64,000 nt of DNA. Origin: an uncultured Actinomycetota bacterium. Lineage in GTDB: Bacteria > Actinomycetota > Actinomycetes > JAHEKZ01. Under the pieces are notes generated by a model. The model saw only the letters and a program-made list of their open reading frames with translations. It ran no database searches and was not told the DNA's origin. Below, piece by piece: positions 1 through 64,000 of this stretch. Position 1 is the first letter of the stretch. Every line of letters starts with the position of its first letter. Location of the stretch: NCBI GenBank assembly GCA_963829525.1, contig CAWHIJ010000003.1:640001-704000 (forward strand), written 5' to 3'. The position numbers were made by a program, and so were the translations under genes.

Positions 1-779
1 CCGCCGAGAACGGCTCCCACTGGCGGGGCGACGGGAATGAACGCCAACAGCGCCCACAGCGCAGCAGGTGTCCATCCGACGGATGCCACGACGACCACCA
101 CCAGCGCGCTCGCCAGCAGGGCAACGTACAGGAAGCGGGTGCCTCGGTCGCCGAGTCGCACGGCGAGCGTCCGCTTGCCGGCCACTGCGTCCGTCGGGAT
201 GTCGCGCAAGTTGTTGACGACCAGCAGCGCACAGGCAAGCGCGCCGACCCCGGATGCCACCAGGAGCGCCAGCCACGACCAGGTCAGGGTCTGGATGTAG
301 GTCGTCCCCATCGTTGCCACCAGGCCGAAGAAGAGGAAGACACTCACCTCGCCGAGCCCGCGATAGCCGTAGGGCGAGCGACCCCCGGTGTAGTACCAAG
401 CCGCCGTGACGCATGCCACCCCAACACCGAGCAGCCACCATTCGGTCGTCAAGGCGACGATGACGAGTCCTGCGACTGCCCCGGTCGTGAAGCAGATCAA
501 CGCCGCACGTTTGACGACCGCTGGTGCTGCGATCGCTGCTGCAGTCAGCCGCATCGGCCCGACGCGCTGCTCGTCGGTACCGCGCACGCCGTCGCTGTAG
601 TCGTTGGCGTAGTTGACGCCGACCTGGAAGGCCAGGGCCACCACGAGTGCGAGCGCAGCCAGCGCGTAGTCAACGCTGTCGTAGTAGGCCGCGACTCCGG
701 TCCCTGCTGCGACGGGTGTAACGGCGGCAGGCAGCGTGCGCGGTCGCGCGCCTTGCCACCACTGCCCCGGCGTCGCCAT
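1..779 (-). CDS. menA: 1,4-dihydroxy-2-naphthoate polyprenyltransferase (3' end outside window)
   Basis: Manual minus-strand translation from ATG 779: MATPGQWWQGARPRTLPAA...VNYANDYSDGVRGTD (UbiA/MenA motifs); adjacent to menE. Confidence 0.93.
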   Translation of the reverse strand, partial: MATPGQWWQGARPRTLPAAVTPVAAGTGVAAYYDSVDYALAALALVVALAFQVGVNYANDYSDGVRGTDEQRVGPMRLTAAAIAAPAVVKRAALICFTTGAVAGLVIVALTTEWWLLGVGVACVTAAWYYTGGRSPYGYRGLGEVSVFLFFGLVATMGTTYIQTLTWSWLALLVASGVGALACALLVVNNLRDIPTDAVAGKRTLAVRLGDRGTRFLYVALLASALVVVVVASVGWTPAALWALLAFIPVAPPVGAVLG

Positions 780-805
780 CGTCTGCCCTCTCGTCGAACC
801 GGTGG

Positions 806-1966
806 TCATCGTGCCAGTACGGCAGCAAGATGGCGTGCTGCGGGCCGGTCCGGTTTCCCGCTGGCCAACATTGGCAGCGCCTCCAGCGTTACCACTTCTC
901 GCGGTAGCCACTCCGCTGGAAGCGCACTTCGGCATGAGGAGCGGACGGTGTCCAACTCGATCGAGACGCGAGCGCTTACCAGCGCAACCACCCGTTGACC
1001 CCATTCCTCGTCGAGGACGCCGACGACGATCACAGCGGTGACTCCCGGCACGGCGAGTAGGGCTCGTTCCACCGCCTCAGCCGGCACGTTCACGCCACCG
1101 CTCACGATCACGTTGTCGACTCGGCCCTGCACCTGGAGAAGTCCGTCCTCGAAACGTCCGAGGTCGTTGGTGGTGAACCAACCGTCGGCTGGGGGCCCGA
1201 CCTCGCCCAGGTAGCCGTCGAACAGCATCGGCCCGGCGATCTTGATGCGGCCGTCAGTGGTGATGGCGAGGTCCACATCCGGCAGCGGGACCCCGTCGTA
1301 GACGCAGCCGCCGCAGGTCTCGGTCATGCCGTAGGTGCTGACGACCGTGACCCCCGCACCGGATGCGCGCATCAGCAGGTCATCGGAGGCAGCAGCACCA
1401 CCGACCAGGACTGCGTCGAGCTGCCAGAGTGCTTCCACAGCCGCACCGTCGTCGAGCAGCCGTTGCAGCTGCGTGGGCACGAGGGCGGTGTAGTGCGGTT
1501 GCTCTGAGCTGGCGACGTCCATCGACGCCACTGCCTCTGCGAAGGCGGCAGCTGTGAAGCCGCTCGCAGTGTCGACCACGGCCGGGTCGAGGCCCGCGCG
1601 CAACGACCGGACCAGTACTTGTAGCCCGCCGATATGCGTAGCCGGCAGCGCAAGCAGCCAGCGTCCGGGACCGCCAATTGCCTTGTGGGTGGAGTCGGCG
1701 GAGGCTTTGAGAGCGGCAGCTGCGAGCAGCGCCAGCCGGGGGGACCCGGTGCTACCCGATGTCGGGACGGCAAGGGCAACACCGTCGGGCACCGAGATAC
1801 CGGCCCCGGCCTCTCGGAGTCGATCGCGTTCGGTGCCGGATCTCGGAAGTGGTAGAAGCGGGGCGTCACCCGTGAGTGCGGCGGAGAGCCGGGGAAGGAA
1901 GGTTGCTACAGCAGCACTATCTGGGGCATCCACTAGCTCGAGGACGTTAACTGCGGCGGTGGTCAC
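806..1966 (-). CDS. menE: o-succinylbenzoate-CoA ligase (short actinobacterial type)
   Basis: AMP-binding motifs TSGSTGSPR, TYGMTET, SGKPDR; men cluster context. Confidence 0.9.
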   Translation of the reverse strand: MTTAAVNVLELVDAPDSAAVATFLPRLSAALTGDAPLLPLPRSGTERDRLREAGAGISVPDGVALAVPTSGSTGSPRLALLAAAALKASADSTHKAIGGPGRWLLALPATHIGGLQVLVRSLRAGLDPAVVDTASGFTAAAFAEAVASMDVASSEQPHYTALVPTQLQRLLDDGAAVEALWQLDAVLVGGAAASDDLLMRASGAGVTVVSTYGMTETCGGCVYDGVPLPDVDLAITTDGRIKIAGPMLFDGYLGEVGPPADGWFTTNDLGRFEDGLLQVQGRVDNVIVSGGVNVPAEAVERALLAVPGVTAVIVVGVLDEEWGQRVVALVSARVSIELDTVRSSCRSALPAEWLPREVVTLEALPMLASGKPDRPAARHLAAVLAR

Positions 1967-2060
1967 CTGTGCATTGTTGCGCCTCGCACGTCAGTGAGCC
2001 GGGCGGGCAACGTCCACGCCGCGCCCGTACGCTGGGAGCCGATCGGAGAGGAGCCCCGCG

Positions 2061-2960
2061 ATGACCGAGCAGACTGGCCAGCAAACTGACCCGCCTGGGC
2101 ACCCGGACGCCGTCACCACCATCAAGTCCGGCGCCGACTGGGTCGGGGCCGGCGACTACTCCGACATCGAGTATCACGTCGCCGAGGGCATCGCGAAGAT
2201 CACCATCAACCGCCCCGAGGTGCGCAATGCGTTCCGTCCGCAGACGCTCTTCGAGCTGACCAGTGCCTTCGACCGCGCCCGCGACGATGACGAGGTCGGC
2301 GTCATCATCCTCACCGGCAAGGGCGACAAGGCGTTCTGCTCAGGCGGTGACCAACGCATCCGGGGCGATGATGGCTACATCGGTGACGACGACGTCGCAC
2401 ACAAGGGAATCGGACGGCTCAACGTTCTCGACCTGCAGGTACAGATCCGTCGGACGCCGAAGCCAGTCGTCGCGATGATCGCCGGGTACGCCGTCGGGGG
2501 CGGTCACGTGCTGCATGTGGTGTGTGATCTGTCGATCGCCGCCGAGAACGCCCGGTTCCAGCAGACCGGCCCCAAGGTCGGATCCTTCGACGGTGGGTAC
2601 GGCTCCGGACTGCTGGCCAGGCACGTCGGGCAGAAACGAGCCCGCGAGATCTGGTTTCTGTGTCGCCAGTACGACGCAGCAACTGCGCTGGACTGGGGAC
2701 TTGTCAACGCTGTCGTCCCGATTGAGGAGCTTGAGATCGAGACGGTGCAGTGGTGCCGCGAGATGTTGCAACACTCACCCCTCGCCCTGCGGATGCTCAA
2801 GGCGTCCCTCAATGCTGCTGACGACGGTCTGGCCGGCATTCAGCAGCTGGCCGGCGACGCGACGCTGCTCTTCTACATGACTGAGGAAGCGCAAGAAGGA
2901 CGGGATGCCTACGTTGCCAAGCGCAAACCCGACTTCGGCAAGTTCCCGAAGCGTCCGTAA
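2061..2960 (+). CDS. menB: 1,4-dihydroxy-2-naphthoyl-CoA synthase
   Basis: [23 protein letters not shown] crotonase/MenB motifs. Confidence 0.97.
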
Positions 2961-2962
2961 CA

Positions 2963-3955
2963 GTGCAAGTGCTGCCGTCCGTCGACGACCTGCTGGACGG
3001 GGCCATCGGTTTCGCCGTCCCGCTCAAGACGACTTTCCGAAGGACGCGGGTGCGCGAGGGGCTGTTGATCCACGGGCCGACCGGCTGGGGGGAGTTTGCA
3101 CCCTTCCCGGAGTACGAACCTGCTCAGTGCGCCCGCTGGCTTTCGGCCGCGATCGAGGCGGCGTGGATCGGTTGGCCCGACGCCGTGCGCGAGACCGTCC
3201 TCGTCAACGCGATCGTCCCCGCAACCGATGCTGAGACCGCCGGACGCTTGGTGCACGAGTCCGGCTGCTCCACAGTCAAGGTGAAAGTCGCCGAGCCCGG
3301 ACAGTCGCTCGACGACGACATTGCTCGGGTTGCTGCAGTACGCGACGCGCTCGGCACTGCAGGCCGCATCCGCGTCGACGCCAACGGGGCCTGGACCACC
3401 GAAGAGGCGGCGGCGGCCCTGCAGGCGCTGGGCGAGTTCGATCTCGAGTACGTCGAGCAACCATGCGCGACGCTCGTCGAGTGCGCAGCACTCCGCCGCA
3501 TCATTGGCCTTCCCGTCGCCATCGACGAGGCGCTCCGCACCGCTGACGACCCGCACCACGTCGTCGGTCTGCGTGAGGGGGCTGACCTCCTCGTGCTCAA
3601 GGTGCCTCCGCTCGGCGGTGTCGGCCCCGCGCTCGCCGTGGCCGGCTCTTATGGACTGCCCTGCGTCGTGTCGTCGGCCCTTGATACCTCCGTCGGCCTG
3701 TCAGCTGGTCTGGCGCTGGCGGCGTCCCTGCCCGAGCTCCCCTACGCCTGTGGGCTCGGCTCGGGTCGGCTGCTGAGCGGCGACGTGACGACCGACCGTC
3801 TCATCCCTGCGGACGGCGAGCTGCGCGTCCTGCGGAGCTCGCCGACCCCCGACACTCCAGAGGATGCGGCGATGTCGGCTGCCCGGTTCACCCAGTGGCG
3901 ACAGCGCCTGGCCGAGGCCTATGACGCGCTCATCGGCGACGGAATGCGTTCGTAG
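2963..3955 (+). CDS. menC: o-succinylbenzoate synthase
   Basis: Enolase-superfamily KVKV, RVDANG, YVEQP, AIDE motifs; 2 nt after menB. Confidence 0.92.
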   Translation: MQVLPSVDDLLDGAIGFAVPLKTTFRRTRVREGLLIHGPTGWGEFAPFPEYEPAQCARWLSAAIEAAWIGWPDAVRETVLVNAIVPATDAETAGRLVHESGCSTVKVKVAEPGQSLDDDIARVAAVRDALGTAGRIRVDANGAWTTEEAAAALQALGEFDLEYVEQPCATLVECAALRRIIGLPVAIDEALRTADDPHHVVGLREGADLLVLKVPPLGGVGPALAVAGSYGLPCVVSSALDTSVGLSAGLALAASLPELPYACGLGSGRLLSGDVTTDRLIPADGELRVLRSSPTPDTPEDAAMSAARFTQWRQRLAEAYDALIGDGMRS

Positions 3956-4097
3956 GAGATGCGCTCAGACTGAGCGGGGAGATCAATCGCGATGTCCCTC
4001 GATCCGCCGATCGAGTGGGCACTTCATCCGGTCGATACAGTCAGAGCGTCGTCATCGGGCACCCGATGAGCCGGATGCGAACGGTCGAGAGGCAGCC

Positions 4098-5804
4098 ATG
4101 AACCCGTCCACCGCGCTGGCCACGGTGCTGGTCGACGAGCTGCTCCGCTGTGGCATGCGCGAGGCGGTCCTGGCACCGGGGTCGCGGTCCACGCCACTTG
4201 CGCTGGCGCTTTACGAGCTGGAGGCCGAAGGTCGGGTGCGCCTCCATGTGCGCATCGACGAACGGAGCGCCGGATTCCTCGCCCTGGGTCTCGCGAAAGC
4301 ATCCGGTACACCGGTCCCGGTCGTGACCACCTCGGGTACTGCAGCGGCCAACCTGCACCCGGCCGCGATCGAAGCCGATCAGTCCGGCGTTCCGCTGCTG
4401 CTTCTCACCGCCGACCGTCCCCCAGAGCTGCGCTCAACAGGCGCTAACCAGACGATCGACCAGGTCAAGCTTTTCGGGGACTCCGTGCGGCTGTTCGCCG
4501 AGGTAGGCGCCCCCGAGCGGGTCGTCGGGCTGACCGCCTATTGGCGCGCACTGACCGGACGTGCATGGGCCGCTGCACTCGGCGCGCTCACCCGAAACCC
4601 TGGGCCAGTGCATCTGAACGTAGCGTTCCGCGAGCCTCTCGTCCCCGATGGCGACTTCGACTGGCCTGAGCCGCTCGGCGGACGCGAGCACGGTGCACCC
4701 TGGACCGCCGCGGAGGTACCGCTGACGATGGCGCCCAGCGTCCGAATGCCTGTCCGCACCTTGGTTGTCGTTGGTGACACAACTCCTGCGATGGGTCGCG
4801 CTGCATCGGTTCTGGCCGAGGAGCACGGGTGGCCAGTCATCAGTGAACCCAGCGGAAATGCGCGACGTGGTCCGAATGCGATATCGATGGGTGGTTCGCT
4901 GCTCGAGCTCGGTGCGTTCATGAACGCCGCCCGACCCGACCACATTCTCGTGGTGGGTCGACCGACCCTGTCCCGCGCGGTGCTGGCGCTGCTTCGCGAC
5001 CCACGCTCAGCTGTGTCAGTGGTTGCAACGACCGCGAACTGGGCGGACGCGACGCGTACCGCCGCGCAGGTGCTGCCGGCTCTCCCGGCTGCCGACGGCC
5101 ACCATGAGCCAGATGTGGAGTGGCTCTCGCTCTGGCAGGGGGCCGAGCATGCCGCGCGTGCAGCCCTGGACGAAGTCCTCAATGACGAAGAAGCTGCTGA
5201 GCTGGGGCTGGCTAGCTCGCTCTATAGCGCGCTGCCAGCTGACGCGTTGCTCTTCCTGGGTTCATCCATGCCGGTGCGCGATTTCTTTTCCGCCGCAGCA
5301 CCACGCGACGGCGTCACGGTGTTCGCCAATCGTGGTGCCGCTGGAATTGACGGCACCGTTTCTACCGCACTGGGTGCGGCACTGGCCTGGCAGCGTGACG
5401 GCGGGGGCCGGGCTTTCGCGGTGATGGGGGATCTCACCGCACTGCACGATGCCAACGGGCTGCTCCTCGGTCCTGACGAACCTGAGCCGGACCTCACCCT
5501 GATCGTCGTCAACAACAACGGGGGGGCCATTTTCGGCTTGCTTGAGCAGGGCGCTGAACAGTACGCCGATGCTCACGAGCGCGTCTTCGGGACGCCGCAC
5601 GGCGTCGACTTTGCCGCCTGGTGCGGAGCGACTCAGACGCCGCATACGCGCACCGCGTCGGTTGGTGCTGCGCTCGATGCCGCGCTGGATCCCCGTGGTG
5701 GGGGCATCCGTGTCGTCGAGATGCGGACCGACCGCGCAGCCGTTGCCCGAGTGCGCTGGTCTCTGCGCACGGTCATCGACCAAGCGGTGACCCCGCTGCT
5801 CTGA
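4098..5804 (+). CDS. menD: SEPHCHC synthase (ThDP-dependent)
   Basis: PGSRSTPLA, DERSAGF, NRGAAGIDG, GD...NN ThDP motif; start set at MNPS after GAGAGG rather than the longer ORF. Confidence 0.95.
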   Translation: MNPSTALATVLVDELLRCGMREAVLAPGSRSTPLALALYELEAEGRVRLHVRIDERSAGFLALGLAKASGTPVPVVTTSGTAAANLHPAAIEADQSGVPLLLLTADRPPELRSTGANQTIDQVKLFGDSVRLFAEVGAPERVVGLTAYWRALTGRAWAAALGALTRNPGPVHLNVAFREPLVPDGDFDWPEPLGGREHGAPWTAAEVPLTMAPSVRMPVRTLVVVGDTTPAMGRAASVLAEEHGWPVISEPSGNARRGPNAISMGGSLLELGAFMNAARPDHILVVGRPTLSRAVLALLRDPRSAVSVVATTANWADATRTAAQVLPALPAADGHHEPDVEWLSLWQGAEHAARAALDEVLNDEEAAELGLASSLYSALPADALLFLGSSMPVRDFFSAAAPRDGVTVFANRGAAGIDGTVSTALGAALAWQRDGGGRAFAVMGDLTALHDANGLLLGPDEPEPDLTLIVVNNNGGAIFGLLEQGAEQYADAHERVFGTPHGVDFAAWCGATQTPHTRTASVGAALDAALDPRGGGIRVVEMRTDRAAVARVRWSLRTVIDQAVTPLL

Positions 5805-5964
5805 CGCCTTGTCGGCCTGCGGGCTGCCCAGCCTTGCCGAATGTGTGGGGCGATCAGAGGCTATCGGCCCTCCTCATCGGTGCGCAGGGGGCTTACGGTG
5901 GGAGTGATGGCGTGCCGATGGCGGCGGCTTTCACCGCCGGGAGCCCCGTCGGGGGAGGTGAGTC

Positions 5965-6651
5965 ATGCGGCTCTCCCGACGCGGGGCGAGACTCTTCGCG
6001 GCTCTTCTCACCACCGTTCTGGTCGTAGGGTGTACTGCGTCCGAACCCGCGGCGACCGAGTCCCCCGAACCGACCCGGGCCCCCACGTCCGCTTCCCCGA
6101 CCGACTCCGCGTCCCCGACCGACTCTGCGTCACCGTCCCGAAGTCAGTCGACGTCGCCCACTCCGAGCACCTCCCCGACCCCGCCGCCGTTGCCGATGAT
6201 CGGATGGGGTGACGGCAAGTATCCGGTTCCGTGCTTCACCCGCACGCCGACCGTGAGATTCGAGGACGGGAAGGCCACCTACCGTGGATTCCAAGTGACC
6301 GCCCGAGTGGTCGCGAGGGGTGATCTCGCTTCCTACGAGTCGGTGTCGATCCACATCGTGTGCGAGGGTGCCAGCTCTAGCCCGAGTTCGGTCCTGGTCT
6401 ACGTCGGCGCTCTCGACGGCCCCAAGTACGTGGGTCTGGCCCTGACACCGGAGGAGTACATCGACCTGAAGAGGGCTAGGTATGTCGATGAGGAGCTCGA
6501 GCTGACCGGCTACGGCTTCACGCGACGCGCTCCGCTGTGCTGCCCGGACCTGCTCGTCACCAAGACGGTCGCGCTGCAGGACGGGGAGCTGGTCAAGACC
6601 GGGCTGACCAAGGAGCCCTACAAGGACAAGAATCCCGTGGGGGATGGCTGA
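5965..6651 (+). CDS. Putative lipoprotein with Ser/Thr/Pro-rich linker (LppP/LprE-like CCP motif)
   Basis: Signal peptide with VVGC lipobox, STP-rich tether, APLCCP motif; family assignment tentative. Confidence 0.6.
   Translation: MRLSRRGARLFAALLTTVLVVGCTASEPAATESPEPTRAPTSASPTDSASPTDSASPSRSQSTSPTPSTSPTPPPLPMIGWGDGKYPVPCFTRTPTVRFEDGKATYRGFQVTARVVARGDLASYESVSIHIVCEGASSSPSSVLVYVGALDGPKYVGLALTPEEYIDLKRARYVDEELELTGYGFTRRAPLCCPDLLVTKTVALQDGELVKTGLTKEPYKDKNPVGDG
6088..6135 (+). repeat. In-frame 18-bp tandem repeat (SASPTD x2 plus a partial copy)
   Basis: tccgcttccccgaccgac / tccgcgtccccgaccgac / tctgcgtcaccg. Confidence 0.7.
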
Positions 6652-6653
6652 GT

Positions 6654-7628
6654 TCAGCCGACCTTGGCCTTGCGGGTCTCCTCGATGATGGCCGGAAGCA
6701 CCTTGCCAATGTCGCCGATGATGGCGTAATCGGCGTAGCCCATGATCGCTGCCTCGGGGTCGGTGTTGATGACGATCATCGTCTTGGAGTTACGACAGCC
6801 GGCGATGTGCTGGGTCGCACCGCTGATGCCACAGGCGATGTAGAGGTCGGGTGCCACCTTGGTGCCGGTCTGCCCCACCTGCTCGGTATGCGGTCGCCAA
6901 CCGTTGCCGGTGACGACGCGCGAACACCCGATCGTGCCGCCAAGGAGCTCGGCGAGCTCTTCGAGTGGAGCAAAGCCATCAGCGCTGCCGACGCCGCGCC
7001 CACCTGAGACGATCACTTTGGCGTCGGCCAGCGACACACCGGTGGACTCCTCGGCCGCAGCTGCCGGCTTGGCAATCACGAGCAGGTCCGCGTCCGACAG
7101 TTGTGGCGTGAACTCTGCAACGGTTCCGGCGCCAGCCCCATCAGGCTCGGCGACAATCGTGTGCGGAACCAGGCTGACCAGTGCTGGCGAGCCGTGCAGG
7201 TTCGCCTCCTCCATGAGGCTGCCGCCCCATCGAGCGCGTTCCACCTTCGTCGGCGACCCAGGGGTGACCTTGACGCAGTCGGCGGCTACGGGCAGGTCGG
7301 TGATGGCACCCAGGTGGGCCAGCACCTCGTTTCCGCGCGGTGATCCGGTTGCCAGGACCACCGATGCCTCGGTGCGCGAGGCGACCTCGGCGGCTGCGCG
7401 CGCCGACGCAAGTGGGGCGTAGTCGGTCAGCCGGTCATGGACGGCGATATGCACGGTCGCGACGCCGTGCGCTGCGAGGGCCTCCGCAACTCCGCTGCCG
7501 TCGGCGCCGACGACCAGAGCATCGAGAGACTCACCGGTCGACGCCGCGAGCGCGCGTCCGTACGTGACGGCTTGAAGGGACAACTCGTCGAGCTGTCCAT
7601 GGTCGTGGTCGACAAGAACCAGCACCAT
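6654..7628 (-). CDS. etfA: Electron transfer flavoprotein alpha subunit
   Basis: VSGGRG, QVGQTG, GISGATQHIAG, INTDPEA. Confidence 0.95.
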   Translation of the reverse strand: MVLVLVDHDHGQLDELSLQAVTYGRALAASTGESLDALVVGADGSGVAEALAAHGVATVHIAVHDRLTDYAPLASARAAAEVASRTEASVVLATGSPRGNEVLAHLGAITDLPVAADCVKVTPGSPTKVERARWGGSLMEEANLHGSPALVSLVPHTIVAEPDGAGAGTVAEFTPQLSDADLLVIAKPAAAAEESTGVSLADAKVIVSGGRGVGSADGFAPLEELAELLGGTIGCSRVVTGNGWRPHTEQVGQTGTKVAPDLYIACGISGATQHIAGCRNSKTMIVINTDPEAAIMGYADYAIIGDIGKVLPAIIEETRKAKVG

Positions 7629-7629
7629 C

Positions 7630-8385
7630 TCAGATCACTCCGATCTGCTTGAAGATCTCGACGACAGCAGGAGCAGCCTCGGGGCCATTGCCCAGGACCT
7701 GCGCCTGCTTGGCCTCTGTGACCGGAACCTCGAGCCTGGTCTTCTCCAGCTTCGACTCCGGGCGCTCGGGGTTGCGGTGTTCGATCGGCTTCTTCTTCGC
7801 GCGGATCCGGCCGGGTACCGACGGATAGCGCGGGATGTTGAGACCGTCGAGCACGGTGACGACCGCGGGCAGGGGCACCTCGTAGAACTCGCGTCCGGTC
7901 TTCACCGGGCGCTCGAAGGTGGCCTTGCCCTCCTCGACCGTGATCCCCTTCACGCCGGTGACGATGGGGCGTCCCAGCTTGTGCGCCACCCGGATCCCGA
8001 CCTGGTAGCCGCTGGCGTCGGCCGACTCGTTCCCCATGATGACAAGGTCGAAGTCGCTCTCGTCCTCGTTGATCGCCTCGGCGATGGCTGACGCCGTCGC
8101 CTGAGGGTCCCACTCCTGGCCGTCGGTCTCGATCAGGATTCCGCGATCGGCGCCGATCGCCATCTGCTCGCGGATCTGCTCTTCGGCCTCAGGCGGACCG
8201 AGGGTGAGCACAGTGACGCTGCCGCCATGCTTCTCGACAATCCGCACCGCTTCCTCGACCGCCACCTCTTCGTGCGGACTGATCGTGAAGCCGAGCTTGG
8301 CCGTCTCTATGTCGCGGCCGTCCTCGGTGATCGTGAACTTGCCCCCGGAAAGGGGGACGCGCTTGATGCAGACCATTACGTCCAT
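7630..8385 (-). CDS. etfB: Electron transfer flavoprotein beta subunit
   Basis: VCIKRVP, AVEEA, GADRG, NIPRYPS; directly upstream of etfA. Confidence 0.95.
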   Translation of the reverse strand: MDVMVCIKRVPLSGGKFTITEDGRDIETAKLGFTISPHEEVAVEEAVRIVEKHGGSVTVLTLGPPEAEEQIREQMAIGADRGILIETDGQEWDPQATASAIAEAINEDESDFDLVIMGNESADASGYQVGIRVAHKLGRPIVTGVKGITVEEGKATFERPVKTGREFYEVPLPAVVTVLDGLNIPRYPSVPGRIRAKKKPIEHRNPERPESKLEKTRLEVPVTEAKQAQVLGNGPEAAPAVVEIFKQIGVI

Positions 8386-10904
8386 CAGGAGAGAATCCGC
8401 TCATTCTTGGGGTCGAACAGGGGCGTGGCCCCAGCGACGGCAACGGTCACCGGGTAGTGCTCGCCGAGGTACTCGACGACGAGCTTGGTGCCTTCGACGG
8501 CGTACTCCGGCGGCAGGTAGCTCATCAGCACGTGCTTGCCTATCGACGGTGCTGAGCCGGCGCTGGTGACGAACGAACGACGTCCGTGTGCGTCGGTGAT
8601 CGGCTGCTTGTCGGGTGTGAGGATCGGCTCCTTGCCCATCATGTACCGCTTCGCGCCGGTGCTGCTCGTGTGGTCGTCGACCGTGAGCGAGCACAGCTTG
8701 GCTACCGGGTCTTCATCGCGGTGCTTGAGGTGCGCCGTCTTACCGATGAAGTCAGCCGCCTTGATCTTTGGTGGCGCCATGCCGGCCTCGACCACATTGA
8801 ACTCGGTCTCGAGCTCGGTACCGAACGCGCGGTAGCCCTTCTCGATGCGACCGGTCGTGCCGTAAACACCGATGCCGACGGGGATCAGGCCGTGTTCCTG
8901 TCCGGCGTTCCAGAGTGCGTCCCACAGTTGGGCGCCCTGTTCCATCGGGACGTAGAGCTCCCAACCGAGGTCGCCGACGTAAGAGATGCGCGACGCCAGA
9001 ACCTTCAACGGTCCGATCTCGATCGTCCTGCAAGTGCCGAACTTGAAGCCCTCGTTCGAGACGTCGTCGCCGGTGATGGATTCCAGGATCGTGCGTGCGT
9101 TCGGGCCCCAGATGCCGAGGGTGGTGAGTGACGAGGTGAGATCGGTGATCTGTGCGGTGCCGTCAGCGGGCAGGTGGTCTCCGAACCACTTGAGGTCGGC
9201 CATCCCGTGTGCGCCGCCAGTGACGACCCGGAAGTGATCGTGTGCGAGGCGCATCACCGTGAGGTCGGACTTGAACCCGCCATTGGCTGACAGAACGGGT
9301 GTGTAGACCACACGGCCGACTGGCACGTCCATCTGCCGCATGCAGACGCCCTGCAAGGCATCGAGCGCACCTGGCCCCTGGATGTCGAACTCGACGAACG
9401 CGGTGAGGTCTACCAGGCCGGCAGTCTCGCGCATCTGCAAGTGCTCGGCGTTGATGATCGGCGACCACCACCGTGACTCCCACTCCGCCGTGCGAGGCAT
9501 GACGGCGTCACCGAACTTATCGACTAGACCAGCGTTGCTCTCGTACCAGAACGCACGTTCCCAACCCGCGGTTTCGTAGAACTCCGCGCCGAGTGCCTTC
9601 TGACGCTCGTAGTACGGCGACAGTCGAACGTTGCGGTTGGACGCCCACTGCTCGTTCGGGTGCACGATTCCGTAGGTCTTGTTGAAGCCCTCGGCGGTGC
9701 GCTCCTTGATGTGCTTGCGCGTCTTCTGGTGGTCGTAGAAGCGGGCGATGTCGGACGCCTGGAGGTCGATCTCGGAGTCGCCGAGCACCATCCACTCCGA
9801 CACCGCCTTGCCGATGCCGGGGCCCTCCTTGATCCAGACTGCTGAGACCGACCAGAGGTTCTTCACCTCGGGAGTTTCACCGAGCAGTGGCATGCCGTCG
9901 GGCGTCAATGAGAGCAGGCCGTTGATGGCGTACTTCTGGCCGACCGTTTCGTCGCCGACGATTTCGGGCATCAACTCGAGCGCCTGCTCGTACTGCAGCT
10001 CGAAGTCTTCGGCAGTGAACGGGAACTCGGTGGGGGACAGCTGGGCCTCTTCAACCGAGGGGAGCTCCTCCGGGTCGTGCAAGATCGCGCGGTGTGCGTA
10101 CGAGCCGATCTCAAGACCGTTGCCGTGCTGGCGCTCGTACATGTTGGTGTCCATGTCGCGCACGATCGGGTGCTCGATGTCTCCCTTGGCATCGGCGAAG
10201 CGCGGTACTGGGCCGACGTCGATCATCTGGTGGACGGCGGGAGTCAGCGGGATCGACGCTCCAGCCATCTTGGCCAGGCGCGGTCCCCACAGGCCAGTCG
10301 CGATGACGACGTACTCGGCATCGATGGTTCCCTTGTCAGTCTCGACCGCCTTGATCTGGCCGTCCTCGACGACCATGCCGGTGACCTCTGTGTTGGCAAA
10401 GGTCTGCAGCGCCCCCATGTCCCGAGCCTTCTCGCGCATGATGGTGCCGGCGCGCAGCGAGTCGACGACGCCGACGCCCGGTGTGTAGAAGCCACCGAGA
10501 ATGACGTCGGGGTCCATGTAGGGGACGAGTTCGACGCACTCTGCCGGTGTGAGCATCCGGCAGCCGTCGATGCCGAAGGACTTCGCCGACTGCATGCGGC
10601 GCCACAGCTCCTGCATGCGCTCCTCGGTGCGGGCTACCTCGATGCCTCCGCACTCGGTGAAGACGCCCATCTCTTTGTACTGACGGACGCTGTCGAACGT
10701 CAGCAGAGCCATCTCTTTGGCGTGGTCCACCGGGAAGATGAAGTTCGATGCGTGGCCGGTGGAACCACCCGGGTTGGGCAGCGGACCCTTGTCGATCTGC
10801 ACGAGGTCGGTCCAGCCGAGGCGGGCCAGGTGGTATGCCATCGAGTTGCCGACGATGCCAGCACCGATGATGACGGCCTTCGCCTGCGAGGGGAGGGTGC
10901 TCAT
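8385..10904 (-). CDS. GcvT-family FAD-dependent oxidoreductase (dimethylglycine dehydrogenase/oxidase-like)
   Basis: N-terminal GAGIVG, GGSTGHA (His at the covalent-flavin position), TPDG, C-terminal folate-binding domain (ISYVGDLGWELY, RIEKGY); 839 aa. Confidence 0.88.
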   Translation of the reverse strand: MSTLPSQAKAVIIGAGIVGNSMAYHLARLGWTDLVQIDKGPLPNPGGSTGHASNFIFPVDHAKEMALLTFDSVRQYKEMGVFTECGGIEVARTEERMQELWRRMQSAKSFGIDGCRMLTPAECVELVPYMDPDVILGGFYTPGVGVVDSLRAGTIMREKARDMGALQTFANTEVTGMVVEDGQIKAVETDKGTIDAEYVVIATGLWGPRLAKMAGASIPLTPAVHQMIDVGPVPRFADAKGDIEHPIVRDMDTNMYERQHGNGLEIGSYAHRAILHDPEELPSVEEAQLSPTEFPFTAEDFELQYEQALELMPEIVGDETVGQKYAINGLLSLTPDGMPLLGETPEVKNLWSVSAVWIKEGPGIGKAVSEWMVLGDSEIDLQASDIARFYDHQKTRKHIKERTAEGFNKTYGIVHPNEQWASNRNVRLSPYYERQKALGAEFYETAGWERAFWYESNAGLVDKFGDAVMPRTAEWESRWWSPIINAEHLQMRETAGLVDLTAFVEFDIQGPGALDALQGVCMRQMDVPVGRVVYTPVLSANGGFKSDLTVMRLAHDHFRVVTGGAHGMADLKWFGDHLPADGTAQITDLTSSLTTLGIWGPNARTILESITGDDVSNEGFKFGTCRTIEIGPLKVLASRISYVGDLGWELYVPMEQGAQLWDALWNAGQEHGLIPVGIGVYGTTGRIEKGYRAFGTELETEFNVVEAGMAPPKIKAADFIGKTAHLKHRDEDPVAKLCSLTVDDHTSSTGAKRYMMGKEPILTPDKQPITDAHGRRSFVTSAGSAPSIGKHVLMSYLPPEYAVEGTKLVVEYLGEHYPVTVAVAGATPLFDPKNERILS

Positions 10905-10954
10905 GGCTTCCCTTTCGTTTCGTTCTTCTGCGATGTGGAGATGGACGGGTCTGA

Positions 10955-11617
10955 CTACAACGACCGGCGGATCGACCCTTCGAATCCGTCGACGTGGGTG
11001 TGCATGGTGGACGCGGCACGATCGGCGTCCCCGTCGCGGATGGCTTCAAGGATGGCGCGGTGCTCGAGGACAGCGTCCTCGAGGTGGCTGACCTTGTCGA
11101 GAGCCAGGAACCAAATGCGAAGCGCGTGCATGTAGTGCTCGTCGAGCACCGACTCCAGGAAGCTGTTGTGCGCAGCCCGGTAGACGAATCGGTGGATGCG
11201 CTGGTCGATCTCGATGAGTCGGCGTCCGGCTGGCTTGACGCTGACCGCGTCGAGCTCGTCGAAGAGGGCCTCCATCTCGACCCGGTCGCCGTCGGTCAGT
11301 CGCTGGGCGGCCAGCTGGGCGGCGAACGGCTCGAGCACGCACCGGACTTCGGAGAGCGAAGCGAGGTCGCGGGCGTCAGCCGGCGCAACAAACATGCCGC
11401 GGCGCGGGTAGACCTCGACGAGCTTGGCCTGGGCCAACGCCCGAAGTGCCTCACGAATCGGGGTGCGGCCGAGTCCGAGTCGGTCCATCAGCTCAGGTTC
11501 GTCGACCAGGCTGCCCGGGGGGAGCTCCAGGGTGACGATCAGCTCGCGCAGCGCGTAGTACGCCTGCTCAGACTGCGAGCGGGCGTCGGGCTGAAGGATC
11601 TCGACCGGGGAGGTCAC
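10955..11617 (-). CDS. GntR (FadR/FCD) family transcriptional regulator
   Basis: HTH LGLGRTPIREAL, C-terminal FCD EHRAILEAI. Confidence 0.92.
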   Translation of the reverse strand: MTSPVEILQPDARSQSEQAYYALRELIVTLELPPGSLVDEPELMDRLGLGRTPIREALRALAQAKLVEVYPRRGMFVAPADARDLASLSEVRCVLEPFAAQLAAQRLTDGDRVEMEALFDELDAVSVKPAGRRLIEIDQRIHRFVYRAAHNSFLESVLDEHYMHALRIWFLALDKVSHLEDAVLEHRAILEAIRDGDADRAASTMHTHVDGFEGSIRRSL

Positions 11618-11619
11618 AA

Positions 11620-11654
11620 GAAAGATATATCAAGCAGGCTGCCCTGTGTATACC
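11620..11654 (-). promoter_or_regulatory. Candidate GntR operator/promoter
   Basis: Palindromic GATATATC (11624-11631) and GTATAC just upstream of the gntR start in GC-rich DNA. Confidence 0.45.
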
Positions 11655-11925
11655 CCTGAGGGTGACCGTTCCACCCTGTGCAACGCCCGTCGGGCCGTCA
11701 CCCCCTGCTCGCCGGTTCCCTGAACGTTCCGACGGTCACGGGGTGGGGTACATCGGCGGTTTGGTCCCATGGTCAGGCAGTGAACCGGCCCGCGTCCCCG
11801 CATGTGCGTCAGGCGGACGAGGTCAACATGGAGTGGGAGCGCCGTTACCGCGCTTGCGATCCTGGCGCCGTTTCGCCATGGACGTAGCAGTCCCACCTTG
11901 CCTGGAGGGAGCCGGACGTTCACCA

Positions 11926-11969
11926 GGTGCGCACTCGGCAGGCAAGACCGTCATTGGGGTGCGCACTCG
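11926..11969. repeat. 12-bp direct repeat with palindromic GTGCGCAC core (possible hairpin/terminator)
   Basis: ggtgcgcactcg at 11926-11937 and 11958-11969, just downstream of the pterin-binding gene. Confidence 0.4.
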
Positions 11970-11979
11970 AGGGGCTCTG

Positions 11980-12843
11980 TCAGGCCTTCGCTGCGGCTTC
12001 CTTGGCACGGTGCTGCTGGATCCAGGCCGCGCCCCACTCGTCGTGACCGAGCATGAGGTCAGCCCCCTTGACTGCGGTCACGACCTGCGGAGTGCGGGCG
12101 TCCATGATGGCGCTGGTCAGACCAGCGCGCATCGCCATCGGGATGAAGACAGCGTTCAGCGTGTGACGGTCGGGCATCCCGAAGGACACGTTCGACGCGC
12201 CGAGCGTCATGTTCACACCAATCTGGTCGCGAATCATGCTGATGGCCTCCATGGTGCGGTCGGCGTGCAGCGAGTCTGCGCCGATCGGCATCGCCAGCGG
12301 GTCGATGACGATGTCCTCGAGCGGGATGCCGTACTTCGTCGTCGCGAGGTCGACGAACTTCTTGGTCAGCTCGACGCGGCGGTCGGGGTCGATCGGTATC
12401 TCGAACTCGTCGTTGGGCAGCGCGATAATCGCGGCGTTGTGACGCTTGACCAGCGGCAGGATGAGGTCCATGCGCTCGTCCTCGACCGTCACCGAGTTCA
12501 CCAGCGCCTTGCCTTCATAGGCGCCAAGGCCAGCCTCGAGGGCCTCGACGACCGACGAGTCGATGCAGAGTGGCATGTCGGTGAGCGACTGCACCAGCTT
12601 GACCGCCTTGGCCAGCAGCTCGGCCTCGTCGGTCAGCGGAACGCCCATGTTGACGTCGAGCACCATGGCGCCGCCGGCAACCTGGGCGGCGACGTCGGTC
12701 TCGATGGCCGACAGGTCACCGGCCCGCAGCTGCTCCTGGAACGCTTTGCGTCCGGTCGGGTTGATGCGCTCGCCGATGATGCAGAACGGCTGGTCGTCAC
12801 CGATGATGACCTGCTTGCTCGCCGAGCTGAGAACCGTGTGCAT
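11980..12843 (-). CDS. Pterin-binding methyltetrahydrofolate:corrinoid methyltransferase (stand-alone MetH folate domain / AcsE-like)
   Basis: IIGERINPTG, LDVNMG, CIDSS, VNSV, IDPL, GASNVSFG. Confidence 0.88.
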   Translation of the reverse strand: MHTVLSSASKQVIIGDDQPFCIIGERINPTGRKAFQEQLRAGDLSAIETDVAAQVAGGAMVLDVNMGVPLTDEAELLAKAVKLVQSLTDMPLCIDSSVVEALEAGLGAYEGKALVNSVTVEDERMDLILPLVKRHNAAIIALPNDEFEIPIDPDRRVELTKKFVDLATTKYGIPLEDIVIDPLAMPIGADSLHADRTMEAISMIRDQIGVNMTLGASNVSFGMPDRHTLNAVFIPMAMRAGLTSAIMDARTPQVVTAVKGADLMLGHDEWGAAWIQQHRAKEAAAKA

Positions 12844-12902
12844 GCTGCTCCTGTTTCTGTGGTGGGCAGTCGCCGACGCGACTCCCGTATCGTGCCGCGA
12901 AC

Positions 12903-13361
12903 TTACGGCCGCGGCGAGTGGAACGGTGTCTGGAAGGGCCCCTCGTACTCAACGAGCGAGAGCTCGGGGTTGACTTCGTCAGCGGTGGCCAGGGACTTGC
13001 CCTGCCAGCCCGCCGGGGTCTCGCGGTCGCGCCCGGTGAGGAGGTTGGTCCAGGACGCTTCCCCCTCAAGCTGGTTGTTGACCGGAGGTCGCAGCTCGTG
13101 GATGTGCTCGCGCCAGGACTTCGGAATCAACGGGAGTGTGCGGCTGCGTTCCTCGGCCTTGACCCAGACACAGCGCATCTCAGGGACGACCTCGCAGTGG
13201 CCGTTCTCCCGCACGCCGCCGCAGGGCCCGTTGCGAAGCGTCTTGGGACAGGTCATCGGACATGTCATGCCGGTGGAGTGCAGGACACACTGGCCGCACA
13301 TGCGGCAGTCCCACACGGGTCCCTTGACCGCGTGCTCGATGATGGGCAGGAGTTTGGGCAT
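12903..13361 (-). CDS. Cys-rich MTHFR-associated (MetV-like / MTHFR C-terminal domain) protein
   Basis: CRMCGQC...CPMTCPK..RNGPCGG...CEV...CVW, 8 Cys in the family pattern. Confidence 0.8.
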   Translation of the reverse strand: MPKLLPIIEHAVKGPVWDCRMCGQCVLHSTGMTCPMTCPKTLRNGPCGGVRENGHCEVVPEMRCVWVKAEERSRTLPLIPKSWREHIHELRPPVNNQLEGEASWTNLLTGRDRETPAGWQGKSLATADEVNPELSLVEYEGPFQTPFHSPRP

Positions 13362-13365
13362 GTGA

Positions 13366-14031
13366 TCAGGCCCTGGTCAGGGCGCGTCGCTTCTCGAGGA
13401 GTTCTTTGGCGCGGCGGACGGCGGTGGAGGCGTCAGCGGCGTACCCGTCAGCACCGACGGCGTCGGCGTACTCCTGGGTCACCGGGGCACCCCCCACCAT
13501 CACGATCACCTTGTCCCGCAACCCAGCCTTCTCCAACGCGTTGATGTTCGCCTTGAACATCGGCATCGTCGTGGTCAAGAACGCACTGAACCCGACAATG
13601 TCGGGGTTGTGCTCCTCGATCGCGGCAACGAACTTCTCCGGAGCCACCTGCACCCCCAGATCAATCACCTCAAACCCAGCACCCTCCAACATGATGTTGA
13701 CCAAGTTCTTCCCAATGTCATGCACATCACCCTTGACCGTGCCCATCAAGAACTTGCCCACCGTCTCAGCACCAGTAGCAGCCAACAACGGCCGCAACAC
13801 CTCCAACGCCCCCGACATCGCCCGACCAGCGATCAACATCTCCGGAACGAAGAAGTCACCCCGCTCAAACCGGGCCCCCACCTCCTCCAACGACGGAATC
13901 AACGCCTCGAACAACAACGTCTCCGGACCCATCCCCATCCCAAGACCGGCATTGGTCAGCTCCAACACCGCAGGAGCATTGCCCACCAACGTCTCATCAA
14001 ACAAGCCCTTCAAAATCTCCTCAGGCGTCAT
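13366..14031 (-). CDS. Corrinoid (cobalamin-binding) protein
   Basis: Cap domain FVPEML, DxHxxG motif GDVHDIGKNLV, SAFLTTT, GGAPV. Confidence 0.95.
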   Translation of the reverse strand: MTPEEILKGLFDETLVGNAPAVLELTNAGLGMGMGPETLLFEALIPSLEEVGARFERGDFFVPEMLIAGRAMSGALEVLRPLLAATGAETVGKFLMGTVKGDVHDIGKNLVNIMLEGAGFEVIDLGVQVAPEKFVAAIEEHNPDIVGFSAFLTTTMPMFKANINALEKAGLRDKVIVMVGGAPVTQEYADAVGADGYAADASTAVRRAKELLEKRRALTRA

Positions 14032-14804
14032 GCCACACCCACCTTCCGGTTGCGGGGACGTTCGGCGGGATCGAGTGCGCGAGAAATGGCCCGCGTCTCA
14101 GCGATGAGAAGCCGTCCGACTCCGGCGATGCGGTTGCCCGTGAGCCGCACTGAAGGGCCGGTGACGGAGACGGCGGCGACGACGGTGCCGTCGGCATCGG
14201 TGATCGGCGCGGCGACCGCGACCAGGCCCGGCTCGAGTTCGTTGTCACTGACGGCAAACCCTCTGCGCCGTACTCCCTCGAGATCGTCTTCGAGGCGTTC
14301 GCGGGTGATCAGGGTGCGGTCGGTGCGTCGATCCAGACGCCCCCGCGGCATTTGGACGGCCCCGTAGGCCAAGAAGACTTTGCCAAGCGCCGAACAGTGG
14401 AACGGAACGTCGCGACCCACCCAGTTGACGGCGCCCAACAGGAAGCGTGAGTCGACCTGGGCAATCTGGTCGACGGCTGTTGGACCCGGAACAGCCAGGT
14501 TGACGGTCTCGCCGGTCAGCTCTCCGAGTCGAGTCAGGTGCGGCTGGGCGAGGCGGAGCAGGGCGTCAGCGCGTCCCGATCCGGCGTACCGCGCCAGGAC
14601 TGGACCGGGCCGGACGGAGGAGTCGCTGCCCCGGCGGACCAGCCCGTGTCGCTCGAGACTGGTGAGGATGCGCGACGCGGTGCTCTTGGGCAGCTCTGCT
14701 GCTGCAGCGAGCTCGGCGAATGGCACGGGGCGGTCGGACTGCAGGACGGTCACCAGCAGGGTCGACGCACGGTCGACTGCCTGTGTACCGGTGGGAGGAG
14801 GCAT
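14028..14804 (-). CDS. IclR family transcriptional regulator
   Basis: QAVDRA, LPKSTASRIL HTH, HCSALGK, AVAAPI; start set at MPPPTG; stop overlaps the corrinoid gene start. Confidence 0.9.
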   Translation of the reverse strand: MPPPTGTQAVDRASTLLVTVLQSDRPVPFAELAAAAELPKSTASRILTSLERHGLVRRGSDSSVRPGPVLARYAGSGRADALLRLAQPHLTRLGELTGETVNLAVPGPTAVDQIAQVDSRFLLGAVNWVGRDVPFHCSALGKVFLAYGAVQMPRGRLDRRTDRTLITRERLEDDLEGVRRRGFAVSDNELEPGLVAVAAPITDADGTVVAAVSVTGPSVRLTGNRIAGVGRLLIAETRAISRALDPAERPRNRKVGVA

Positions 14805-14861
14805 GGAGTTCCTGTTCTCGGTCTGCCGGTGCTGCGAGACGGGTGTGGGCAATGGAACATC

Positions 14862-14882
14862 GAGTTCTACTATGTGGAACTC
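14862..14882. promoter_or_regulatory. Candidate IclR operator in the divergent iclR/mttB-like spacer
   Basis: Imperfect inverted repeat GAGTTCTACTATGTGGAACTC. Confidence 0.6.
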
Positions 14883-14980
14883 AGATTCCACGTTGCGATA
14901 GTAGGATTTCGAATCCGGGCGGTCAAGGGATCGCGCCGACTTCCCCCGTTCAGTGGGATTTGAGTTCGAAAGGTGCGCCG

Positions 14981-16420
14981 ATGTTCGTCAACCGCATGCC
15001 GCGTTACGAGATCCTGTCTGAGGCCTCGATGGCCACGTTGGATCGCGGGTGGCGACGGATCGTGAGCGAGATCGGGATCGAGTTCTTAAAGCCCGAGGCC
15101 CTCGACCTCTTCCGTGATGCCGGGCAGAAAGTCGAGGGCGACAACGTCTTCTTCGACCCCGACTGGGTGTTGGCGCAGGTCGCGAAAGCGCCGAGAGAGT
15201 TCGACATCCAAGCGCGTAACCCCGCGAACAACGTTCACATCGGCGGAGACCACATGGTGTTCTCCAGCGTCTACGGTCCGCCGTTCGTTCGAGACGGTGA
15301 TGTTCGCCGCGAAGGAACCCTGGAGGACTACCGCAACTTTGCGAAGCTGGCTCAGTCGTTTAACGCGATCGACAGCGTCGGCGGTGTGGTAGCCGAACCC
15401 AACGACACCCCACTCGACTCACGCCACCTGGACATGCTCTACGCGACGCTGACGCTCACCGACAAGATGTACATGGGCAACGTGGTGAGCGGCGTCAACG
15501 CCCGCGACACGATCGCCATGGGCGAGATCGTCTTCGGCGGCCGCGATTCGATTGAACAGACGCCGGCGAGCATCTCGCTGATCAACTGCAACTCACCCTT
15601 GCGGTGGGATGACCGCATGTTGGATGCGCAGTTCGAGTACTCGGCGGCAAACCAGCCTGTTGTGTTGACTCCGTTCCTTCTCATGGGCGCTATGTCCCCG
15701 GTCACGATCCCTTCGGCCCTGGCTCAGCAGATCGCGGAAGCGTTGACTGGTATTGCGCTCTCGCAACTGATCCGACCTGGTTCGCCTGTCGTCTTCGGGT
15801 CGTTCCTCTCCAACATCGACATGCAGTCAGGTTCCCCGCAGTTCGGGACGCCGGAGTCGGCCATGGGCCTGCTCTGCACCGGCCAGATCGCCCGACACTT
15901 TGGGCTGCCCTTCCGTGGCGGCGGCGGCCTCAACTCTTCACAGGTGCCGGATGCTCAGGCTGCCTGGGAGTCGCTGATGACGATGATGCCGACGTTCCTG
16001 TCCGGCACGAACTTCGTGATGCACACCGCTGGCTGGCTCGAGGGTGGCCTGGTCTCGTGCTTCGAGAAATACGTCATGGACGTGCAGGTGCTCGAGATCC
16101 TGCAGAAGGAGTTCACTCCGCTCGAGATCACCGATGAAGACCTCGCGTTCGACGCGCACCAAGAGGTCGGGCACGGGGGCCACTTCCTTGGCGCGATGCA
16201 CACGATGGAACGGTTCCGCACCTGCTTCTACCGACCGTGGCTGTCCACGTCGGACAACTTCGAGCGCTGGAGCCGCAACGGCTCAAAGGACACCGCCGCC
16301 AGAGCAACTGAGATCTACCACCAGAAGATCGAGGAGTACGAGCAGCCGCCTCTCGACGAGTCGATTCGACAAGAGCTTGAGGACTACGTCATCCGGCGCC
16401 GTTCCGAGCTTGGCGACTGA
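14981..16420 (+). CDS. Trimethylamine methyltransferase (MttB) superfamily protein, non-pyrrolysine; probable glycine betaine:corrinoid methyltransferase
   Basis: INCNSPLRWD, GAMSPVT, DMQSG.P.FGTPE, DAQAAWE, HTAGWLEGGL, GHFLG..HT; no internal TAG; GAAAGG RBS before ATG 14981. Confidence 0.9.
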   Translation: MFVNRMPRYEILSEASMATLDRGWRRIVSEIGIEFLKPEALDLFRDAGQKVEGDNVFFDPDWVLAQVAKAPREFDIQARNPANNVHIGGDHMVFSSVYGPPFVRDGDVRREGTLEDYRNFAKLAQSFNAIDSVGGVVAEPNDTPLDSRHLDMLYATLTLTDKMYMGNVVSGVNARDTIAMGEIVFGGRDSIEQTPASISLINCNSPLRWDDRMLDAQFEYSAANQPVVLTPFLLMGAMSPVTIPSALAQQIAEALTGIALSQLIRPGSPVVFGSFLSNIDMQSGSPQFGTPESAMGLLCTGQIARHFGLPFRGGGGLNSSQVPDAQAAWESLMTMMPTFLSGTNFVMHTAGWLEGGLVSCFEKYVMDVQVLEILQKEFTPLEITDEDLAFDAHQEVGHGGHFLGAMHTMERFRTCFYRPWLSTSDNFERWSRNGSKDTAARATEIYHQKIEEYEQPPLDESIRQELEDYVIRRRSELGD

Positions 16421-16430
16421 CCGAATCCAT

Positions 16431-16478
16431 CAACGTGAAGGGTGGCTGGGGCTATAGCCCCAGCCACCCTTCACGTTG
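16431..16478. terminator. Perfect 48-bp palindrome between convergent genes (bidirectional terminator candidate)
   Basis: caacgtgaagggtggctggggcta|tagccccagccacccttcacgttg. Confidence 0.8.
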
Positions 16479-16490
16479 TGCTATGTCTGG

Positions 16491-17468
16491 CTAGCCGTTC
16501 AGCCAGGCGTCCACCTTGTCGGGGTTGTCATCGATCCACTGCTGCGCAGCATCTTCGGGTGCCATCCCGTCTGCAGCGATGGCCTTGGCAACGGAGTTCT
16601 GGTCGTCGTTGGTCCAGGTGAAGTTCTTGACCAGGTCAGCGGCCGGGCTCCCGGAGTTCATGAACTCAGTCGCGGCGACCTTGTTCAGTGGATAGGGCGG
16701 GTAGTCGCACGCGACCTTGGCCGGATCGGCATCGCACCCATCGGTGTAGGGGGGCAGGTCGACCTTCACCAGCGGCACCTCGGAGAGGAACCACTGCGGC
16801 TCGTAGAAGTATCCGATCAGGAACTCCTTGTTCTGCTCGGCCTTGCGGAACGCCTGGATCAAAGCGGCTTCACTACCTGCGAAGACGACCTCGAAGTTCA
16901 GACCAAGGTTCTGCACGAGGGCCTCGTCGTTGGTGACGAAGGATGGGTCGCCGTCGAGCAGCTGGCCTTTGTCGCCGGTCTCTGCCGTGGCGAAGTCACT
17001 GGCGTAGTTGTTGAGGTTTTCCCAGTTGTCGACGATGTCAGGCTTGGCCTCGGCCAACCACGGCGGGATGTACCAGCCGATGACGCCCTGGTTGCCCTGG
17101 CTGCCGACGTCTTCAGCAACACCCTGCTGGTCGATGTACTTCTTCTCGAGGTCGGGGTGGCCCCAGTTCTCGATGACGACATCAACATCACCGGTGGCAA
17201 AGCCCTGCCAGGAGATCTCCTCCTTGAGGTCCTTGTAGTTGACCGTGCATCCCAGTTTGGTTTCCGCGACCTGGCCCACGACGTAGGCGGATGCCTCGTA
17301 GCCAACCCACGGGTTGACCGCCATATTCATCTCGCCGCAGTCTGCGCCGGAGGTGCTGCCGCCACCCGCGGACTCATTGATGTCGCTACCGCCACAGGCG
17401 GCCAGCGTGAGGCCGGCGGCGACGGCGACGGCCGTCATACGTCCGGCCCGCTTCTTCGTTACACGCAC
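16491..17468 (-). CDS. Glycine betaine/choline ABC transporter substrate-binding lipoprotein (ProX/OpuAC-like)
   Basis: LAAC lipobox, NPWVG, DVVIENW, YFYEPQW; GAAGGAG RBS before GTG 17468. Confidence 0.88.
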   Translation of the reverse strand: MRVTKKRAGRMTAVAVAAGLTLAACGGSDINESAGGGSTSGADCGEMNMAVNPWVGYEASAYVVGQVAETKLGCTVNYKDLKEEISWQGFATGDVDVVIENWGHPDLEKKYIDQQGVAEDVGSQGNQGVIGWYIPPWLAEAKPDIVDNWENLNNYASDFATAETGDKGQLLDGDPSFVTNDEALVQNLGLNFEVVFAGSEAALIQAFRKAEQNKEFLIGYFYEPQWFLSEVPLVKVDLPPYTDGCDADPAKVACDYPPYPLNKVAATEFMNSGSPAADLVKNFTWTNDDQNSVAKAIAADGMAPEDAAQQWIDDNPDKVDAWLNG

Positions 17469-17508
17469 TTCTTCTCCTTCGGTCGGGCCGCACGGTTGCG
17501 GCGTCGGT

Positions 17509-19680
17509 TCACGCCTTCTCAGCGCGTCCATAGCGCGCCGCAGTGTGGACGGTGATGCGGTCGAGCATGATCCCGAGCGCCGTGATGGCAATGGCTGCTG
17601 CCAGTCCCTTGCCGTAGAGCTCTCCTTGCGAGAACCCGCTGATCACGAGGAAGCCGAGACTGCCACCGCCGACCAGCGCGCCGATCACCACCATGGATAG
17701 CACAAAGAGCAACCCCTGGTTGGCTGCCAACACCATCGATCCCTTCGACATCGGCAGCTGTACCTTGCTGATCATCTGCCATCGGCTAGATCCGATGGCC
17801 TGTGCTGCCTCGACCGTGGTCGGTGCAACGCTGCGGATTCCGTCAGCGGCGATCTTGATCGAGACGGGAGCCGCGTAGAGCACAGCAGCGGCGATTGCCA
17901 GGAACTTACCCGGCGGGAACAGCAACAGCGCGGGGATGAGGTAGACCAGCGATGGCATGGTCTGCAGCAGGTCGAGAATGGGGCGTAGTGCGGAGTCCAC
18001 TCGGTGGCTGCGGCCCATCCAGGTTCCGATCACGACCCCAAAGATCATGACGGCGGCCGTCGCGACCAGTGTCATCGACAGGGTCACCATCGAGTCTTGC
18101 CACAGGCCGACGGCGAAGATGAGGGAGAGGCACACAGCAGTCGGGAGCAGCGCCTCGGCGGCGCCGAGGTACGCACCCGCGGCGAGGAGCGCCACGACGA
18201 CCAACCAGTAGGGGATCCACGGAATATCGGGCACCTGGGATGCGTAGTAGCCCGCTCCGAGAACTCCGGCGACGCAGAGTGCGCCACCACCGATGACTCG
18301 CGACCGATCAGCTTGGCCAGCTCCCCCGAGCAGCGCAGCAATCGCAAGGACGGCAAGTGCGACCAGCCACCAGGGTGAGTTCGCCATCAGGTCTTCGAGG
18401 GGGTTGAGCACCCAAACGGTGACGGTGTCGTTGACCCAAGTCGTGAAGGAACCAACGGCATCAGTGAATGTCTTCGCCCAGTCATTGACGCGGTCGGCGA
18501 TCTGCTGCCCGAGGTCAGACTTAGGGAAGACCGACCAGCTCAGCTGGCTGTGGGACACGTAGATGCAGACCAGGGTGATGGCGCCGAGCACGCCGAGCAC
18601 GATGCGGCGCTGCTTTTCACTGCTGCCGGACCTGGCAGTCATCTCCGCTCGCTGTCCCGCGCGCACCGCACCGCGGTCGAGCAGAATGGCCAAGATCACC
18701 AGGCACATCCCGGCGACGAATGCGACGCCGATGTTGAGGATGGTGAGAGCTCGCACGATTGGGAGTCCGAGCCCAGGACCGGCGATGAAGGCTGCGATAA
18801 CGGCCATCGAGAGGGCAGCCATGATGGTCTGGTTGAGCCCGACGATGATCGTCCGCCGAGACATCGGCAGCTGTACTTTGGCCAGCAGCTGTTGCGACGT
18901 TGAGCCCATAGATGTGGTGGCCTCCACGGTCGTTGGCGAGACCGTGCCCAACGCGTGTGCGGTGATGCGTACGAGGGGCGGCAACGCGTAGATCGTGGTC
19001 ACCACCACCGCTCCTGCATTGCCGATTCCGAAGAGCAGTGCGAGTGGCGCCAGATAGGCGAAGGACGGCATCGTCTGCATGGCGTCCAACACCGGCGTTA
19101 TGCCGGCCGAGGCTCTCCGGCTACGAAACATCCAGATGGCGAGCGGGATACCGATGAGCACGCAGATGGTGACCGATACGCCGGTAATGACCAGGGTGTC
19201 GATCGAGTCTTCCCAGTAACCCAGGTATCCCACTGCCAACATGGTGAATAGGCTGAAGACTGCGATGCGTATGCCGCTCAAGGCATAGGCAACAAGGACC
19301 ACGAGTGCGACGACACCGACCCAGCCGATCTGGGCGACTTGGAGCGGGCGGTCAGGGTCACTGACGAACACCTGTTGCAGCGTGGTCACCACCCAGTTGA
19401 GCCCGTCGCCGATCCAGATGAAGGGCTTGAGCAACCAGCTGTCGTTGAACTTTGCGTCCTGGATGTTGCCGTAGAGATCCGTCAGCCACTGTTGGAAGCC
19501 GGTGACTTCGGCATTGGGAAGGTCTTGGGTGGCTCGCCCCTGGAGCAGCTTTGCCAGGACCGCCCAGACAATGAGAACGATCCCGAGCGCCATCCAGCGA
19601 CGACGGTTCGTTCTCTCGTCCGGTGGGGGTGGTACCTCCTCGACCGGATGCTCCAGCTCGGCGAGCTCGATGGTCGTCAC
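17509..19680 (-). CDS. Betaine/choline ABC permease with two fused ProW-like domains
   Basis: Two copies of D..QTMPS..YL.P and an EAA-type loop followed by KVQLPMS. Confidence 0.88.
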
Positions 19681-20750
19681 GACGGAGTCTCCTCCGCGAC
19701 GATGACGCGCAGAATGTCGTCCTGGTCGACGACGCCGAGCAGCTGCCCGTTCTCGACCACTTTGACGGGGTCAGCCGAGTCGAGCACGCGCCGGGCGGCG
19801 TCTCGGACGATGGTCCCCGGCGCCATCTCGGGCCCAGTCATGGCTTCGTCGGGACGTGGGGGCCGCATCACCCAGCTCAAGTTCAACACGTGCGAGCGCG
19901 GCACCTCGCTGACAAAGTCACGAACGTATTCGTCAGCCGGTGCACCGACGACCTCGGCCGGCGTCCCCATCTGCACGAGTGCGCCGTCGCGCATGATCAG
20001 TATTCGGTCACCGAGCTTGAGCGCCTCCGCGAGGTCGTGCGTGATGAAGACCATCGTCTTGCCCACCTCGTGGTGCAGCCGGATGACTTCGTTCTGCATA
20101 TCCCGCCGGATCAAGGGGTCGAGAGCGGAGAACGGCTCGTCGAAGAGCAAGACCGAGGGGTCGACCGCGAGTGCCCTGGCCAGGCCGACTCGCTGTTGCA
20201 TTCCACCCGAGAGCTGGTCGGGGTAGGCGTTCTCGTTACCGGAGAGCCCGACGAGGTCGACCATCTCCTGCGCCCGAGTCCGGCGATCGGACTTCGACAC
20301 TCCCCTGACCTCGAGTCCGTAGCCGATGTTGTCGATCACCTTGCGGTGGGGGAGTAGGCCGAAGTGCTGGAAGACCATGGAAACGTGGTGACGGCGGAGT
20401 TCGCGCAGTCGTCCTTCTGACATGGCAACGACGTCTTCGCCATCAATCGTTACGCGGCCGGCGGTCGGCTCGATCAGTCGGGTGAGGCAGCGCACCAGCG
20501 TCGACTTCCCCGAGCCGGACAGCCCCATCACCACGAAGACTTCGCCGGACGCGACGTCGAAGCTCACGTCACGGACGGCCGCAGTGCAGCCGGTCTTCGC
20601 GAGCAGCTCCGATCGCGAGAGATCGGCGTCCGGTGAGCCGACGATCTTGTCGGCCCTCGGACCGAATACCTTCCAGAGGCTCCGAACCGTCAGGGCAGGC
20701 TGGCCGTCAGTGGACGCGGCAGCGCCCCGCTCGTCGATCGTCGCCGTCAT
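19677..20750 (-). CDS. Betaine/choline ABC ATP-binding protein (ProV-like)
   Basis: [30 protein letters not shown]. Confidence 0.93.
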
Positions 20751-22447
20751 GAGGCAGCTCCTTCGTTACGGGGATCGCCTGGTGGATAGAGCGGGGTGCC
20801 CTCGCGGTAGCGGTAGAACGGGGCATCGGACGGTGCGAGCGGTGCGTCACCGTTGATCAGGTCGGCGGCCTTCTCGGCGAGCATCATCACCGGCGCATAG
20901 ATGTTGCCGTTGGTGACGTATGGGAACGAACTTGCGTCAACAACGCGCAGGCCTTCGACGTCGTAGACCTTCATCGACGCCGGATCGAGAACAGCGTCAT
21001 CGCCAACGCCCATCTTGGCGGTGCATGAGGGGTGGAGCGCGGTCTCGGCGTCCTCGCGCACCCACTCGAGAATCTCTTCCTCGGTCTCAACCGATGGTCC
21101 TGGGGAAAGCTCGCCATCGTTGAAAGGGCCGAAGGCGGGCTGGGTGAGAATGCTGCGCGCCACCTGGATCGCTTCGACCCACTCACGTCGATCCTGGTCG
21201 GTGGAGAGGTAGTTGAACTGCATCGACGGGTGCTCCATCGGGTCGGTGGAGCGGATCTTCACCCAGCCGCGCGCATCGGAGTACATCGGACCGATGTGCA
21301 CCTGGTAACCGTGGCCCTTGGTCGGTGAGGTGCCGTCATACCTGATGGCGATCGGTAAGAAGTGGAACATCAAGTTGGGATAGTCGACGTCGTCGTTGCT
21401 ACGGGTGAAGCCGCCGCCCTCGAAGTGGTTGGTGGCACCGAGCCCCTTGCGCTGGAAGAGCCATTGGGCGCCGATGCCTGGCCGCTTCCACCAGGCCAGC
21501 CCTGGCGCAATCGAGACCGGCAGCTTGCTGGCGTACTGGATGTAGACCTCCAGGTGGTCCTGGAGGTTGGCGCCAACGCCGGGAAGGTCGGCGACCACGG
21601 GAATCCCGAGCGACTGGAGATGGCTGGCGTCGCCGACTCCGGACAGCTGCAGGAGCTGAGGTGAGTTGATGGCGCCGCCACAGAGAATGACTTCGCCGGC
21701 CTTCACCGAACGCTTCATGCGTCCGGCACGGACGTACTCGACGCCGACGGCACGCTTACCCTCGAAGACCACCTTGGTGGCGTGAGCGAGAGTTTCAACA
21801 TCGAGGTTCTTACGGCCCATAACCGGGTGCAGATAGGCACGGGCTGCGCTGAGCCTGCGGCCTTTGTGGATGTTGCGGTCGAACCTGGCGAAGCCTTCTT
21901 GCCGGTAGCCGTTCACGTCATCGGTGAGGGGGTAGCCAGCCTGCTGTGCAGCTTCGAAGAAGGCGCCGAAGAGGGGGTTGGTGGCCGGTCCGCGTTCGAG
22001 TACGAGCGGGCCGCTGCCGCCGCGCCATTGGTCAGCACCAGCGAGGCAGGTCTCCATGCGCTTGAAGTAGGGCAGGCAGTGAGCAAAGTCCCAGTTCTCC
22101 ATGCCCTTGTCGGCGCCCCAGCGTTCGTAGTCCATGGGGTTGCCGCGCTGGAAGATCATCCCGTTGATGCTGCTGGAGCCGCCGAGCACCTTGCCGCGGG
22201 CGTGAAAGACACGGCGGTTGTTCATGTACGGCTCGGGGTCGGTCTCGTAACGCCAGTCGTAGAACCGGCTACCGATCGGGAAGGGCAACGCGGCCGGCAT
22301 GTGAATGAAGGGGTCCCAGATGAAGTCAGGGTGGCCCGCCTCGAGCACCAGAACTGAGGTGCCGGGGTCGGCGCTCAGGCGGTTGGCCAGTGCAGATCCG
22401 GCCGACCCACCGCCGACGATGACGATGTCGTAGCGCTCATCGCTCAT
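20747..22447 (-). CDS. betA: Choline dehydrogenase
   Basis: [43 protein letters not shown] (GMC family). Confidence 0.93.
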
Positions 22448-22482
22448 CTTGCTGCTCCATCACTCGAAGTCCGTTCTGTCAT

Positions 22483-23952
22483 TCAGCCACTGAACCAGCG
22501 CTGAGGGGCTGGCGCGGTGTTACGCCAGATGTGCTTGGTCTCTTGGTACTCCGCGAGTCCGTGGCGTCCGAGCTCGCGACCGAAGCCGGACTGCTTGTAG
22601 CCGCCCCACTCTGCTTGGGGGACGTACGGGTGGTAGTCGTTGATCCAGACGGTGCCTGCGCGAAGCCCGGCAGCCACGCGGTCGGCCTTTGCGGGGTCAG
22701 AAGTCCAAACGGCGCCCGCCAGGCCGTAGTCGGTGTCGTTGGCCAGACGCAGGGCCTCGGCCTCGTCGGTGAACGTCTCGACAGTCAGCACAGGCCCGAA
22801 CGACTCTTCGCGGACAACCTGCATGTCCGCTGTACAGCGGTCGAACACCGTTGGTGGGTAGTAGTAGCCGCCGGCGAGCTCGGGGGCATCGGGCCGGGCT
22901 CCTCCACAACGAAGCACCGCTCCTTCGGCAATGCCTGCCGCGACGTAGGCCTCCACCTTCGCGCGGTGCCCTTCGGAGGTGAGGGGACCGGTCTCGGCCC
23001 TGGCGTCGAAGGGACCGCCCATGCGGATCGTCGACGCCCGACGAACAAGCTCGTCGACGAAGTCGTCGTGGAGCGACTCCTCGATCAGCAGCCGAGCGCC
23101 CGCCGAGCACACCTGGCCCGAGTGGAGGAACACTGCGGTTAGTGCCATGTCGAGTGCTGCATCACGGTCGGCGTCAGCGAAGACGATGTTCGGGTTCTTG
23201 CCGCCGAGCTCGAGTGAGACCTTCTTCACGGTGGGAGCGGCCGCCGCCATGATGATGCGTCCGGTGACCAGTCCGCCGGTGAAGGAGACCAGGTCTACGT
23301 CGGGGTGAGTCGACAACAGGGCGCCGACGTTAGGCCCTGTGCCGAGCACCAAGTTCGCGACGCCCGGTGGCAATCCGGCGGCATCTAGCTCGCGCATGAG
23401 CAGGATGGCCGTTGACGGCGTCAGCTCACTCGGCTTGAGGACGAAGGTGTTGCCGGCGGCCAACGCTGGAGCAACTTTCCACGAGGTCTGCAGCAATGGG
23501 TAGTTCCACGGCGTGATCAGCCCGCAGACGCCGACCGGTTCGTGAACAATGCGGCTTTCGACATCGGGACGGTCCACTTCGATGGCGCGGGAGTCGAGGT
23601 CGGTGGCGAGCTTGGCGTAATAGCGGAATACCGAGGTGATGTCGTCCATGTCGTACTCGGCCTCGACGAGGCGCTTGCCGGTGTCGAGGGCCTCCGCCCT
23701 CGCGAACTCGGCCCGGTGTCTCTCAAGGGCGTCGGCGACACGGTCTAAAAGGGCACCGCGCTCAGCGGGAGAAGTGGTTGGCCACGGTCCAGTGTCAAAT
23801 GCGGTCCGAGCGGCCGAGATCGCGTCTTCGGTGTCCGCGGCCGTGCCTTCATCAACGGTTGTCACCAGTGAGCCGTCAGCGGGGCAGCGAATCTCTCGCG
23901 TGTTCTGTTCACGCGCGCTGGTCCATGCCCCGCCGATGAAGAAGTCGGGCAC
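22483..23952 (-). CDS. betB: Aldehyde dehydrogenase, probably betaine-aldehyde dehydrogenase
   Basis: PWNYP, LELGGKNP, GQVCSAG, EESFGP; upstream of betA; GAGGGGA RBS before GTG 23952. Confidence 0.82.
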   Translation of the reverse strand: MPDFFIGGAWTSAREQNTREIRCPADGSLVTTVDEGTAADTEDAISAARTAFDTGPWPTTSPAERGALLDRVADALERHRAEFARAEALDTGKRLVEAEYDMDDITSVFRYYAKLATDLDSRAIEVDRPDVESRIVHEPVGVCGLITPWNYPLLQTSWKVAPALAAGNTFVLKPSELTPSTAILLMRELDAAGLPPGVANLVLGTGPNVGALLSTHPDVDLVSFTGGLVTGRIIMAAAAPTVKKVSLELGGKNPNIVFADADRDAALDMALTAVFLHSGQVCSAGARLLIEESLHDDFVDELVRRASTIRMGGPFDARAETGPLTSEGHRAKVEAYVAAGIAEGAVLRCGGARPDAPELAGGYYYPPTVFDRCTADMQVVREESFGPVLTVETFTDEAEALRLANDTDYGLAGAVWTSDPAKADRVAAGLRAGTVWINDYHPYVPQAEWGGYKQSGFGRELGRHGLAEYQETKHIWRNTAPAPQRWFSG

Positions 23953-23970
23953 GCGGCTCCCCTCGGTTGC

Positions 23971-24009
23971 GGTGTGACACACCATGCAGGCGGAGCCCCG
24001 TCCCGTCAA
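23971..24009 (-). promoter_or_regulatory. Candidate bet operon promoter with overlapping inverted repeat
   Basis: Minus strand TTGACG-17 bp-CATGGT; GGTGTG-A-CACACC (23971-23983) overlaps the -10/+1 region. Confidence 0.45.
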
Positions 24010-24082
24010 TAGAACGTTGCGGTGCCGTGACGTTCGTTCCACGCGGTGTCGTCCCGGGAGGAATCGGTCTAATCTCCCCTGC

Positions 24083-24526
24083 ATGACCGATCAGCAGCGT
24101 TCGTTGGCCGTCCAGTACTTCAACCAGACCTGGGATTTGATCGACCAGTCTGGGCGAACACCAGCCGATGACCGCAGGATGCTGGGTCTGGCCATGGCGA
24201 GCCGCGCCCTCTGGGATGACATTGGTGGCAATGAGCAGTGGATCACCGGCGACTGGCAGGTGGCGCACGTTGCCGCGCTCACCGGTCACGCCGACTTGTC
24301 GCTCGATTTTGCTGCGGCCGCCTACGAGCGGGCGTCCCAGGCCGACGTCCCGCTCTGGATGAGGGCGTCAACGTGTGAGGGACTGGCCAGGGCGCATGCG
24401 GCAGCCGGCCACGCCGCAGAGCGCGACGCGTGGGTGCTCAAGGCCCGCGAGCTGCTGGAGCAGGTCGACGACGCCGAGGACCGGTCCTTGATCGAGGGGC
24501 AGCTGGCCACCGTCGACGGAACGTGA
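24083..24526 (+). CDS. Hypothetical alpha-helical protein, probably leaderless
   Basis: Protein-like ORF (FNQTWDLID...ASRALW...EGLARA); TAATCT 7 nt before ATG; stop overlaps next start (GTGA). Confidence 0.75.
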   Translation: MTDQQRSLAVQYFNQTWDLIDQSGRTPADDRRMLGLAMASRALWDDIGGNEQWITGDWQVAHVAALTGHADLSLDFAAAAYERASQADVPLWMRASTCEGLARAHAAAGHAAERDAWVLKARELLEQVDDAEDRSLIEGQLATVDGT

Positions 24527-27207
24527 CGCTTGCTGGCCCAGGGCTACCGTCCGGGGACGCCCACCACGCTCTGACAGCACACGAGGTGCTGCTCATTCTG
24601 GGGAGCGACCCGGAGAGTGGCCTCGGCGACGCTGAGGCGCGTCGCCGGCTCAACCGGTTCGGGCCCAACCGGCTACCACCTGTCTCCGACGTCGGCTGGG
24701 TCCTCCGCGTGGCCCGCCAGTTCCACAATCCGCTGATCTACGTCCTGGTCGTGGCCGGCTTGGTCACGGCTGCACTTGGCGAGCTCGTCGAGTCGGTGGT
24801 GATCTTCGGCGTCGTTCTGGTCAACGCGACGGTCGGCTTCCTTCAGGAGTCAAGGGCCGAGGCAGCTTTGGATGCCCTCAGCGAGCTGGTCCGTACTAGC
24901 GCCAGGGTCGTGCGGGGCGGCCGCACCATCGTGGTCGACTCGGAGGCCCTGGTGCCCGGGGACGTGGTGCGGATCAAGGCTGGGGACAAGGTTCCCGCGG
25001 ACCTACGACTCACTGGCGAGACCGATGTAGAGGTGGACGAATCCGCCCTTACGGGGGAGTCCGAGCCCGTGGTCAAGGATGAGGTCACCCTCAAGGCCGC
25101 CACCGTCGTCGCTGACCGACGCAACATGCTCTACTCCGGGACGCTGGTGACGCGCGGGATCGGTCTTGGGGTTGTGGTGTCCACAGGCGGGGACACCGAA
25201 CTCGGCCAGATCCACCGTCTGGTTGGCTCGGTGGACCCCCTGGCAACTCCCCTCACTCGACGTCTCGATGAGTTCAGCCGGATCCTCACGATGATCATCC
25301 TGGCGTTGGCTGTGATGACGTTCGGGATCGGAGTGTGGCGAGGCGAGCCTTGGCCAGAGATGTTCACCGCCGCGGTCGCCTTGGCTGTCGGCGCAATTCC
25401 GGAGGGGCTGCCAGCAGCGGTGACGATCACGCTGGCGATCGGTGTGAGACGCATGGCGCGTCGTCAGGCGGTCGTTCGCCGGCTGCCGGCCGTAGAGACT
25501 CTGGGCAGCACAACCGTCATCTGTACCGACAAGACCGGAACGCTCACCGAGAACTCGATGACCGTGGTCGAAGTCTGGACGCCGGAATCTCGCTACTTCG
25601 TCGAAGGCGCGGGATACGCGTCCGAGGGCTCGGTGACACATGGAAGCGGTGATCGTGCCTGCGTGGACGATGACGCCGCCCTCGGGGCGCTGGCTGAGGT
25701 GGGCGTCCTCTGCAGCGACGCGGAGCTCTCGGAAAGCCAACCCCGCCGACCAGTAGGTGACCCCACCGAGGGAGCACTCCTGGTTGTGGCCGAAAAACTC
25801 GACCTTGTTCCCGCTGAGCTGCGGGCAACGTGGATTCGAAGCGACGTGGTCCCGTTCAGTTCCGACGAGCGGTGCATGCAAGTTCAGTGTGGTAACGGGT
25901 CCGCTGAACGCGTCCTGGTGAAGGGAGCTGTCGAACGGGTCCTCAGCCTGAGTAGCCAGCAGTTGACGGCGGACGGCCGTGTCACGGCCTTAGACCCTGA
26001 CGAGATCCTTCGGAAGGCAGAGCAACTCGCTGGGCGAGGCCTTCGCGTGATCGCCGGTGGTACGCGACAGGGTGCACTCGCCGACGAGAGCTCACTTGTG
26101 TTCGTCGGACTCTTCGCGATGCACGATCCGCCTAGGCCGACGGCGAAGACCGCGGTTGGCGCCTGCCGGACCGCTGGGATCGCGGTGAAGATGATCACAG
26201 GTGACCATGTGTCCACGGCGCTTGCCGTCGCTCGCTCGGTCGGTGTCGTTGGTTCGGAGGAGGATGGCCGCGTCCTCGAGGGGGCCGACCTGGCGAAAAT
26301 CCCGAACGATGAACTCGCTGGGCGGATTGAGGAGACCGACGTCTTCGCGCGGGTGTCCCCAGAGCAGAAGCTTCAACTGGTCCGATCCCTGCAGGAGCAC
26401 CATCACGTTGTCGCGATGACCGGCGACGGCGTGAATGACGCGCCAGCACTACGACAAGCCGACATCGGTGTGGCTATGGGGTTCGGCGGTACCGAGGTGG
26501 CCAAAGAGGCAGCCGACATGGTCCTCACCGACGACGACTTCGCGACCATCGAAGCGGCGGTCGAGGAGGGGCGGGGAGTTTTCGACAATCTCACGAAGTT
26601 CATCGTCTGGACCCTGCCGACGAACATGGGCGAGGGGCTTGTGGTTTTGTCGGCCATCCTCATCGGCGCAACGTTGCCCATCCTGCCGGTGCAGATCCTC
26701 TGGATCAACATGACCACTGCCGTTGCGCTAGGACTGATGCTGGCGTTCGAGCCCAAGGAGACCGGAATCATGACCCGGCCTCCGCGAGATTCACACGCCC
26801 CACTTCTAAGTCGGCGGCTCGTCGTGCGGATCCTGCTCGTTTCTGCCCTGCTGGTGGCTGGAACGTGGTGGGTCTTCGAGTGGGAGCTGGCGACTGGAGC
26901 GTCCGAGTCGGTGGCACGAACCGCGGCGGTGAACCTGTTCGTGGTCGTCGAGGCGTTCTACCTCATCAACTGCCGAAGTCTGAACTCCTCGGTCTGGACG
27001 ATCGGATGGTTCAGCAACCGCTGGGTGCTGGGCGGACTCGCCGTGCAGGCCATTGGCCAGCTTGCGTTCACTTACCTGCCGGTGATGAATGGCCTGTTCG
27101 ACTCGGCACCGATCAACGGTGAGACGTGGCTGCGCGTCCTTGTGATCGGCCTCTTGGCCTGGGTGATCGTTACCGTCGACAAGCGCGTCCAGCGTGGTCA
27201 CTTCTGA
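24523..27207 (+). CDS. Cation-transporting P-type ATPase (P2A, CtpF-like)
   Basis: TGES, IPEGLP, DKTGT, KGA, TGD, GDGVND motifs. Confidence 0.93.
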   Translation: MTLAGPGLPSGDAHHALTAHEVLLILGSDPESGLGDAEARRRLNRFGPNRLPPVSDVGWVLRVARQFHNPLIYVLVVAGLVTAALGELVESVVIFGVVLVNATVGFLQESRAEAALDALSELVRTSARVVRGGRTIVVDSEALVPGDVVRIKAGDKVPADLRLTGETDVEVDESALTGESEPVVKDEVTLKAATVVADRRNMLYSGTLVTRGIGLGVVVSTGGDTELGQIHRLVGSVDPLATPLTRRLDEFSRILTMIILALAVMTFGIGVWRGEPWPEMFTAAVALAVGAIPEGLPAAVTITLAIGVRRMARRQAVVRRLPAVETLGSTTVICTDKTGTLTENSMTVVEVWTPESRYFVEGAGYASEGSVTHGSGDRACVDDDAALGALAEVGVLCSDAELSESQPRRPVGDPTEGALLVVAEKLDLVPAELRATWIRSDVVPFSSDERCMQVQCGNGSAERVLVKGAVERVLSLSSQQLTADGRVTALDPDEILRKAEQLAGRGLRVIAGGTRQGALADESSLVFVGLFAMHDPPRPTAKTAVGACRTAGIAVKMITGDHVSTALAVARSVGVVGSEEDGRVLEGADLAKIPNDELAGRIEETDVFARVSPEQKLQLVRSLQEHHHVVAMTGDGVNDAPALRQADIGVAMGFGGTEVAKEAADMVLTDDDFATIEAAVEEGRGVFDNLTKFIVWTLPTNMGEGLVVLSAILIGATLPILPVQILWINMTTAVALGLMLAFEPKETGIMTRPPRDSHAPLLSRRLVVRILLVSALLVAGTWWVFEWELATGASESVARTAAVNLFVVVEAFYLINCRSLNSSVWTIGWFSNRWVLGGLAVQAIGQLAFTYLPVMNGLFDSAPINGETWLRVLVIGLLAWVIVTVDKRVQRGHF

Positions 27208-27215
27208 GGGTGTGG

Positions 27216-28454
27216 TCAGCGTGCCTCGAGCGCGTCGCGCATGGCGAGCAGCTTTGTCTGCGACTCGGCGAGCTCATCGGCAGGAACCGATCCTTCGACG
27301 ATGCCGCAGCCGGCGTACATGCGCAGCGAGCGCGAGTCGGCGGGGTCGAGCTGGGCGCAGCGTAGGGCGATACCGAATGCACCGTCCCCCCTGGCGTCGA
27401 TCCATCCGACTGGCCCGGCGTACCGACCCCGGTCCATTCCCTCCAGCTCTCGAATCAGCGAACGCGCTCGTCCGGTTGGTGTGCCGCAGACCGCAGCCGT
27501 TGGGTGCAGAGCGGCTGCGAGGTCGAGTGCCGACTCACCGTTGGCCAAACGCCCGGTGATGTCGGTCTGCAGGTGTTGGACGTTAGCGAGGCGAACCACT
27601 TCCGGCGCGCGAGGGACGACGAGGTCGGAGCAGAAAGGCCCGAGCGTTTCCGATACTGAGCGGACCGCTAGCTCGTGCTCGACGCGGTCCTTGTCGGACG
27701 CGAGCAGGAAAGCCGCATGCTGAGCGTCAACGACTGCGTCGCTGCCCCGGGGTGTGGTGCCCGCAAGAACACGCGAGACCACGTGGTCTCCTGTGCGTCG
27801 AACCAAGAGCTCGGGGGTGGCGCCGATCAGCCCGTCCACAGCGAAGGTCCAACAACTGGGGTAGGTGCGCGAGAGCGGAGCAAGGAGAGCGCGCGGATCT
27901 AGCTCGTGCTCGGTGCTGGCGACAAGGTCGCGTGCCAGGACGACCTTGTCGAGACTGCCTTCACCAATGCGGTCAACGGCAGCGGCTACGGCCCTCTCGT
28001 AACTGGACGAGGTGACATAGCCGTCGCTGTAGCGGATCTGGCCTGGCGGGCGTATCGGTGTCTGCGGGGTCAACGTCGCATCGGCATTGCCGACAGTGGT
28101 GACCCACGAGGCGCCGTCGCGGCGTCCAACGATGACGCTGGGGACGATCATCACCGAGTCGCTGGGGCCATCATCGAAAGTGAAGGATCCGAACGCGACT
28201 GGGCCTGTTCCGGGAACGTGGACCTGATCGTCGATGTCCAGCGAGCCGAGCAGTTCGCGCCACCAATAAGACGCACGGGCGAAGCGGTCCGGGCCGGACA
28301 CGGTGAGTCGGGCGGCCTCGCCCCAGGCGGCGAATCCGTCGGTGCCGCGGGTCCAAGCGACGACGCCTTCGTCGGGCAGGTTGTCCAGAAGAGGGCCGGG
28401 GTCGTCGATTGGGATCGAGCGCGCAACGGTACGGGTACGGGCCGTGGTTCTCAC
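27216..28454 (-). CDS. menF: Isochorismate synthase
   Basis: KVVLAR, GATPELL, LAGT, LHPTAAVCG, YAGPVGW, YAGCGIV; start set at GTG 28454. Confidence 0.88.
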   Translation of the reverse strand: MRTTARTRTVARSIPIDDPGPLLDNLPDEGVVAWTRGTDGFAAWGEAARLTVSGPDRFARASYWWRELLGSLDIDDQVHVPGTGPVAFGSFTFDDGPSDSVMIVPSVIVGRRDGASWVTTVGNADATLTPQTPIRPPGQIRYSDGYVTSSSYERAVAAAVDRIGEGSLDKVVLARDLVASTEHELDPRALLAPLSRTYPSCWTFAVDGLIGATPELLVRRTGDHVVSRVLAGTTPRGSDAVVDAQHAAFLLASDKDRVEHELAVRSVSETLGPFCSDLVVPRAPEVVRLANVQHLQTDITGRLANGESALDLAAALHPTAAVCGTPTGRARSLIRELEGMDRGRYAGPVGWIDARGDGAFGIALRCAQLDPADSRSLRMYAGCGIVEGSVPADELAESQTKLLAMRDALEAR

Positions 28455-28556
28455 AAGAGACCAGCCTAGGCCCGGTTCGGTAGGTCGGCCCACTGACTGG
28501 CCGCCCCGAGCTCCCCCCATGGCGCGTGGCGGGCGCGCGGGCGGCAGACTTCTGTT

Positions 28557-29261
28557 GTGACACGCGCCGACCTCGACAAGCAGCCGATCGATGTGGCTCA
28601 CATGTTTGACGATGTTGCGTCCAAGTACGACATCACCAACGATGTGCTGTCGCTGGGTCAGGACCGGCGGTGGCGTCGCGCGGTGGTGGCGGCCGTCGAC
28701 CCGCAGCAGGGGCAGCGGGTACTTGATCTGGCGGCGGGAACCGGGACGTCTTCGTCGCCGTTCCGCGAGCGAGGCGCTTTCGTCGTCCCGTGCGACTTCT
28801 CGCAGGGGATGCTCGCGGTTGGCAAGCAGCGCCGACCCGACCTCGCCTTCGTCGCTGGAGACGGGCTGCAGCTGCCGTTCGCAGACGCCAGCTTCGACGC
28901 AGTGACCATCTCGTTCGGCCTCCGGAACCTGCATGACACAGAAGCCGGGCTTGCTGAGCTGCTGAGGGTGACGCGTCCTGGCGGGCGCATGGTGGTCTGC
29001 GAGTTCAGCCACCCCACCTGGACCCCGTTCCGCACGCTCTACAGCGAGTACCTCATGCGTGCCCTGCCGCCTGTCGCACGAGCTGTGTCCAGCAACCCGG
29101 AGGCCTACGTCTACCTGGCCGAGTCGATCCGGGCCTGGCCGAACCAGGCAGAGCTGGCCGCACTCGTGCAGCGGGCCGGGTGGCGATCGGTCGCATGGCG
29201 CGACCTCTCTGGGGGAATCGTGGCCCTCCACCGCGCCACCGCCCCACAAGGGGCTCAGTAG
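28557..29261 (+). CDS. menG: Demethylmenaquinone methyltransferase
   Basis: [31 protein letters not shown] (UbiE/MenG). Confidence 0.95.
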
Positions 29262-30616
29262 GCCCGACGGAGGGTCTTCATTGCCGCTGCGACCACCTCG
29301 CGGTCGGTCCAGGTGCTCAGGTCCCGCCCGGCGTCGCCAACCGTGAAGCCGACCAGTGAGGGGGTGCCGACCACCTCAGACACGTCATACCAGTCGAGGA
29401 AGCGCCCTTTCGGGGTGCCGGCCAGCCCGATCACATGCGCACCGACGTCCCAGAACTTCCGGTCAAAGCGCAAGATCACCTTTTCCATGCACCCGGACCC
29501 CATCAGGTCGACCGCGTTGCTCACCCATGCCGGAAGCCCGGGGAGGAAGTCGATGACACCGGCACGCACCACTGAAAGAGGAACTGCCAGCACGACTCCA
29601 TCGGCCCCGAGCGAGCCACCGTCGGTGCCGACTCGGATGCGTCGGCTCCGCCAGTCGATGCTCCGGACTGGCGTATGGGTGCGTATCCGGAGACCGCTGG
29701 CGAGGTGCTTGGGCAGCCGGTCGTAGCCGCCAACGACAAAGGCCTCACCGCCACGAACCCACCGTCCCTGGTCGAACCAAGCAAGGTCGAGTGCGTCGGC
29801 ATCGTCGGCGTACTCGTGCTCGATCTCCCATCCGAGAACGAAGCGCTCGACATCGTTTCGCGGGAAGTTGCCAGAGCTGAGGGCCTCGGCAAGCGGTGTA
29901 CCCGGGGTGAAGTCCGGACGCCGTGCGTCACCGATGATGCGCCACATGCGGTCGAAGGCATCGTCGACTGCACCGGCTGAGAATCGCGCCCCATCCGCTC
30001 GCCGGAACACAGCTGTGCCCCACTTGGTCAGGTGCAGCTCGCAGCCCAGGTCGCGCAACAGCCCCTTGATCGGGTTGTTGCGGAGCCCGTGCAACCAGGC
30101 GGCCCCGAGTTCGACCGGCCGGTTCCACGATCTGTCGGTCAGCACCCGTCCGCCGACACGTCCTCGGGCCTCCACAACCGTGACGGTGTGTCCGGCCGAC
30201 TCGAGTCGCCGCGCCGCGGCCAGGCCAGCCACGCCCGCTCCCACCACGACGACGTCCTGGCGGCGGGCTAACCGGTTGTTGAGCCGGTTGGCGGCGAGCC
30301 GGCCCGACTCGTAGGCACCGTGGACGGTTCCGGGGTAAGGCAAGCTCACTGCCTCGCCGGCGAAGACGACACGGTCGGAGATCACGGCATCGGTCAAGGC
30401 GGCTCGTGTGGATCGGCTGGCTCCCACGGCAAGGGTTGCGTAGGAGCCGCGCGCCCAGCGGTCGGTCCACCAGCGGGTGACGATCGCGTCGCGAGGGTCA
30501 GGGACGCCGCCTGCAGCGGTCGCACGAAGAACCGGTCCGGCGGCTGCTCCTACGGTTGTGGCCGCAGTTGCGCCGAGGAGAGCACGTCGGGTCCAGGGGG
30601 GTCCGGCTTCAGGCAT
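29255..30616 (-). CDS. Flavin amine oxidase family protein with twin-arginine signal, apparently circularly permuted
   Basis: TRRALLG signal; RW..D.WARGSY, FAGEA and TVHGAYESG motifs lie before [15 protein letters not shown]. Confidence 0.85.
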
Positions 30617-30697
30617 GGTCGCTCCCTCTGGCCGTCGGTGGAGAGGCTTCTCCGTTGCATTGTCGGAATCGGAGAGGTGCCAATACACTAAGCGTGC

Positions 30698-30715
30698 TCG
30701 TGAATCCTTTCACAA
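30698..30715. promoter_or_regulatory. Rex operator candidate upstream of menJ
   Basis: TCGTGAA-TCCT-TTCACAA, one mismatch to TTGTGAA-N4-TTCACAA; TACACT (-10-like) at 30684-30689. Confidence 0.75.
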
Positions 30716-30748
30716 AGTCGATCTTCTGCTGCCAGCCAAGGACTCCTA

Positions 30749-32029
30749 GTGCCGCACGTGATCAGCGACAAAAGCGCCGACGTCATCGTCGTCGGGGCAG
30801 GCCCGGCTGGCTCCACCACCGCGTACCACCTGGCTCAGTCCGGTCTCGACGTCTTGCTGCTGGAGAAGTCCACCTTCCCACGCGAGAAGGTCTGTGGCGA
30901 TGGCTTCACGCCGCGTGCTGTCAAGCAGATCCTCGCCATGGGCATCGACCCAGATCCGGCTGACGGCTGGATCCGCAACCAGGGGCTCCGCATCATCGGC
31001 GGTGGCATGCGCCTCGAGCTGCCCTGGCCAGACCTTGCGTCCTTCCCCGACTACGGGCTAGTTCGTACCCGCGAGGACTTCGACGAGATCCTGGCCCGGC
31101 AGGCACAGAAAGCGGGGGCCAGGCTCCACGAACGCACTGCTGTCACCGGCCCGGTTCTCGATGCCCTCGGCCGCATCGTTGGCGTCATTGCTCGATCATC
31201 GGACGCTGACGGCGGCCGCGGCGACGAAGTCGAGTTCCGGGCGCCGCTGGTCGTGGCAGCCGACGGGAACTCCACGCGCCTCTCCCTATCGATGGGCCTG
31301 CGTAAGCGTGACGATCGCCCGATGGGCGTGGCTGTCCGCACCTACTACACCAGCCCACGCCACACCGACGACTGGCTCGAGTCCTGGCTCGAGCTCTGGG
31401 ACGGCGACCGGCTGCTGCCGGGCTATGGCTGGATCTTCGGTGTCGGCGACGGCACGGTCAACGCTGGCCTAGGGATCCTCAACTCGTCGTCTGCGTTCGG
31501 CAAGGTCGACTACAAGGACCTACTCCGGCGCTGGCTCGACACGACGCCAGAAGAGTGGGGCTTCCGCGAGGAGAACCGCACCGAGCCGATCCGCGGGGCT
31601 GCCCTGCCCATGGGGTTCAACCGGACGCCGCACTACACCCGCGGGCTTGTACTCGTCGGCGATGCCGGGGGAATGGTGAACCCCTTCAACGGTGAGGGAA
31701 TCGCCTATGCCATGGAGTCAGGGTCGATGGCGGCCGAGACGATTGTTCAGGCCATCGGACGCCCGACGGCAGACGGACGCGAGCGGGCCCTCGAGGCCTA
31801 TCCCGCCGCCCTCAAGGACGCATACGGTGGCTACTACACCTTGGGTCGGGTCTTCGTGAAGCTCATCGGAAACCCGAACGTGATGAAGCTGGCTACCCGC
31901 CACGGTCTACCGCACCCCACGCTGATGCGGTTCACGTTGAAGCTGCTGGCCAACCTCACCGATCCCCGTGACGGTGACGCGATGGACAAGGTGATCAACG
32001 CCCTGACGAAAGTGGCTCCGGCAGCGTGA
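30749..32029 (+). CDS. menJ: Geranylgeranyl reductase family protein (menaquinone reductase)
   Basis: GAGPAG, FPREKVCGDG, GYGWIF, GDAGG.VNPFNGEGI; between menG and nuoA. Confidence 0.85.
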   Translation: MPHVISDKSADVIVVGAGPAGSTTAYHLAQSGLDVLLLEKSTFPREKVCGDGFTPRAVKQILAMGIDPDPADGWIRNQGLRIIGGGMRLELPWPDLASFPDYGLVRTREDFDEILARQAQKAGARLHERTAVTGPVLDALGRIVGVIARSSDADGGRGDEVEFRAPLVVAADGNSTRLSLSMGLRKRDDRPMGVAVRTYYTSPRHTDDWLESWLELWDGDRLLPGYGWIFGVGDGTVNAGLGILNSSSAFGKVDYKDLLRRWLDTTPEEWGFREENRTEPIRGAALPMGFNRTPHYTRGLVLVGDAGGMVNPFNGEGIAYAMESGSMAAETIVQAIGRPTADGRERALEAYPAALKDAYGGYYTLGRVFVKLIGNPNVMKLATRHGLPHPTLMRFTLKLLANLTDPRDGDAMDKVINALTKVAPAA

Positions 32030-32138
32030 CCAGCGGCCACGACCCCACCCTGGACGCCCTCGCCACCGGCCCTAGGATGATCTGCGATCCGTGGCGCAAC
32101 GCTCGGGTCGACGCAGGACGCGAAGGGAGCGGCCCGCA

Positions 32139-32498
32139 GTGAATCCGATCGTTCCGATCCTCTTCCTCGGCGTACTTGCTTTTGGGTTCGCCGCGTTCTC
32201 GATCGTGGCGGGGTCGCTCTCTGGGCCCAAGCGTTACAACCGGGTCAAGCTCGACTCCTACGAGTGCGGAATCGACCCGACCCCACAGCCGATCGGCGGT
32301 GGGCGCTTCCCGGTCAAGTACTACTTGACCGCGATGCTCTTCATCTTGTTCGACATCGAGATCGTCTTCCTCTTCCCGTGGGCGGTCGCGTTCGACCAGC
32401 TAGCGGTCTTCGGCCTAATCGAGATGCTCCTCTTCATCGTCACCCTTGGCGTCGCCTTCGCCTATGTGTGGCGTCGTGGGGGGCTGGAATGGGACTAG
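32139..32498 (+). CDS. nuoA: NADH-quinone oxidoreductase subunit A
   Basis: YECG, FDIE, LEWD; start at GTG after AAGGGAG. Confidence 0.95.
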   Translation: MNPIVPILFLGVLAFGFAAFSIVAGSLSGPKRYNRVKLDSYECGIDPTPQPIGGGRFPVKYYLTAMLFILFDIEIVFLFPWAVAFDQLAVFGLIEMLLFIVTLGVAFAYVWRRGGLEWD

Positions 32499-32531
32499 CC
32501 AACACGACAGTCCAGCGAAGGAATAGCCGCC

Positions 32532-33086
32532 ATGGGTCTTGAAGAACAGCTTCCGAGCGGTTTCCTGCTGACTTCTGTCGAGAAGTTCGCGGGTTGGGCG
32601 CGTTCGGGGTCGCTGTGGCCGGCGACCTTCGGACTTGCCTGCTGCGCCATCGAAATGATGGCAACTGGCGCTGGGCGCTATGACCTGGCTCGTTTCGGCA
32701 TGGAGGTCTTCCGTGCATCTCCGCGGCAGGCCGACCTGATGATCGTCGCTGGTCGGGTCAGTCAGAAGATGGCGCCGGTGCTTCGCCAGATCTACGACCA
32801 GATGGCTGAGCCCAAGTGGGTCATCTCGATGGGCGCCTGTGCATCCAGCGGAGGGATGTTCAACAACTACGCGATCGTCCAGGGTGTTGACCACATTGTC
32901 CCCGTCGACATCTACCTTCCGGGCTGTCCTCCACGCCCCGAGCAGTTGATGGACGCAATCCTGAAGCTGCACGAGCAGATCAAGAACGAGAAGCTCGGGG
33001 CCCAGCGTGTTGAGTGGCAGCGCGAGCTAGAGTCGTCAGCCCTGACGGCCGTTCCGACCAGCGACATGAAGGGTCTGCTCAGGTGA
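32532..33086 (+). CDS. nuoB: NADH-quinone oxidoreductase subunit B
   Basis: [22 protein letters not shown]. Confidence 0.97.
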
Positions 33087-33784
33087 GCGAGGACGAGACC
33101 ACTCCTGAGGTCGTTCCGGCTGGGACCCCGACGATCGACGTCGTCGACGTGCGACGAGGCATGTTTGGCGCTAATGACGGTGGCGATACGTCCGGCTTCG
33201 GCGGTTTGGTTCGTGCGGTTTCAGTCGCGCCGGCAGCCATGCGCCCCTATGGCAGCTGGTACGACGACTTTGCCGACGCGCTGGAGCGGGCTTATCCCCA
33301 GTTCGCCGAAGCGATAGAGAAGGTTGTTGTCGAGCACGACGAACTCACCTTGCACATCAGACGCGAATATCTTCGCGATGTCGCCCAGGTAGTCCGTGAT
33401 GACGCAGCCCTGCGGTTTGAGATGTGCATGGGCGTGAGCGGCTTGCACTGGCCAGGCGATGTCGGCCGTGAGTTGCACGCGGTGTACCCGCTGATATCGA
33501 TCACGCACAACCGCAGGCTCAAGCTTGAGGTCTCCTGCCCTGACGCCGACCCTCATATCCCGTCGCTCTACTCGGTGTATCCCAGCAACGACTGGCACGA
33601 GCGCGAGACCTACGACTTCTTTGGAATCATCTTTGACGGGCATCCCTCGTTGTCGCGCATCCAGATGCCTGACGATTGGCCGGGACATCCGCAGCGCAAG
33701 GACTACACACTCGGCGGAATCCCCGTTGAGTACAAAGGCGCAGAGATCGCACCGCCAGATGAGCGGAGGCAGTACTCCTCATGA
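33083..33784 (+). CDS. nuoC: NADH-quinone oxidoreductase subunit C
   Basis: [25 protein letters not shown]. Confidence 0.95.
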
Positions 33785-35163
33785 CCACGACCGGCCCTTA
33801 CGAGACAGCAGACGCCAGCGCCCCGGCATCTGCTGGGGACCCGTACGCAGAGTCACGACAAACCACCGACGGCCGCGTCTACACCGTAAGTGGCGGTGAC
33901 TGGGATGCGTTTGCCGCCGAGGCTGCTGAGATGGCCGAGGGTGCGCTCGTCGTCAACATGGGTCCACAGCACCCGTCGACGCACGGTGTCCTTCGGCTCA
34001 TCCTTCAGCTTGAAGGAGAGACGGTCACCGACACTCGCTGCGGCATCGGCTACCTCCACACGGGTATCGAAAAGAACCTTGAGTTCCGCTCGTGGACCCA
34101 GGGCGTCACCTTCGTGACACGGATGGACTACCTATCGCCGTTCTATAACGAGACTGCCTACTGCATGGGCGTCGAGCGCCTTCTGGGCATCACCGACGAG
34201 GTTCCCGAACGAGCTCGACTCATCCGCATCTTGATGATGGAACTAAACCGGATCTCGTCGCACCTGGTCTGCATCGCAACAGGTGGCATGGAGATCGGTG
34301 CACTGACGGTCATGACGATCGGCTTCCGCGAGCGTGAGCTGGTGCTCGACCTGTTCGAGTTAATCACCGGCCTGCGGTTGAACCACGCGTACATCCGCCC
34401 TGGCGGTGTAGCCAACGACCTGCCGTCAGATGGCATCGAGAAGATCCGCGACTTCCACAAGTTGATGAGCAAGCGGGTCTACGACTACATCAAGCTCTGC
34501 AACGAGAATCCAATCTTCAAGGGCCGCCTGGCCGATGTCGGGTACCTTGACCTGGCTGGCTGTATGGCTCTGGGGATTACCGGCCCCATCCTTCGCTCCA
34601 CCGGTCTGCCGTGGGACTTGCGCAAGACGCAGCCCTACCTTGGGTATGAGGACTTCGACTTCGAGGTCGCCACCTGGGACACCTGCGACTCTTACGGTCG
34701 CTTCCGGATCCGGCTCGAGGAGATGGTGCAGTCGCTTCGGATCATCGAACAGGCCGTCGACCGCCTCGAAGAGGCTGGCCCCGGGCCGGTCATGGTTGGC
34801 GATCCAAAGATTGCCTGGCCGGCTCAGCTCTCGATCGGCACCGACGGGCAGGGCAACAGCCGAGCGCACATCAACAAGATCATGAACGAGTCGATGGAGG
34901 CACTCATCCATCACTTCAAGCTCGTCACCGAAGGGTTCTCGGTGCCAGCCGGTCAGGTCTACTCGGCTGTAGAGTCACCGCGCGGTGAACTTGGCGTGGT
35001 GATGGCCAGCGATGGCGGCACGCGTCCTTATCGAGTGCACTATCGAGATCCCTCGTTCAACAACCTTCAAGCTGTTGGGGCGATGTGTGCCGGTGCCCAG
35101 ATTGCCGACGTCATCGTTGCTGTCGCCTCTATCGACCCCGTCATGGGCGGCGTGGACCGCTAA
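33781..35163 (+). CDS. nuoD: NADH-quinone oxidoreductase subunit D
   Basis: [23 protein letters not shown]-terminal GGVDR. Confidence 0.97.
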
Positions 35164-35193
35164 CCCCGACTCAAAGACAGACGAAGGACACCC

Positions 35194-35874
35194 ATGGCCA
35201 TCTCAGAGACCACCAGGGCGCAGATGCGCGAGGTGCTGGTCGGCTATCCCCGGAAGCGGTCGGCCCTGATGCCGCTGTTGCACCTGGCGCAGGCCGACGA
35301 GGGCCATATCAGCCAGAACGGCATCGCTGCTGTCGCCGAGATGATCGACCTCACCGAGGCCGAGGTCACAGCAGTTGCGACGTTCTACACGATGTACCTC
35401 AAGCGCGAGAGTGGACGCGTGCGGGTCGGCGTCTGCGTCAACTCGCTCTGCGCCGTTCTCGGTGGCGACGCGATCTGGGATTCCTTGGTTGACCACTGCG
35501 GTGTGGGTAACAACCAGACGACCGACGACGGTGCCGTCACCCTCGAGCGAATCGAGTGTCAGGCGGCGTGCACCCATGCCCCCGTCATGACGGCGAACTG
35601 GGAGTTCCTCGACGACATGACGGTCGAGAAAGCCAAGCAGGTTGTCGACGACGTGCGGGCTGGGCGACCGGTGCACAGTACTCGTGGCCCAGTTGTGCGT
35701 ACCTTCGCCGATGCTGAGCGCACCATCGCAGGCATCGACGACGGGTTGACCGCTGAAGGTGAGATTCGCGACGATCGGGTGCTTGCGGGGTTGCGGCTCG
35801 CACGGCAGAACGGTGACGCCGAGCGCAGCGCCGAAGCCGAACGTCAGGGTGCCGCGAACGTGAAGGGACACTGA
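35194..35874 (+). CDS. nuoE: NADH-quinone oxidoreductase subunit E
   Basis: ATFY, CVNSLC, CQAAC 2Fe-2S ligands. Confidence 0.95.
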   Translation: MAISETTRAQMREVLVGYPRKRSALMPLLHLAQADEGHISQNGIAAVAEMIDLTEAEVTAVATFYTMYLKRESGRVRVGVCVNSLCAVLGGDAIWDSLVDHCGVGNNQTTDDGAVTLERIECQAACTHAPVMTANWEFLDDMTVEKAKQVVDDVRAGRPVHSTRGPVVRTFADAERTIAGIDDGLTAEGEIRDDRVLAGLRLARQNGDAERSAEAERQGAANVKGH

Positions 35875-35875
35875 C

Positions 35876-37177
35876 ATGCCGCTGACCCCCGTGCTCTCCG
35901 CCCACTGGGACGAGGCCGACTCGCACACGATCGACGGCTACCGACGCCACGGTGGATACGAGGCGCTCGCTCTGGCGTTCGCCAAACAGCCCGATGACGT
36001 CATCCAGTTGGTGAAGGACTCCGGACTTCGTGGTCGCGGTGGGGCGGGGTTTCCCACCGGCATGAAGTGGGGTTTCGTGCCCCAAGGTGACGGCAAGCCG
36101 CACTATCTCGTGGTCAACGCAGATGAGTCAGAGCCGGGGGCATGCAAGGACGTCCCACTGATGCTGGCGAACCCGCACTCTTTGGTGGAGGGCGTCATCA
36201 TCGCCTCCTACGCCATCCGTGCCAACCTCGCGTTCATCTACATCCGTGGCGAGGTGCCGCACGCGATCCGCCGCGTCGCAACGGCTGTGCGTGAGGCCTA
36301 TGCTGCCGGCCTGCTAGGTGACAACATCCAAGGCTCTGGTTTCGACCTCGAAGTCGTTGTCCACGCTGGTGCGGGCGCGTACATCTGCGGAGAAGAGACG
36401 GCATTGCTCGACTCGCTGGAAGGCTTTCGCGGTCAACCACGGCTCAAGCCGCCGTTCCCCGCAGTCGCCGGCCTCTACGCATCACCCACGGTCGTCAACA
36501 ACGTGGAGACAATCGCAAGCGTCCCGTCCATCGTCACCAACGGCGCCGACTGGTACACCTCCTACGGCAGCGAGAAGTCGCCAGGGATCAAGCTCTTCGC
36601 GGTCTCAGGGCACGTCGAGCGCCCGGGTATCTACGAGGCGCCCATGGGCACGACAATGCGCGAACTGCTCGAATGGGCTGGTGGCATGCGTAAGGGGCAC
36701 CGCCTGAAGTTCTGGGTACCGGGTGGGTCCAGCGTCCCGCTGCTCACTGAGGATCATTTGGACGTCCCCTACACCTATGAAGACATTGCCGCCGCGGGTT
36801 CGATGCTCGGTACCGGCACGCCGATGGTCTTCGACGAAACCACCAGCGTGACCCGTGCCGTCACTCGGTGGCTGGAGTTCTACAAGCACGAGTCGTGCGG
36901 CAAGTGCACGCCGTGCCGTGAGGGAACCTACTGGTTGGTCGACCTGCTCCGGCGACTCGAGAGCGGTACGGGCTCCGATGCCGACATCACCCGGATCAAC
37001 GAAGTGTCGGCGCAGATCATGGGCCGGTCGTTCTGCGCCCTCGGTGACGCCGCAGCGACGCCCTTCCCCGGAGCAATCAAGTACTTCGCAGACGAGATCG
37101 AGCTTGGCACGCACACCGCGGCAGCCGACCTATTCGACCCAGTGGCCGCCACCATCTTCGCGGGAGTGAACGCCTGA
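35876..37177 (+). CDS. nuoF: NADH-quinone oxidoreductase subunit F
   Basis: GRGGAGF, NADESEPG, YICGEETA, ESCGKCTPCREG. Confidence 0.97.
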   Translation: MPLTPVLSAHWDEADSHTIDGYRRHGGYEALALAFAKQPDDVIQLVKDSGLRGRGGAGFPTGMKWGFVPQGDGKPHYLVVNADESEPGACKDVPLMLANPHSLVEGVIIASYAIRANLAFIYIRGEVPHAIRRVATAVREAYAAGLLGDNIQGSGFDLEVVVHAGAGAYICGEETALLDSLEGFRGQPRLKPPFPAVAGLYASPTVVNNVETIASVPSIVTNGADWYTSYGSEKSPGIKLFAVSGHVERPGIYEAPMGTTMRELLEWAGGMRKGHRLKFWVPGGSSVPLLTEDHLDVPYTYEDIAAAGSMLGTGTPMVFDETTSVTRAVTRWLEFYKHESCGKCTPCREGTYWLVDLLRRLESGTGSDADITRINEVSAQIMGRSFCALGDAAATPFPGAIKYFADEIELGTHTAAADLFDPVAATIFAGVNA

Positions 37178-39553
37178 TGACCGTGACCACGACATCGACG
37201 ACAGGGGACGCGCTCGAGCCACGTCCAGACCTCGTGACCGTGACGATCGACGGTGTACAGACATCAGTGCCCAAGGGAACGCTGATCATCCGCGCAGCTG
37301 AGCTGCTCGGGGTTGCCGTGCCCCGCTTTTGCGATCACCCGCTGCTCGACCCGGTCGCCGCCTGCCGCATGTGCCTCATCGAGGTCGAGGGCATGCCCAA
37401 GCCTCAACCCGCCTGTGCGGTGACGTGTTCTGACGGCATGGTGGTCAAGACGCAGATGACGTCGCCGGTCGCCGATGAGGCGCAGCGCGGTGTCATGGAG
37501 TTTCTGCTCATCAACCACCCGCTCGACTGCCCGATCTGCGACAAAGGTGGCGAGTGCCCACTGCAGAACCAGGCCATGACGAACGGGCAGGGCGACACCC
37601 GGTTTGACGGCCCCAAGCGCACCTTCCCCAAGCCGATCAATCTTTCGGCCCAGGTACTGCTTGACCGTGAGCGATGTGTGTCCTGCGCCAGATGTACCAG
37701 GTTCACTGAGCAGATTGCCGGCGACCCGTTCATCGAGCTTCTCGAGCGCGGGTCGCAGCAGCAGGTGGGAATCGCTGCCGATGTCCCCTTCAACTCGTAC
37801 TACTCGGGCAACACCATTCAGATCTGTCCCGTGGGTGCCCTCACGAGTGCGATGTACCGGTTCCGGTCACGTCCCTTCGACCTCGTGTCGACCCCCACGG
37901 CTTGCGAGCACTGCGCGTCCGGCTGTGCGCTTCGCACTGACTCTCGCCGCAATGCCGTGATGCGCAGACTCGCCTCGGTTGACCCTGAGGTCAACGAAGA
38001 GTGGAACTGCGACAAAGGACGCTTCGCCTTCCGCTATCTGGAGTCTGACGTCCGACTGAGCACCCCGATGATCCGTGTGGATGGCCAGCTTCGACCGGCG
38101 TCTTGGGACGAGGCCCTCATGACGGCCGCTGCCGGCCTGAAAGCGGCAGACGGGAAGGCGGCGGTCATCACCGGTGGCCGGCTGATGGTCGAGGACGCCT
38201 ACGCCTACTCGGTCTTTGCCAGGCGAGTGCTTGGCACCAACGACGTCGACTTCCGTCCGCATGGCTCGTCGGTCGAGGAAGAGCAGTTCCTGGCCAGCCG
38301 GGTGGCTGGTGCCGGTCTTGGGCCTACCTACGCGGACCTCGAGAATGCTCCGGCTGTTCTGCTGGTCGCCTTCGAGCCAGAAGACGAGTCGCCGATTGTG
38401 CTGCTCAGACTTCGCAAGGCTGCCAGAGCAGGAACGCGGGTCCTGTCGGTCGCACCAGCAGCGAGCAACGGACTGGCGAAGACCAGCGGGACCTGGATTC
38501 CTGCTGCGCCGGGATCGGAGCCGGCGGTCATAGATGGCCTCGATGACGACTCCATCACCACTCTCAGCCAGCCCGGGGTGGTCATCCTCGTCGGCCAGCG
38601 CGCTGCCGGAACGGCTGGGCTCCTGTCAGCGGTGACGCGACTAGCCGACCGCACGGGCGCTGCCCTGGGATGGGTGCCCCGTCGCGCCGGCGACCGAGGC
38701 GCTGTCGAGGCAGGCCTGCTTCCGTCGCTGCTTCCTGGTGGGCGTCCCGTCAGCGATGCTGCTGCGCGTGTCGACACTGCTGCCATCTGGGGTGTTGCTG
38801 AGGTTCCCGAGGCAGCGGGCCGTGACATTCCGGCGATGCTGGCTGCCGTTGAAGGTGGTGAACTGTCGGCGCTGGTCGTCGGTGGGGCCCGCATCGATGA
38901 CCTGCCGGCAGACGCCGAGGCGGCACTTCGCGGGGCCGAGTTCCTGGTCGTTCTGGACACGCACGCCCATGCCCTCGTCGAGCTCGCCAACGTCGTCTTC
39001 CCGGTGGCAGCCGCCCCCGAAAAGGGCGGATCATTCATCAACTGGGAGGGCCGTCACCGTTCGTCCTCGAAGGCGCTGCGGACGAACCTGATGTCGGATG
39101 CGCGGGTACTCGCCGCACTTGCCGGTGAGCTCGGCGTCGACGACGTCGACGGGGATCCAGCCAGGCTGAGCACCCAGCTAGGGGAGTTCGCTGGATGGGA
39201 AGGCGCCCGCATCGGTTCTCCAGATGTCGCTGCGGCCCCTGGTGATGGCGCTCCCGGGCTTCTGCTGGCCACGTGGCGTCCCCTCCTCGAATCGACTGTT
39301 CTGCAAGAGGGGGAGCCCTACCTGGCAGCCACAGCCCGCCTTCGTGAGGTGTGGCTGTCACCCACCGAGAGCCACCGCGTTGGGCGCTACGGAGGGGCAG
39401 TTGATCACTGTCACCAGTGCCAGCGGTAGCGTCACTGCGCCACTCGTGGTCGCCGAGGCTGCCGAAGGCACCGTGATCGTCACGGGGGACGCTCACCGGG
39501 TCCTTGGCCAAAGCGGTGAGCGGGTGCACGTCGCCGTGGGAGGACAGGGATGA
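37177..39553 (+). CDS. nuoG: NADH-quinone oxidoreductase subunit G (one +1 frameshift near 39370)
   Basis: [31 protein letters not shown]; C-terminus continues in the +1 frame to a stop overlapping the nuoH ATG. Confidence 0.9.
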
Positions 39554-40861
39554 GACTCGAACTGAGCGTTACCGACGCGCTCGCCGAGACACCGTGGTGG
39601 CTATCGGTGGCCAAGGCGCTCTTCATCTTCGTCTTTCTCGTGTTGAGCACGCTGATCATGATCTGGGCTGAGCGACGCGTCGTTGCGCGCATGCAGCAGC
39701 GCGTCGGACCGAACCGCGTGGGCCCTTTCGGGCTCCTCCAGGGTTTGGCCGATGGCATCAAGCTGGCGCTGAAGGAAGACATCATTCCGACCGCCGCAGA
39801 CAAGGCGGTCTTCATCCTGGCGCCGATCATCTCGGCCACAACTTGTTTTCTTGCCTTTGCCGTCATCCCATTCGGCCCGGTGGTCAGCTTTCTCGATCGG
39901 CGACACCGAGTACACCACGGCCCTTCAGCTCACCGACTTCCCCGTCTCTGTGCTCTATGTCCTTGCTGTCACCTCGATCGGTGTCTATGGGCTGGTGCTG
40001 GCTGGATGGTCCAGTGGGTCCACCTACCCGCTGCTCGGCGGCCTTCGTTCGTCGGCACAGGTCATCTCGTACGAGATTGCCATGGGACTTTCGTTCGTCG
40101 CGGTCTTCCTCTACTCCGGCTCCATGTCGACCTCAGACATCGTGGCCTCCCAGGACCGGCTGTGGTTCGCGATCATCTTGCTCCCGTCGTTCCTCATCTA
40201 CCTCGTGTCGATGGTCGGCGAGACCAACCGGGCTCCCTTCGACCTGCCCGAGGCCGAGGGGGAGCTGGTCGGAGGCTTCCACACCGAGTACAGCTCGCTG
40301 AAGTTCGCCCTGTTCTTCCTCGCCGAGTACATCAACATGTTCACCGTCGCGGCGCTCGCAACGACCCTTTTTCTCGGTGGATGGCAAGCTCCTTGGCCGC
40401 TCGGCGGATCGATTTGGGAGGGAGCCAACAACGGCTGGTGGCCGGTTCTTTGGTTCGTCGCCAAACTATGGATCTTCATGTTTGTCTTCATCTGGTTGCG
40501 CGGGACGCTGCCTCGCATGCGTTACGACCAGTTCATGAAGCTGGGCTGGAAAGTACTGATCCCACTCTCGCTCCTTTGGATAGCGGTCGTCGCGACCGTC
40601 CGCGCCGTGTCCAACGAGGCGGCCATTGACCGTCAGGACATCTTGGTCTGGGGGGGCGTCACGCTGGCGATCCTGCTTGTTGTCAGCGTCGCCTGGGACT
40701 TCATCGCCGGACGCGCGCCGCAGGAAGCCGCAGAGGACCAGCAGCCATTCGACCCATTTGAAGGGGGCCACCCGGTTCCGCCACTGCCTGGCCAGCAGCC
40801 CGAGACGGTTTCGGTGGCAGCCACAAGTGTTGGGTCGGACAAGGAGGAGCTCGATGCCTAG
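39550..40861 (+). CDS. nuoH: NADH-quinone oxidoreductase subunit H (one +1 frameshift at 39889-39891)
   Basis: ERR...GPNRVG...ADGIKL in the first frame; [16 protein letters not shown] and PRMRYDQ in the next. Confidence 0.92.
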
Positions 40862-41402
40862 CTTCCTCGACCCGATCGCGGGTTTCGGCGTCACGTTCAC
40901 CACCATGTTCCGCAAGGTGACGACCGAGCAGTACCCCGAGGAGCGCAAGCCGATGATGCCGCGCTTCCACGGTCGGCATGTGCTCAACCGGTACTCCGAT
41001 GGCCTGGAACGGTGCATCGGCTGCGAGCTCTGTGCGTGGGCCTGTCCGGCTGACGCTATCTACGTCGAGGGTGCTGGAAACACCGACGAAGAGCGCTTCT
41101 CTCCTGGCGAGCGCTACGGCCGCGTCTACCAGATCAACTATCTTCGCTGCATCTTCTGCGGCATGTGCCTGGAGGCGTGCCCGACCAGAGCACTGACCAT
41201 GAGTCATGAGTACGAGCTGGCTGACAACAACCGCGCGGATCTGATCTTCGAGAAGCAAGACCTGCTTGCACCCCTGGGCACCGGGATGGTTCCACCGCCG
41301 CACCCCATGGCATCTGGCACCACTGAGCAGAACTACTACGCCGGTGAGTTCGACCAACCAGGTACCTCCGACGCCCCAGTTCCGAGCGGTGAGAAACCGT
41401 GA
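40854..41402 (+). CDS. nuoI: NADH-quinone oxidoreductase subunit I
   Basis: Two CxxCxxCxxxCP motifs; AAGGAGG RBS. Confidence 0.96.
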
Positions 41403-42184
41403 TCGAGCTGCTCTCCACGGCGCCTCCGACGTCAACTGGTGAGGCCGTGGCCTTCTGGTTCCTGGCGCCGATTGCGGTGATCGCGGCCGTCATGATCCTG
41501 GTCAGCCGTAAAGCAGTCCACAGCGCCCTCTGGATGGCGACCACGATGATCGTCCTCGCCGTTCTGTTCGTCATGCAAGGTGGAATCTTCTTGGGTGTCG
41601 TCCAGGTAGTTGTCTACACCGGCGCGGTGATGATGCTCTTCCTCTTCGTGCTCATGCTCGTCGGCGTGGACGCCTCCGACTCGTTCGTGGAGACCCTTCG
41701 AGCTCAACGGGTGGCGGGAATCCTGCTGGCTCTGGGACTCGGGGGAATGCTGGTCGCCGGCATCAGTCGCGCAACCTTCCCGGCGGCGCCGGGCGTCGGG
41801 GCTGCCAACGATCAAGCCGGCGGTCACGTCCAGGCGATCGCGCAGGCAATCTTCACTCGGTACGTGTTCACCTTTGAGGTTGTCAGCGTCCTGCTCATCA
41901 CCGCAGCTGTCGGGGCAATGGCGCTCACCCACAGAGAGCTGCTCACCCCGCGCAAGCCGCAAGCGGAGCTGTCGGTCGAGCGAGTTCGCGGCGAGCACCC
42001 GACGCCGTACCCGAGCCCAGGGGTGTACGCGCAGCACAACGCTGTCGATACGCCGGCGCTGCTGCCAGACGGTTCTGCGTCGGAAGCCTCAGTCCCGGAC
42101 GAGCTGCGTCGGCAGGGAACAGTGCGGTACACCGAACTCGAGGCCGCCCGTGATCAGGAGTCGGACGGAGGGGCGCCGCGATGA
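41399..42184 (+). CDS. nuoJ: NADH-quinone oxidoreductase subunit J
   Basis: [26 protein letters not shown]. Confidence 0.94.
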
Positions 42185-42480
42185 ACCCGGAGAACTACCT
42201 CTACCTCGCGACAATCCTGTTCGCCATCGGATCAGTGGGCGTGCTTGTGCGCAGGAATGCGATCGTGGTGTTCATGTGCGTCGAGCTGATGCTCAACGCG
42301 TCCAACCTCGCCTTCGTGTCGTTCGCCAGGCTGAACGGAAACATTGACGGCCAGGTAGTGGCATTCTTCGTGATGGTGGTCGCCGCGGCCGAAGTTGTGA
42401 TCGGCCTCGCTGTCATCGTCACCATCTTCCGTACGCGTCGGTCGGCATCTGTCGACGATCCCAACCTGCTGAAGCTCTGA
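42181..42480 (+). CDS. nuoK: NADH-quinone oxidoreductase subunit K
   Basis: RRNAI, VELMLN, VAAAE. Confidence 0.96.
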
Positions 42481-42541
42481 TCACCATGACCTCACTGCGT
42501 GATCGGAATGGGCTCGTGCCCCAGACCCCGGGGAGTGCCCG

Positions 42542-44473
42542 ATGACCGCTGCAGCCGTTCGCTGGAGCGAGAGCGGTGGCCAGATGATCGCTGACGCCAC
42601 GGGTGTGTTCAGCCTGACCTGGCTATTGATCGCCCTGCCGTTGTTCGGGGCGGCGGTGTTGCTGCTCGGGGGGCGCCGGACCAACAGCTTCGGCCCGACG
42701 CTCGCGACGCTGTTGGTCGGTTCATCGTTCGTCCTCGGGCTTGTTCTCTTCGTGCAGATGCTCGGTCAGACCGCCGAGGAACGTGCCTTCGACCAGAGTC
42801 TCTTCACCTGGGCGCCGATTGGTGACTTCAGCGTCGATGTCGGGTTCCAGCTCGACCCCTTGTCGATGGCGTTCGTCCTGCTGATCACGTTCGTCGGTGG
42901 TCTGGTGCACGTCTACTCGATCGGGTACATGGCCGACGACCCCGACAAGCGGAGGTTCTTCGCCTACCTGAACCTGTTCGTCGCTTCGATGCTTCTGCTT
43001 GTTCTCGCGAGCAGCTACGTACTGGTGTACGTGGGCTGGGAGGGTGTCGGCCTGGCCTCTTACCTGCTGATTGGATTCTGGAACGCCAAGCCCGAGTACG
43101 CGACAGCGGCCAAGAAAGCCTTCGTCATGAACCGGGTTGGCGACATCGGGATGTCGCTGGCGATCATGGTGATGGTCACCACCTTCGGAACGACGGCGTT
43201 CTCCGGGGTCTTCGCTGGCGCGAGCGAGGCGAGCTCTGGCGTGCTACTCGGGCTCGGTCTCCTCCTCCTCCTTGCAGCAACGGGTAAGAGCGCACAGATG
43301 CCGCTGCAAGCCTGGCTTGGTGACGCGATGGCCGGCCCGACGCCGGTGTCGGCGTTGATCCACGCGGCCACCATGGTCACCGCCGGTGTCTATCTGATCG
43401 TGCGCTCGAACCCGATCTACGACCTGTCCGATGGAGCACGTTTGGCCGTCGTTCTGGTCGGCGTACTGACGCTGCTCTTCGGCGCCTTTGTTGGTACAGC
43501 CAAGGACGACATCAAGAAAGCCTTGGCGGCCTCGACAATGAGCCAGATCGGTTACATGGTGCTGGCTGCCGGCTTGGGACCGGCGGGATACGCGTTCGCG
43601 ATCCTCCACCTAATGACGCACGGGTTCTTCAAGGCGGGGCTCTTCCTCGGTGCCGGGTCAGTCATGCACGGCATGGACGACGACGTAAACATGCGGCGGT
43701 ACGGAGCCTTGCGTAAGGCGATGCCAATCACGTTCATCACCTTTGGTGCCGGGTACCTGGCCATCATCGGCATCCCTCCCTTTGCCGGCTTCTTCTCCAA
43801 GGACAAGATCATCGAGGCAGCACTTGCCGACAACATCTGGATCGGCCTGGCGGCGATCCTCGGCGCAGGAATCACTGCCTTCTACATGAGTCGCGTGATG
43901 TTCATGACCTTCTTCGGCAAGAAGCGTTGGTCCAAGGACGTACACCCGCATGAGTCGCCGGGCTCCATGACCATCCCCATGGTGCTGCTTGCCATCGGCT
44001 CGGTCGTGTTGGGTGCAGTTCTCGTCATCGGTGGCCGCTTCGTCAGCTGGCTCGAACCCGTCGTAGGCTCGGCGGAAGAGCACGAGTTCGCCATCCCACT
44101 TATTGCCATCACCGCGATCATCGTGGTCGTGTCCCTTGTAGGTGTGGCCCTCGCCTACGCGATGTACCTGCGACGTCCAGTTCCGGTCGAGGCGCCGACT
44201 GGCTCGGTCCTGACTCGTGCCGCCCGTCAGGACTTCTACCAGGATGCCTTCAACGAGTCGCTCTTCATGCGCCCTGGGCAGTACCTCACGCGGTTCCTGG
44301 TCTTCTTCGACAACCGGGTCGTTGATGGGTTCGTCAACGGTTCGGCAGCAATCATCGGTGGCGGGTCAGCCCGCCTTCGACGTTGGCAGACCGGGTTCGT
44401 GCGCTCCTACGCGCTGTCCATGCTGGCTGGGGCCGTTCTGGTCGTCGGCGTTCTTGTACTGGTGGGGCTCTGA
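42542..44473 (+). CDS. nuoL: NADH-quinone oxidoreductase subunit L
   Basis: [34 protein letters not shown]. Confidence 0.96.
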
Positions 44474-44474
44474 C

Positions 44475-46046
44475 GTGAACGACTTTCCGGTACTGACCAC
44501 TCTCGGCCTCTTGCCGTTCGTCGCAGCCGTGCTTGTTGCTGCGCTGCCGCGGGGACGAGAACTGCTGGCCAAGCAGATCGCGCTGGCAGTGTCGCTCTTG
44601 ATGCTGGGCCTGACAGTGGCGATGGCCTTTTCGTTCGACCCGAATGCCGCCGAGCCGTTCCAGTTCGTCGAGAAGACAACCTGGATCGAGCGTTTTGGAA
44701 TCAGCTATGCAGTGGGCGTCGATGGCATAGCCCTGGTTCTGATTGCCATGGCTGTCTCGCTCGCACCGGTCGTCATCCTGGCTGGCTGGAACGACGCCGA
44801 CGACAATGATCGACACCGTCCGCAGACCTACTTTGCACTGTTGCTGGCATTGCTCGGTTGCATCGTGTACGTATTCGCTGCCACCGACCTCTTCCTGTTC
44901 TACGTCGCGTTCGAGGTCATGTTGGTTCCGGTCTACTTCTTGATCGGCATGTTCGGACGCGGTCAACGTACGTATGCGGCTGTCAAGTTCCTGCTGTATA
45001 GCCTGTTCGGCGGCCTGCTTCTACTGGCGGCGTTGATCGGGCTTTACGTCGTTTCAGCACAAGAGCTCGGGACGGGCACCTTCGACTGGACCCTGCTTGC
45101 GGGAATGCCGATCGACCCTGACACCCAGAAGATCCTCTTCGCCGGCTTCTTCTTTGCCTTTGCGATCAAGGCCCCCATGGTCCCGCTGCATACCTGGTTG
45201 CCGGACGCAGCAGCATCGGGAACGCCAGCGACCTCAACGCTTTTGGTCGGAGTTCTCGACAAGGTGGCGACGTTCGCGATGCTCCGCCTGGTCATTCCGA
45301 TCTTCCCGGATGCGTCCGAGTGGGCAGCCCCATTCGTGGTCGTCCTCGCCGTCATCAGCATTGTCTACGGGGCGTTGGTGGCCATCGGGCAGACCGACAT
45401 GTACCGGTTGATCGCGTACACCTCGGTGTCGCACTTCGGGTTCATCATCCTCGGCATCTTCGCCTTCACCGAGATCGGCGGTTCTGGTTCGGTGATCTAC
45501 ATGGTGGCGCACGGTCTGTCGACGGCTGCCTTGTTTATCGTTGCAGGCTATTTGGTCAAGCGCCGAGGATCGAGCCTGATCCCGTCGTTCGGCGGTGTCC
45601 AGCGAGTAGCGCCGATCCTGGCCGGTTTCTTCCTCTTCGCTGGGCTCTCCAGCCTCGCAATGCCCGGGCTGGCCAGTTTCGTCGGGGAGCTGACTGTGCT
45701 GATCGGGTCCTACCAGCGTTGGCCGGTTGCCGCCGGTATCGCCGTCATCGGGATCGTTCTCTCTTCTCTCTACGTGCTGATCATGTACCAGCGGGTGGCG
45801 ACCGGACCAGCAACTGAGAACGTCAAGGGGATGCGTGACGTTTTCCCGCGCGAACTGCTTGCCTTTGCCCCGATCATCGCCCTGACGGTCGCCGTTGGTG
45901 TGTTCCCCAAGCCGGTCTTCGATGCAGTGAACCCGGCGATCGCGCGCACCTACAGCTTCCTGAACGTCGAGCCGGTGCAACCAGACGTGCCCGTGGGTGA
46001 TGCGGGGCCCGAGAGCTCAGCGATCGAGGGGGAGGGGGACGAATGA
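44475..46046 (+). CDS. nuoM: NADH-quinone oxidoreductase subunit M
   Basis: FEVML, KAPMVPLHTWLPDA, AYTSVSH. Confidence 0.95.
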   Translation: MNDFPVLTTLGLLPFVAAVLVAALPRGRELLAKQIALAVSLLMLGLTVAMAFSFDPNAAEPFQFVEKTTWIERFGISYAVGVDGIALVLIAMAVSLAPVVILAGWNDADDNDRHRPQTYFALLLALLGCIVYVFAATDLFLFYVAFEVMLVPVYFLIGMFGRGQRTYAAVKFLLYSLFGGLLLLAALIGLYVVSAQELGTGTFDWTLLAGMPIDPDTQKILFAGFFFAFAIKAPMVPLHTWLPDAAASGTPATSTLLVGVLDKVATFAMLRLVIPIFPDASEWAAPFVVVLAVISIVYGALVAIGQTDMYRLIAYTSVSHFGFIILGIFAFTEIGGSGSVIYMVAHGLSTAALFIVAGYLVKRRGSSLIPSFGGVQRVAPILAGFFLFAGLSSLAMPGLASFVGELTVLIGSYQRWPVAAGIAVIGIVLSSLYVLIMYQRVATGPATENVKGMRDVFPRELLAFAPIIALTVAVGVFPKPVFDAVNPAIARTYSFLNVEPVQPDVPVGDAGPESSAIEGEGDE

Positions 46047-47599
46047 TGCCCCACCTCGTCGAGCCCTTCGACACCCCCTCGTTTGAGTACCAGCTACTTG
46101 CCCCGATGTTGATCGTCTTCGGGGGAGCCGTGATCGGCGTCTTGGTCGAGGCTTTCGCTCCGCGGAGCGCCCGTCGTAGCACGCAGCTGGTCTTGAGCCT
46201 GCTCACCCTCATTGCGGCCTTCGCCGCGCTGTTGGTGTGGACCAGACCAGAACTCGGCCAGATAGCGGCGTCGGGGAATGTCGCTATCGACGGCCCCGCC
46301 GTATTCTTCCAGGGCACCATCTTGATCCTGTCGTTCCTGGCCTTCCTGCTCTTCGCCGAGCGTGGAGTCGACTCGGCAGGTGATGCGTTCACACCGTCAG
46401 CCGCCACGATTCCGGGCAGCGCCTCCGAACGTGAGCTCACCACAGCAAGGGTGTCGCAGACCGAGATCTGGCCGCTGGCGCTCTTCTCGGTCGGTGGCAT
46501 GATGCTCTTCGTCGCCGCCGACGACCTGCTGACGTTCTTCGTCGCCCTTGAGGTCATGTCGCTGCCGCTCTATCTCCTCGTCGGGATGGCGCGTCGCCGG
46601 AGGCTGCTGAGCCAGGAGGCTGCGCTCAAGTACTTTCTGCTCGGGTCCTTCTCCTCAGCATTCCTGCTCTTCGGGTCGGCCTTCCTCTTCGGGTACTCCG
46701 GCTCGATCGCGTTCTCCGGCATCTACGACTCGTTGTCCACCGGCTTAGGGCTCGACCCGCTGCTCCTGATCGGTACGGGCCTTGTGTCAATCGGTCTCTT
46801 CTTCAAGGTCGGCGCCGTTCCGTTCCACTCCTGGGTTCCTGATGTCTACCAGGGTGCACCGACGCCAGTCACTGCATTCATGGCATCCGCCACCAAGGTG
46901 GCGGCCTTCGGAGCGATGCTTCGGTTGTACTACGTGGCTCTGGGTGACTACGACTGGAACTGGCGACCAATGTTCTGGGTCGTGACGATCCTCACGGTCG
47001 TTGTGGGTTCGGTCATGGCGATCACTCAGACCGACATCAAGCGCATGCTCGCCTATTCGTCGGTGGCTCAGGCCGGCTTCATCCTCATCGGTGTGACAGC
47101 GGCCTCGGACAAGGGCCTCTCGAGCTCGATGTTCTACCTCGCTGCCTACGGATTTGCGACGGTCGGCGCCTTCGCCCTCGTGACGTTGGTCCGGGACGGG
47201 ACCTCTGAGGCATCGCACCTGTCGCGATGGGCCGGACTTGGGCGAAGGGCCCCGATCCTGGCGGCGACTCTCTCGCTCTTCCTGCTTTCGTTCGCGGGGA
47301 TCCCGCTGACCAGTGGATTCATCGGGAAGTTCCTCGTCTTCGAAGCTGCAATCGATGGTGGCGCCACACCACTGGTGATCGTCGGCGCAGTCTTCAGCGC
47401 GGTGGCGGCGTTCTTCTACGTACGTGTGATCGTCCTCATGTACTTCTCGGACGCACCTGAGGATGCCCCGACAATTGCCGTCCCGAGCGCGCTCACGACG
47501 CTCTCCATCGCCGTTTGCGCTGCTGCGACGGTGGCCCTGGGTGTCTTCCCTGGCCCGGTCATCGATCTGGCTGAGCAGGCCGCCTCGTTCATCCGCTGA
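46043..47599 (+). CDS. nuoN: NADH-quinone oxidoreductase subunit N
   Basis: EAALKYF, FKVGAVPFHSWVPDVYQGAP, KRMLAYSS. Confidence 0.95.
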   Translation: MMPHLVEPFDTPSFEYQLLAPMLIVFGGAVIGVLVEAFAPRSARRSTQLVLSLLTLIAAFAALLVWTRPELGQIAASGNVAIDGPAVFFQGTILILSFLAFLLFAERGVDSAGDAFTPSAATIPGSASERELTTARVSQTEIWPLALFSVGGMMLFVAADDLLTFFVALEVMSLPLYLLVGMARRRRLLSQEAALKYFLLGSFSSAFLLFGSAFLFGYSGSIAFSGIYDSLSTGLGLDPLLLIGTGLVSIGLFFKVGAVPFHSWVPDVYQGAPTPVTAFMASATKVAAFGAMLRLYYVALGDYDWNWRPMFWVVTILTVVVGSVMAITQTDIKRMLAYSSVAQAGFILIGVTAASDKGLSSSMFYLAAYGFATVGAFALVTLVRDGTSEASHLSRWAGLGRRAPILAATLSLFLLSFAGIPLTSGFIGKFLVFEAAIDGGATPLVIVGAVFSAVAAFFYVRVIVLMYFSDAPEDAPTIAVPSALTTLSIAVCAAATVALGVFPGPVIDLAEQAASFIR

Positions 47600-47600
47600 C

Positions 47601-48590
47601 ATGAATGAACTCGACCTCGGACACATCGACGCAGAGCTCGCTGCATCGCTGAACGACTCGCTCGAACGGGTCGAGAAACTGCTCCGAGGAAGTTTGGAGT
47701 CCGACTATCCGTTCGTCACCGAGGCATCGCGTCACCTGGTGGATGCTGGCGGCAAGCGCTTCCGTCCACTGCTGGTTCTGCTCGCCTCGCACTTCGGCGA
47801 CCCCTTGGCCGATGGTGTGCTTCCGGCCGCGGTGGTTGTTGAACTCACCCACCTGGCCACTCTCTACCACGACGACGTGATGGATGAGGCTGAGCTGCGG
47901 AGGGGCGCTCCCTCTGCAAATGCGCGTTGGGACAACACGGTGGCCATTCTCACCGGTGACTTTCTCTTCTCGAGGGCGTCCGAGCTGCTCGCGGATCTGG
48001 GTCCAGAGGCAGTACGTATCCAGGCGCAAACCTTCGGTCGACTCGTCGTTGGTCAGATCAAGGAAACCCTCGGACCGGCGGAGGAAGATGACCCGGTGCA
48101 GCACTATCTTGCAGTGGTTGCTGACAAGACAGGCTCGCTGATCGCTACGTCTGGCCGCTTCGGCGCGTTGATGTCTGGCGCCACGCCGGAGGTGGTGGAG
48201 GTCATGACCACGTACGGGGAGCAGATCGGGGTCGCCTTCCAGCTCGCAGACGATGTGCTGGATGTCAGCAGTGACAGCCGTGAGTCGGGCAAGACGCCGG
48301 GCACAGATCTTCGTGAGGGTGTCCGCACATTGCCGGTGTTGCACGCACTTGGCTCAACCGACCCTGGTGATGCGGAGCTGCAGGGGCTTCTGCGCGGCGA
48401 CCTCGCCGATGATGCCCGGCATGCGCGAGCGTTGGAACTCTTGCGGACTAGCGATGCCATGGCCCGATCTCGAGCAGATCTGCAGCGTCATGCCGACGCG
48501 GCGCGCGCCGTGCTTCGGCCACTCCCCGATGGGGCCGCTCGGTCCTCCCTTGAGTCACTCTGCGACGCGGTGATCTCTCGCGTCGGTTGA
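47601..48590 (+). CDS. Polyprenyl diphosphate synthase
   Basis: GGKRFRP, HDDVMD, RRG, FQLADDVLD. Confidence 0.93.
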   Translation: MNELDLGHIDAELAASLNDSLERVEKLLRGSLESDYPFVTEASRHLVDAGGKRFRPLLVLLASHFGDPLADGVLPAAVVVELTHLATLYHDDVMDEAELRRGAPSANARWDNTVAILTGDFLFSRASELLADLGPEAVRIQAQTFGRLVVGQIKETLGPAEEDDPVQHYLAVVADKTGSLIATSGRFGALMSGATPEVVEVMTTYGEQIGVAFQLADDVLDVSSDSRESGKTPGTDLREGVRTLPVLHALGSTDPGDAELQGLLRGDLADDARHARALELLRTSDAMARSRADLQRHADAARAVLRPLPDGAARSSLESLCDAVISRVG

Positions 48591-48696
48591 AGCCCTTGCA
48601 CCGATGGCCCGGTGTTCGTCGTGCCAGGGAGGTCGACCCATCCGGCGGAAGCAATCGCATTTCCTGAATCACCACACAGGAGTCCCTTGCGCAGTT

Positions 48697-48714
48697 AACG
48701 TGTGATCACACATT
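48697..48714. promoter_or_regulatory. Palindromic operator candidate before the Asp-box gene
   Basis: AAcGTGTGATCACACaTT. Confidence 0.45.
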
Positions 48715-48737
48715 GGCCCCGCCGCAAGGAGTCGATC

Positions 48738-50213
48738 ATGCGCCGCGTCGTTCCGTTGCTGCTCTTGGGATGCGTCTTGGCGGTGGCCGGATGCAGTGGG
48801 ACTCCCGGCCCATCAGCAGACTCCGACCCGCAATCGGGTGCGGTACTGGAGTTGGGCGGCAAGGCCGACGAAGTCGCCGAAGAGGCGAATCTGACCGAGG
48901 AGCGACTTGACGCACTGGCCGCGGCAAGATCCTCCGGAGACTTTGGTGCGGCGCCGCTGGCTCCGATCCGCGCGAACGGATGGTCCGGTGAGCAGCTGCT
49001 GAACCCGAAGACAGACGATTGGGAGCCGGCGCTGGCGGCCGACCCCAACGAGCCGTACGTCTACCTGACCACCACGCGCTACGGCGCTGGCAAGACCTGC
49101 GCCAAGCACTGCCCGTCGCCCTATCTTGCTACGACGATCTCAACCGATGGTGGCGCCACATGGGGTGAGCAGGTGCCGCTCTGCGTCTGCCGTGGTGCAG
49201 GTGGGCAGTACGACCCCACGATGGAGGTTGTGCCGAAGAACGGGTTTGTCTACTCGGTCTTCCTCAACGGCGATCGCGCTGGTGCCTTCTCGGCGTCGTT
49301 CATCAAGTCAACCGACCATGGTCGTACGTGGACCGACCCGGTCCACGTCTACGGGCACGTCTCGTGGACCGACAAGCCGGAAGTCACCATGAGCCCGAAC
49401 GGCAAGGACGTCTATGTCTCGTGGAACGGGCCCCAGGGCGGTGACCTCTACGTAGGCGTCTCGCACGACTACGGCAAGACCTGGTCACACGAGAAGCTCA
49501 CCACGTCGAAACGCTACTACTACGCATATGACGCGACCGTGCTGCCGGACGGCGTGGTGATGTTTGCAGAAAGCAGTGTCGTGTATGGAGGTCCGGGGCA
49601 GTCAGTCAGTGGACCGATTTGGCACCACGCGGTTATCTCCCGCGACCGTGGAGCCAGCTGGGAGAACGTCGTCGTCGCCAAGGTCGCCGGCGGAGAGCCG
49701 TGTGTCGCCCTGGGCTGCGGTAGCGACTACTACACGGGGCAAGCGAGTATCACCAGTGACACGAAGGGCAACGTCGTCTTCGGGTACGAGGGGGCGACGG
49801 TCGATCAGGGGCCGCAGCGCGTGTACGTGAAGACCTCCACCGACGAGGGGAGGTCGTGGGGATCCAGTGTCGCTCTCTCGGTCTCGGGTGAGAACGCGAC
49901 CGGTCCAAGGTTGGCATCGTCAGGCACGGGTGACGCACGAATCTGGTACATGCAGACCTCCAACGGTGACGATCAGGATGCCTGGAATGTTTGGTACCGG
50001 AGCTCTGCAGACGGCGGAAAGTCGTGGAGCTCACCGGTGCGACTCAGTAATGCGACGACCGGTCCTGGGTACAAGTCGGCGGAAGGTTTCGCGGAGATCT
50101 ACGGAGACTACGGCGAGATCGAGGTGACCAGCGCCGGCAATACCGTTGCTGCCTGGGGTGAGGGCTTTGACTACGTCGGACCCGGTGGCACCTGGTTCGC
50201 GGTGCAGAACTAA
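48738..50213 (+). CDS. Asp-box (BNR) repeat lipoprotein, sialidase-like beta-propeller
   Basis: VAGC lipobox; six SxDxGxxW boxes (STDGGATW, STDHGRTW, SHDYGKTW, SRDRGASW, STDEGRSW, SADGGKSW). Confidence 0.82.
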   Translation: MRRVVPLLLLGCVLAVAGCSGTPGPSADSDPQSGAVLELGGKADEVAEEANLTEERLDALAAARSSGDFGAAPLAPIRANGWSGEQLLNPKTDDWEPALAADPNEPYVYLTTTRYGAGKTCAKHCPSPYLATTISTDGGATWGEQVPLCVCRGAGGQYDPTMEVVPKNGFVYSVFLNGDRAGAFSASFIKSTDHGRTWTDPVHVYGHVSWTDKPEVTMSPNGKDVYVSWNGPQGGDLYVGVSHDYGKTWSHEKLTTSKRYYYAYDATVLPDGVVMFAESSVVYGGPGQSVSGPIWHHAVISRDRGASWENVVVAKVAGGEPCVALGCGSDYYTGQASITSDTKGNVVFGYEGATVDQGPQRVYVKTSTDEGRSWGSSVALSVSGENATGPRLASSGTGDARIWYMQTSNGDDQDAWNVWYRSSADGGKSWSSPVRLSNATTGPGYKSAEGFAEIYGDYGEIEVTSAGNTVAAWGEGFDYVGPGGTWFAVQN

Positions 50214-50324
50214 GAGGCGCACGGGGTCTGCCGCGATTTGCCTATCTGTCGTTCGCTGAAAGGCTCGGGACGGTAGGTTTCTCCAAAGTAGACGTCACAC
50301 TTGCCGCACAGATGGGTGTCTCCG

Positions 50325-50513
50325 ATGAAGTTCATCGCCTGGTTGATCGCTGTCCTTACCGCGGGCTACATGGTCCCGTGGGCTATCGCGGTTACGCGAT
50401 CGAAGTCGAACACGGGCAAGGTTCTGGTCGTGAACCTGCTGTTGGGTTGGACCTTGATCGGTTGGGTGTGGGCCCTGGTCATGTCACTTGGAGACGAACC
50501 CTCGACTGTCTGA
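50325..50513 (+). CDS. Superinfection immunity protein (T4 Imm-like small membrane protein)
   Basis: Y..P..IA..R...NLLLGWTLIGWVWAL signature; 62 aa. Confidence 0.8.
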   Translation: MKFIAWLIAVLTAGYMVPWAIAVTRSKSNTGKVLVVNLLLGWTLIGWVWALVMSLGDEPSTV

Positions 50514-50523
50514 CGTCGCCTGG

Positions 50524-51450
50524 TCAGTGTGCCTCCTGGGCTCGCTTGTCGATCTCCAGATCCGGCCGGCTTCGCCCTCGGTGCACTGCAGCCATTGAGT
50601 CGATGGCCAAGATGACCAGGGCTGACCAGACGAGGGCAAATCCGACCCAGCGGGATGCCGGCATGGGTTCGTTGTAGACGAACACGCCGATGAGGAACTG
50701 CAAGATCGGGGCGGAGTACTGGAGCAGTCCGATCCAAGTGAGGGGAATCCGGGTAGCGGCGGCCCCGAAGAAGAGCAGCGGGATGACCGTGATCACCCCG
50801 AGGGATGCTAAGAGGGCAGCCATCTGCGGACCCTCTGTCGCCATCGCACTCGATCCGGTGACGAGCAGAAAGCCGAGGTACGCGGCGGCCACCGGAGCGA
50901 GAATCGCAGTCTCGGCTGAAAGGCTCTCGACTGCTCCCATGTCGAGTGTCTTCTTGAGCAGGCCGTAGGTGCCAAAGCTGACCGCCAGCGTCAGTGCTAT
51001 CCAGGGAAGTCCTCCGTAGTCGAGCGTGAGAACGATCACGGCGACCCCGCCGAGTGCAACGGCGGCCCACTGGATGGCCCGCAGCCTCTCGTTGAACACA
51101 ACGACACCGAACAACACGCTTACCAGAGGGTTGATGAAGTAGCCCAGTGACGTTTGGACCACCTGGTCGCTGTTGACACCGTAGATGTAGACCCCCCAGT
51201 TGACGGCGATGGTCACGGCAGCAGCTGGGAGCAGCAACATCCGTCGCCGATCACCAAGCAACGGCCGGATCCATGACCATCGGCCCGTGACGGCGAGGAC
51301 GATGAGCAGGAAGGCCAGAGACCAGACGACCCGGTGAGCCAGGATCTCAAGCGGGGTGGTCGGCTCAAGAAGCGGGAAGTACAGCGGGAAGACGCCCCAC
51401 AGCAGGTAGGCGCTCAAGCCATAGATAAGTCCACGACGGCGCTCAGGCAC
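50524..51450 (-). CDS. rarD: EamA family transporter RarD
   Basis: AYLLWG..PLY, HRVVWS, SLGYFINPL, GLLQY. Confidence 0.92.
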   Translation of the reverse strand: MPERRRGLIYGLSAYLLWGVFPLYFPLLEPTTPLEILAHRVVWSLAFLLIVLAVTGRWSWIRPLLGDRRRMLLLPAAAVTIAVNWGVYIYGVNSDQVVQTSLGYFINPLVSVLFGVVVFNERLRAIQWAAVALGGVAVIVLTLDYGGLPWIALTLAVSFGTYGLLKKTLDMGAVESLSAETAILAPVAAAYLGFLLVTGSSAMATEGPQMAALLASLGVITVIPLLFFGAAATRIPLTWIGLLQYSAPILQFLIGVFVYNEPMPASRWVGFALVWSALVILAIDSMAAVHRGRSRPDLEIDKRAQEAH

Positions 51451-51488
51451 GACGTCATCTTGTCACCCGGCGAGAAGCGGCCAGTTGG

Positions 51489-52601
51489 TCAGGCCTCAAC
51501 GGTCCAGGTGTCTTTACCCGCAATCAGGTCTTCGAGTACCGGTCGGTCACCGATTCCCTGGTCGTCGACCGCAGCGGCGATCTGTTCGTGGAGCAGGTCG
51601 TCATAGGTGGCGCGGTGCACGTCTCGGTAGACCCCGATGGCGGTGGTGCGCAGCGAGCTCGGGTCTGCGAGTCGGGAGAGCGCGAAGGCGACCTCCGGAT
51701 TGGGAGCATGAGCATCGTGGACGATCAGCCGCTTGGTGCCGTACTCGGCTGCATCCACGACACGCAAAGTGCCATCGGGCATCCGGGCAACGCCATGCTG
51801 GCCCTCGGCTCCGAAGCGCACCGGCTCACCATGCTCGAGTCTGATCACCGCATCGTCCTTGGTGTCGGGCGACTTCAGCAGCTCGAATGCGCCGTCATTG
51901 AATATGTTGCAATTCTGGTAGATCTCGACGAGGGCGGTTCCGCGATGGTGCGCCGCTGCTCGCAGAACTCCGGTGAGGTGCTTGCGGTCTGAGTCGATCG
52001 TGCGTGCCACGAAGGAGGCCTCAGCGCCCAGCGCGAGAGACACCGGGTTGAACGGGACGTCGAGCGAGCCGAGCGGCGTCGATTTGGTGACTTTGCCCTG
52101 CTCCGAGGTTGGCGAGTACTGGCCCTTCGTCAGCCCGTAGATGCGGTTGTTGAAGAGCAGTACCTTGAGGTTGACGTTCCTGCGCAGGGCATGGATCAGG
52201 TGATTGCCGCCGATCGAAAGCGCGTCGCCGTCACCGGTGACGACCCAGACCGAGAGGTCGGGACGCGAAATGGCCAGCCCCGTGGCGATGGCAGGAGCCC
52301 GGCCATGGATGGAGTGCATGCCGTAGGTGTTCATGTAATACGGAAAGCGAGACGAGCACCCGATTCCCGAGACGAAGACGATGTTCTCGCGGCGGATGTT
52401 GAGTTCGGGTAGGAACGACTGAACGGCTGCCAGCACCGCGTAGTCGCCGCAGCCGGGACACCAGCGCACCTCCTGGTCAGTCTTGAAGTCCTTGGTGGTC
52501 AATGGTTCGTCGACCGTTGGGACTCCGGCGAGCGGATCGACGTGTGAGTTCTTGCCAGCCGCAGCGGCGATGAGCCCGAACCCGGGCGCTGGGCTATTCA
52601 T
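51489..52601 (-). CDS. 2-oxoacid:ferredoxin oxidoreductase beta subunit
   Basis: WCPGCGD, SGIGCS, GDGD...NN, YGLTKGQ. Confidence 0.95.
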   Translation of the reverse strand: MNSPAPGFGLIAAAAGKNSHVDPLAGVPTVDEPLTTKDFKTDQEVRWCPGCGDYAVLAAVQSFLPELNIRRENIVFVSGIGCSSRFPYYMNTYGMHSIHGRAPAIATGLAISRPDLSVWVVTGDGDALSIGGNHLIHALRRNVNLKVLLFNNRIYGLTKGQYSPTSEQGKVTKSTPLGSLDVPFNPVSLALGAEASFVARTIDSDRKHLTGVLRAAAHHRGTALVEIYQNCNIFNDGAFELLKSPDTKDDAVIRLEHGEPVRFGAEGQHGVARMPDGTLRVVDAAEYGTKRLIVHDAHAPNPEVAFALSRLADPSSLRTTAIGVYRDVHRATYDDLLHEQIAAAVDDQGIGDRPVLEDLIAGKDTWTVEA

Positions 52602-54456
52602 CGGTGGCTGCCTCCTGGATCACAGATGCGAGCTCGGCTGCCTTGAACGGTAAACCACGCACCTGCGTGTATGACACGACGTCGACGAGGAACCGTCCGC
52701 GCAGCAGCAGAGCCAACTGCCCAAGGTTCATCTCGGGGAGCAGGACCTTGCGGTAGCCCTTCAGCACTTGCTCAGTGTTCTCCGGAAACGGGTTGAGATG
52801 ACGGAAGTGAGCTTGGGCAACGTGCAGACCAGCGTCTCGACAGCGCCGAACGGCTGCGCCGATAGGTCCGTAGGTGGACCCCCAACCGAGCACCAGAATG
52901 TCGGCGTCACCGTCAGGGTCGTCGACTTCGAGGCGAGGAATGGACGCAGCGATACGGTCCACCTTGGCTTGGCGGGTGCGCACCATCAAGTCGTGATTGG
53001 CTGGGTCGTATGAGACGTTGCCGCTGCCGTCTTGCTTCTCGAGGCCGCCGATGCGGTGCTCCAACCCGGCGGTGCCAGGCGCGGCCCACGCACGAGCGAG
53101 CGTCTGGGAGTCGCGCAGGTACGGCCAGAACTCCTCTGTGCCGTTGGCCGCTACGTGGTTGGCGACGATCGCGAAATCGGGATCGATCGGTGGAAGATCA
53201 TCGAGGTCAGGCAGCCGCCAAGGTTCTGAGCCATTGGCCAGGTATCCGTCGGACAGCACGATCACGGGTGTCCGATACGTCACGGCGATCCGCACCGCCT
53301 CCACGGCAGCGCTGAAGCAGTCGCTGGGGGAGCGCGGGGCGACTACTGGTACAGGTGCCTCGCCGTTCCTGCCGTATAGAGCCTGCAGCAGATCTGACTG
53401 CTCGGTCTTGGTGGGCAAGCCGGTCGATGGTCCACCACGCTGGATGTCGCAAATGACCAGCGGCAGCTCAAGCGAGACGGCCAGTCCTACCGTTTCCGCC
53501 TTGAGCGCCAGTCCGGGGCCGGACGTCGTGGTGACCCCGAGGTGTCCGCCGAATGCTGCGCCGAGTGCAGCGCCAACGCCAGCTATCTCGTCTTCGGCTT
53601 GAAAGGTGCGCACGCCGAACCGCTTGTGCTTGCTCAGCTCATGGAGGATGTCTGAAGCCGGGGTGATTGGGTAGGACCCGAGAAACAGAGGGAGCGATGA
53701 TCGCCACGAGGCGGCCAGCAGCCCGTACGCCATTGCGAGGTTTCCACTGATGTTGCGGTAGCGGCCCGGGCGTACCGGCGCCGGTTTGATCTCGTAGGAG
53801 ACCGAGAAGTCTTCGGTTGTCTCGCCAAAGCTCCAGCCGGCTTCGAAGGCGATGGTGTTTGCGCGCAGGAGCTCAGGCTTGCTGGCGAACTTCTTCTTGA
53901 GGAATTCGATGGTTCCCTCGGTCGGGCGGTGGTACAGCCAGCACAGCAGCCCGAGAGCAAACATGTTCTTCGCCCGCTCGGCATCCTTGCGGGTCACGTC
54001 AACGCCCTTGAGCGCTTCGACGGTCATCGAGGTGAGGGGGATGGCGTGCACCCGGTAGGCGTCGAGAGCACCGGCTTCCAGAGGGTTCTCGAGGTAGCCG
54101 ACCCGTGCCAGGTTGCGCTTGGTGAACTCGTCGGTGTTGACGATGAGGTCCGAGCCCCTCGGCAGGTCGGGGAGGTTGGCCTTGAGGGCGGCCGGGTTCA
54201 TCGCTACCAGGACGTTGGGGGAGTCCCCCGGAGTCATGATGTCGTGATCGGCGAAGTGCAGCTGGAAGGCCGAGACCCCAGGGAGAGTTCCTGCTGGCGC
54301 CCTGATCTCAGCCGGGAAGTCCGGCAAGGTAGCCAGGTCGTTGCCCAGCAGGGCCGTCTCACTGGTGAAGCGGTCACCGGTCAACTGCATGCCATCGCCA
54401 CTGTCACCTGCGAACCGAATGATCACTCGATCCAGCTGCACTACCTGCTTGGCCAC
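52594..54456 (-). CDS. 2-oxoacid:acceptor oxidoreductase alpha subunit
   Basis: GDSGDG, YPITP, QAEDE, TSGPG, QRGGPSTG. Confidence 0.95.
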   Translation of the reverse strand: MAKQVVQLDRVIIRFAGDSGDGMQLTGDRFTSETALLGNDLATLPDFPAEIRAPAGTLPGVSAFQLHFADHDIMTPGDSPNVLVAMNPAALKANLPDLPRGSDLIVNTDEFTKRNLARVGYLENPLEAGALDAYRVHAIPLTSMTVEALKGVDVTRKDAERAKNMFALGLLCWLYHRPTEGTIEFLKKKFASKPELLRANTIAFEAGWSFGETTEDFSVSYEIKPAPVRPGRYRNISGNLAMAYGLLAASWRSSLPLFLGSYPITPASDILHELSKHKRFGVRTFQAEDEIAGVGAALGAAFGGHLGVTTTSGPGLALKAETVGLAVSLELPLVICDIQRGGPSTGLPTKTEQSDLLQALYGRNGEAPVPVVAPRSPSDCFSAAVEAVRIAVTYRTPVIVLSDGYLANGSEPWRLPDLDDLPPIDPDFAIVANHVAANGTEEFWPYLRDSQTLARAWAAPGTAGLEHRIGGLEKQDGSGNVSYDPANHDLMVRTRQAKVDRIAASIPRLEVDDPDGDADILVLGWGSTYGPIGAAVRRCRDAGLHVAQAHFRHLNPFPENTEQVLKGYRKVLLPEMNLGQLALLLRGRFLVDVVSYTQVRGLPFKAAELASVIQEAATDE

Positions 54457-54536
54457 GGTCTGATGCTACGTCCAGGCTGACCCCTACGATGGGTCGCCTA
54501 GTGCCTTGAGGCATAAATCACGCGGAGGAGGGCGGC

Positions 54537-54911
54537 ATGGACGACGGGTATATGGGCGGCTACGCGGTCATCGCCGCAGCCGTGGCCCTCGGCGTCATCT
54601 TCGTCGCGACCGGGCTGCTGGCGAACCGGCTGCTCCGCCCGGTGGTGGTCACCGCCGAGAAGTACACCACCTACGAGTGCGGACTTGACCCTGTTGGTGA
54701 CGGATGGGCGCAGACTCATATCCGCTACTACGTCTTCGCCTATCTCTACGTGATCTTCGCCGTTGACGCCGTCTACCTCTTCCCTTGGGCGACGGTCTTC
54801 GACGTAGCCGGGTACGGGCTTGTGACCCTGGTCGAGATGGTCGTCTTCATCGGCTTTCTGGCTACCGGCATCGGGTACGCCTGGCGGCGCGGCGTCCTTA
54901 GGTGGGTGTGA
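54537..54911 (+). CDS. nuoA: Complex-I-like subunit A (second copy)
   Basis: YECG, FAVD, three TM segments; GGAGG RBS. Confidence 0.9.
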
Positions 54912-54912
54912 G

Positions 54913-55458
54913 GTGACGGCCGTCGATCTCCCGGCTCCGCGAGTCGGTGCGCTGTCCTCCCTGGCGCCCAAGCCGGTGCGCCTGGTGCTCAACTGGGGAA
55001 GGCGCTACAGCCTCTGGGTCTTCAACTTCGGGCTCGCCTGCTGCGCCATCGAGTTCATCGCAACCTCGATGAGCCGGTACGACTTCATTCGCCTTGGCGT
55101 CATTCCGTTCGCGCCGAGTCCTCGACAGGCCGACCTGATGGTGGTCTCCGGCACGGTGACAGACAAGATGGCGCCGGCGATCAAGCGACTCTATGAGCAG
55201 ATGCCCGAGCCCAAGTACGTCATCTCGTTCGGCGCCTGCTCCAACTGCGGCGGCCCCTACTGGGACAGCTACTCGGTGACCAAGGGTGTCGACCAGATCA
55301 TCCCTGTCGACGTCTACGTTCCGGGCTGCCCGCCTCGCCCGGAGGCGCTGCTCCAGGGAATCCTGAAGCTGCAGGAGAAGATCGCCGATGAGAATGTCGG
55401 CACTCGGTATCGGCCTTCGGCGGATGCTCTCAGGCGACCACTGGTGGAATCGTCGTGA
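54913..55458 (+). CDS. nuoB: Complex-I-like subunit B (second copy)
   Basis: [21 protein letters not shown]. Confidence 0.93.
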
Positions 55459-56063
55459 GAATGGCAGGCGACACCGCCTCGCGATGGTCCGACATGGATG
55501 CGCTATTGGCGGCAGCTGCTGCGGCGGGTATCGACGCCGAGGTCAGCGAGAGTTTCGGCGACGTCACGGTGTCCTTCCGGCCAGATGAGTGGGTCGCCGG
55601 ATTGACGATGCTCCGCGACCGGCTGGCGCTCTCGTACTTCGACTGGTTGTCGGCAGTCGACGAAGGCGGCTCGGAGGGGTTCAGCGTCTTCTGTCACCTT
55701 TACGACCCGAGCAGTCGTGGCCACCTGCTCGCTCGCACGACGCTGGCGGCAGACGATGCGTCGCTGGCCACGGCCACCGGGGTCTTCCGCGGTGCTGCCT
55801 GGCACGAGCGCGAGACGCACGAGATGTTCGGGATCGATTTCCCCGGCCATCCGCACCTGGTGACACTGCTGCTCTCGGATGAGTTCATCGGGCATCCGCT
55901 TCGCAAGGACTTCGTGCTCACCGCAAGGGCATCAAAGTCCTGGCCGGGGGCCAAGGAGCCCGGTGAGTCCAGTGAGGGCACTCCGAGCCGGCGCAAGATG
56001 CAGCCCCCTGGCGTTCCTGACCCGGCCTGGGGCCCGCACAACGATGGTGGGGCAGATGACTGA
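55455..56063 (+). CDS. nuoC: Complex-I-like subunit C (second copy)
   Basis: [25 protein letters not shown]. Confidence 0.9.
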
Positions 56064-57006
56064 CGCCCTCGAGGCTGCGCTCGGCCTCTTCGTCGTCTTC
56101 GCTGCCTTCCTCGTCCTTCCTTTGCTCGTCGGGCAGCTCGAGCACAAGGTGATGGCGCACATGCAGGCCAGGGTTGGTCCGATGTACGCGGGGGGCTTTC
56201 ACGGCTGGGCCCAGCTGGTCGCCGATGGCGTGAAGTTCGCCCAGAAGGAAGAGGTCGTCCCGGCTGCCGCTGACCGCACCATCTTCCGGCTTGCGCCTGC
56301 GCTCGCCCTGATCCCCTACTTCGTTGCCATGGTTGCCATCCCCATCGGCCCCGGCCTCGTAGGTCAGGAAATCGATGCTGGAGTCTTCTTCGTCCTTGCC
56401 GTCATGGGAGTCGGTGTCATCGGAACGCTGATGGCTGGGTGGGCGAGCGCAAACAAGTACTCGCTCCTTGGGGCCGTCCGCCAGGTCTCGCAGCTCATGG
56501 CGTACGAGCTGCCATTTGTGCTCGCGGCTGCGTCGGTTGTGGTGGCTGCAGGGTCGCTAGGGTTCACCGATATCGTCGACGCGTGGCAGCCGTGGTGGCT
56601 GATCTGGCAGCTCCCTGCTGGCGTGGTCTTCTTCGTCGCCGGTCTGGCCGAGTTGAACCGCCCGCCCTTCGACATGCCGATCGCGGATGCCGAGATCATC
56701 TTCGGCCCGTACACCGAGTACACCGGCTTGAGGTTCGCCCTCTTCCTGCTCGCCGAGTACGCAGGCATCGTCCTGCTGTGCTTCCTCACCGCGGTGCTCT
56801 TCCTGGGCGGTTGGAACGGTCCTTTCAGTGATTCATGGCTTTGGACGTTCGCGAAGGCCGGAGTGCTCGCTTTCGTGGTCATCTGGCTCCGCGTGAGCTA
56901 CCCCCGACTCCGGGCTGACCAGCTGCAGAAGCTCGCCTGGCAGGTTCTCATCCCAGTGGCGCTGGCTCAGCTGCTCCTGACCGGGGTGGTGACGGTCGCG
57001 TGGTGA
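56056..57006 (+). CDS. nuoH: Complex-I-like subunit H (second copy)
   Basis: ADGVKF..KE, RPPFDMP.A..E, PRLRADQ. Confidence 0.92.
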
Positions 57007-57566
57007 AGGACGGCGGCGAGAGATCCGGTGGTAACGGCATCGGACTTTTCAAGGGGCTGGGAATCACCTTGTCCACGATGACGAAACGGTCGATCACTGA
57101 GCAGTACCCCGACGTTCAGCCGGAGCTCCCGCCGAGAAGCCGGGGGGTCATCGCACTGTTCGAAGAGAACTGCACTTCCTGCATGCTCTGTGCTCGTGAG
57201 TGCCCCGACTGGTGCATCTACATCGACTCGCACAAAGAGACCATTCCTGCGACTGAAGAGGGTGGTCGTGAGCGTTCGCGAAACGTTCTCGATCGTTTCG
57301 CGATCGACTTCTCCCTCTGCATGTACTGCGGCATCTGCATCGACGTGTGTCCCTTCGATGCCCTCTTCTGGTCTCCCGAGTTCGAGTACTCCGAGTTCGA
57401 CATCCGGAACATGACTCATGAGAAGGATCGGCTAGGGCAGTGGATGGCCACGGTTCCGCCACCCCCGGCGCTCGATCCATCTGCCGCCGAGGCCAAGGAG
57501 CTGCAAGGCGTCCGAAAGAAGGCTGCGGCAGCGACGCCCCCAACCGAGTCGGACGGCGACTCGTGA
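57003..57566 (+). CDS. nuoI: Complex-I-like subunit I (second copy)
   Basis: [12 protein letters not shown] and [12 protein letters not shown]; start could be 57000. Confidence 0.92.
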
Positions 57567-58090
57567 GCGATCGGTCCCTGCTGTCACCGACCGGGGTGGA
57601 CCTAGCCTTCACGCTGCTCGGCCTGGTGGCTGCTGGGTCGGCGCTGATGGTCGTGACAACCAGACAGATCGTGCATGCAGCACTTTGGCTGGTCGTCTCC
57701 CTGGGCGCTGTCGCTGGCTGCTTCCTGGTCATGACGGCCGAGTTCGTTGCGTGGATGCAGGTGCTGATCTACCTCGGAGCGGTGGTCGTCCTGCTGCTCT
57801 TCGGCATGATGCTCACGCGCGCGCCAATTGGTCCGTCCGAAGAGCTCTCCGGCACGAACCGGATTGCCGCCCTCTTCGCTGCTCTTGCGATCGTGACGGT
57901 GCTGGGAGTACTCATCGTTGACGCCTTCGACAGCACGATGATCGACGTCGAAGACCAGAAGTCAACCGCCTCTGTGATTGGTGAGTCGCTCTTCCGCTAC
58001 TGGGTGCTCCCTTTCGAGGCACTATCGGTTCTGCTGCTCTCTGCGCTTGTCGGTGCCATCGCGATCTCCAAGTCGGATGAGGAGGCGTAA
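57563..58090 (+). CDS. nuoJ: Complex-I-like subunit J (second copy)
   Basis: [23 protein letters not shown]. Confidence 0.9.
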
Positions 58091-58405
58091 GTGCACCTTT
58101 CGCTTCCGTTGCTCCTCTCCGTAGCGCTCCTCGGGATCGGGGTCTATGGCGTTCTGATTCGGCGTAATGCCATTCTCATCCTCATGTCCGTTGAGCTCAT
58201 GCTCAACGGAGTCAACATCAGCCTGGTCGCCTTCGACGTCTACTGGTCAGATGCGCTTCGCGCCGGACAGTCGTTGGCGATCTTCGTCATCACCATCGCG
58301 GCTGCAGAGATCGGTCTTGGTCTCGCGATCTTGTTGCTGCTCTATCGGGTCCGTCGCACGATCGCGATCGATGAGGCTACCGAGCTGCGTGAGGAAACCA
58401 CATGA
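58091..58405 (+). CDS. nuoK: Complex-I-like subunit K (second copy)
   Basis: RRNAI, VELMLN, IAAAE. Confidence 0.92.
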
Positions 58406-60255
58406 CCATCGCCATTGCCATGGTGCTGATTCCTGGCCTGGCCGCCCTGCTGGGTCTGGTGCTTGGGGGAATGTCTCGTGCTGTCGCAGCAGCGATTGCA
58501 GTCGTCGGCCCGGCGACGGCTCTTGGCCTTGCGGTCTACCTGGCGGTGCAAGAGCCGTGGGTGGAGCCGCTGGTCGGGACCGGCTTTGGCGAGGGCACCT
58601 TGCCCATAGGGGCAACCGTTGTCGACGGACTTGCCAGCACGGTCGCGCTGATGGTCTGCGTCGTTTCGTTGCTGGTGCAGGTCTACTCCATCAGTTACAT
58701 GCGTGAAGAGCCGAGGTACGCCAGCTATGCCGCCTTCATCTCGCTCTTCACCGCGGCGATGTTGGCCGTCGTTGTCGCCGGTGACCTGCTGCTGCTGGTC
58801 ATCGGCTGGGAGGTCATGGGTCTCTGCTCCTACCTTCTGATCGGACAGCACTGGGAGCACGAAGAGGCCAGGCGTGCTGCGGTCAAGGCGTTCCTTGTGA
58901 CCAAGGTCGGTGACGTTGGATTCATCATCGGCATCGTCGTCCTGATTGGAGCAACAGCGACAACCCTGCTGCCGGGAGCGGTCCAGGCCGCTGCTGCCGA
59001 CCCCACCGCTGCAGCGGTTGCATCCGAGTCTGATCTTGCTCGGCGTGCTGGGTAAGTCGGCGCAGTTCCCGCTACATGCCTGGCTCCCGGATGCCATGGC
59101 CGGTCCTTCGCCGGTGAGTGCGCTCATCCACGCGGCGACCATGGTGGCGGCCGGCGTCTACGTCGTTGCCCGGATGTACCCGATGTACCTGGCGTCACCT
59201 GCAGTTCTGACGACGATGGCGGTGATCGCCTGCATCACAATGCTCGGTGCTGCGGTGATCGCCTTAGCCCAGGACGACCTGAAGCGGGTCTTGGCGTGGT
59301 CCACGGTCAGCCAGCTTGCCTACATGGTGGCGGCGCTGGCCCTGGGCGCAAGGGATGCGGCAATCTTCCACATGCTCTCGCACGCCTTCTTCAAGGCGCT
59401 GCTCTTCCTTGCCGCGGGAGCGGTGATCCATGCCGTCGGCAGCGGCGCGCTGCGTGACTTGGGCGGGCTTCGTCGACTCGATGCCGGTCACCTTCGTCAC
59501 GATGACGATCGGCCTGCTGGCACTGGTCGGGGTCTTCCCGCTTGCGGGGTTCTTCAGCAAGGAGTCTGTGCTTGTTGCTGCCGAACACGCGGCACACGGT
59601 GAGGCCCAGGTCGCTCCGTGGGTTGGTTGGACCGTTCTGGTGGTGGCCATCATCACCATCGCTGTGACTGCCGCATATGCACTACGACTGTGGTTGCTGA
59701 CCTGGTCCGGTCCACAGCGGGGCGCCCGAGCCGGGGTCTCCGAGGCGTCTGCAGCGATGTACGTGCCACTGGTGCTGCTCGCCGTTCCAGCCGTCGTCTT
59801 CGGCTTCAGCGCCCTCAACGTGGCCTGGCTTCCGACATGGATTCAGGCCAACGCGCACAGAGCCGCTCGGGACGACTGAGGCCCTGACGCCTGAGACCGC
59901 GACCATCGTTCTGTCGCTGGTCGCGGTTGCCGCCGGCGCCGGAGCTGTCCTGATCTCCTTGAACCGCGAGATGCTGGGACGTGGACGCTTCGGTTCCTTC
60001 GTGGCCGGAGGGCTCGGCGTTGATGTGGTCTACGAGGTGCTGGTAGTCCGCCCATTCCTCGTCATCGTCGGCTGGGTAACCGCCTTCGATCGACTGGCTA
60101 TCGGGCGTTCGGTCTCGGGGGTCGCCGTGGGGACGTTGAAGGCCGGCTCGCTGCTGCAACGCCCGTATCGCGGGGATGTTCAGCGCTACGTCTCCACCGC
60201 GGTCACAGCCGTCGTTGTCGCTGTCGTCGTCATGCTGGTGGCGGTGTCCACATGA
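58402..60255 (+). pseudogene. nuoL: Complex-I-like subunit L (second copy), interrupted by three +1 frameshifts (sequencing error or true pseudogene)
   Basis: NuoL motifs across four segments: GWEVMG; [16 protein letters not shown]; GFFSKE; GDVQRY; shifts near 59026, 59477, 59856. Confidence 0.75.
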
Positions 60256-61760
60256 CCTCGTCATGGTTGCTGCCTGCACTTCTGCTCGTCCCCCTTCTGG
60301 GTGCCCTGGTGATGTTGCTTGCCGGACGAGGCGCTGAACGTTGGGCTACGTGGTTCGGAGTGGGAGTGCAGTCGTTAGGCCTTCTATTGACGCTCGTTGT
60401 CCTGTCGCAGTTCAGTCAGACAGAGTCCGGCGGCATCCAGATGGTCGTCGAGGCAGATTGGATCCCCGAGCTTCTCGTCAGCTTCCGTATCGGCGTCGAC
60501 GGCATCTCAGTGCCGCTGGTGGCCCTCACATCACTGCTGGGCTGGTGTGCGGCGGTCTACACGGTGCGACGGGTCCCGGAACCGGGGCGCGCTCGCGCCT
60601 TCGTCGGCCTGCTCCTGCTGCTGCAGGTTGGGATGCTCGGCACCTTCATGGCGCTCGACCTCATCCTCTTCTTCCTCTTCTTCGAGGTGGTGCTGGCGCC
60701 CATGTGGTTCCTCATCGCATTCTGGGGAAGCGGCCAGCGACGTCGCTCGGCCAATACCTTCATCCTCTACACGGTGCTCGGCTCGGTAGTCATGCTGCTG
60801 GGATTCCTGGTTGTCATCGTCGATACCGGGTCAGCCGACATGGTGGTTCTCGCGAATGGGCTGGGCGCGCAGATGTCGACGGGCACGCAGTTAACCGCTG
60901 CCCTGTTGATCCTGGGAGGTCTTGCCGTCAAGACTCCGATGTGGCCACTGCACACCTGGCTTCCGGACGCTCACACCGCTGCACCAACGGTTGGCTCGGT
61001 GCTTCTGGCAGGGGTTTTGCTGAAGATGGGTACCTACGGGATGGTGCGTATCGTCGTACCGACCCTCCCAGACGCCATGGTGAGCATCGCTCCCTACCTA
61101 GCGGCGTTCGCTGTCGTTGGCATCCTCTACGGAGCCATGGCCAGCTATGGGCAAGACGACCTGAAGCGCGTCATTGCGTTCTCATCGGTGGGTCACATGG
61201 GCTTCGTACTCCTTGGCATCTCGACTCTTTCTGTCGTCGGCATCAACGCTGCTCTCTTCGGCAACATCGCCCATGGGCTCATCACGGGCCTGCTCTTCTT
61301 CGTGGTTGGGGGCATCAAGCAGCGCACGGGCAGCACCGCCTTTGCTGAGCTTCCCCGGGGTCTTTATGCCTCGGCACCCCGACTGGGATTTCTCTTGGGC
61401 TTTGCGGCGGTAGCCAGCCTCGGAATGCCAGGCCTTGCTGGTTTCTGGGGCGAGTTCCTCGCACTCGTTGGCGCATATCACCCGCTCGTGCCGAGTCGGT
61501 TCTTCTACCGAGCCATGCTCGTCTTGGCTGCTATCGGCATGGTGTTGGCCGCTGCGTACTTCCTCAAGGTGCTGAGGCGTGTGGGTCAGGGTCCGGCGCC
61601 CGAGGCGCAGCTGGCCGATGTTGCCACTGATGAGTGGCTGTCCTGGACTCCGCTGGTTTCTCTCGTCGTAGTCCTTGGTGTTGCGCCCTTCCTGCTCCTC
61701 CGGGTCACCGAACCGGCAGTTCGGATGGTCGTGGAGTCAGTGGCTGGGACTCTGCCATGA
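60252..61760 (+). CDS. nuoM: Complex-I-like subunit M (second copy)
   Basis: KTPMWPLHTWLPDAH, LLKMG.YG, AFSSVGHMG. Confidence 0.92.
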   Translation: MTSSWLLPALLLVPLLGALVMLLAGRGAERWATWFGVGVQSLGLLLTLVVLSQFSQTESGGIQMVVEADWIPELLVSFRIGVDGISVPLVALTSLLGWCAAVYTVRRVPEPGRARAFVGLLLLLQVGMLGTFMALDLILFFLFFEVVLAPMWFLIAFWGSGQRRRSANTFILYTVLGSVVMLLGFLVVIVDTGSADMVVLANGLGAQMSTGTQLTAALLILGGLAVKTPMWPLHTWLPDAHTAAPTVGSVLLAGVLLKMGTYGMVRIVVPTLPDAMVSIAPYLAAFAVVGILYGAMASYGQDDLKRVIAFSSVGHMGFVLLGISTLSVVGINAALFGNIAHGLITGLLFFVVGGIKQRTGSTAFAELPRGLYASAPRLGFLLGFAAVASLGMPGLAGFWGEFLALVGAYHPLVPSRFFYRAMLVLAAIGMVLAAAYFLKVLRRVGQGPAPEAQLADVATDEWLSWTPLVSLVVVLGVAPFLLLRVTEPAVRMVVESVAGTLP

Positions 61761-63220
61761 CCATCCAGTCGATCGACCTGCTGACACTGTCCCCAACTCT
61801 TGTCGTGGCGTTCGGCGCGCTTCTGGCTCTGGTGGCCGAGCTGGTCACCGGGCGGGGGCAGGTCGCCATTGGTGTCGGCCTGGGCGCGTTGGTGGCGGCA
61901 ACTCCTCTCGCGGTCTTGGCGAGCGGACAGCAGACTCTGTGCAACGGGGTTGACGCATCCTGCGCCTATGTGGTCTCCCCACTGGCAGTCGCGTTGCAGT
62001 TGATCGTGTTGACGAGCACCGCTGTGGTGCTGCTGATGGCATCGGCGGACGTCGCCGCCCACACCGTTCCGGGAGGTGAGTTCACCTTCCTCATTCTCTG
62101 CTCGGCGTCCGGTGCGGTTCTCGTTCCCGCGACCAACGACCTGGTGACCTTGATCGTGGCCCTCGAGGTGGTGTCCTTGCCCACGTTCGCGCTCGTGGCG
62201 CTTCGTCGGGGCGAACCGCGTGCCGCCGAGGCTGCACTGAAGGCGTTCATCTATTCAATCGTCTCGGTTGCCGTGTCGCTCTACGGCATCTCGTTGCTGT
62301 ATGGAACCACGGGCGCGGTCGCGTTCGACCAGCTTGCCGCTGTTGCAACGCTGACCGAGCCCACTCCACTTGGTACCGCGGGTCTGGTCATGGTGCTGGC
62401 TGTCATCGGCTTCAAGGTTGCCGCGGTTCCCTTCCACGCCTGGGCGCCAGATACCTATCAGGGTGCGACAGTTCCTGTGGCCGCCTACCTTTCGGTGGTC
62501 TCCAAGGCTGCAGGGTTCGGTGCGCTTCTCCTGGTGACGTGGACCTTTGCAGGGTGGAGCGAGATCTGGGCTCCGGTCATTGCCGTGCTGGCTGGCCTCA
62601 CGATGCTCGTCGGCAATGTGGTGGCCCTGAAGCAGCGGCACGCGGTGAGGCTGTTGGCATGGTCGTCCATTGCGCAGGCGGGCTACATATTGGTGCCGCT
62701 CGCGGCAGTATCCGGATCGGTGGTCTGGGGACCCGGGGTGACCGGCGCCGTCATCGGCTACCTGGTCGCCTATGCGGCGATGAATCTTGGCGCCTTCGGT
62801 GTCGTTGCCATTGTCGCGAGACGCACCGGCGCCGCGTCGCTTGCCGACTACCGGGGGCTGGTGCGGCGTAGCCCCTGGCTGGCGGTTGCCCTCGCCTTCT
62901 TCCTCGCGAGCCTCGCCGGTCTGCCACCGGGGTTGATCGGCCTGTTGGTGAAGGTTCGGGTGCTGCTCGTTCCGGTTGACGCCGGAGTGTGGTGGCTAGC
63001 GGCTGTCATGGCAGTTGCCACGGTGATCGGCCTGGCCTACTACCTGGCGTGGGCCGCACTCCTCTTCCGGCGGTTGGACACCGCTGATGACGGAGGACCG
63101 CCCGAGCAACTGGTCAACGGGTCATGGACCTCGACCGTCGCCGTAGCCGTTTGCCTAGCCCTGACCCTGGCCTTCTCGTTGGCTCCTTCGCTGGCCCTCG
63201 GCCTGGTCGACCGGCTCTGA
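61757..63220 (+). CDS. nuoN: Complex-I-like subunit N (second copy)
   Basis: EAALK, FKVAAVPFHAWAPDTYQGA, RLLAWSS. Confidence 0.9.
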   Translation: MTIQSIDLLTLSPTLVVAFGALLALVAELVTGRGQVAIGVGLGALVAATPLAVLASGQQTLCNGVDASCAYVVSPLAVALQLIVLTSTAVVLLMASADVAAHTVPGGEFTFLILCSASGAVLVPATNDLVTLIVALEVVSLPTFALVALRRGEPRAAEAALKAFIYSIVSVAVSLYGISLLYGTTGAVAFDQLAAVATLTEPTPLGTAGLVMVLAVIGFKVAAVPFHAWAPDTYQGATVPVAAYLSVVSKAAGFGALLLVTWTFAGWSEIWAPVIAVLAGLTMLVGNVVALKQRHAVRLLAWSSIAQAGYILVPLAAVSGSVVWGPGVTGAVIGYLVAYAAMNLGAFGVVAIVARRTGAASLADYRGLVRRSPWLAVALAFFLASLAGLPPGLIGLLVKVRVLLVPVDAGVWWLAAVMAVATVIGLAYYLAWAALLFRRLDTADDGGPPEQLVNGSWTSTVAVAVCLALTLAFSLAPSLALGLVDRL

Positions 63221-63263
63221 TGTCCACAGGTGTTTCTCAGCCGCAGATGGTAGAAGTGGTTTC

Positions 63264-64000
63264 ATGAACCGCTACGTCAACGGAGTCAAGACCGCCTTCC
63301 TCCTCGCGCTGATGGCCGCGGTCATCATGCTGATCGGCCTCTGGCTGGGGGGCACTCAGGGTCTGGTCATCGCCTTTGTGATCGCGCTGGGGATGAATGC
63401 CTTCTCGTACTGGAACAGCGGCTCTCTTGCAATTCGCGCGATGAAGGCCCGTCCGGTTACCGAGGCTGAGCAGCCGACGATGTACCGGATCGTGCAGAAC
63501 CTCGCCATGCAGCAGGGTGAGCCGATGCCCCAGCTCTACGTGTCGCCGACGATGGCGCCCAATGCGTTTGCCACGGGCCGCAACCCACAGAACGCCAAGG
63601 TTTGTTGCACCGAAGGCATCCTGCAACTGCTCGACGAGCGCGAGCTGCGGGGGGTCTTGGCCCACGAGCTCGCCCACGTCTACAACCGAGACATACTGAT
63701 CGCATCAGTAGCCGCCACCATGGCCTCGGTGATCATGTTCATCGCGCAGTTCGCCTGGTTGCTTCCGATCGGGGGCGACCGCGAGCGAGGGAACATCTTC
63801 GGCTCCCTGGCCCTGATGATTCTCGGGCCGATTGCTGCGTCGCTGATCCAGTTCGCCATCAGCAGGTCGCGTGAGTACCAAGCCGACCAGTCGGGGGCGG
63901 AGTACACCGGAGATCCCATGGCGCTGGCCTCTGCGCTTCGCAAGCTCGAGCAAGGAACCCAGGCAGCGCCGCTGCGGCCCGAGCCAGAGCTGGAGACGGC
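63264..64000 (+). CDS. htpX: Zinc metalloprotease HtpX (3' end outside window)
   Basis: Manual translation from ATG 63264: MNRYVNGVKT..., PNAFATGRNP, HELAH, SRSREYQAD. Confidence 0.93.
   Translation, partial: MNRYVNGVKTAFLLALMAAVIMLIGLWLGGTQGLVIAFVIALGMNAFSYWNSGSLAIRAMKARPVTEAEQPTMYRIVQNLAMQQGEPMPQLYVSPTMAPNAFATGRNPQNAKVCCTEGILQLLDERELRGVLAHELAHVYNRDILIASVAATMASVIMFIAQFAWLLPIGGDRERGNIFGSLALMILGPIAASLIQFAISRSREYQADQSGAEYTGDPMALASALRKLEQGTQAAPLRPEPELET

Follow-up and report, generated by a model that had tools for sequence, protein, structure and literature searches.

A predicted MtgBCD-type glycine betaine demethylation system within a choline-to-glycine gene block of an uncultured sediment actinomycete

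Corrinoid-dependent demethylation of glycine betaine is known from the anaerobe Desulfitobacterium hafniense, where MtgB, a nonpyrrolysine member of the MttB superfamily, acts with MtgC and MtgA in a three-component system that delivers the methyl group to tetrahydrofolate (THF) (PDB 2qne and 9yce; PMC13080624). An aerobic MtgBCD pathway, with a RamA-like activase, a DUF1638 protein, and MetF2, has been established in Ruegeria pomeroyi by genetics and proteomics, and MtgBCD clusters are co-located in several proteobacterial classes (PMC12478193). According to the available part of a preprint, the pathway has also been studied in Phaeobacter inhibens (10.64898/2025.12.19.695462). The initial annotation of the locus analyzed here regarded it as a candidate for an undescribed system, a view that is overtaken by the publication of the aerobic pathway for Ruegeria and Phaeobacter in 2025. 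No characterization of such a cluster from an actinobacterium was found in the literature; what is new here is the phylum, Actinomycetota, and also the location of the corrinoid activase (RACo), DUF1638, and the only MetF gene 274 kb away, beside a second corrinoid protein gene. Also new is that the genome lacks MetH, MetE, and CobQ, so that these modules probably act as its sole methionine synthase as well, supplied with scavenged B12.

The locus lies in a window of 64,000 nucleotides (the whole stretch of DNA that was analyzed) from an uncultured sediment actinomycete. Matches to Pfam and NCBIfam models place the pathway genes at positions 6654 to 24084, in four transcription units: betB-betA-ABC importer; mttB alone, encoding a nonpyrrolysine MttB-family methyltransferase; iclR-corrinoid protein-MetV-like protein-pterin methyltransferase; and gntR-dimethylglycine oxidase/dehydrogenase-like flavoprotein-etfBA (Table 1). 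All of the genes listed in the initial annotation are present, essentially at the coordinates it gave, and its end coordinate, 23952, falls within the longest betB open reading frame (ORF). The true start of the BetB-like protein is probably further inside this ORF, and its score against TIGR01804 lies under the NCBIfam equivalog cutoff of 668.6. The match of the OpuAC-type protein to the choline-binding model TIGR03414 is weak (57 bits). A long ORF across the methyltransferase region, 11662-13365(+), has no family match and was therefore rejected as spurious.

Table 1. Features of the choline-to-glycine gene block, with positions in the window
Feature	Position	Strand	Evidence or remark
EtfA, electron transfer flavoprotein alpha	6654..7628	-	PF00766 115 bits, PF01012 93 bits
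EtfB, electron transfer flavoprotein beta	7630..8385	-	PF01012 132 bits; 1-base overlap with upstream gene
Dimethylglycine oxidase/dehydrogenase-like flavoprotein, THF-binding GcvT domain, 839 aa	8385..10904	-	DAO, FAO_M, GCV_T, GCV_T_C
GntR/FCD regulator, heads gntR-dmg-etfBA unit	10955..11617	-	PF00392, PF07729
IclR-box-like palindrome GTTCCA-N5-TGCAAC, upstream of gntR	11668..11684	.	Hint only
Methyl-corrinoid:tetrahydrofolate methyltransferase, MtgD/MtgA-like, 287 aa	11980..12843	-	PF00809 97 bits; NF005719 310 bits
MetV-like small Cys-rich protein, 152 aa	12903..13361	-	PF12225/DUF5981 85 bits
Corrinoid (B12-binding) protein, MtgC-like	13366..14031	-	PF02607 (B12-binding_2), PF02310 (B12-binding)
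IclR-family regulator	14028..14807	-	PF09339, PF01614; longest ORF reaches 14891
Operator-like array, four half-sites	14852..14891	.	Read from sequence
Promoter-like site of iclR-corrinoid unit	14898..14926	-	TTGACC, 17 nt, TACTAT
Nonpyrrolysine MttB-superfamily methyltransferase, MtgB-like, 479 aa	14981..16420	+	PF06253 632 bits
Perfect 48-bp palindrome between mttB and ABC operon	16431..16478	.	Self-match in reverse, 100% over 48 bp
OpuAC-type betaine/choline substrate-binding protein	16491..17591	-	PF04069 129 bits
Fused double ABC permease	17509..19680	-	PF00528, two stretches
ABC ATPase, C-terminal CBS domain	19677..20750	-	PF00005 120 bits; weak PF00571
BetA, GMC-family choline dehydrogenase	20747..22447	-	TIGR01810 827 bits, cutoff 732
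BetB-like betaine aldehyde dehydrogenase, longest ORF	22483..24084	-	PF00171 564 bits; TIGR01804 BADH 594 bits

Judging from sequence, we put at about 70% the probability that the block represents the catabolic side of an MtgBCD system of the aerobic type inside a choline-to-glycine pathway, with parts doubling for methionine. Choline or betaine would be taken up via the OpuA-type ABC importer, and BetA and BetB would oxidize choline to glycine betaine. The MttB-family enzyme would then move a single N-methyl group from betaine onto the corrinoid protein in its Co(I) state, yielding dimethylglycine, and the pterin-binding methyltransferase would pass the methyl group on to THF. The methyl-THF would be oxidized by a MetVF-type methylene-THF reductase whose MetV gene is part of the block and whose MetF gene lies 274 kb away. 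The dimethylglycine flavoprotein would form sarcosine, with the carbon going to THF and the electrons probably to EtfAB, and paralogous flavoproteins encoded elsewhere in the genome would convert sarcosine to glycine. The RACo/RamA-like activase and DUF1638 would re-reduce corrinoid oxidized to Co(II). For methionine, the corrinoid protein(s) and the pterin methyltransferase would work in reverse with a homocysteine module encoded at 114.6 kb of contig C3. The initial annotation had already outlined the route from choline through betaine and dimethylglycine (via B12 and THF) to sarcosine (via ETF). It stands as the simplest account of which genes are present, with strong backing from the conserved synteny and further support from the match of the flavoprotein to the solved structure 1pj5, but the substrate specificity it assumed is less certain, given the Gly found at the position of Phe356 in D. 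hafniense MtgB.

Compared by component set, the system resembles those of R. pomeroyi and P. inhibens (MtgBCD-MtgCDE; PMC12478193 and the accessible text of PMC5764234). Shared are a PF06253 methyltransferase; a corrinoid protein, a pterin methyltransferase, and a homocysteine module, each of them stand-alone; a RamA/RACo-like activase that carries a 2Fe-2S domain; DUF1638; and a dedicated MetF, in an aerobic host whose genome has neither MetH nor MetE. Co-location of betAB with dimethylglycine demethylation genes is likewise reported for other marine bacteria. Unlike the two systems, as far as they are described in those texts, the one analyzed here belongs to Actinomycetota, pairs MetF with a MetV subunit, has an iclR gene divergent to mttB and provided with an operator-like array of its own, carries a duplicated corrinoid gene (98%) in an operon split across two loci 274 kb apart, and is found in a host unable to make B12.

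Relatives are encoded in 590 of 598 scanned stretches, and the counts for related loci given here refer to the best 80 of those 590, all from Actinomycetota. The survey of synteny suggested in the initial annotation found the corrinoid protein, the pterin methyltransferase, and IclR beside MttB in 69 of the 70 loci whose upstream flank exceeds 3.5 kb. Where more than 8 kb of downstream flank was available (n = 59), betA was present in 50 loci and both betA and betB in 47, and in four of the nine loci without betA, a dimethylglycine flavoprotein gene took its place. The gene arrangement is more than chance.

The mttB gene starts at the ATG at 14981, behind GAAAGG, and not at 14720. Its ORF contains no in-frame stop, and the product is thus the nonpyrrolysine form, as first annotated; the score against TIGR02369, the pyrrolysine trimethylamine model, is 273 bits versus a cutoff of 525. 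Among solved structures, it matches 4yyc with 447 bits, D. hafniense MtgB over its full length with 398 bits, and the pyrrolysine MttB with 129 bits. The 4yyc protein, a "putative trimethylamine methyltransferase" whose entry gives no function and whose source we take to be a rhizobium, shares the motifs VYGPPF, LPFR, and H-x-AGWLEGGL in the alignment. In D. hafniense MtgB, four residues contact betaine, including Y97, R312, H348, and Phe356, the last of which is one of two cation-π residues (PMC13080624). Three of the four are kept in the window (Y98, corresponding to MtgB Y97, R312, and H348) and are invariant in all 81 orthologues, i.e., that of the window and those of the best 80 loci. The position of Phe356 is Gly in the same 81 sequences, and Tyr355-Phe356 of MtgB is replaced by Gly-Gly. 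Trp352 is invariant among the orthologues and might stand in for Phe356, in a loop (residues 350 to 356) to which AlphaFold assigns a pLDDT of <50. A 40%-identical, unlinked paralogue in the same genome has lost the conserved Tyr. The enzyme is predicted to be an MtgB-like glycine betaine:corrinoid methyltransferase.

Sequence likeness is a poor guide to substrate in the MttB superfamily: despite 53% identity, MtyB and MtcB are named for different substrates, according to the accessible portion of PMC8604678, and R312 and H348 are also present in enzymes that act on other acidic quaternary amines (PMC13080624). These points and the replacement of Phe356 by Gly would suit an enzyme that uses another donor, such as choline, proline betaine, carnitine, γ-butyrobetaine, or another methylated amine, with betaine being demethylated elsewhere, e.g., by a Rieske GbcA-type monooxygenase; the genome encodes six Ring_hydroxyl_A (Rieske oxygenase alpha-subunit) homologues, and each of these might be of the GbcA type. 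We nevertheless consider such a donor unlikely, because the mttB orthologue is accompanied in those 47 of 59 loci by betA and betB, whose enzymes yield betaine, and is joined in several loci by the dimethylglycine-type flavoprotein, which acts on the product of demethylation. Furthermore, Tyr98 is invariant in the orthologues and gone in the unlinked paralogue, and no carnitine or proline betaine genes were seen within the block.

The corrinoid protein carries the DxHxxG motif as D102-V-H104-D-I-G107 (read from the translation). Its top NCBIfam model is MtgC_2, with 203 bits under a cutoff of 370, and, unlike D. hafniense MtgC, it lies below the NCBIfam MtgC cutoffs. A second corrinoid gene elsewhere in the genome encodes 216 of the 221 residues identically (98%), within a DNA repeat of 672 bp at 98.2% identity. 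This copy is followed by a MetF-RACo-DUF1638 operon (C3, 927.8 to 931.9 kb), 274 kb from the block, which contains the genome's only MetF and an activase that scores below the NCBIfam AcsV cutoff. Since these three proteins, including the corrinoid reductive activase, are encoded there, the block is not self-sufficient. No match to CobQ was found in the genome, and the sole B12 riboswitch lies upstream of an ECF-type transporter and CobU; the host scavenges corrinoid and lacks its own synthesis.

RACo adjoins the pterin methyltransferase in 65 of the best 80 related loci, and DUF1638 does so in 53 of 80 (Pfam on loci L006 and L019). The lack of these accessory genes in the block, the absence of B12 synthesis, and a match to MttB that is in two pieces in one congener (G010) would be expected of a decaying remnant, in which rearrangement took RACo, DUF1638, and MetF out of the operon, the B12 step is dead, and BetAB and the importer make osmoprotectant. 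Decay is hardly credible, however, given that every ORF of the block is intact, as are the accessory genes elsewhere, and that the split two-locus arrangement is retained in congeners and in locus L002 (86 to 92% protein identity). The two corrinoid copies have stayed 98% identical, and a B12 uptake and salvage operon is kept behind the riboswitch.

Only split MetH modules were found in the genome, with a best match to the MetH model of 150 bits versus a cutoff of 1011, and MetE had no match; the genome is 97% complete, so these absences are strong but not absolute. Full-length MetH occurs in none of 14 genomes of the genus versus 25 of 27 other relatives, a tally that takes in two unpublished genomes (G025 and G033). 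The pterin methyltransferase, above the NF005719 cutoff of 259, is the genome's only match to positions 319 to 591 of the MetH model. The homocysteine-binding module at 114.6 kb of C3 is a stand-alone S-methyl_trans protein of 293 aa whose top model is the Sinorhizobium meliloti-type "BHMT" (264 bits), and MetX is present (422 bits). Since there is no MetH, no MetE, and a single pterin module, the corrinoid and pterin modules probably also serve as a methionine synthase and, with the stand-alone homocysteine module, probably form the only one of this organism. The same arrangement occurs in Ruegeria and Phaeobacter, and a split methionine synthase is described for P. inhibens in the accessible text of PMC5764234. 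The apparent control by IclR of the operon that contains the pterin methyltransferase gene sits uneasily with housekeeping methionine synthesis.

The absence of both enzymes, the presence of one pterin and one stand-alone homocysteine module, and the duplication of the corrinoid gene, with one copy beside MetF-RACo-DUF1638, could also mean that the corrinoid and pterin genes are mainly a housekeeping split methionine synthase. MttB would then send betaine methyls via the corrinoid protein to the homocysteine module, as a B12-dependent counterpart of betaine-homocysteine methyltransferase, and catabolic transfer to THF would be minor. This is quite improbable, because the block is joined to the full downstream catabolic set (dimethylglycine flavoprotein, ETF, and MetV) and because the same MttB cluster is found in related genera that keep full-length MetH, so that it is independent of MetH loss. 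Moreover, R. pomeroyi mtgC or mtgD mutants on betaine were not rescued by methionine (PMC12478193).

In the catabolic reading that we prefer, the MetV-like protein is the predicted partner of the distant MetF. Its eight Cys residues are invariant in 19 homologues, and a profile search found no solved homologue. A model of the MetF-MetV complex scored 0.70, versus 0.00 for the best control. Of 80 solved complexes, 58 attain the MetF-MetV mark, as do 2 of 110 mismatched pairs; the model runs agreed in at least 80% of contacts, with a partner pLDDT of at least 68. metF and metV are neighbors that overlap by 4 bp in 21 of the best 80 related loci, and the 274 kb between them in this genome counts against the pairing. 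A MetVF-type methylene-THF reductase is described for acetogens such as Clostridium ljungdahlii in the accessible parts of PMC8760232 and PMC8515935. Set against those descriptions, the pairing of MetF with a small Cys-rich MetV (PF12225) is the same, whereas the host here is aerobic, the enzyme probably works in the oxidative direction, and metF and metV are far apart.

The best solved relative of the flavoprotein is the N,N-dimethylglycine oxidase of Arthrobacter globiformis, 1pj5 (558 bits, residues 6 to 837), with which it shares a four-domain architecture over its whole length; the match to mammalian dimethylglycine dehydrogenase is 316 bits. Unlike the case of the Arthrobacter enzyme, etfB and etfA lie directly downstream here. 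This adjacency suggests a dehydrogenase that passes electrons to ETF and not to O2; as the nearest solved relative uses O2, adjacency is the sole basis for this electron flow. The O2-independent route of the initial annotation could not be upheld: BetA is a GMC-family choline dehydrogenase, the flavoprotein is nearest to an O2-using oxidase, and an NADH dehydrogenase I operon and menaquinone-type genes also lie within the window.

The gene iclR, whose likely start at 14807 is an ATG behind AGGAA (read from sequence), is divergent to mttB in 79 of the best 80 related loci. The array between them reads TGGAAC-N5-GTTCTA-N5-TGGAAC-N5-ATTCCA, with half-sites every 11 bp, and most of the 23 related loci inspected have the same GTTCCA/TGGAAC array ahead of mttB. 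Through this conserved array, IclR probably controls both divergent units. The promoter-like site is the sole sigma-70-like site in positions 6000 to 24600, a number not above chance (1 found versus 1.6 expected), and both of its boxes (GGTCAAG and TAGTAGGAT, + strand) recur in related loci. The palindrome upstream of gntR has one mismatch to GTTCYA-N5-TGGAAC, a pattern that is no rarity in the window (7 matches versus 4.4 expected), and gntR is co-located with the dimethylglycine flavoprotein gene in related loci L002, L003, L004, L054, and L066. The 48-bp palindrome is likely a bidirectional terminator, mttB and the ABC operon being convergent.

The genes at 6654-24084 were called from an ORF listing combined with Pfam and NCBIfam scans, in a window of high GC content (62-68%), and every gene named in the initial annotation proved to be present. 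They form four transcription units, with neighbouring genes of unit 1 sharing overlaps of a few bases. A start of mttB, the predicted betaine methyltransferase gene, at 14720 (the long ORF) was rejected in favour of ATG 14981 because of the overlap with iclR, and a 567-aa ORF at 11662-13365 on the plus strand was dismissed as spurious, since it matches no family and three real genes occupy the other strand there. Where mttB and the ABC-importer operon meet end to end, a perfect palindrome of 48 bp (16431-16478) is probably a bidirectional terminator; it is absent from the list of a simple terminator scan. A P-type cation ATPase (24430-27207) directly adjoins betB.

Features of the betaine/choline gene cluster and of associated loci elsewhere in the same genome (C3, the window's contig; L084 and L088, further stretches of its genome)
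Feature	Position	Strand	Unit	Details
EtfA	6654-7628	minus	4	
EtfB	7630-8385	minus	4	
Flavoprotein, DAO-FAO_M-GCV_T-GCV_T_C	8385-10904	minus	4	839 aa
GntR/FCD	10955-11617	minus	4	
Pterin-binding methyltransferase (TIM barrel)	11980-12843	minus	3	PF00809; NF005719 310 bits, above cut-off 259
MetV-like DUF5981 protein	12903-13361	minus	3	
Corrinoid protein	13366-14031	minus	3	PF02607 and PF02310; DxHxxG at residues 102-107
IclR	14028-14807	minus	3	Start read from sequence; longest ORF reaches 14891
MttB-family protein	14981 (start)	plus	2	ATG behind GAAAGG; 479 aa; PF06253 632 bits
OpuAC-type binding protein	16491-17591	minus	1	
Double permease, fused	17509-19680	minus	1	
ABC ATPase with CBS domain	19677-20750	minus	1	
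BetA	20747-22447	minus	1	TIGR01810 827 bits, above cut-off 732
BetB-like aldehyde dehydrogenase	22483-24084	minus	1	BADH model 594 bits, below cut-off 668.6
RACo	L084:7384-9231			Outside window; Fer2 and RACo domains
DUF1638	L084:9228-9851			Outside window
Riboswitch operon	C3:1484372-1491654 (L088)			Two proteins without Pfam match, ECF-type transporter, CobU fusion

The 479-aa MttB frame contains no in-frame stop, and on that ground the protein is a non-pyrrolysine form, in agreement with the initial annotation; it matches PF06253 (632 bits). The pyrrolysine trimethylamine methyltransferase MttB was rejected as an identity, there being no in-frame UAG and a TIGR02369 score of 273 bits versus a cut-off of 525. 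When known enzymes were compared by bit scores to PDB chains, the best-scoring structure was 4yyc, an unannotated "putative trimethylamine methyltransferase" (447 bits), followed by MtgB of Desulfitobacterium hafniense (2qne and 9yce; 398 bits), with the pyrrolysine trimethylamine methyltransferase (7xcl) at 129 bits.

In D. hafniense MtgB, the quaternary nitrogen engages Tyr97 and Phe356 through cation-pi interactions, and the carboxylate is bound by Arg312 and His348 (PMC13080624). With residue numbering anchored on R312, H348, and F356 of a HMMER alignment to 2qne, the window protein keeps R312, H348, and Y98 (corresponding to Tyr97 of the D. hafniense enzyme) and carries Gly356 in place of Phe356. 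The Tyr, Arg, and His residues, together with W352 and G356, are invariant in all 81 orthologues (the window and the best 80 related loci), and the local sequence reads AGWLEGGL in both the window protein and 4yyc, versus AGILQYFM in MtgB. The second aromatic ring may come from Trp352 in place of Phe356, a replacement that cannot be judged from the AlphaFold model (built from 20 sequences; mean pLDDT, 78), because loop 350-356, like all the other active-site loops (100-105, 136-145, 234-240, and 278-289), has a pLDDT below 50. The protein is thus predicted to work like MtgB but, for want of Phe356, does not match the published four-residue motif and is not counted as an orthologue of the D. 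hafniense enzyme. Sequence identity is not enough to fix the substrate, as is illustrated by MtyB and MtcB, which are 53% identical and named for different substrates (PMC8604678). Mainly from gene context, we assign glycine betaine as the substrate of the MttB-like protein with a probability of about three in four. A second, solitary MttB paralogue, 40% identical to that of the window, lies at C3:464680-466086 (L085:8641-10095); it has Gly in place of Tyr98 and no corrinoid genes nearby and is kept in most relatives. In the congener G010 (C6:118762-120199), the match to the MttB orthologue is broken into two parts (residues 1-398 and residues 395-479), which may reflect a frameshift or an assembly error.

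A search of one genome per prokaryote species yielded 598 stretches, 590 of them encoding relatives of the MttB-like protein, and the best 80 of these 590 (75-97% identity) are all from Actinomycetota. They comprise Nocardioides, Phycicoccus, Agilicoccus, Nostocoides, and metagenome-assembled genomes labelled Nanopelagicales, Kineosporiaceae, Sporichthyaceae, and others; cultured carriers are found among the Nocardioides, Phycicoccus, and Agilicoccus strains, so the route is directly testable. The synteny survey across Actinomycetota proposed in the initial annotation was carried out by mapping the window's proteins onto these best 80 loci, and the core genes were found to be kept: corrinoid protein, pterin methyltransferase, and IclR stand beside mttB in 69 of the 70 loci whose upstream flank exceeds 3.5 kb, and IclR is present in 79 of all 80. 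The downstream flank exceeds 8 kb in 59 loci, of which 50 have betA (at least 60% identity) and 47 have betA together with betB, and a dimethylglycine (DMG)-type flavoprotein takes the place of betA in 4 of the 9 betA-less loci. The association of the MttB orthologue with betaine-making and dimethylglycine-consuming enzymes is therefore conserved and no accident of the window.

RACo, the corrinoid reductive activase, follows the pterin methyltransferase in 65 of the best 80 loci, and DUF1638 and MetV are present in 53 and 22, respectively. Pfam scans of two representative loci gave the operon order corrinoid-MetV-MetF-pterin methyltransferase-RACo (2Fe-2S and RACo domains)-DUF1638 in a Nanopelagicales-like locus (L006), adjoined by serine dehydratase, and corrinoid-pterin methyltransferase-RACo-DUF1638 in Nocardioides sp. 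Root1257 (L019), where PurU adjoins mttB. Among the window and the best 80 loci, MetV without MetF or RACo is confined to the window and one other locus (L002). In an even, class-wide sample of 401 genomes from 163 genera, an orthologue (E <= 1e-200; 69-100% identity) was detected in 31 genomes, including the unpublished G041, and in 18 genera; all 11 sampled genomes of the window's own family carry it, as do 19 of 389 outside the family. DNA runs containing most of the window carry the label of freshwater sediment metagenomes; four of them, all from one study, contain 0.56 or more of the sampled words.

Few osmolytes are released into soils, sediments, and waters in greater abundance than glycine betaine and choline. 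To our knowledge, the removal of the first methyl group from betaine by aerobes lacking a Rieske oxygenase was resolved only in 2025 and for Proteobacteria only, and the cluster would extend this B12-dependent route to Actinomycetota. A cognate corrinoid protein (203 bits, below the NCBIfam MtgC cut-off of 370), a pterin methyltransferase, and, encoded outside the window, an activase with DUF1638 were all found, as is expected of a corrinoid-dependent betaine methyltransferase system. With all parts present, the system would, by analogy, work like the aerobic MtgBCD/MtgCDE of Ruegeria and Phaeobacter; the pathway inferred in the initial annotation rests on a real observation and is a reasonable route, but it is not an undescribed system. 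Unlike that of Ruegeria and Phaeobacter, it belongs to Actinomycetota, has MetV as a predicted partner of MetF, is accompanied by an IclR regulator and an operator-like array, and, in the window's genus, has its operon divided between two loci and its corrinoid gene duplicated. What it may add beyond the known kind is a testable proposition, namely, sole reliance on a split, B12-scavenging methionine synthase. A literature search found no characterisation of this system in Actinomycetota, although the supplementary genome tables of two key papers may list carriers; the only mention found is the assignment of 5% of TARA mtgC reads to that phylum (PMC12478193).

The genes absent from the block are intact 274 kb away (C3:927.8-931.9 kb) in the window's own genome, an assembly of 2.96 Mb in 3 contigs that is 97% complete. 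This distant locus consists of a second corrinoid gene, MetF, RACo, and DUF1638, whose stops and starts overlap, and its MetF is the only PF02219 match in the genome, so that MetF and MetV (PF12225) are both present at that distance from each other. In the MetV-bearing loci among the best 80, the two genes are adjacent in 21 of 22 cases, overlapping by 4 bp in L006, and MetV has eight invariant Cys residues. When the distal MetF was modelled in complex with MetV, the score was 0.70, versus 0.00 for the best control; 58 of 80 solved complexes and 2 of 110 mismatched pairs attain that mark. Contacts agreed between runs to at least 80%, and the partner pLDDT was at least 68. A profile search of solved structures turned up no homologue of MetV, and the likeness of MetF to solved methylenetetrahydrofolate reductases is distant (34 bits). 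MetVF-type reductases occur in acetogens (PMC8760232 and PMC8515935), and such a pairing in an aerobe is of lesser interest, for one-carbon biochemistry.

The two corrinoid proteins are identical at 216 of 221 residues, and their genes form a 672-bp repeat of 98.2% identity (window 13362-14033 versus C3:927803-928474, or L084:5803-6474) that ends almost exactly with the ORFs, between wholly different flanking genes. In the congeners whose B12 and pterin matches were listed together (G001, G004, G005, G010, G011, and G013), the gap between these matches is about 500 bp, the same as in the window, and G001, G004, G005, and G010 have a second B12 copy elsewhere. In the other genera of the family (G014 to G019), the gap is about 1390 bp, fitting MetV plus MetF. 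Since the congeners share the 500-bp arrangement, the split is older than the 98% identity of the copies would imply, which, together with the presence of two copies in congeners, suggests that gene conversion keeps the corrinoid genes alike.

No full-length MetH was found in the 97% complete, three-contig genome (best TIGR02082 match, 150 bits versus a cut-off of 1011), and PF01717, the domain searched for MetE, gave 0 matches. The MetH model matches split modules only, of which the window's pterin module is the sole one in the genome and B12 modules number two. A stand-alone homocysteine-binding protein of 293 aa is encoded at L086:6590-7471 (C3:114.6 kb; S-methyl_trans, 221 bits), so separate homocysteine-, pterin-, and B12-binding proteins are all present, with pterin and B12 modules in the window. 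Its best match is NF005718, "betaine--homocysteine S-methyltransferase" (264 bits, below the cut-off), which we take to be the Sinorhizobium meliloti-type protein; that protein has reportedly been reinterpreted as MtgE by Mausz et al. The product of L087:6817-7794 was rejected as a net methionine synthase or betaine-homocysteine methyltransferase, being MmuM-type (NF007020, 366 bits, above the cut-off of 215). A MetX homologue suggests that homocysteine is made by the host.

A tally of 41 relatives, 14 of the genus and 27 others, found full-length MetH in 0 of the 14 genus genomes (69-99% complete, own genome included) and in 25 of the 27 others; the unpublished G025 and G033 are included in the count. 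Four of the six family genomes from other genera (G015, G016, G017, and G019) combine MetH with a full-length MttB orthologue; of the remaining two, G018 has the MttB orthologue without full-length MetH, and G014 has MetH and an MttB orthologue in two pieces on separate contigs. In roseobacters, betaine demethylation and methionine synthesis both draw on MtgC and MtgD, and MetH is missing from about 70% of MtgBCD-bearing genomes (PMC12478193); a split methionine synthase is also known in Phaeobacter inhibens (PMC5764234). By analogy, the methionine situation in the window's genome appears to be the same as that described for roseobacters. The location of the only pterin methyltransferase in an apparently betaine-regulated operon is harder to reconcile with a methionine-synthase role.

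No CobQ match was found in the genome, and its single cobalamin riboswitch lies 837 kb from the block, with none in or near the block itself. That riboswitch precedes a transporter made up of a CbiQ-like component, a double ABC ATPase, and an ECF S-component, and a CobU fused to a metallo-beta-lactamase; the host thus seems to depend on corrinoids that it takes up and remodels, and not on synthesis of its own.

A combined reading, which we consider rather improbable, is that, with MetH and MetE lost, the demethylase modules are the genus's only methionine synthase, following operon duplication and complementary loss. An ancestral operon, corrinoid-MetV-MetF-pterin methyltransferase-RACo-DUF1638, would have been doubled, its copies losing complementary genes; a betaine-controlled locus (corrinoid-MetV-pterin methyltransferase) would remain beside mttB, and corrinoid-MetF-RACo-DUF1638 would form a housekeeping locus, with gene conversion holding the corrinoid genes at 98% identity. 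MetV would be a betaine-inducible subunit that lets the single MetF run backwards, oxidising methyl-tetrahydrofolate. Unable to make B12, the organism would need corrinoids scavenged from neighbours for methionine synthesis as well as for betaine catabolism. Apart from this combined reading, the cluster would make methionine synthesis in the window's genus depend on external corrinoid supply, a concrete and testable dependency and a possible reason for an uncultured sediment lineage resisting cultivation.

Four half-sites with 11-bp spacing lie between iclR and mttB at 14852-14891 (TGGAAC-N5-GTTCTA-N5-TGGAAC-N5-ATTCCA), and a GTTCCA/TGGAAC array recurs ahead of mttB in the majority of the 23 related loci examined, with the conserved boxes TAGTAGGAT and GGTCAAG after it. 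On the minus strand, these boxes have the form of a -10 and a -35 element (TTGACC, 17 nt, TACTAT), the only promoter-like site in the block; counts from promoter and terminator scans were not above shuffled controls, and the site is kept because the boxes recur in relatives. From this layout, we infer that IclR controls the divergent units, and a similar site upstream of gntR is only a hint, half-site patterns being no rarity in the window. Six RNA runs contained 0.05-0.11 of the sampled words of the window, and four yielded contigs of 150-560 nt that are mostly 90-95% alike and hence from relatives; only two genes have near-identical pieces, the corrinoid gene (3 differences in 234 nt) and the pterin gene (5 differences in 176 nt). 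As these libraries may contain DNA, the contigs are not evidence of transcription, co-induction, or operon structure, and the uncovered parts are uninformative.

The best solved relative of the flavoprotein, over its full length, is the N,N-dimethylglycine oxidase of Arthrobacter (1pj5; 558 bits), versus about 315 bits for mammalian DMG dehydrogenases (4pab, 316), and all four Pfam domains of dimethylglycine oxidase/dehydrogenase (DAO, FAO_M, GcvT, and the C-terminal barrel) are present. That etfB and etfA lie directly downstream suggests, by adjacency alone, that its electrons go to ETF. Four further FAO_M-bearing paralogues in the genome, of which the two scanned both have the DAO plus GcvT architecture, are candidates for the sarcosine step. 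An 850-aa DAO-GcvT flavoprotein in L087 (C3:2386169-2393794), about 4 kb from the MmuM-type homocysteine S-methyltransferase, may be a dehydrogenase of sarcosine or another N-methyl amino acid. At C3:1994243-1994411, an FAO_M match split across two frames suggests that a further DMG/sarcosine dehydrogenase family paralogue is frameshifted.

Betaine demethylation via a corrinoid requires no oxygenase, but the label of an O2-independent route in the initial annotation is unsupported, since the window carries an NADH dehydrogenase I operon and menaquinone-type genes, which mark the host as a respiring organism. The Pfam-scanned nuo genes at 33014-40629 encode 30-kDa, 49-kDa, 51-kDa, NuoG-like, and NuoH-like subunits, and the operon probably continues downstream of 40629. 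The menaquinone-type genes at 806-5804, just upstream of the block, encode an AMP-binding ligase, an enoyl-CoA hydratase (MenB-like), an enolase-superfamily protein (MenC-like), and a thiamine pyrophosphate enzyme (MenD-like); the ORF at 5965-6651 has no Pfam match. At 52594-54456, the window also contains a 2-oxoacid:ferredoxin oxidoreductase-like gene, the product of which is a possible low-potential electron source or sink for RACo or MetVF.
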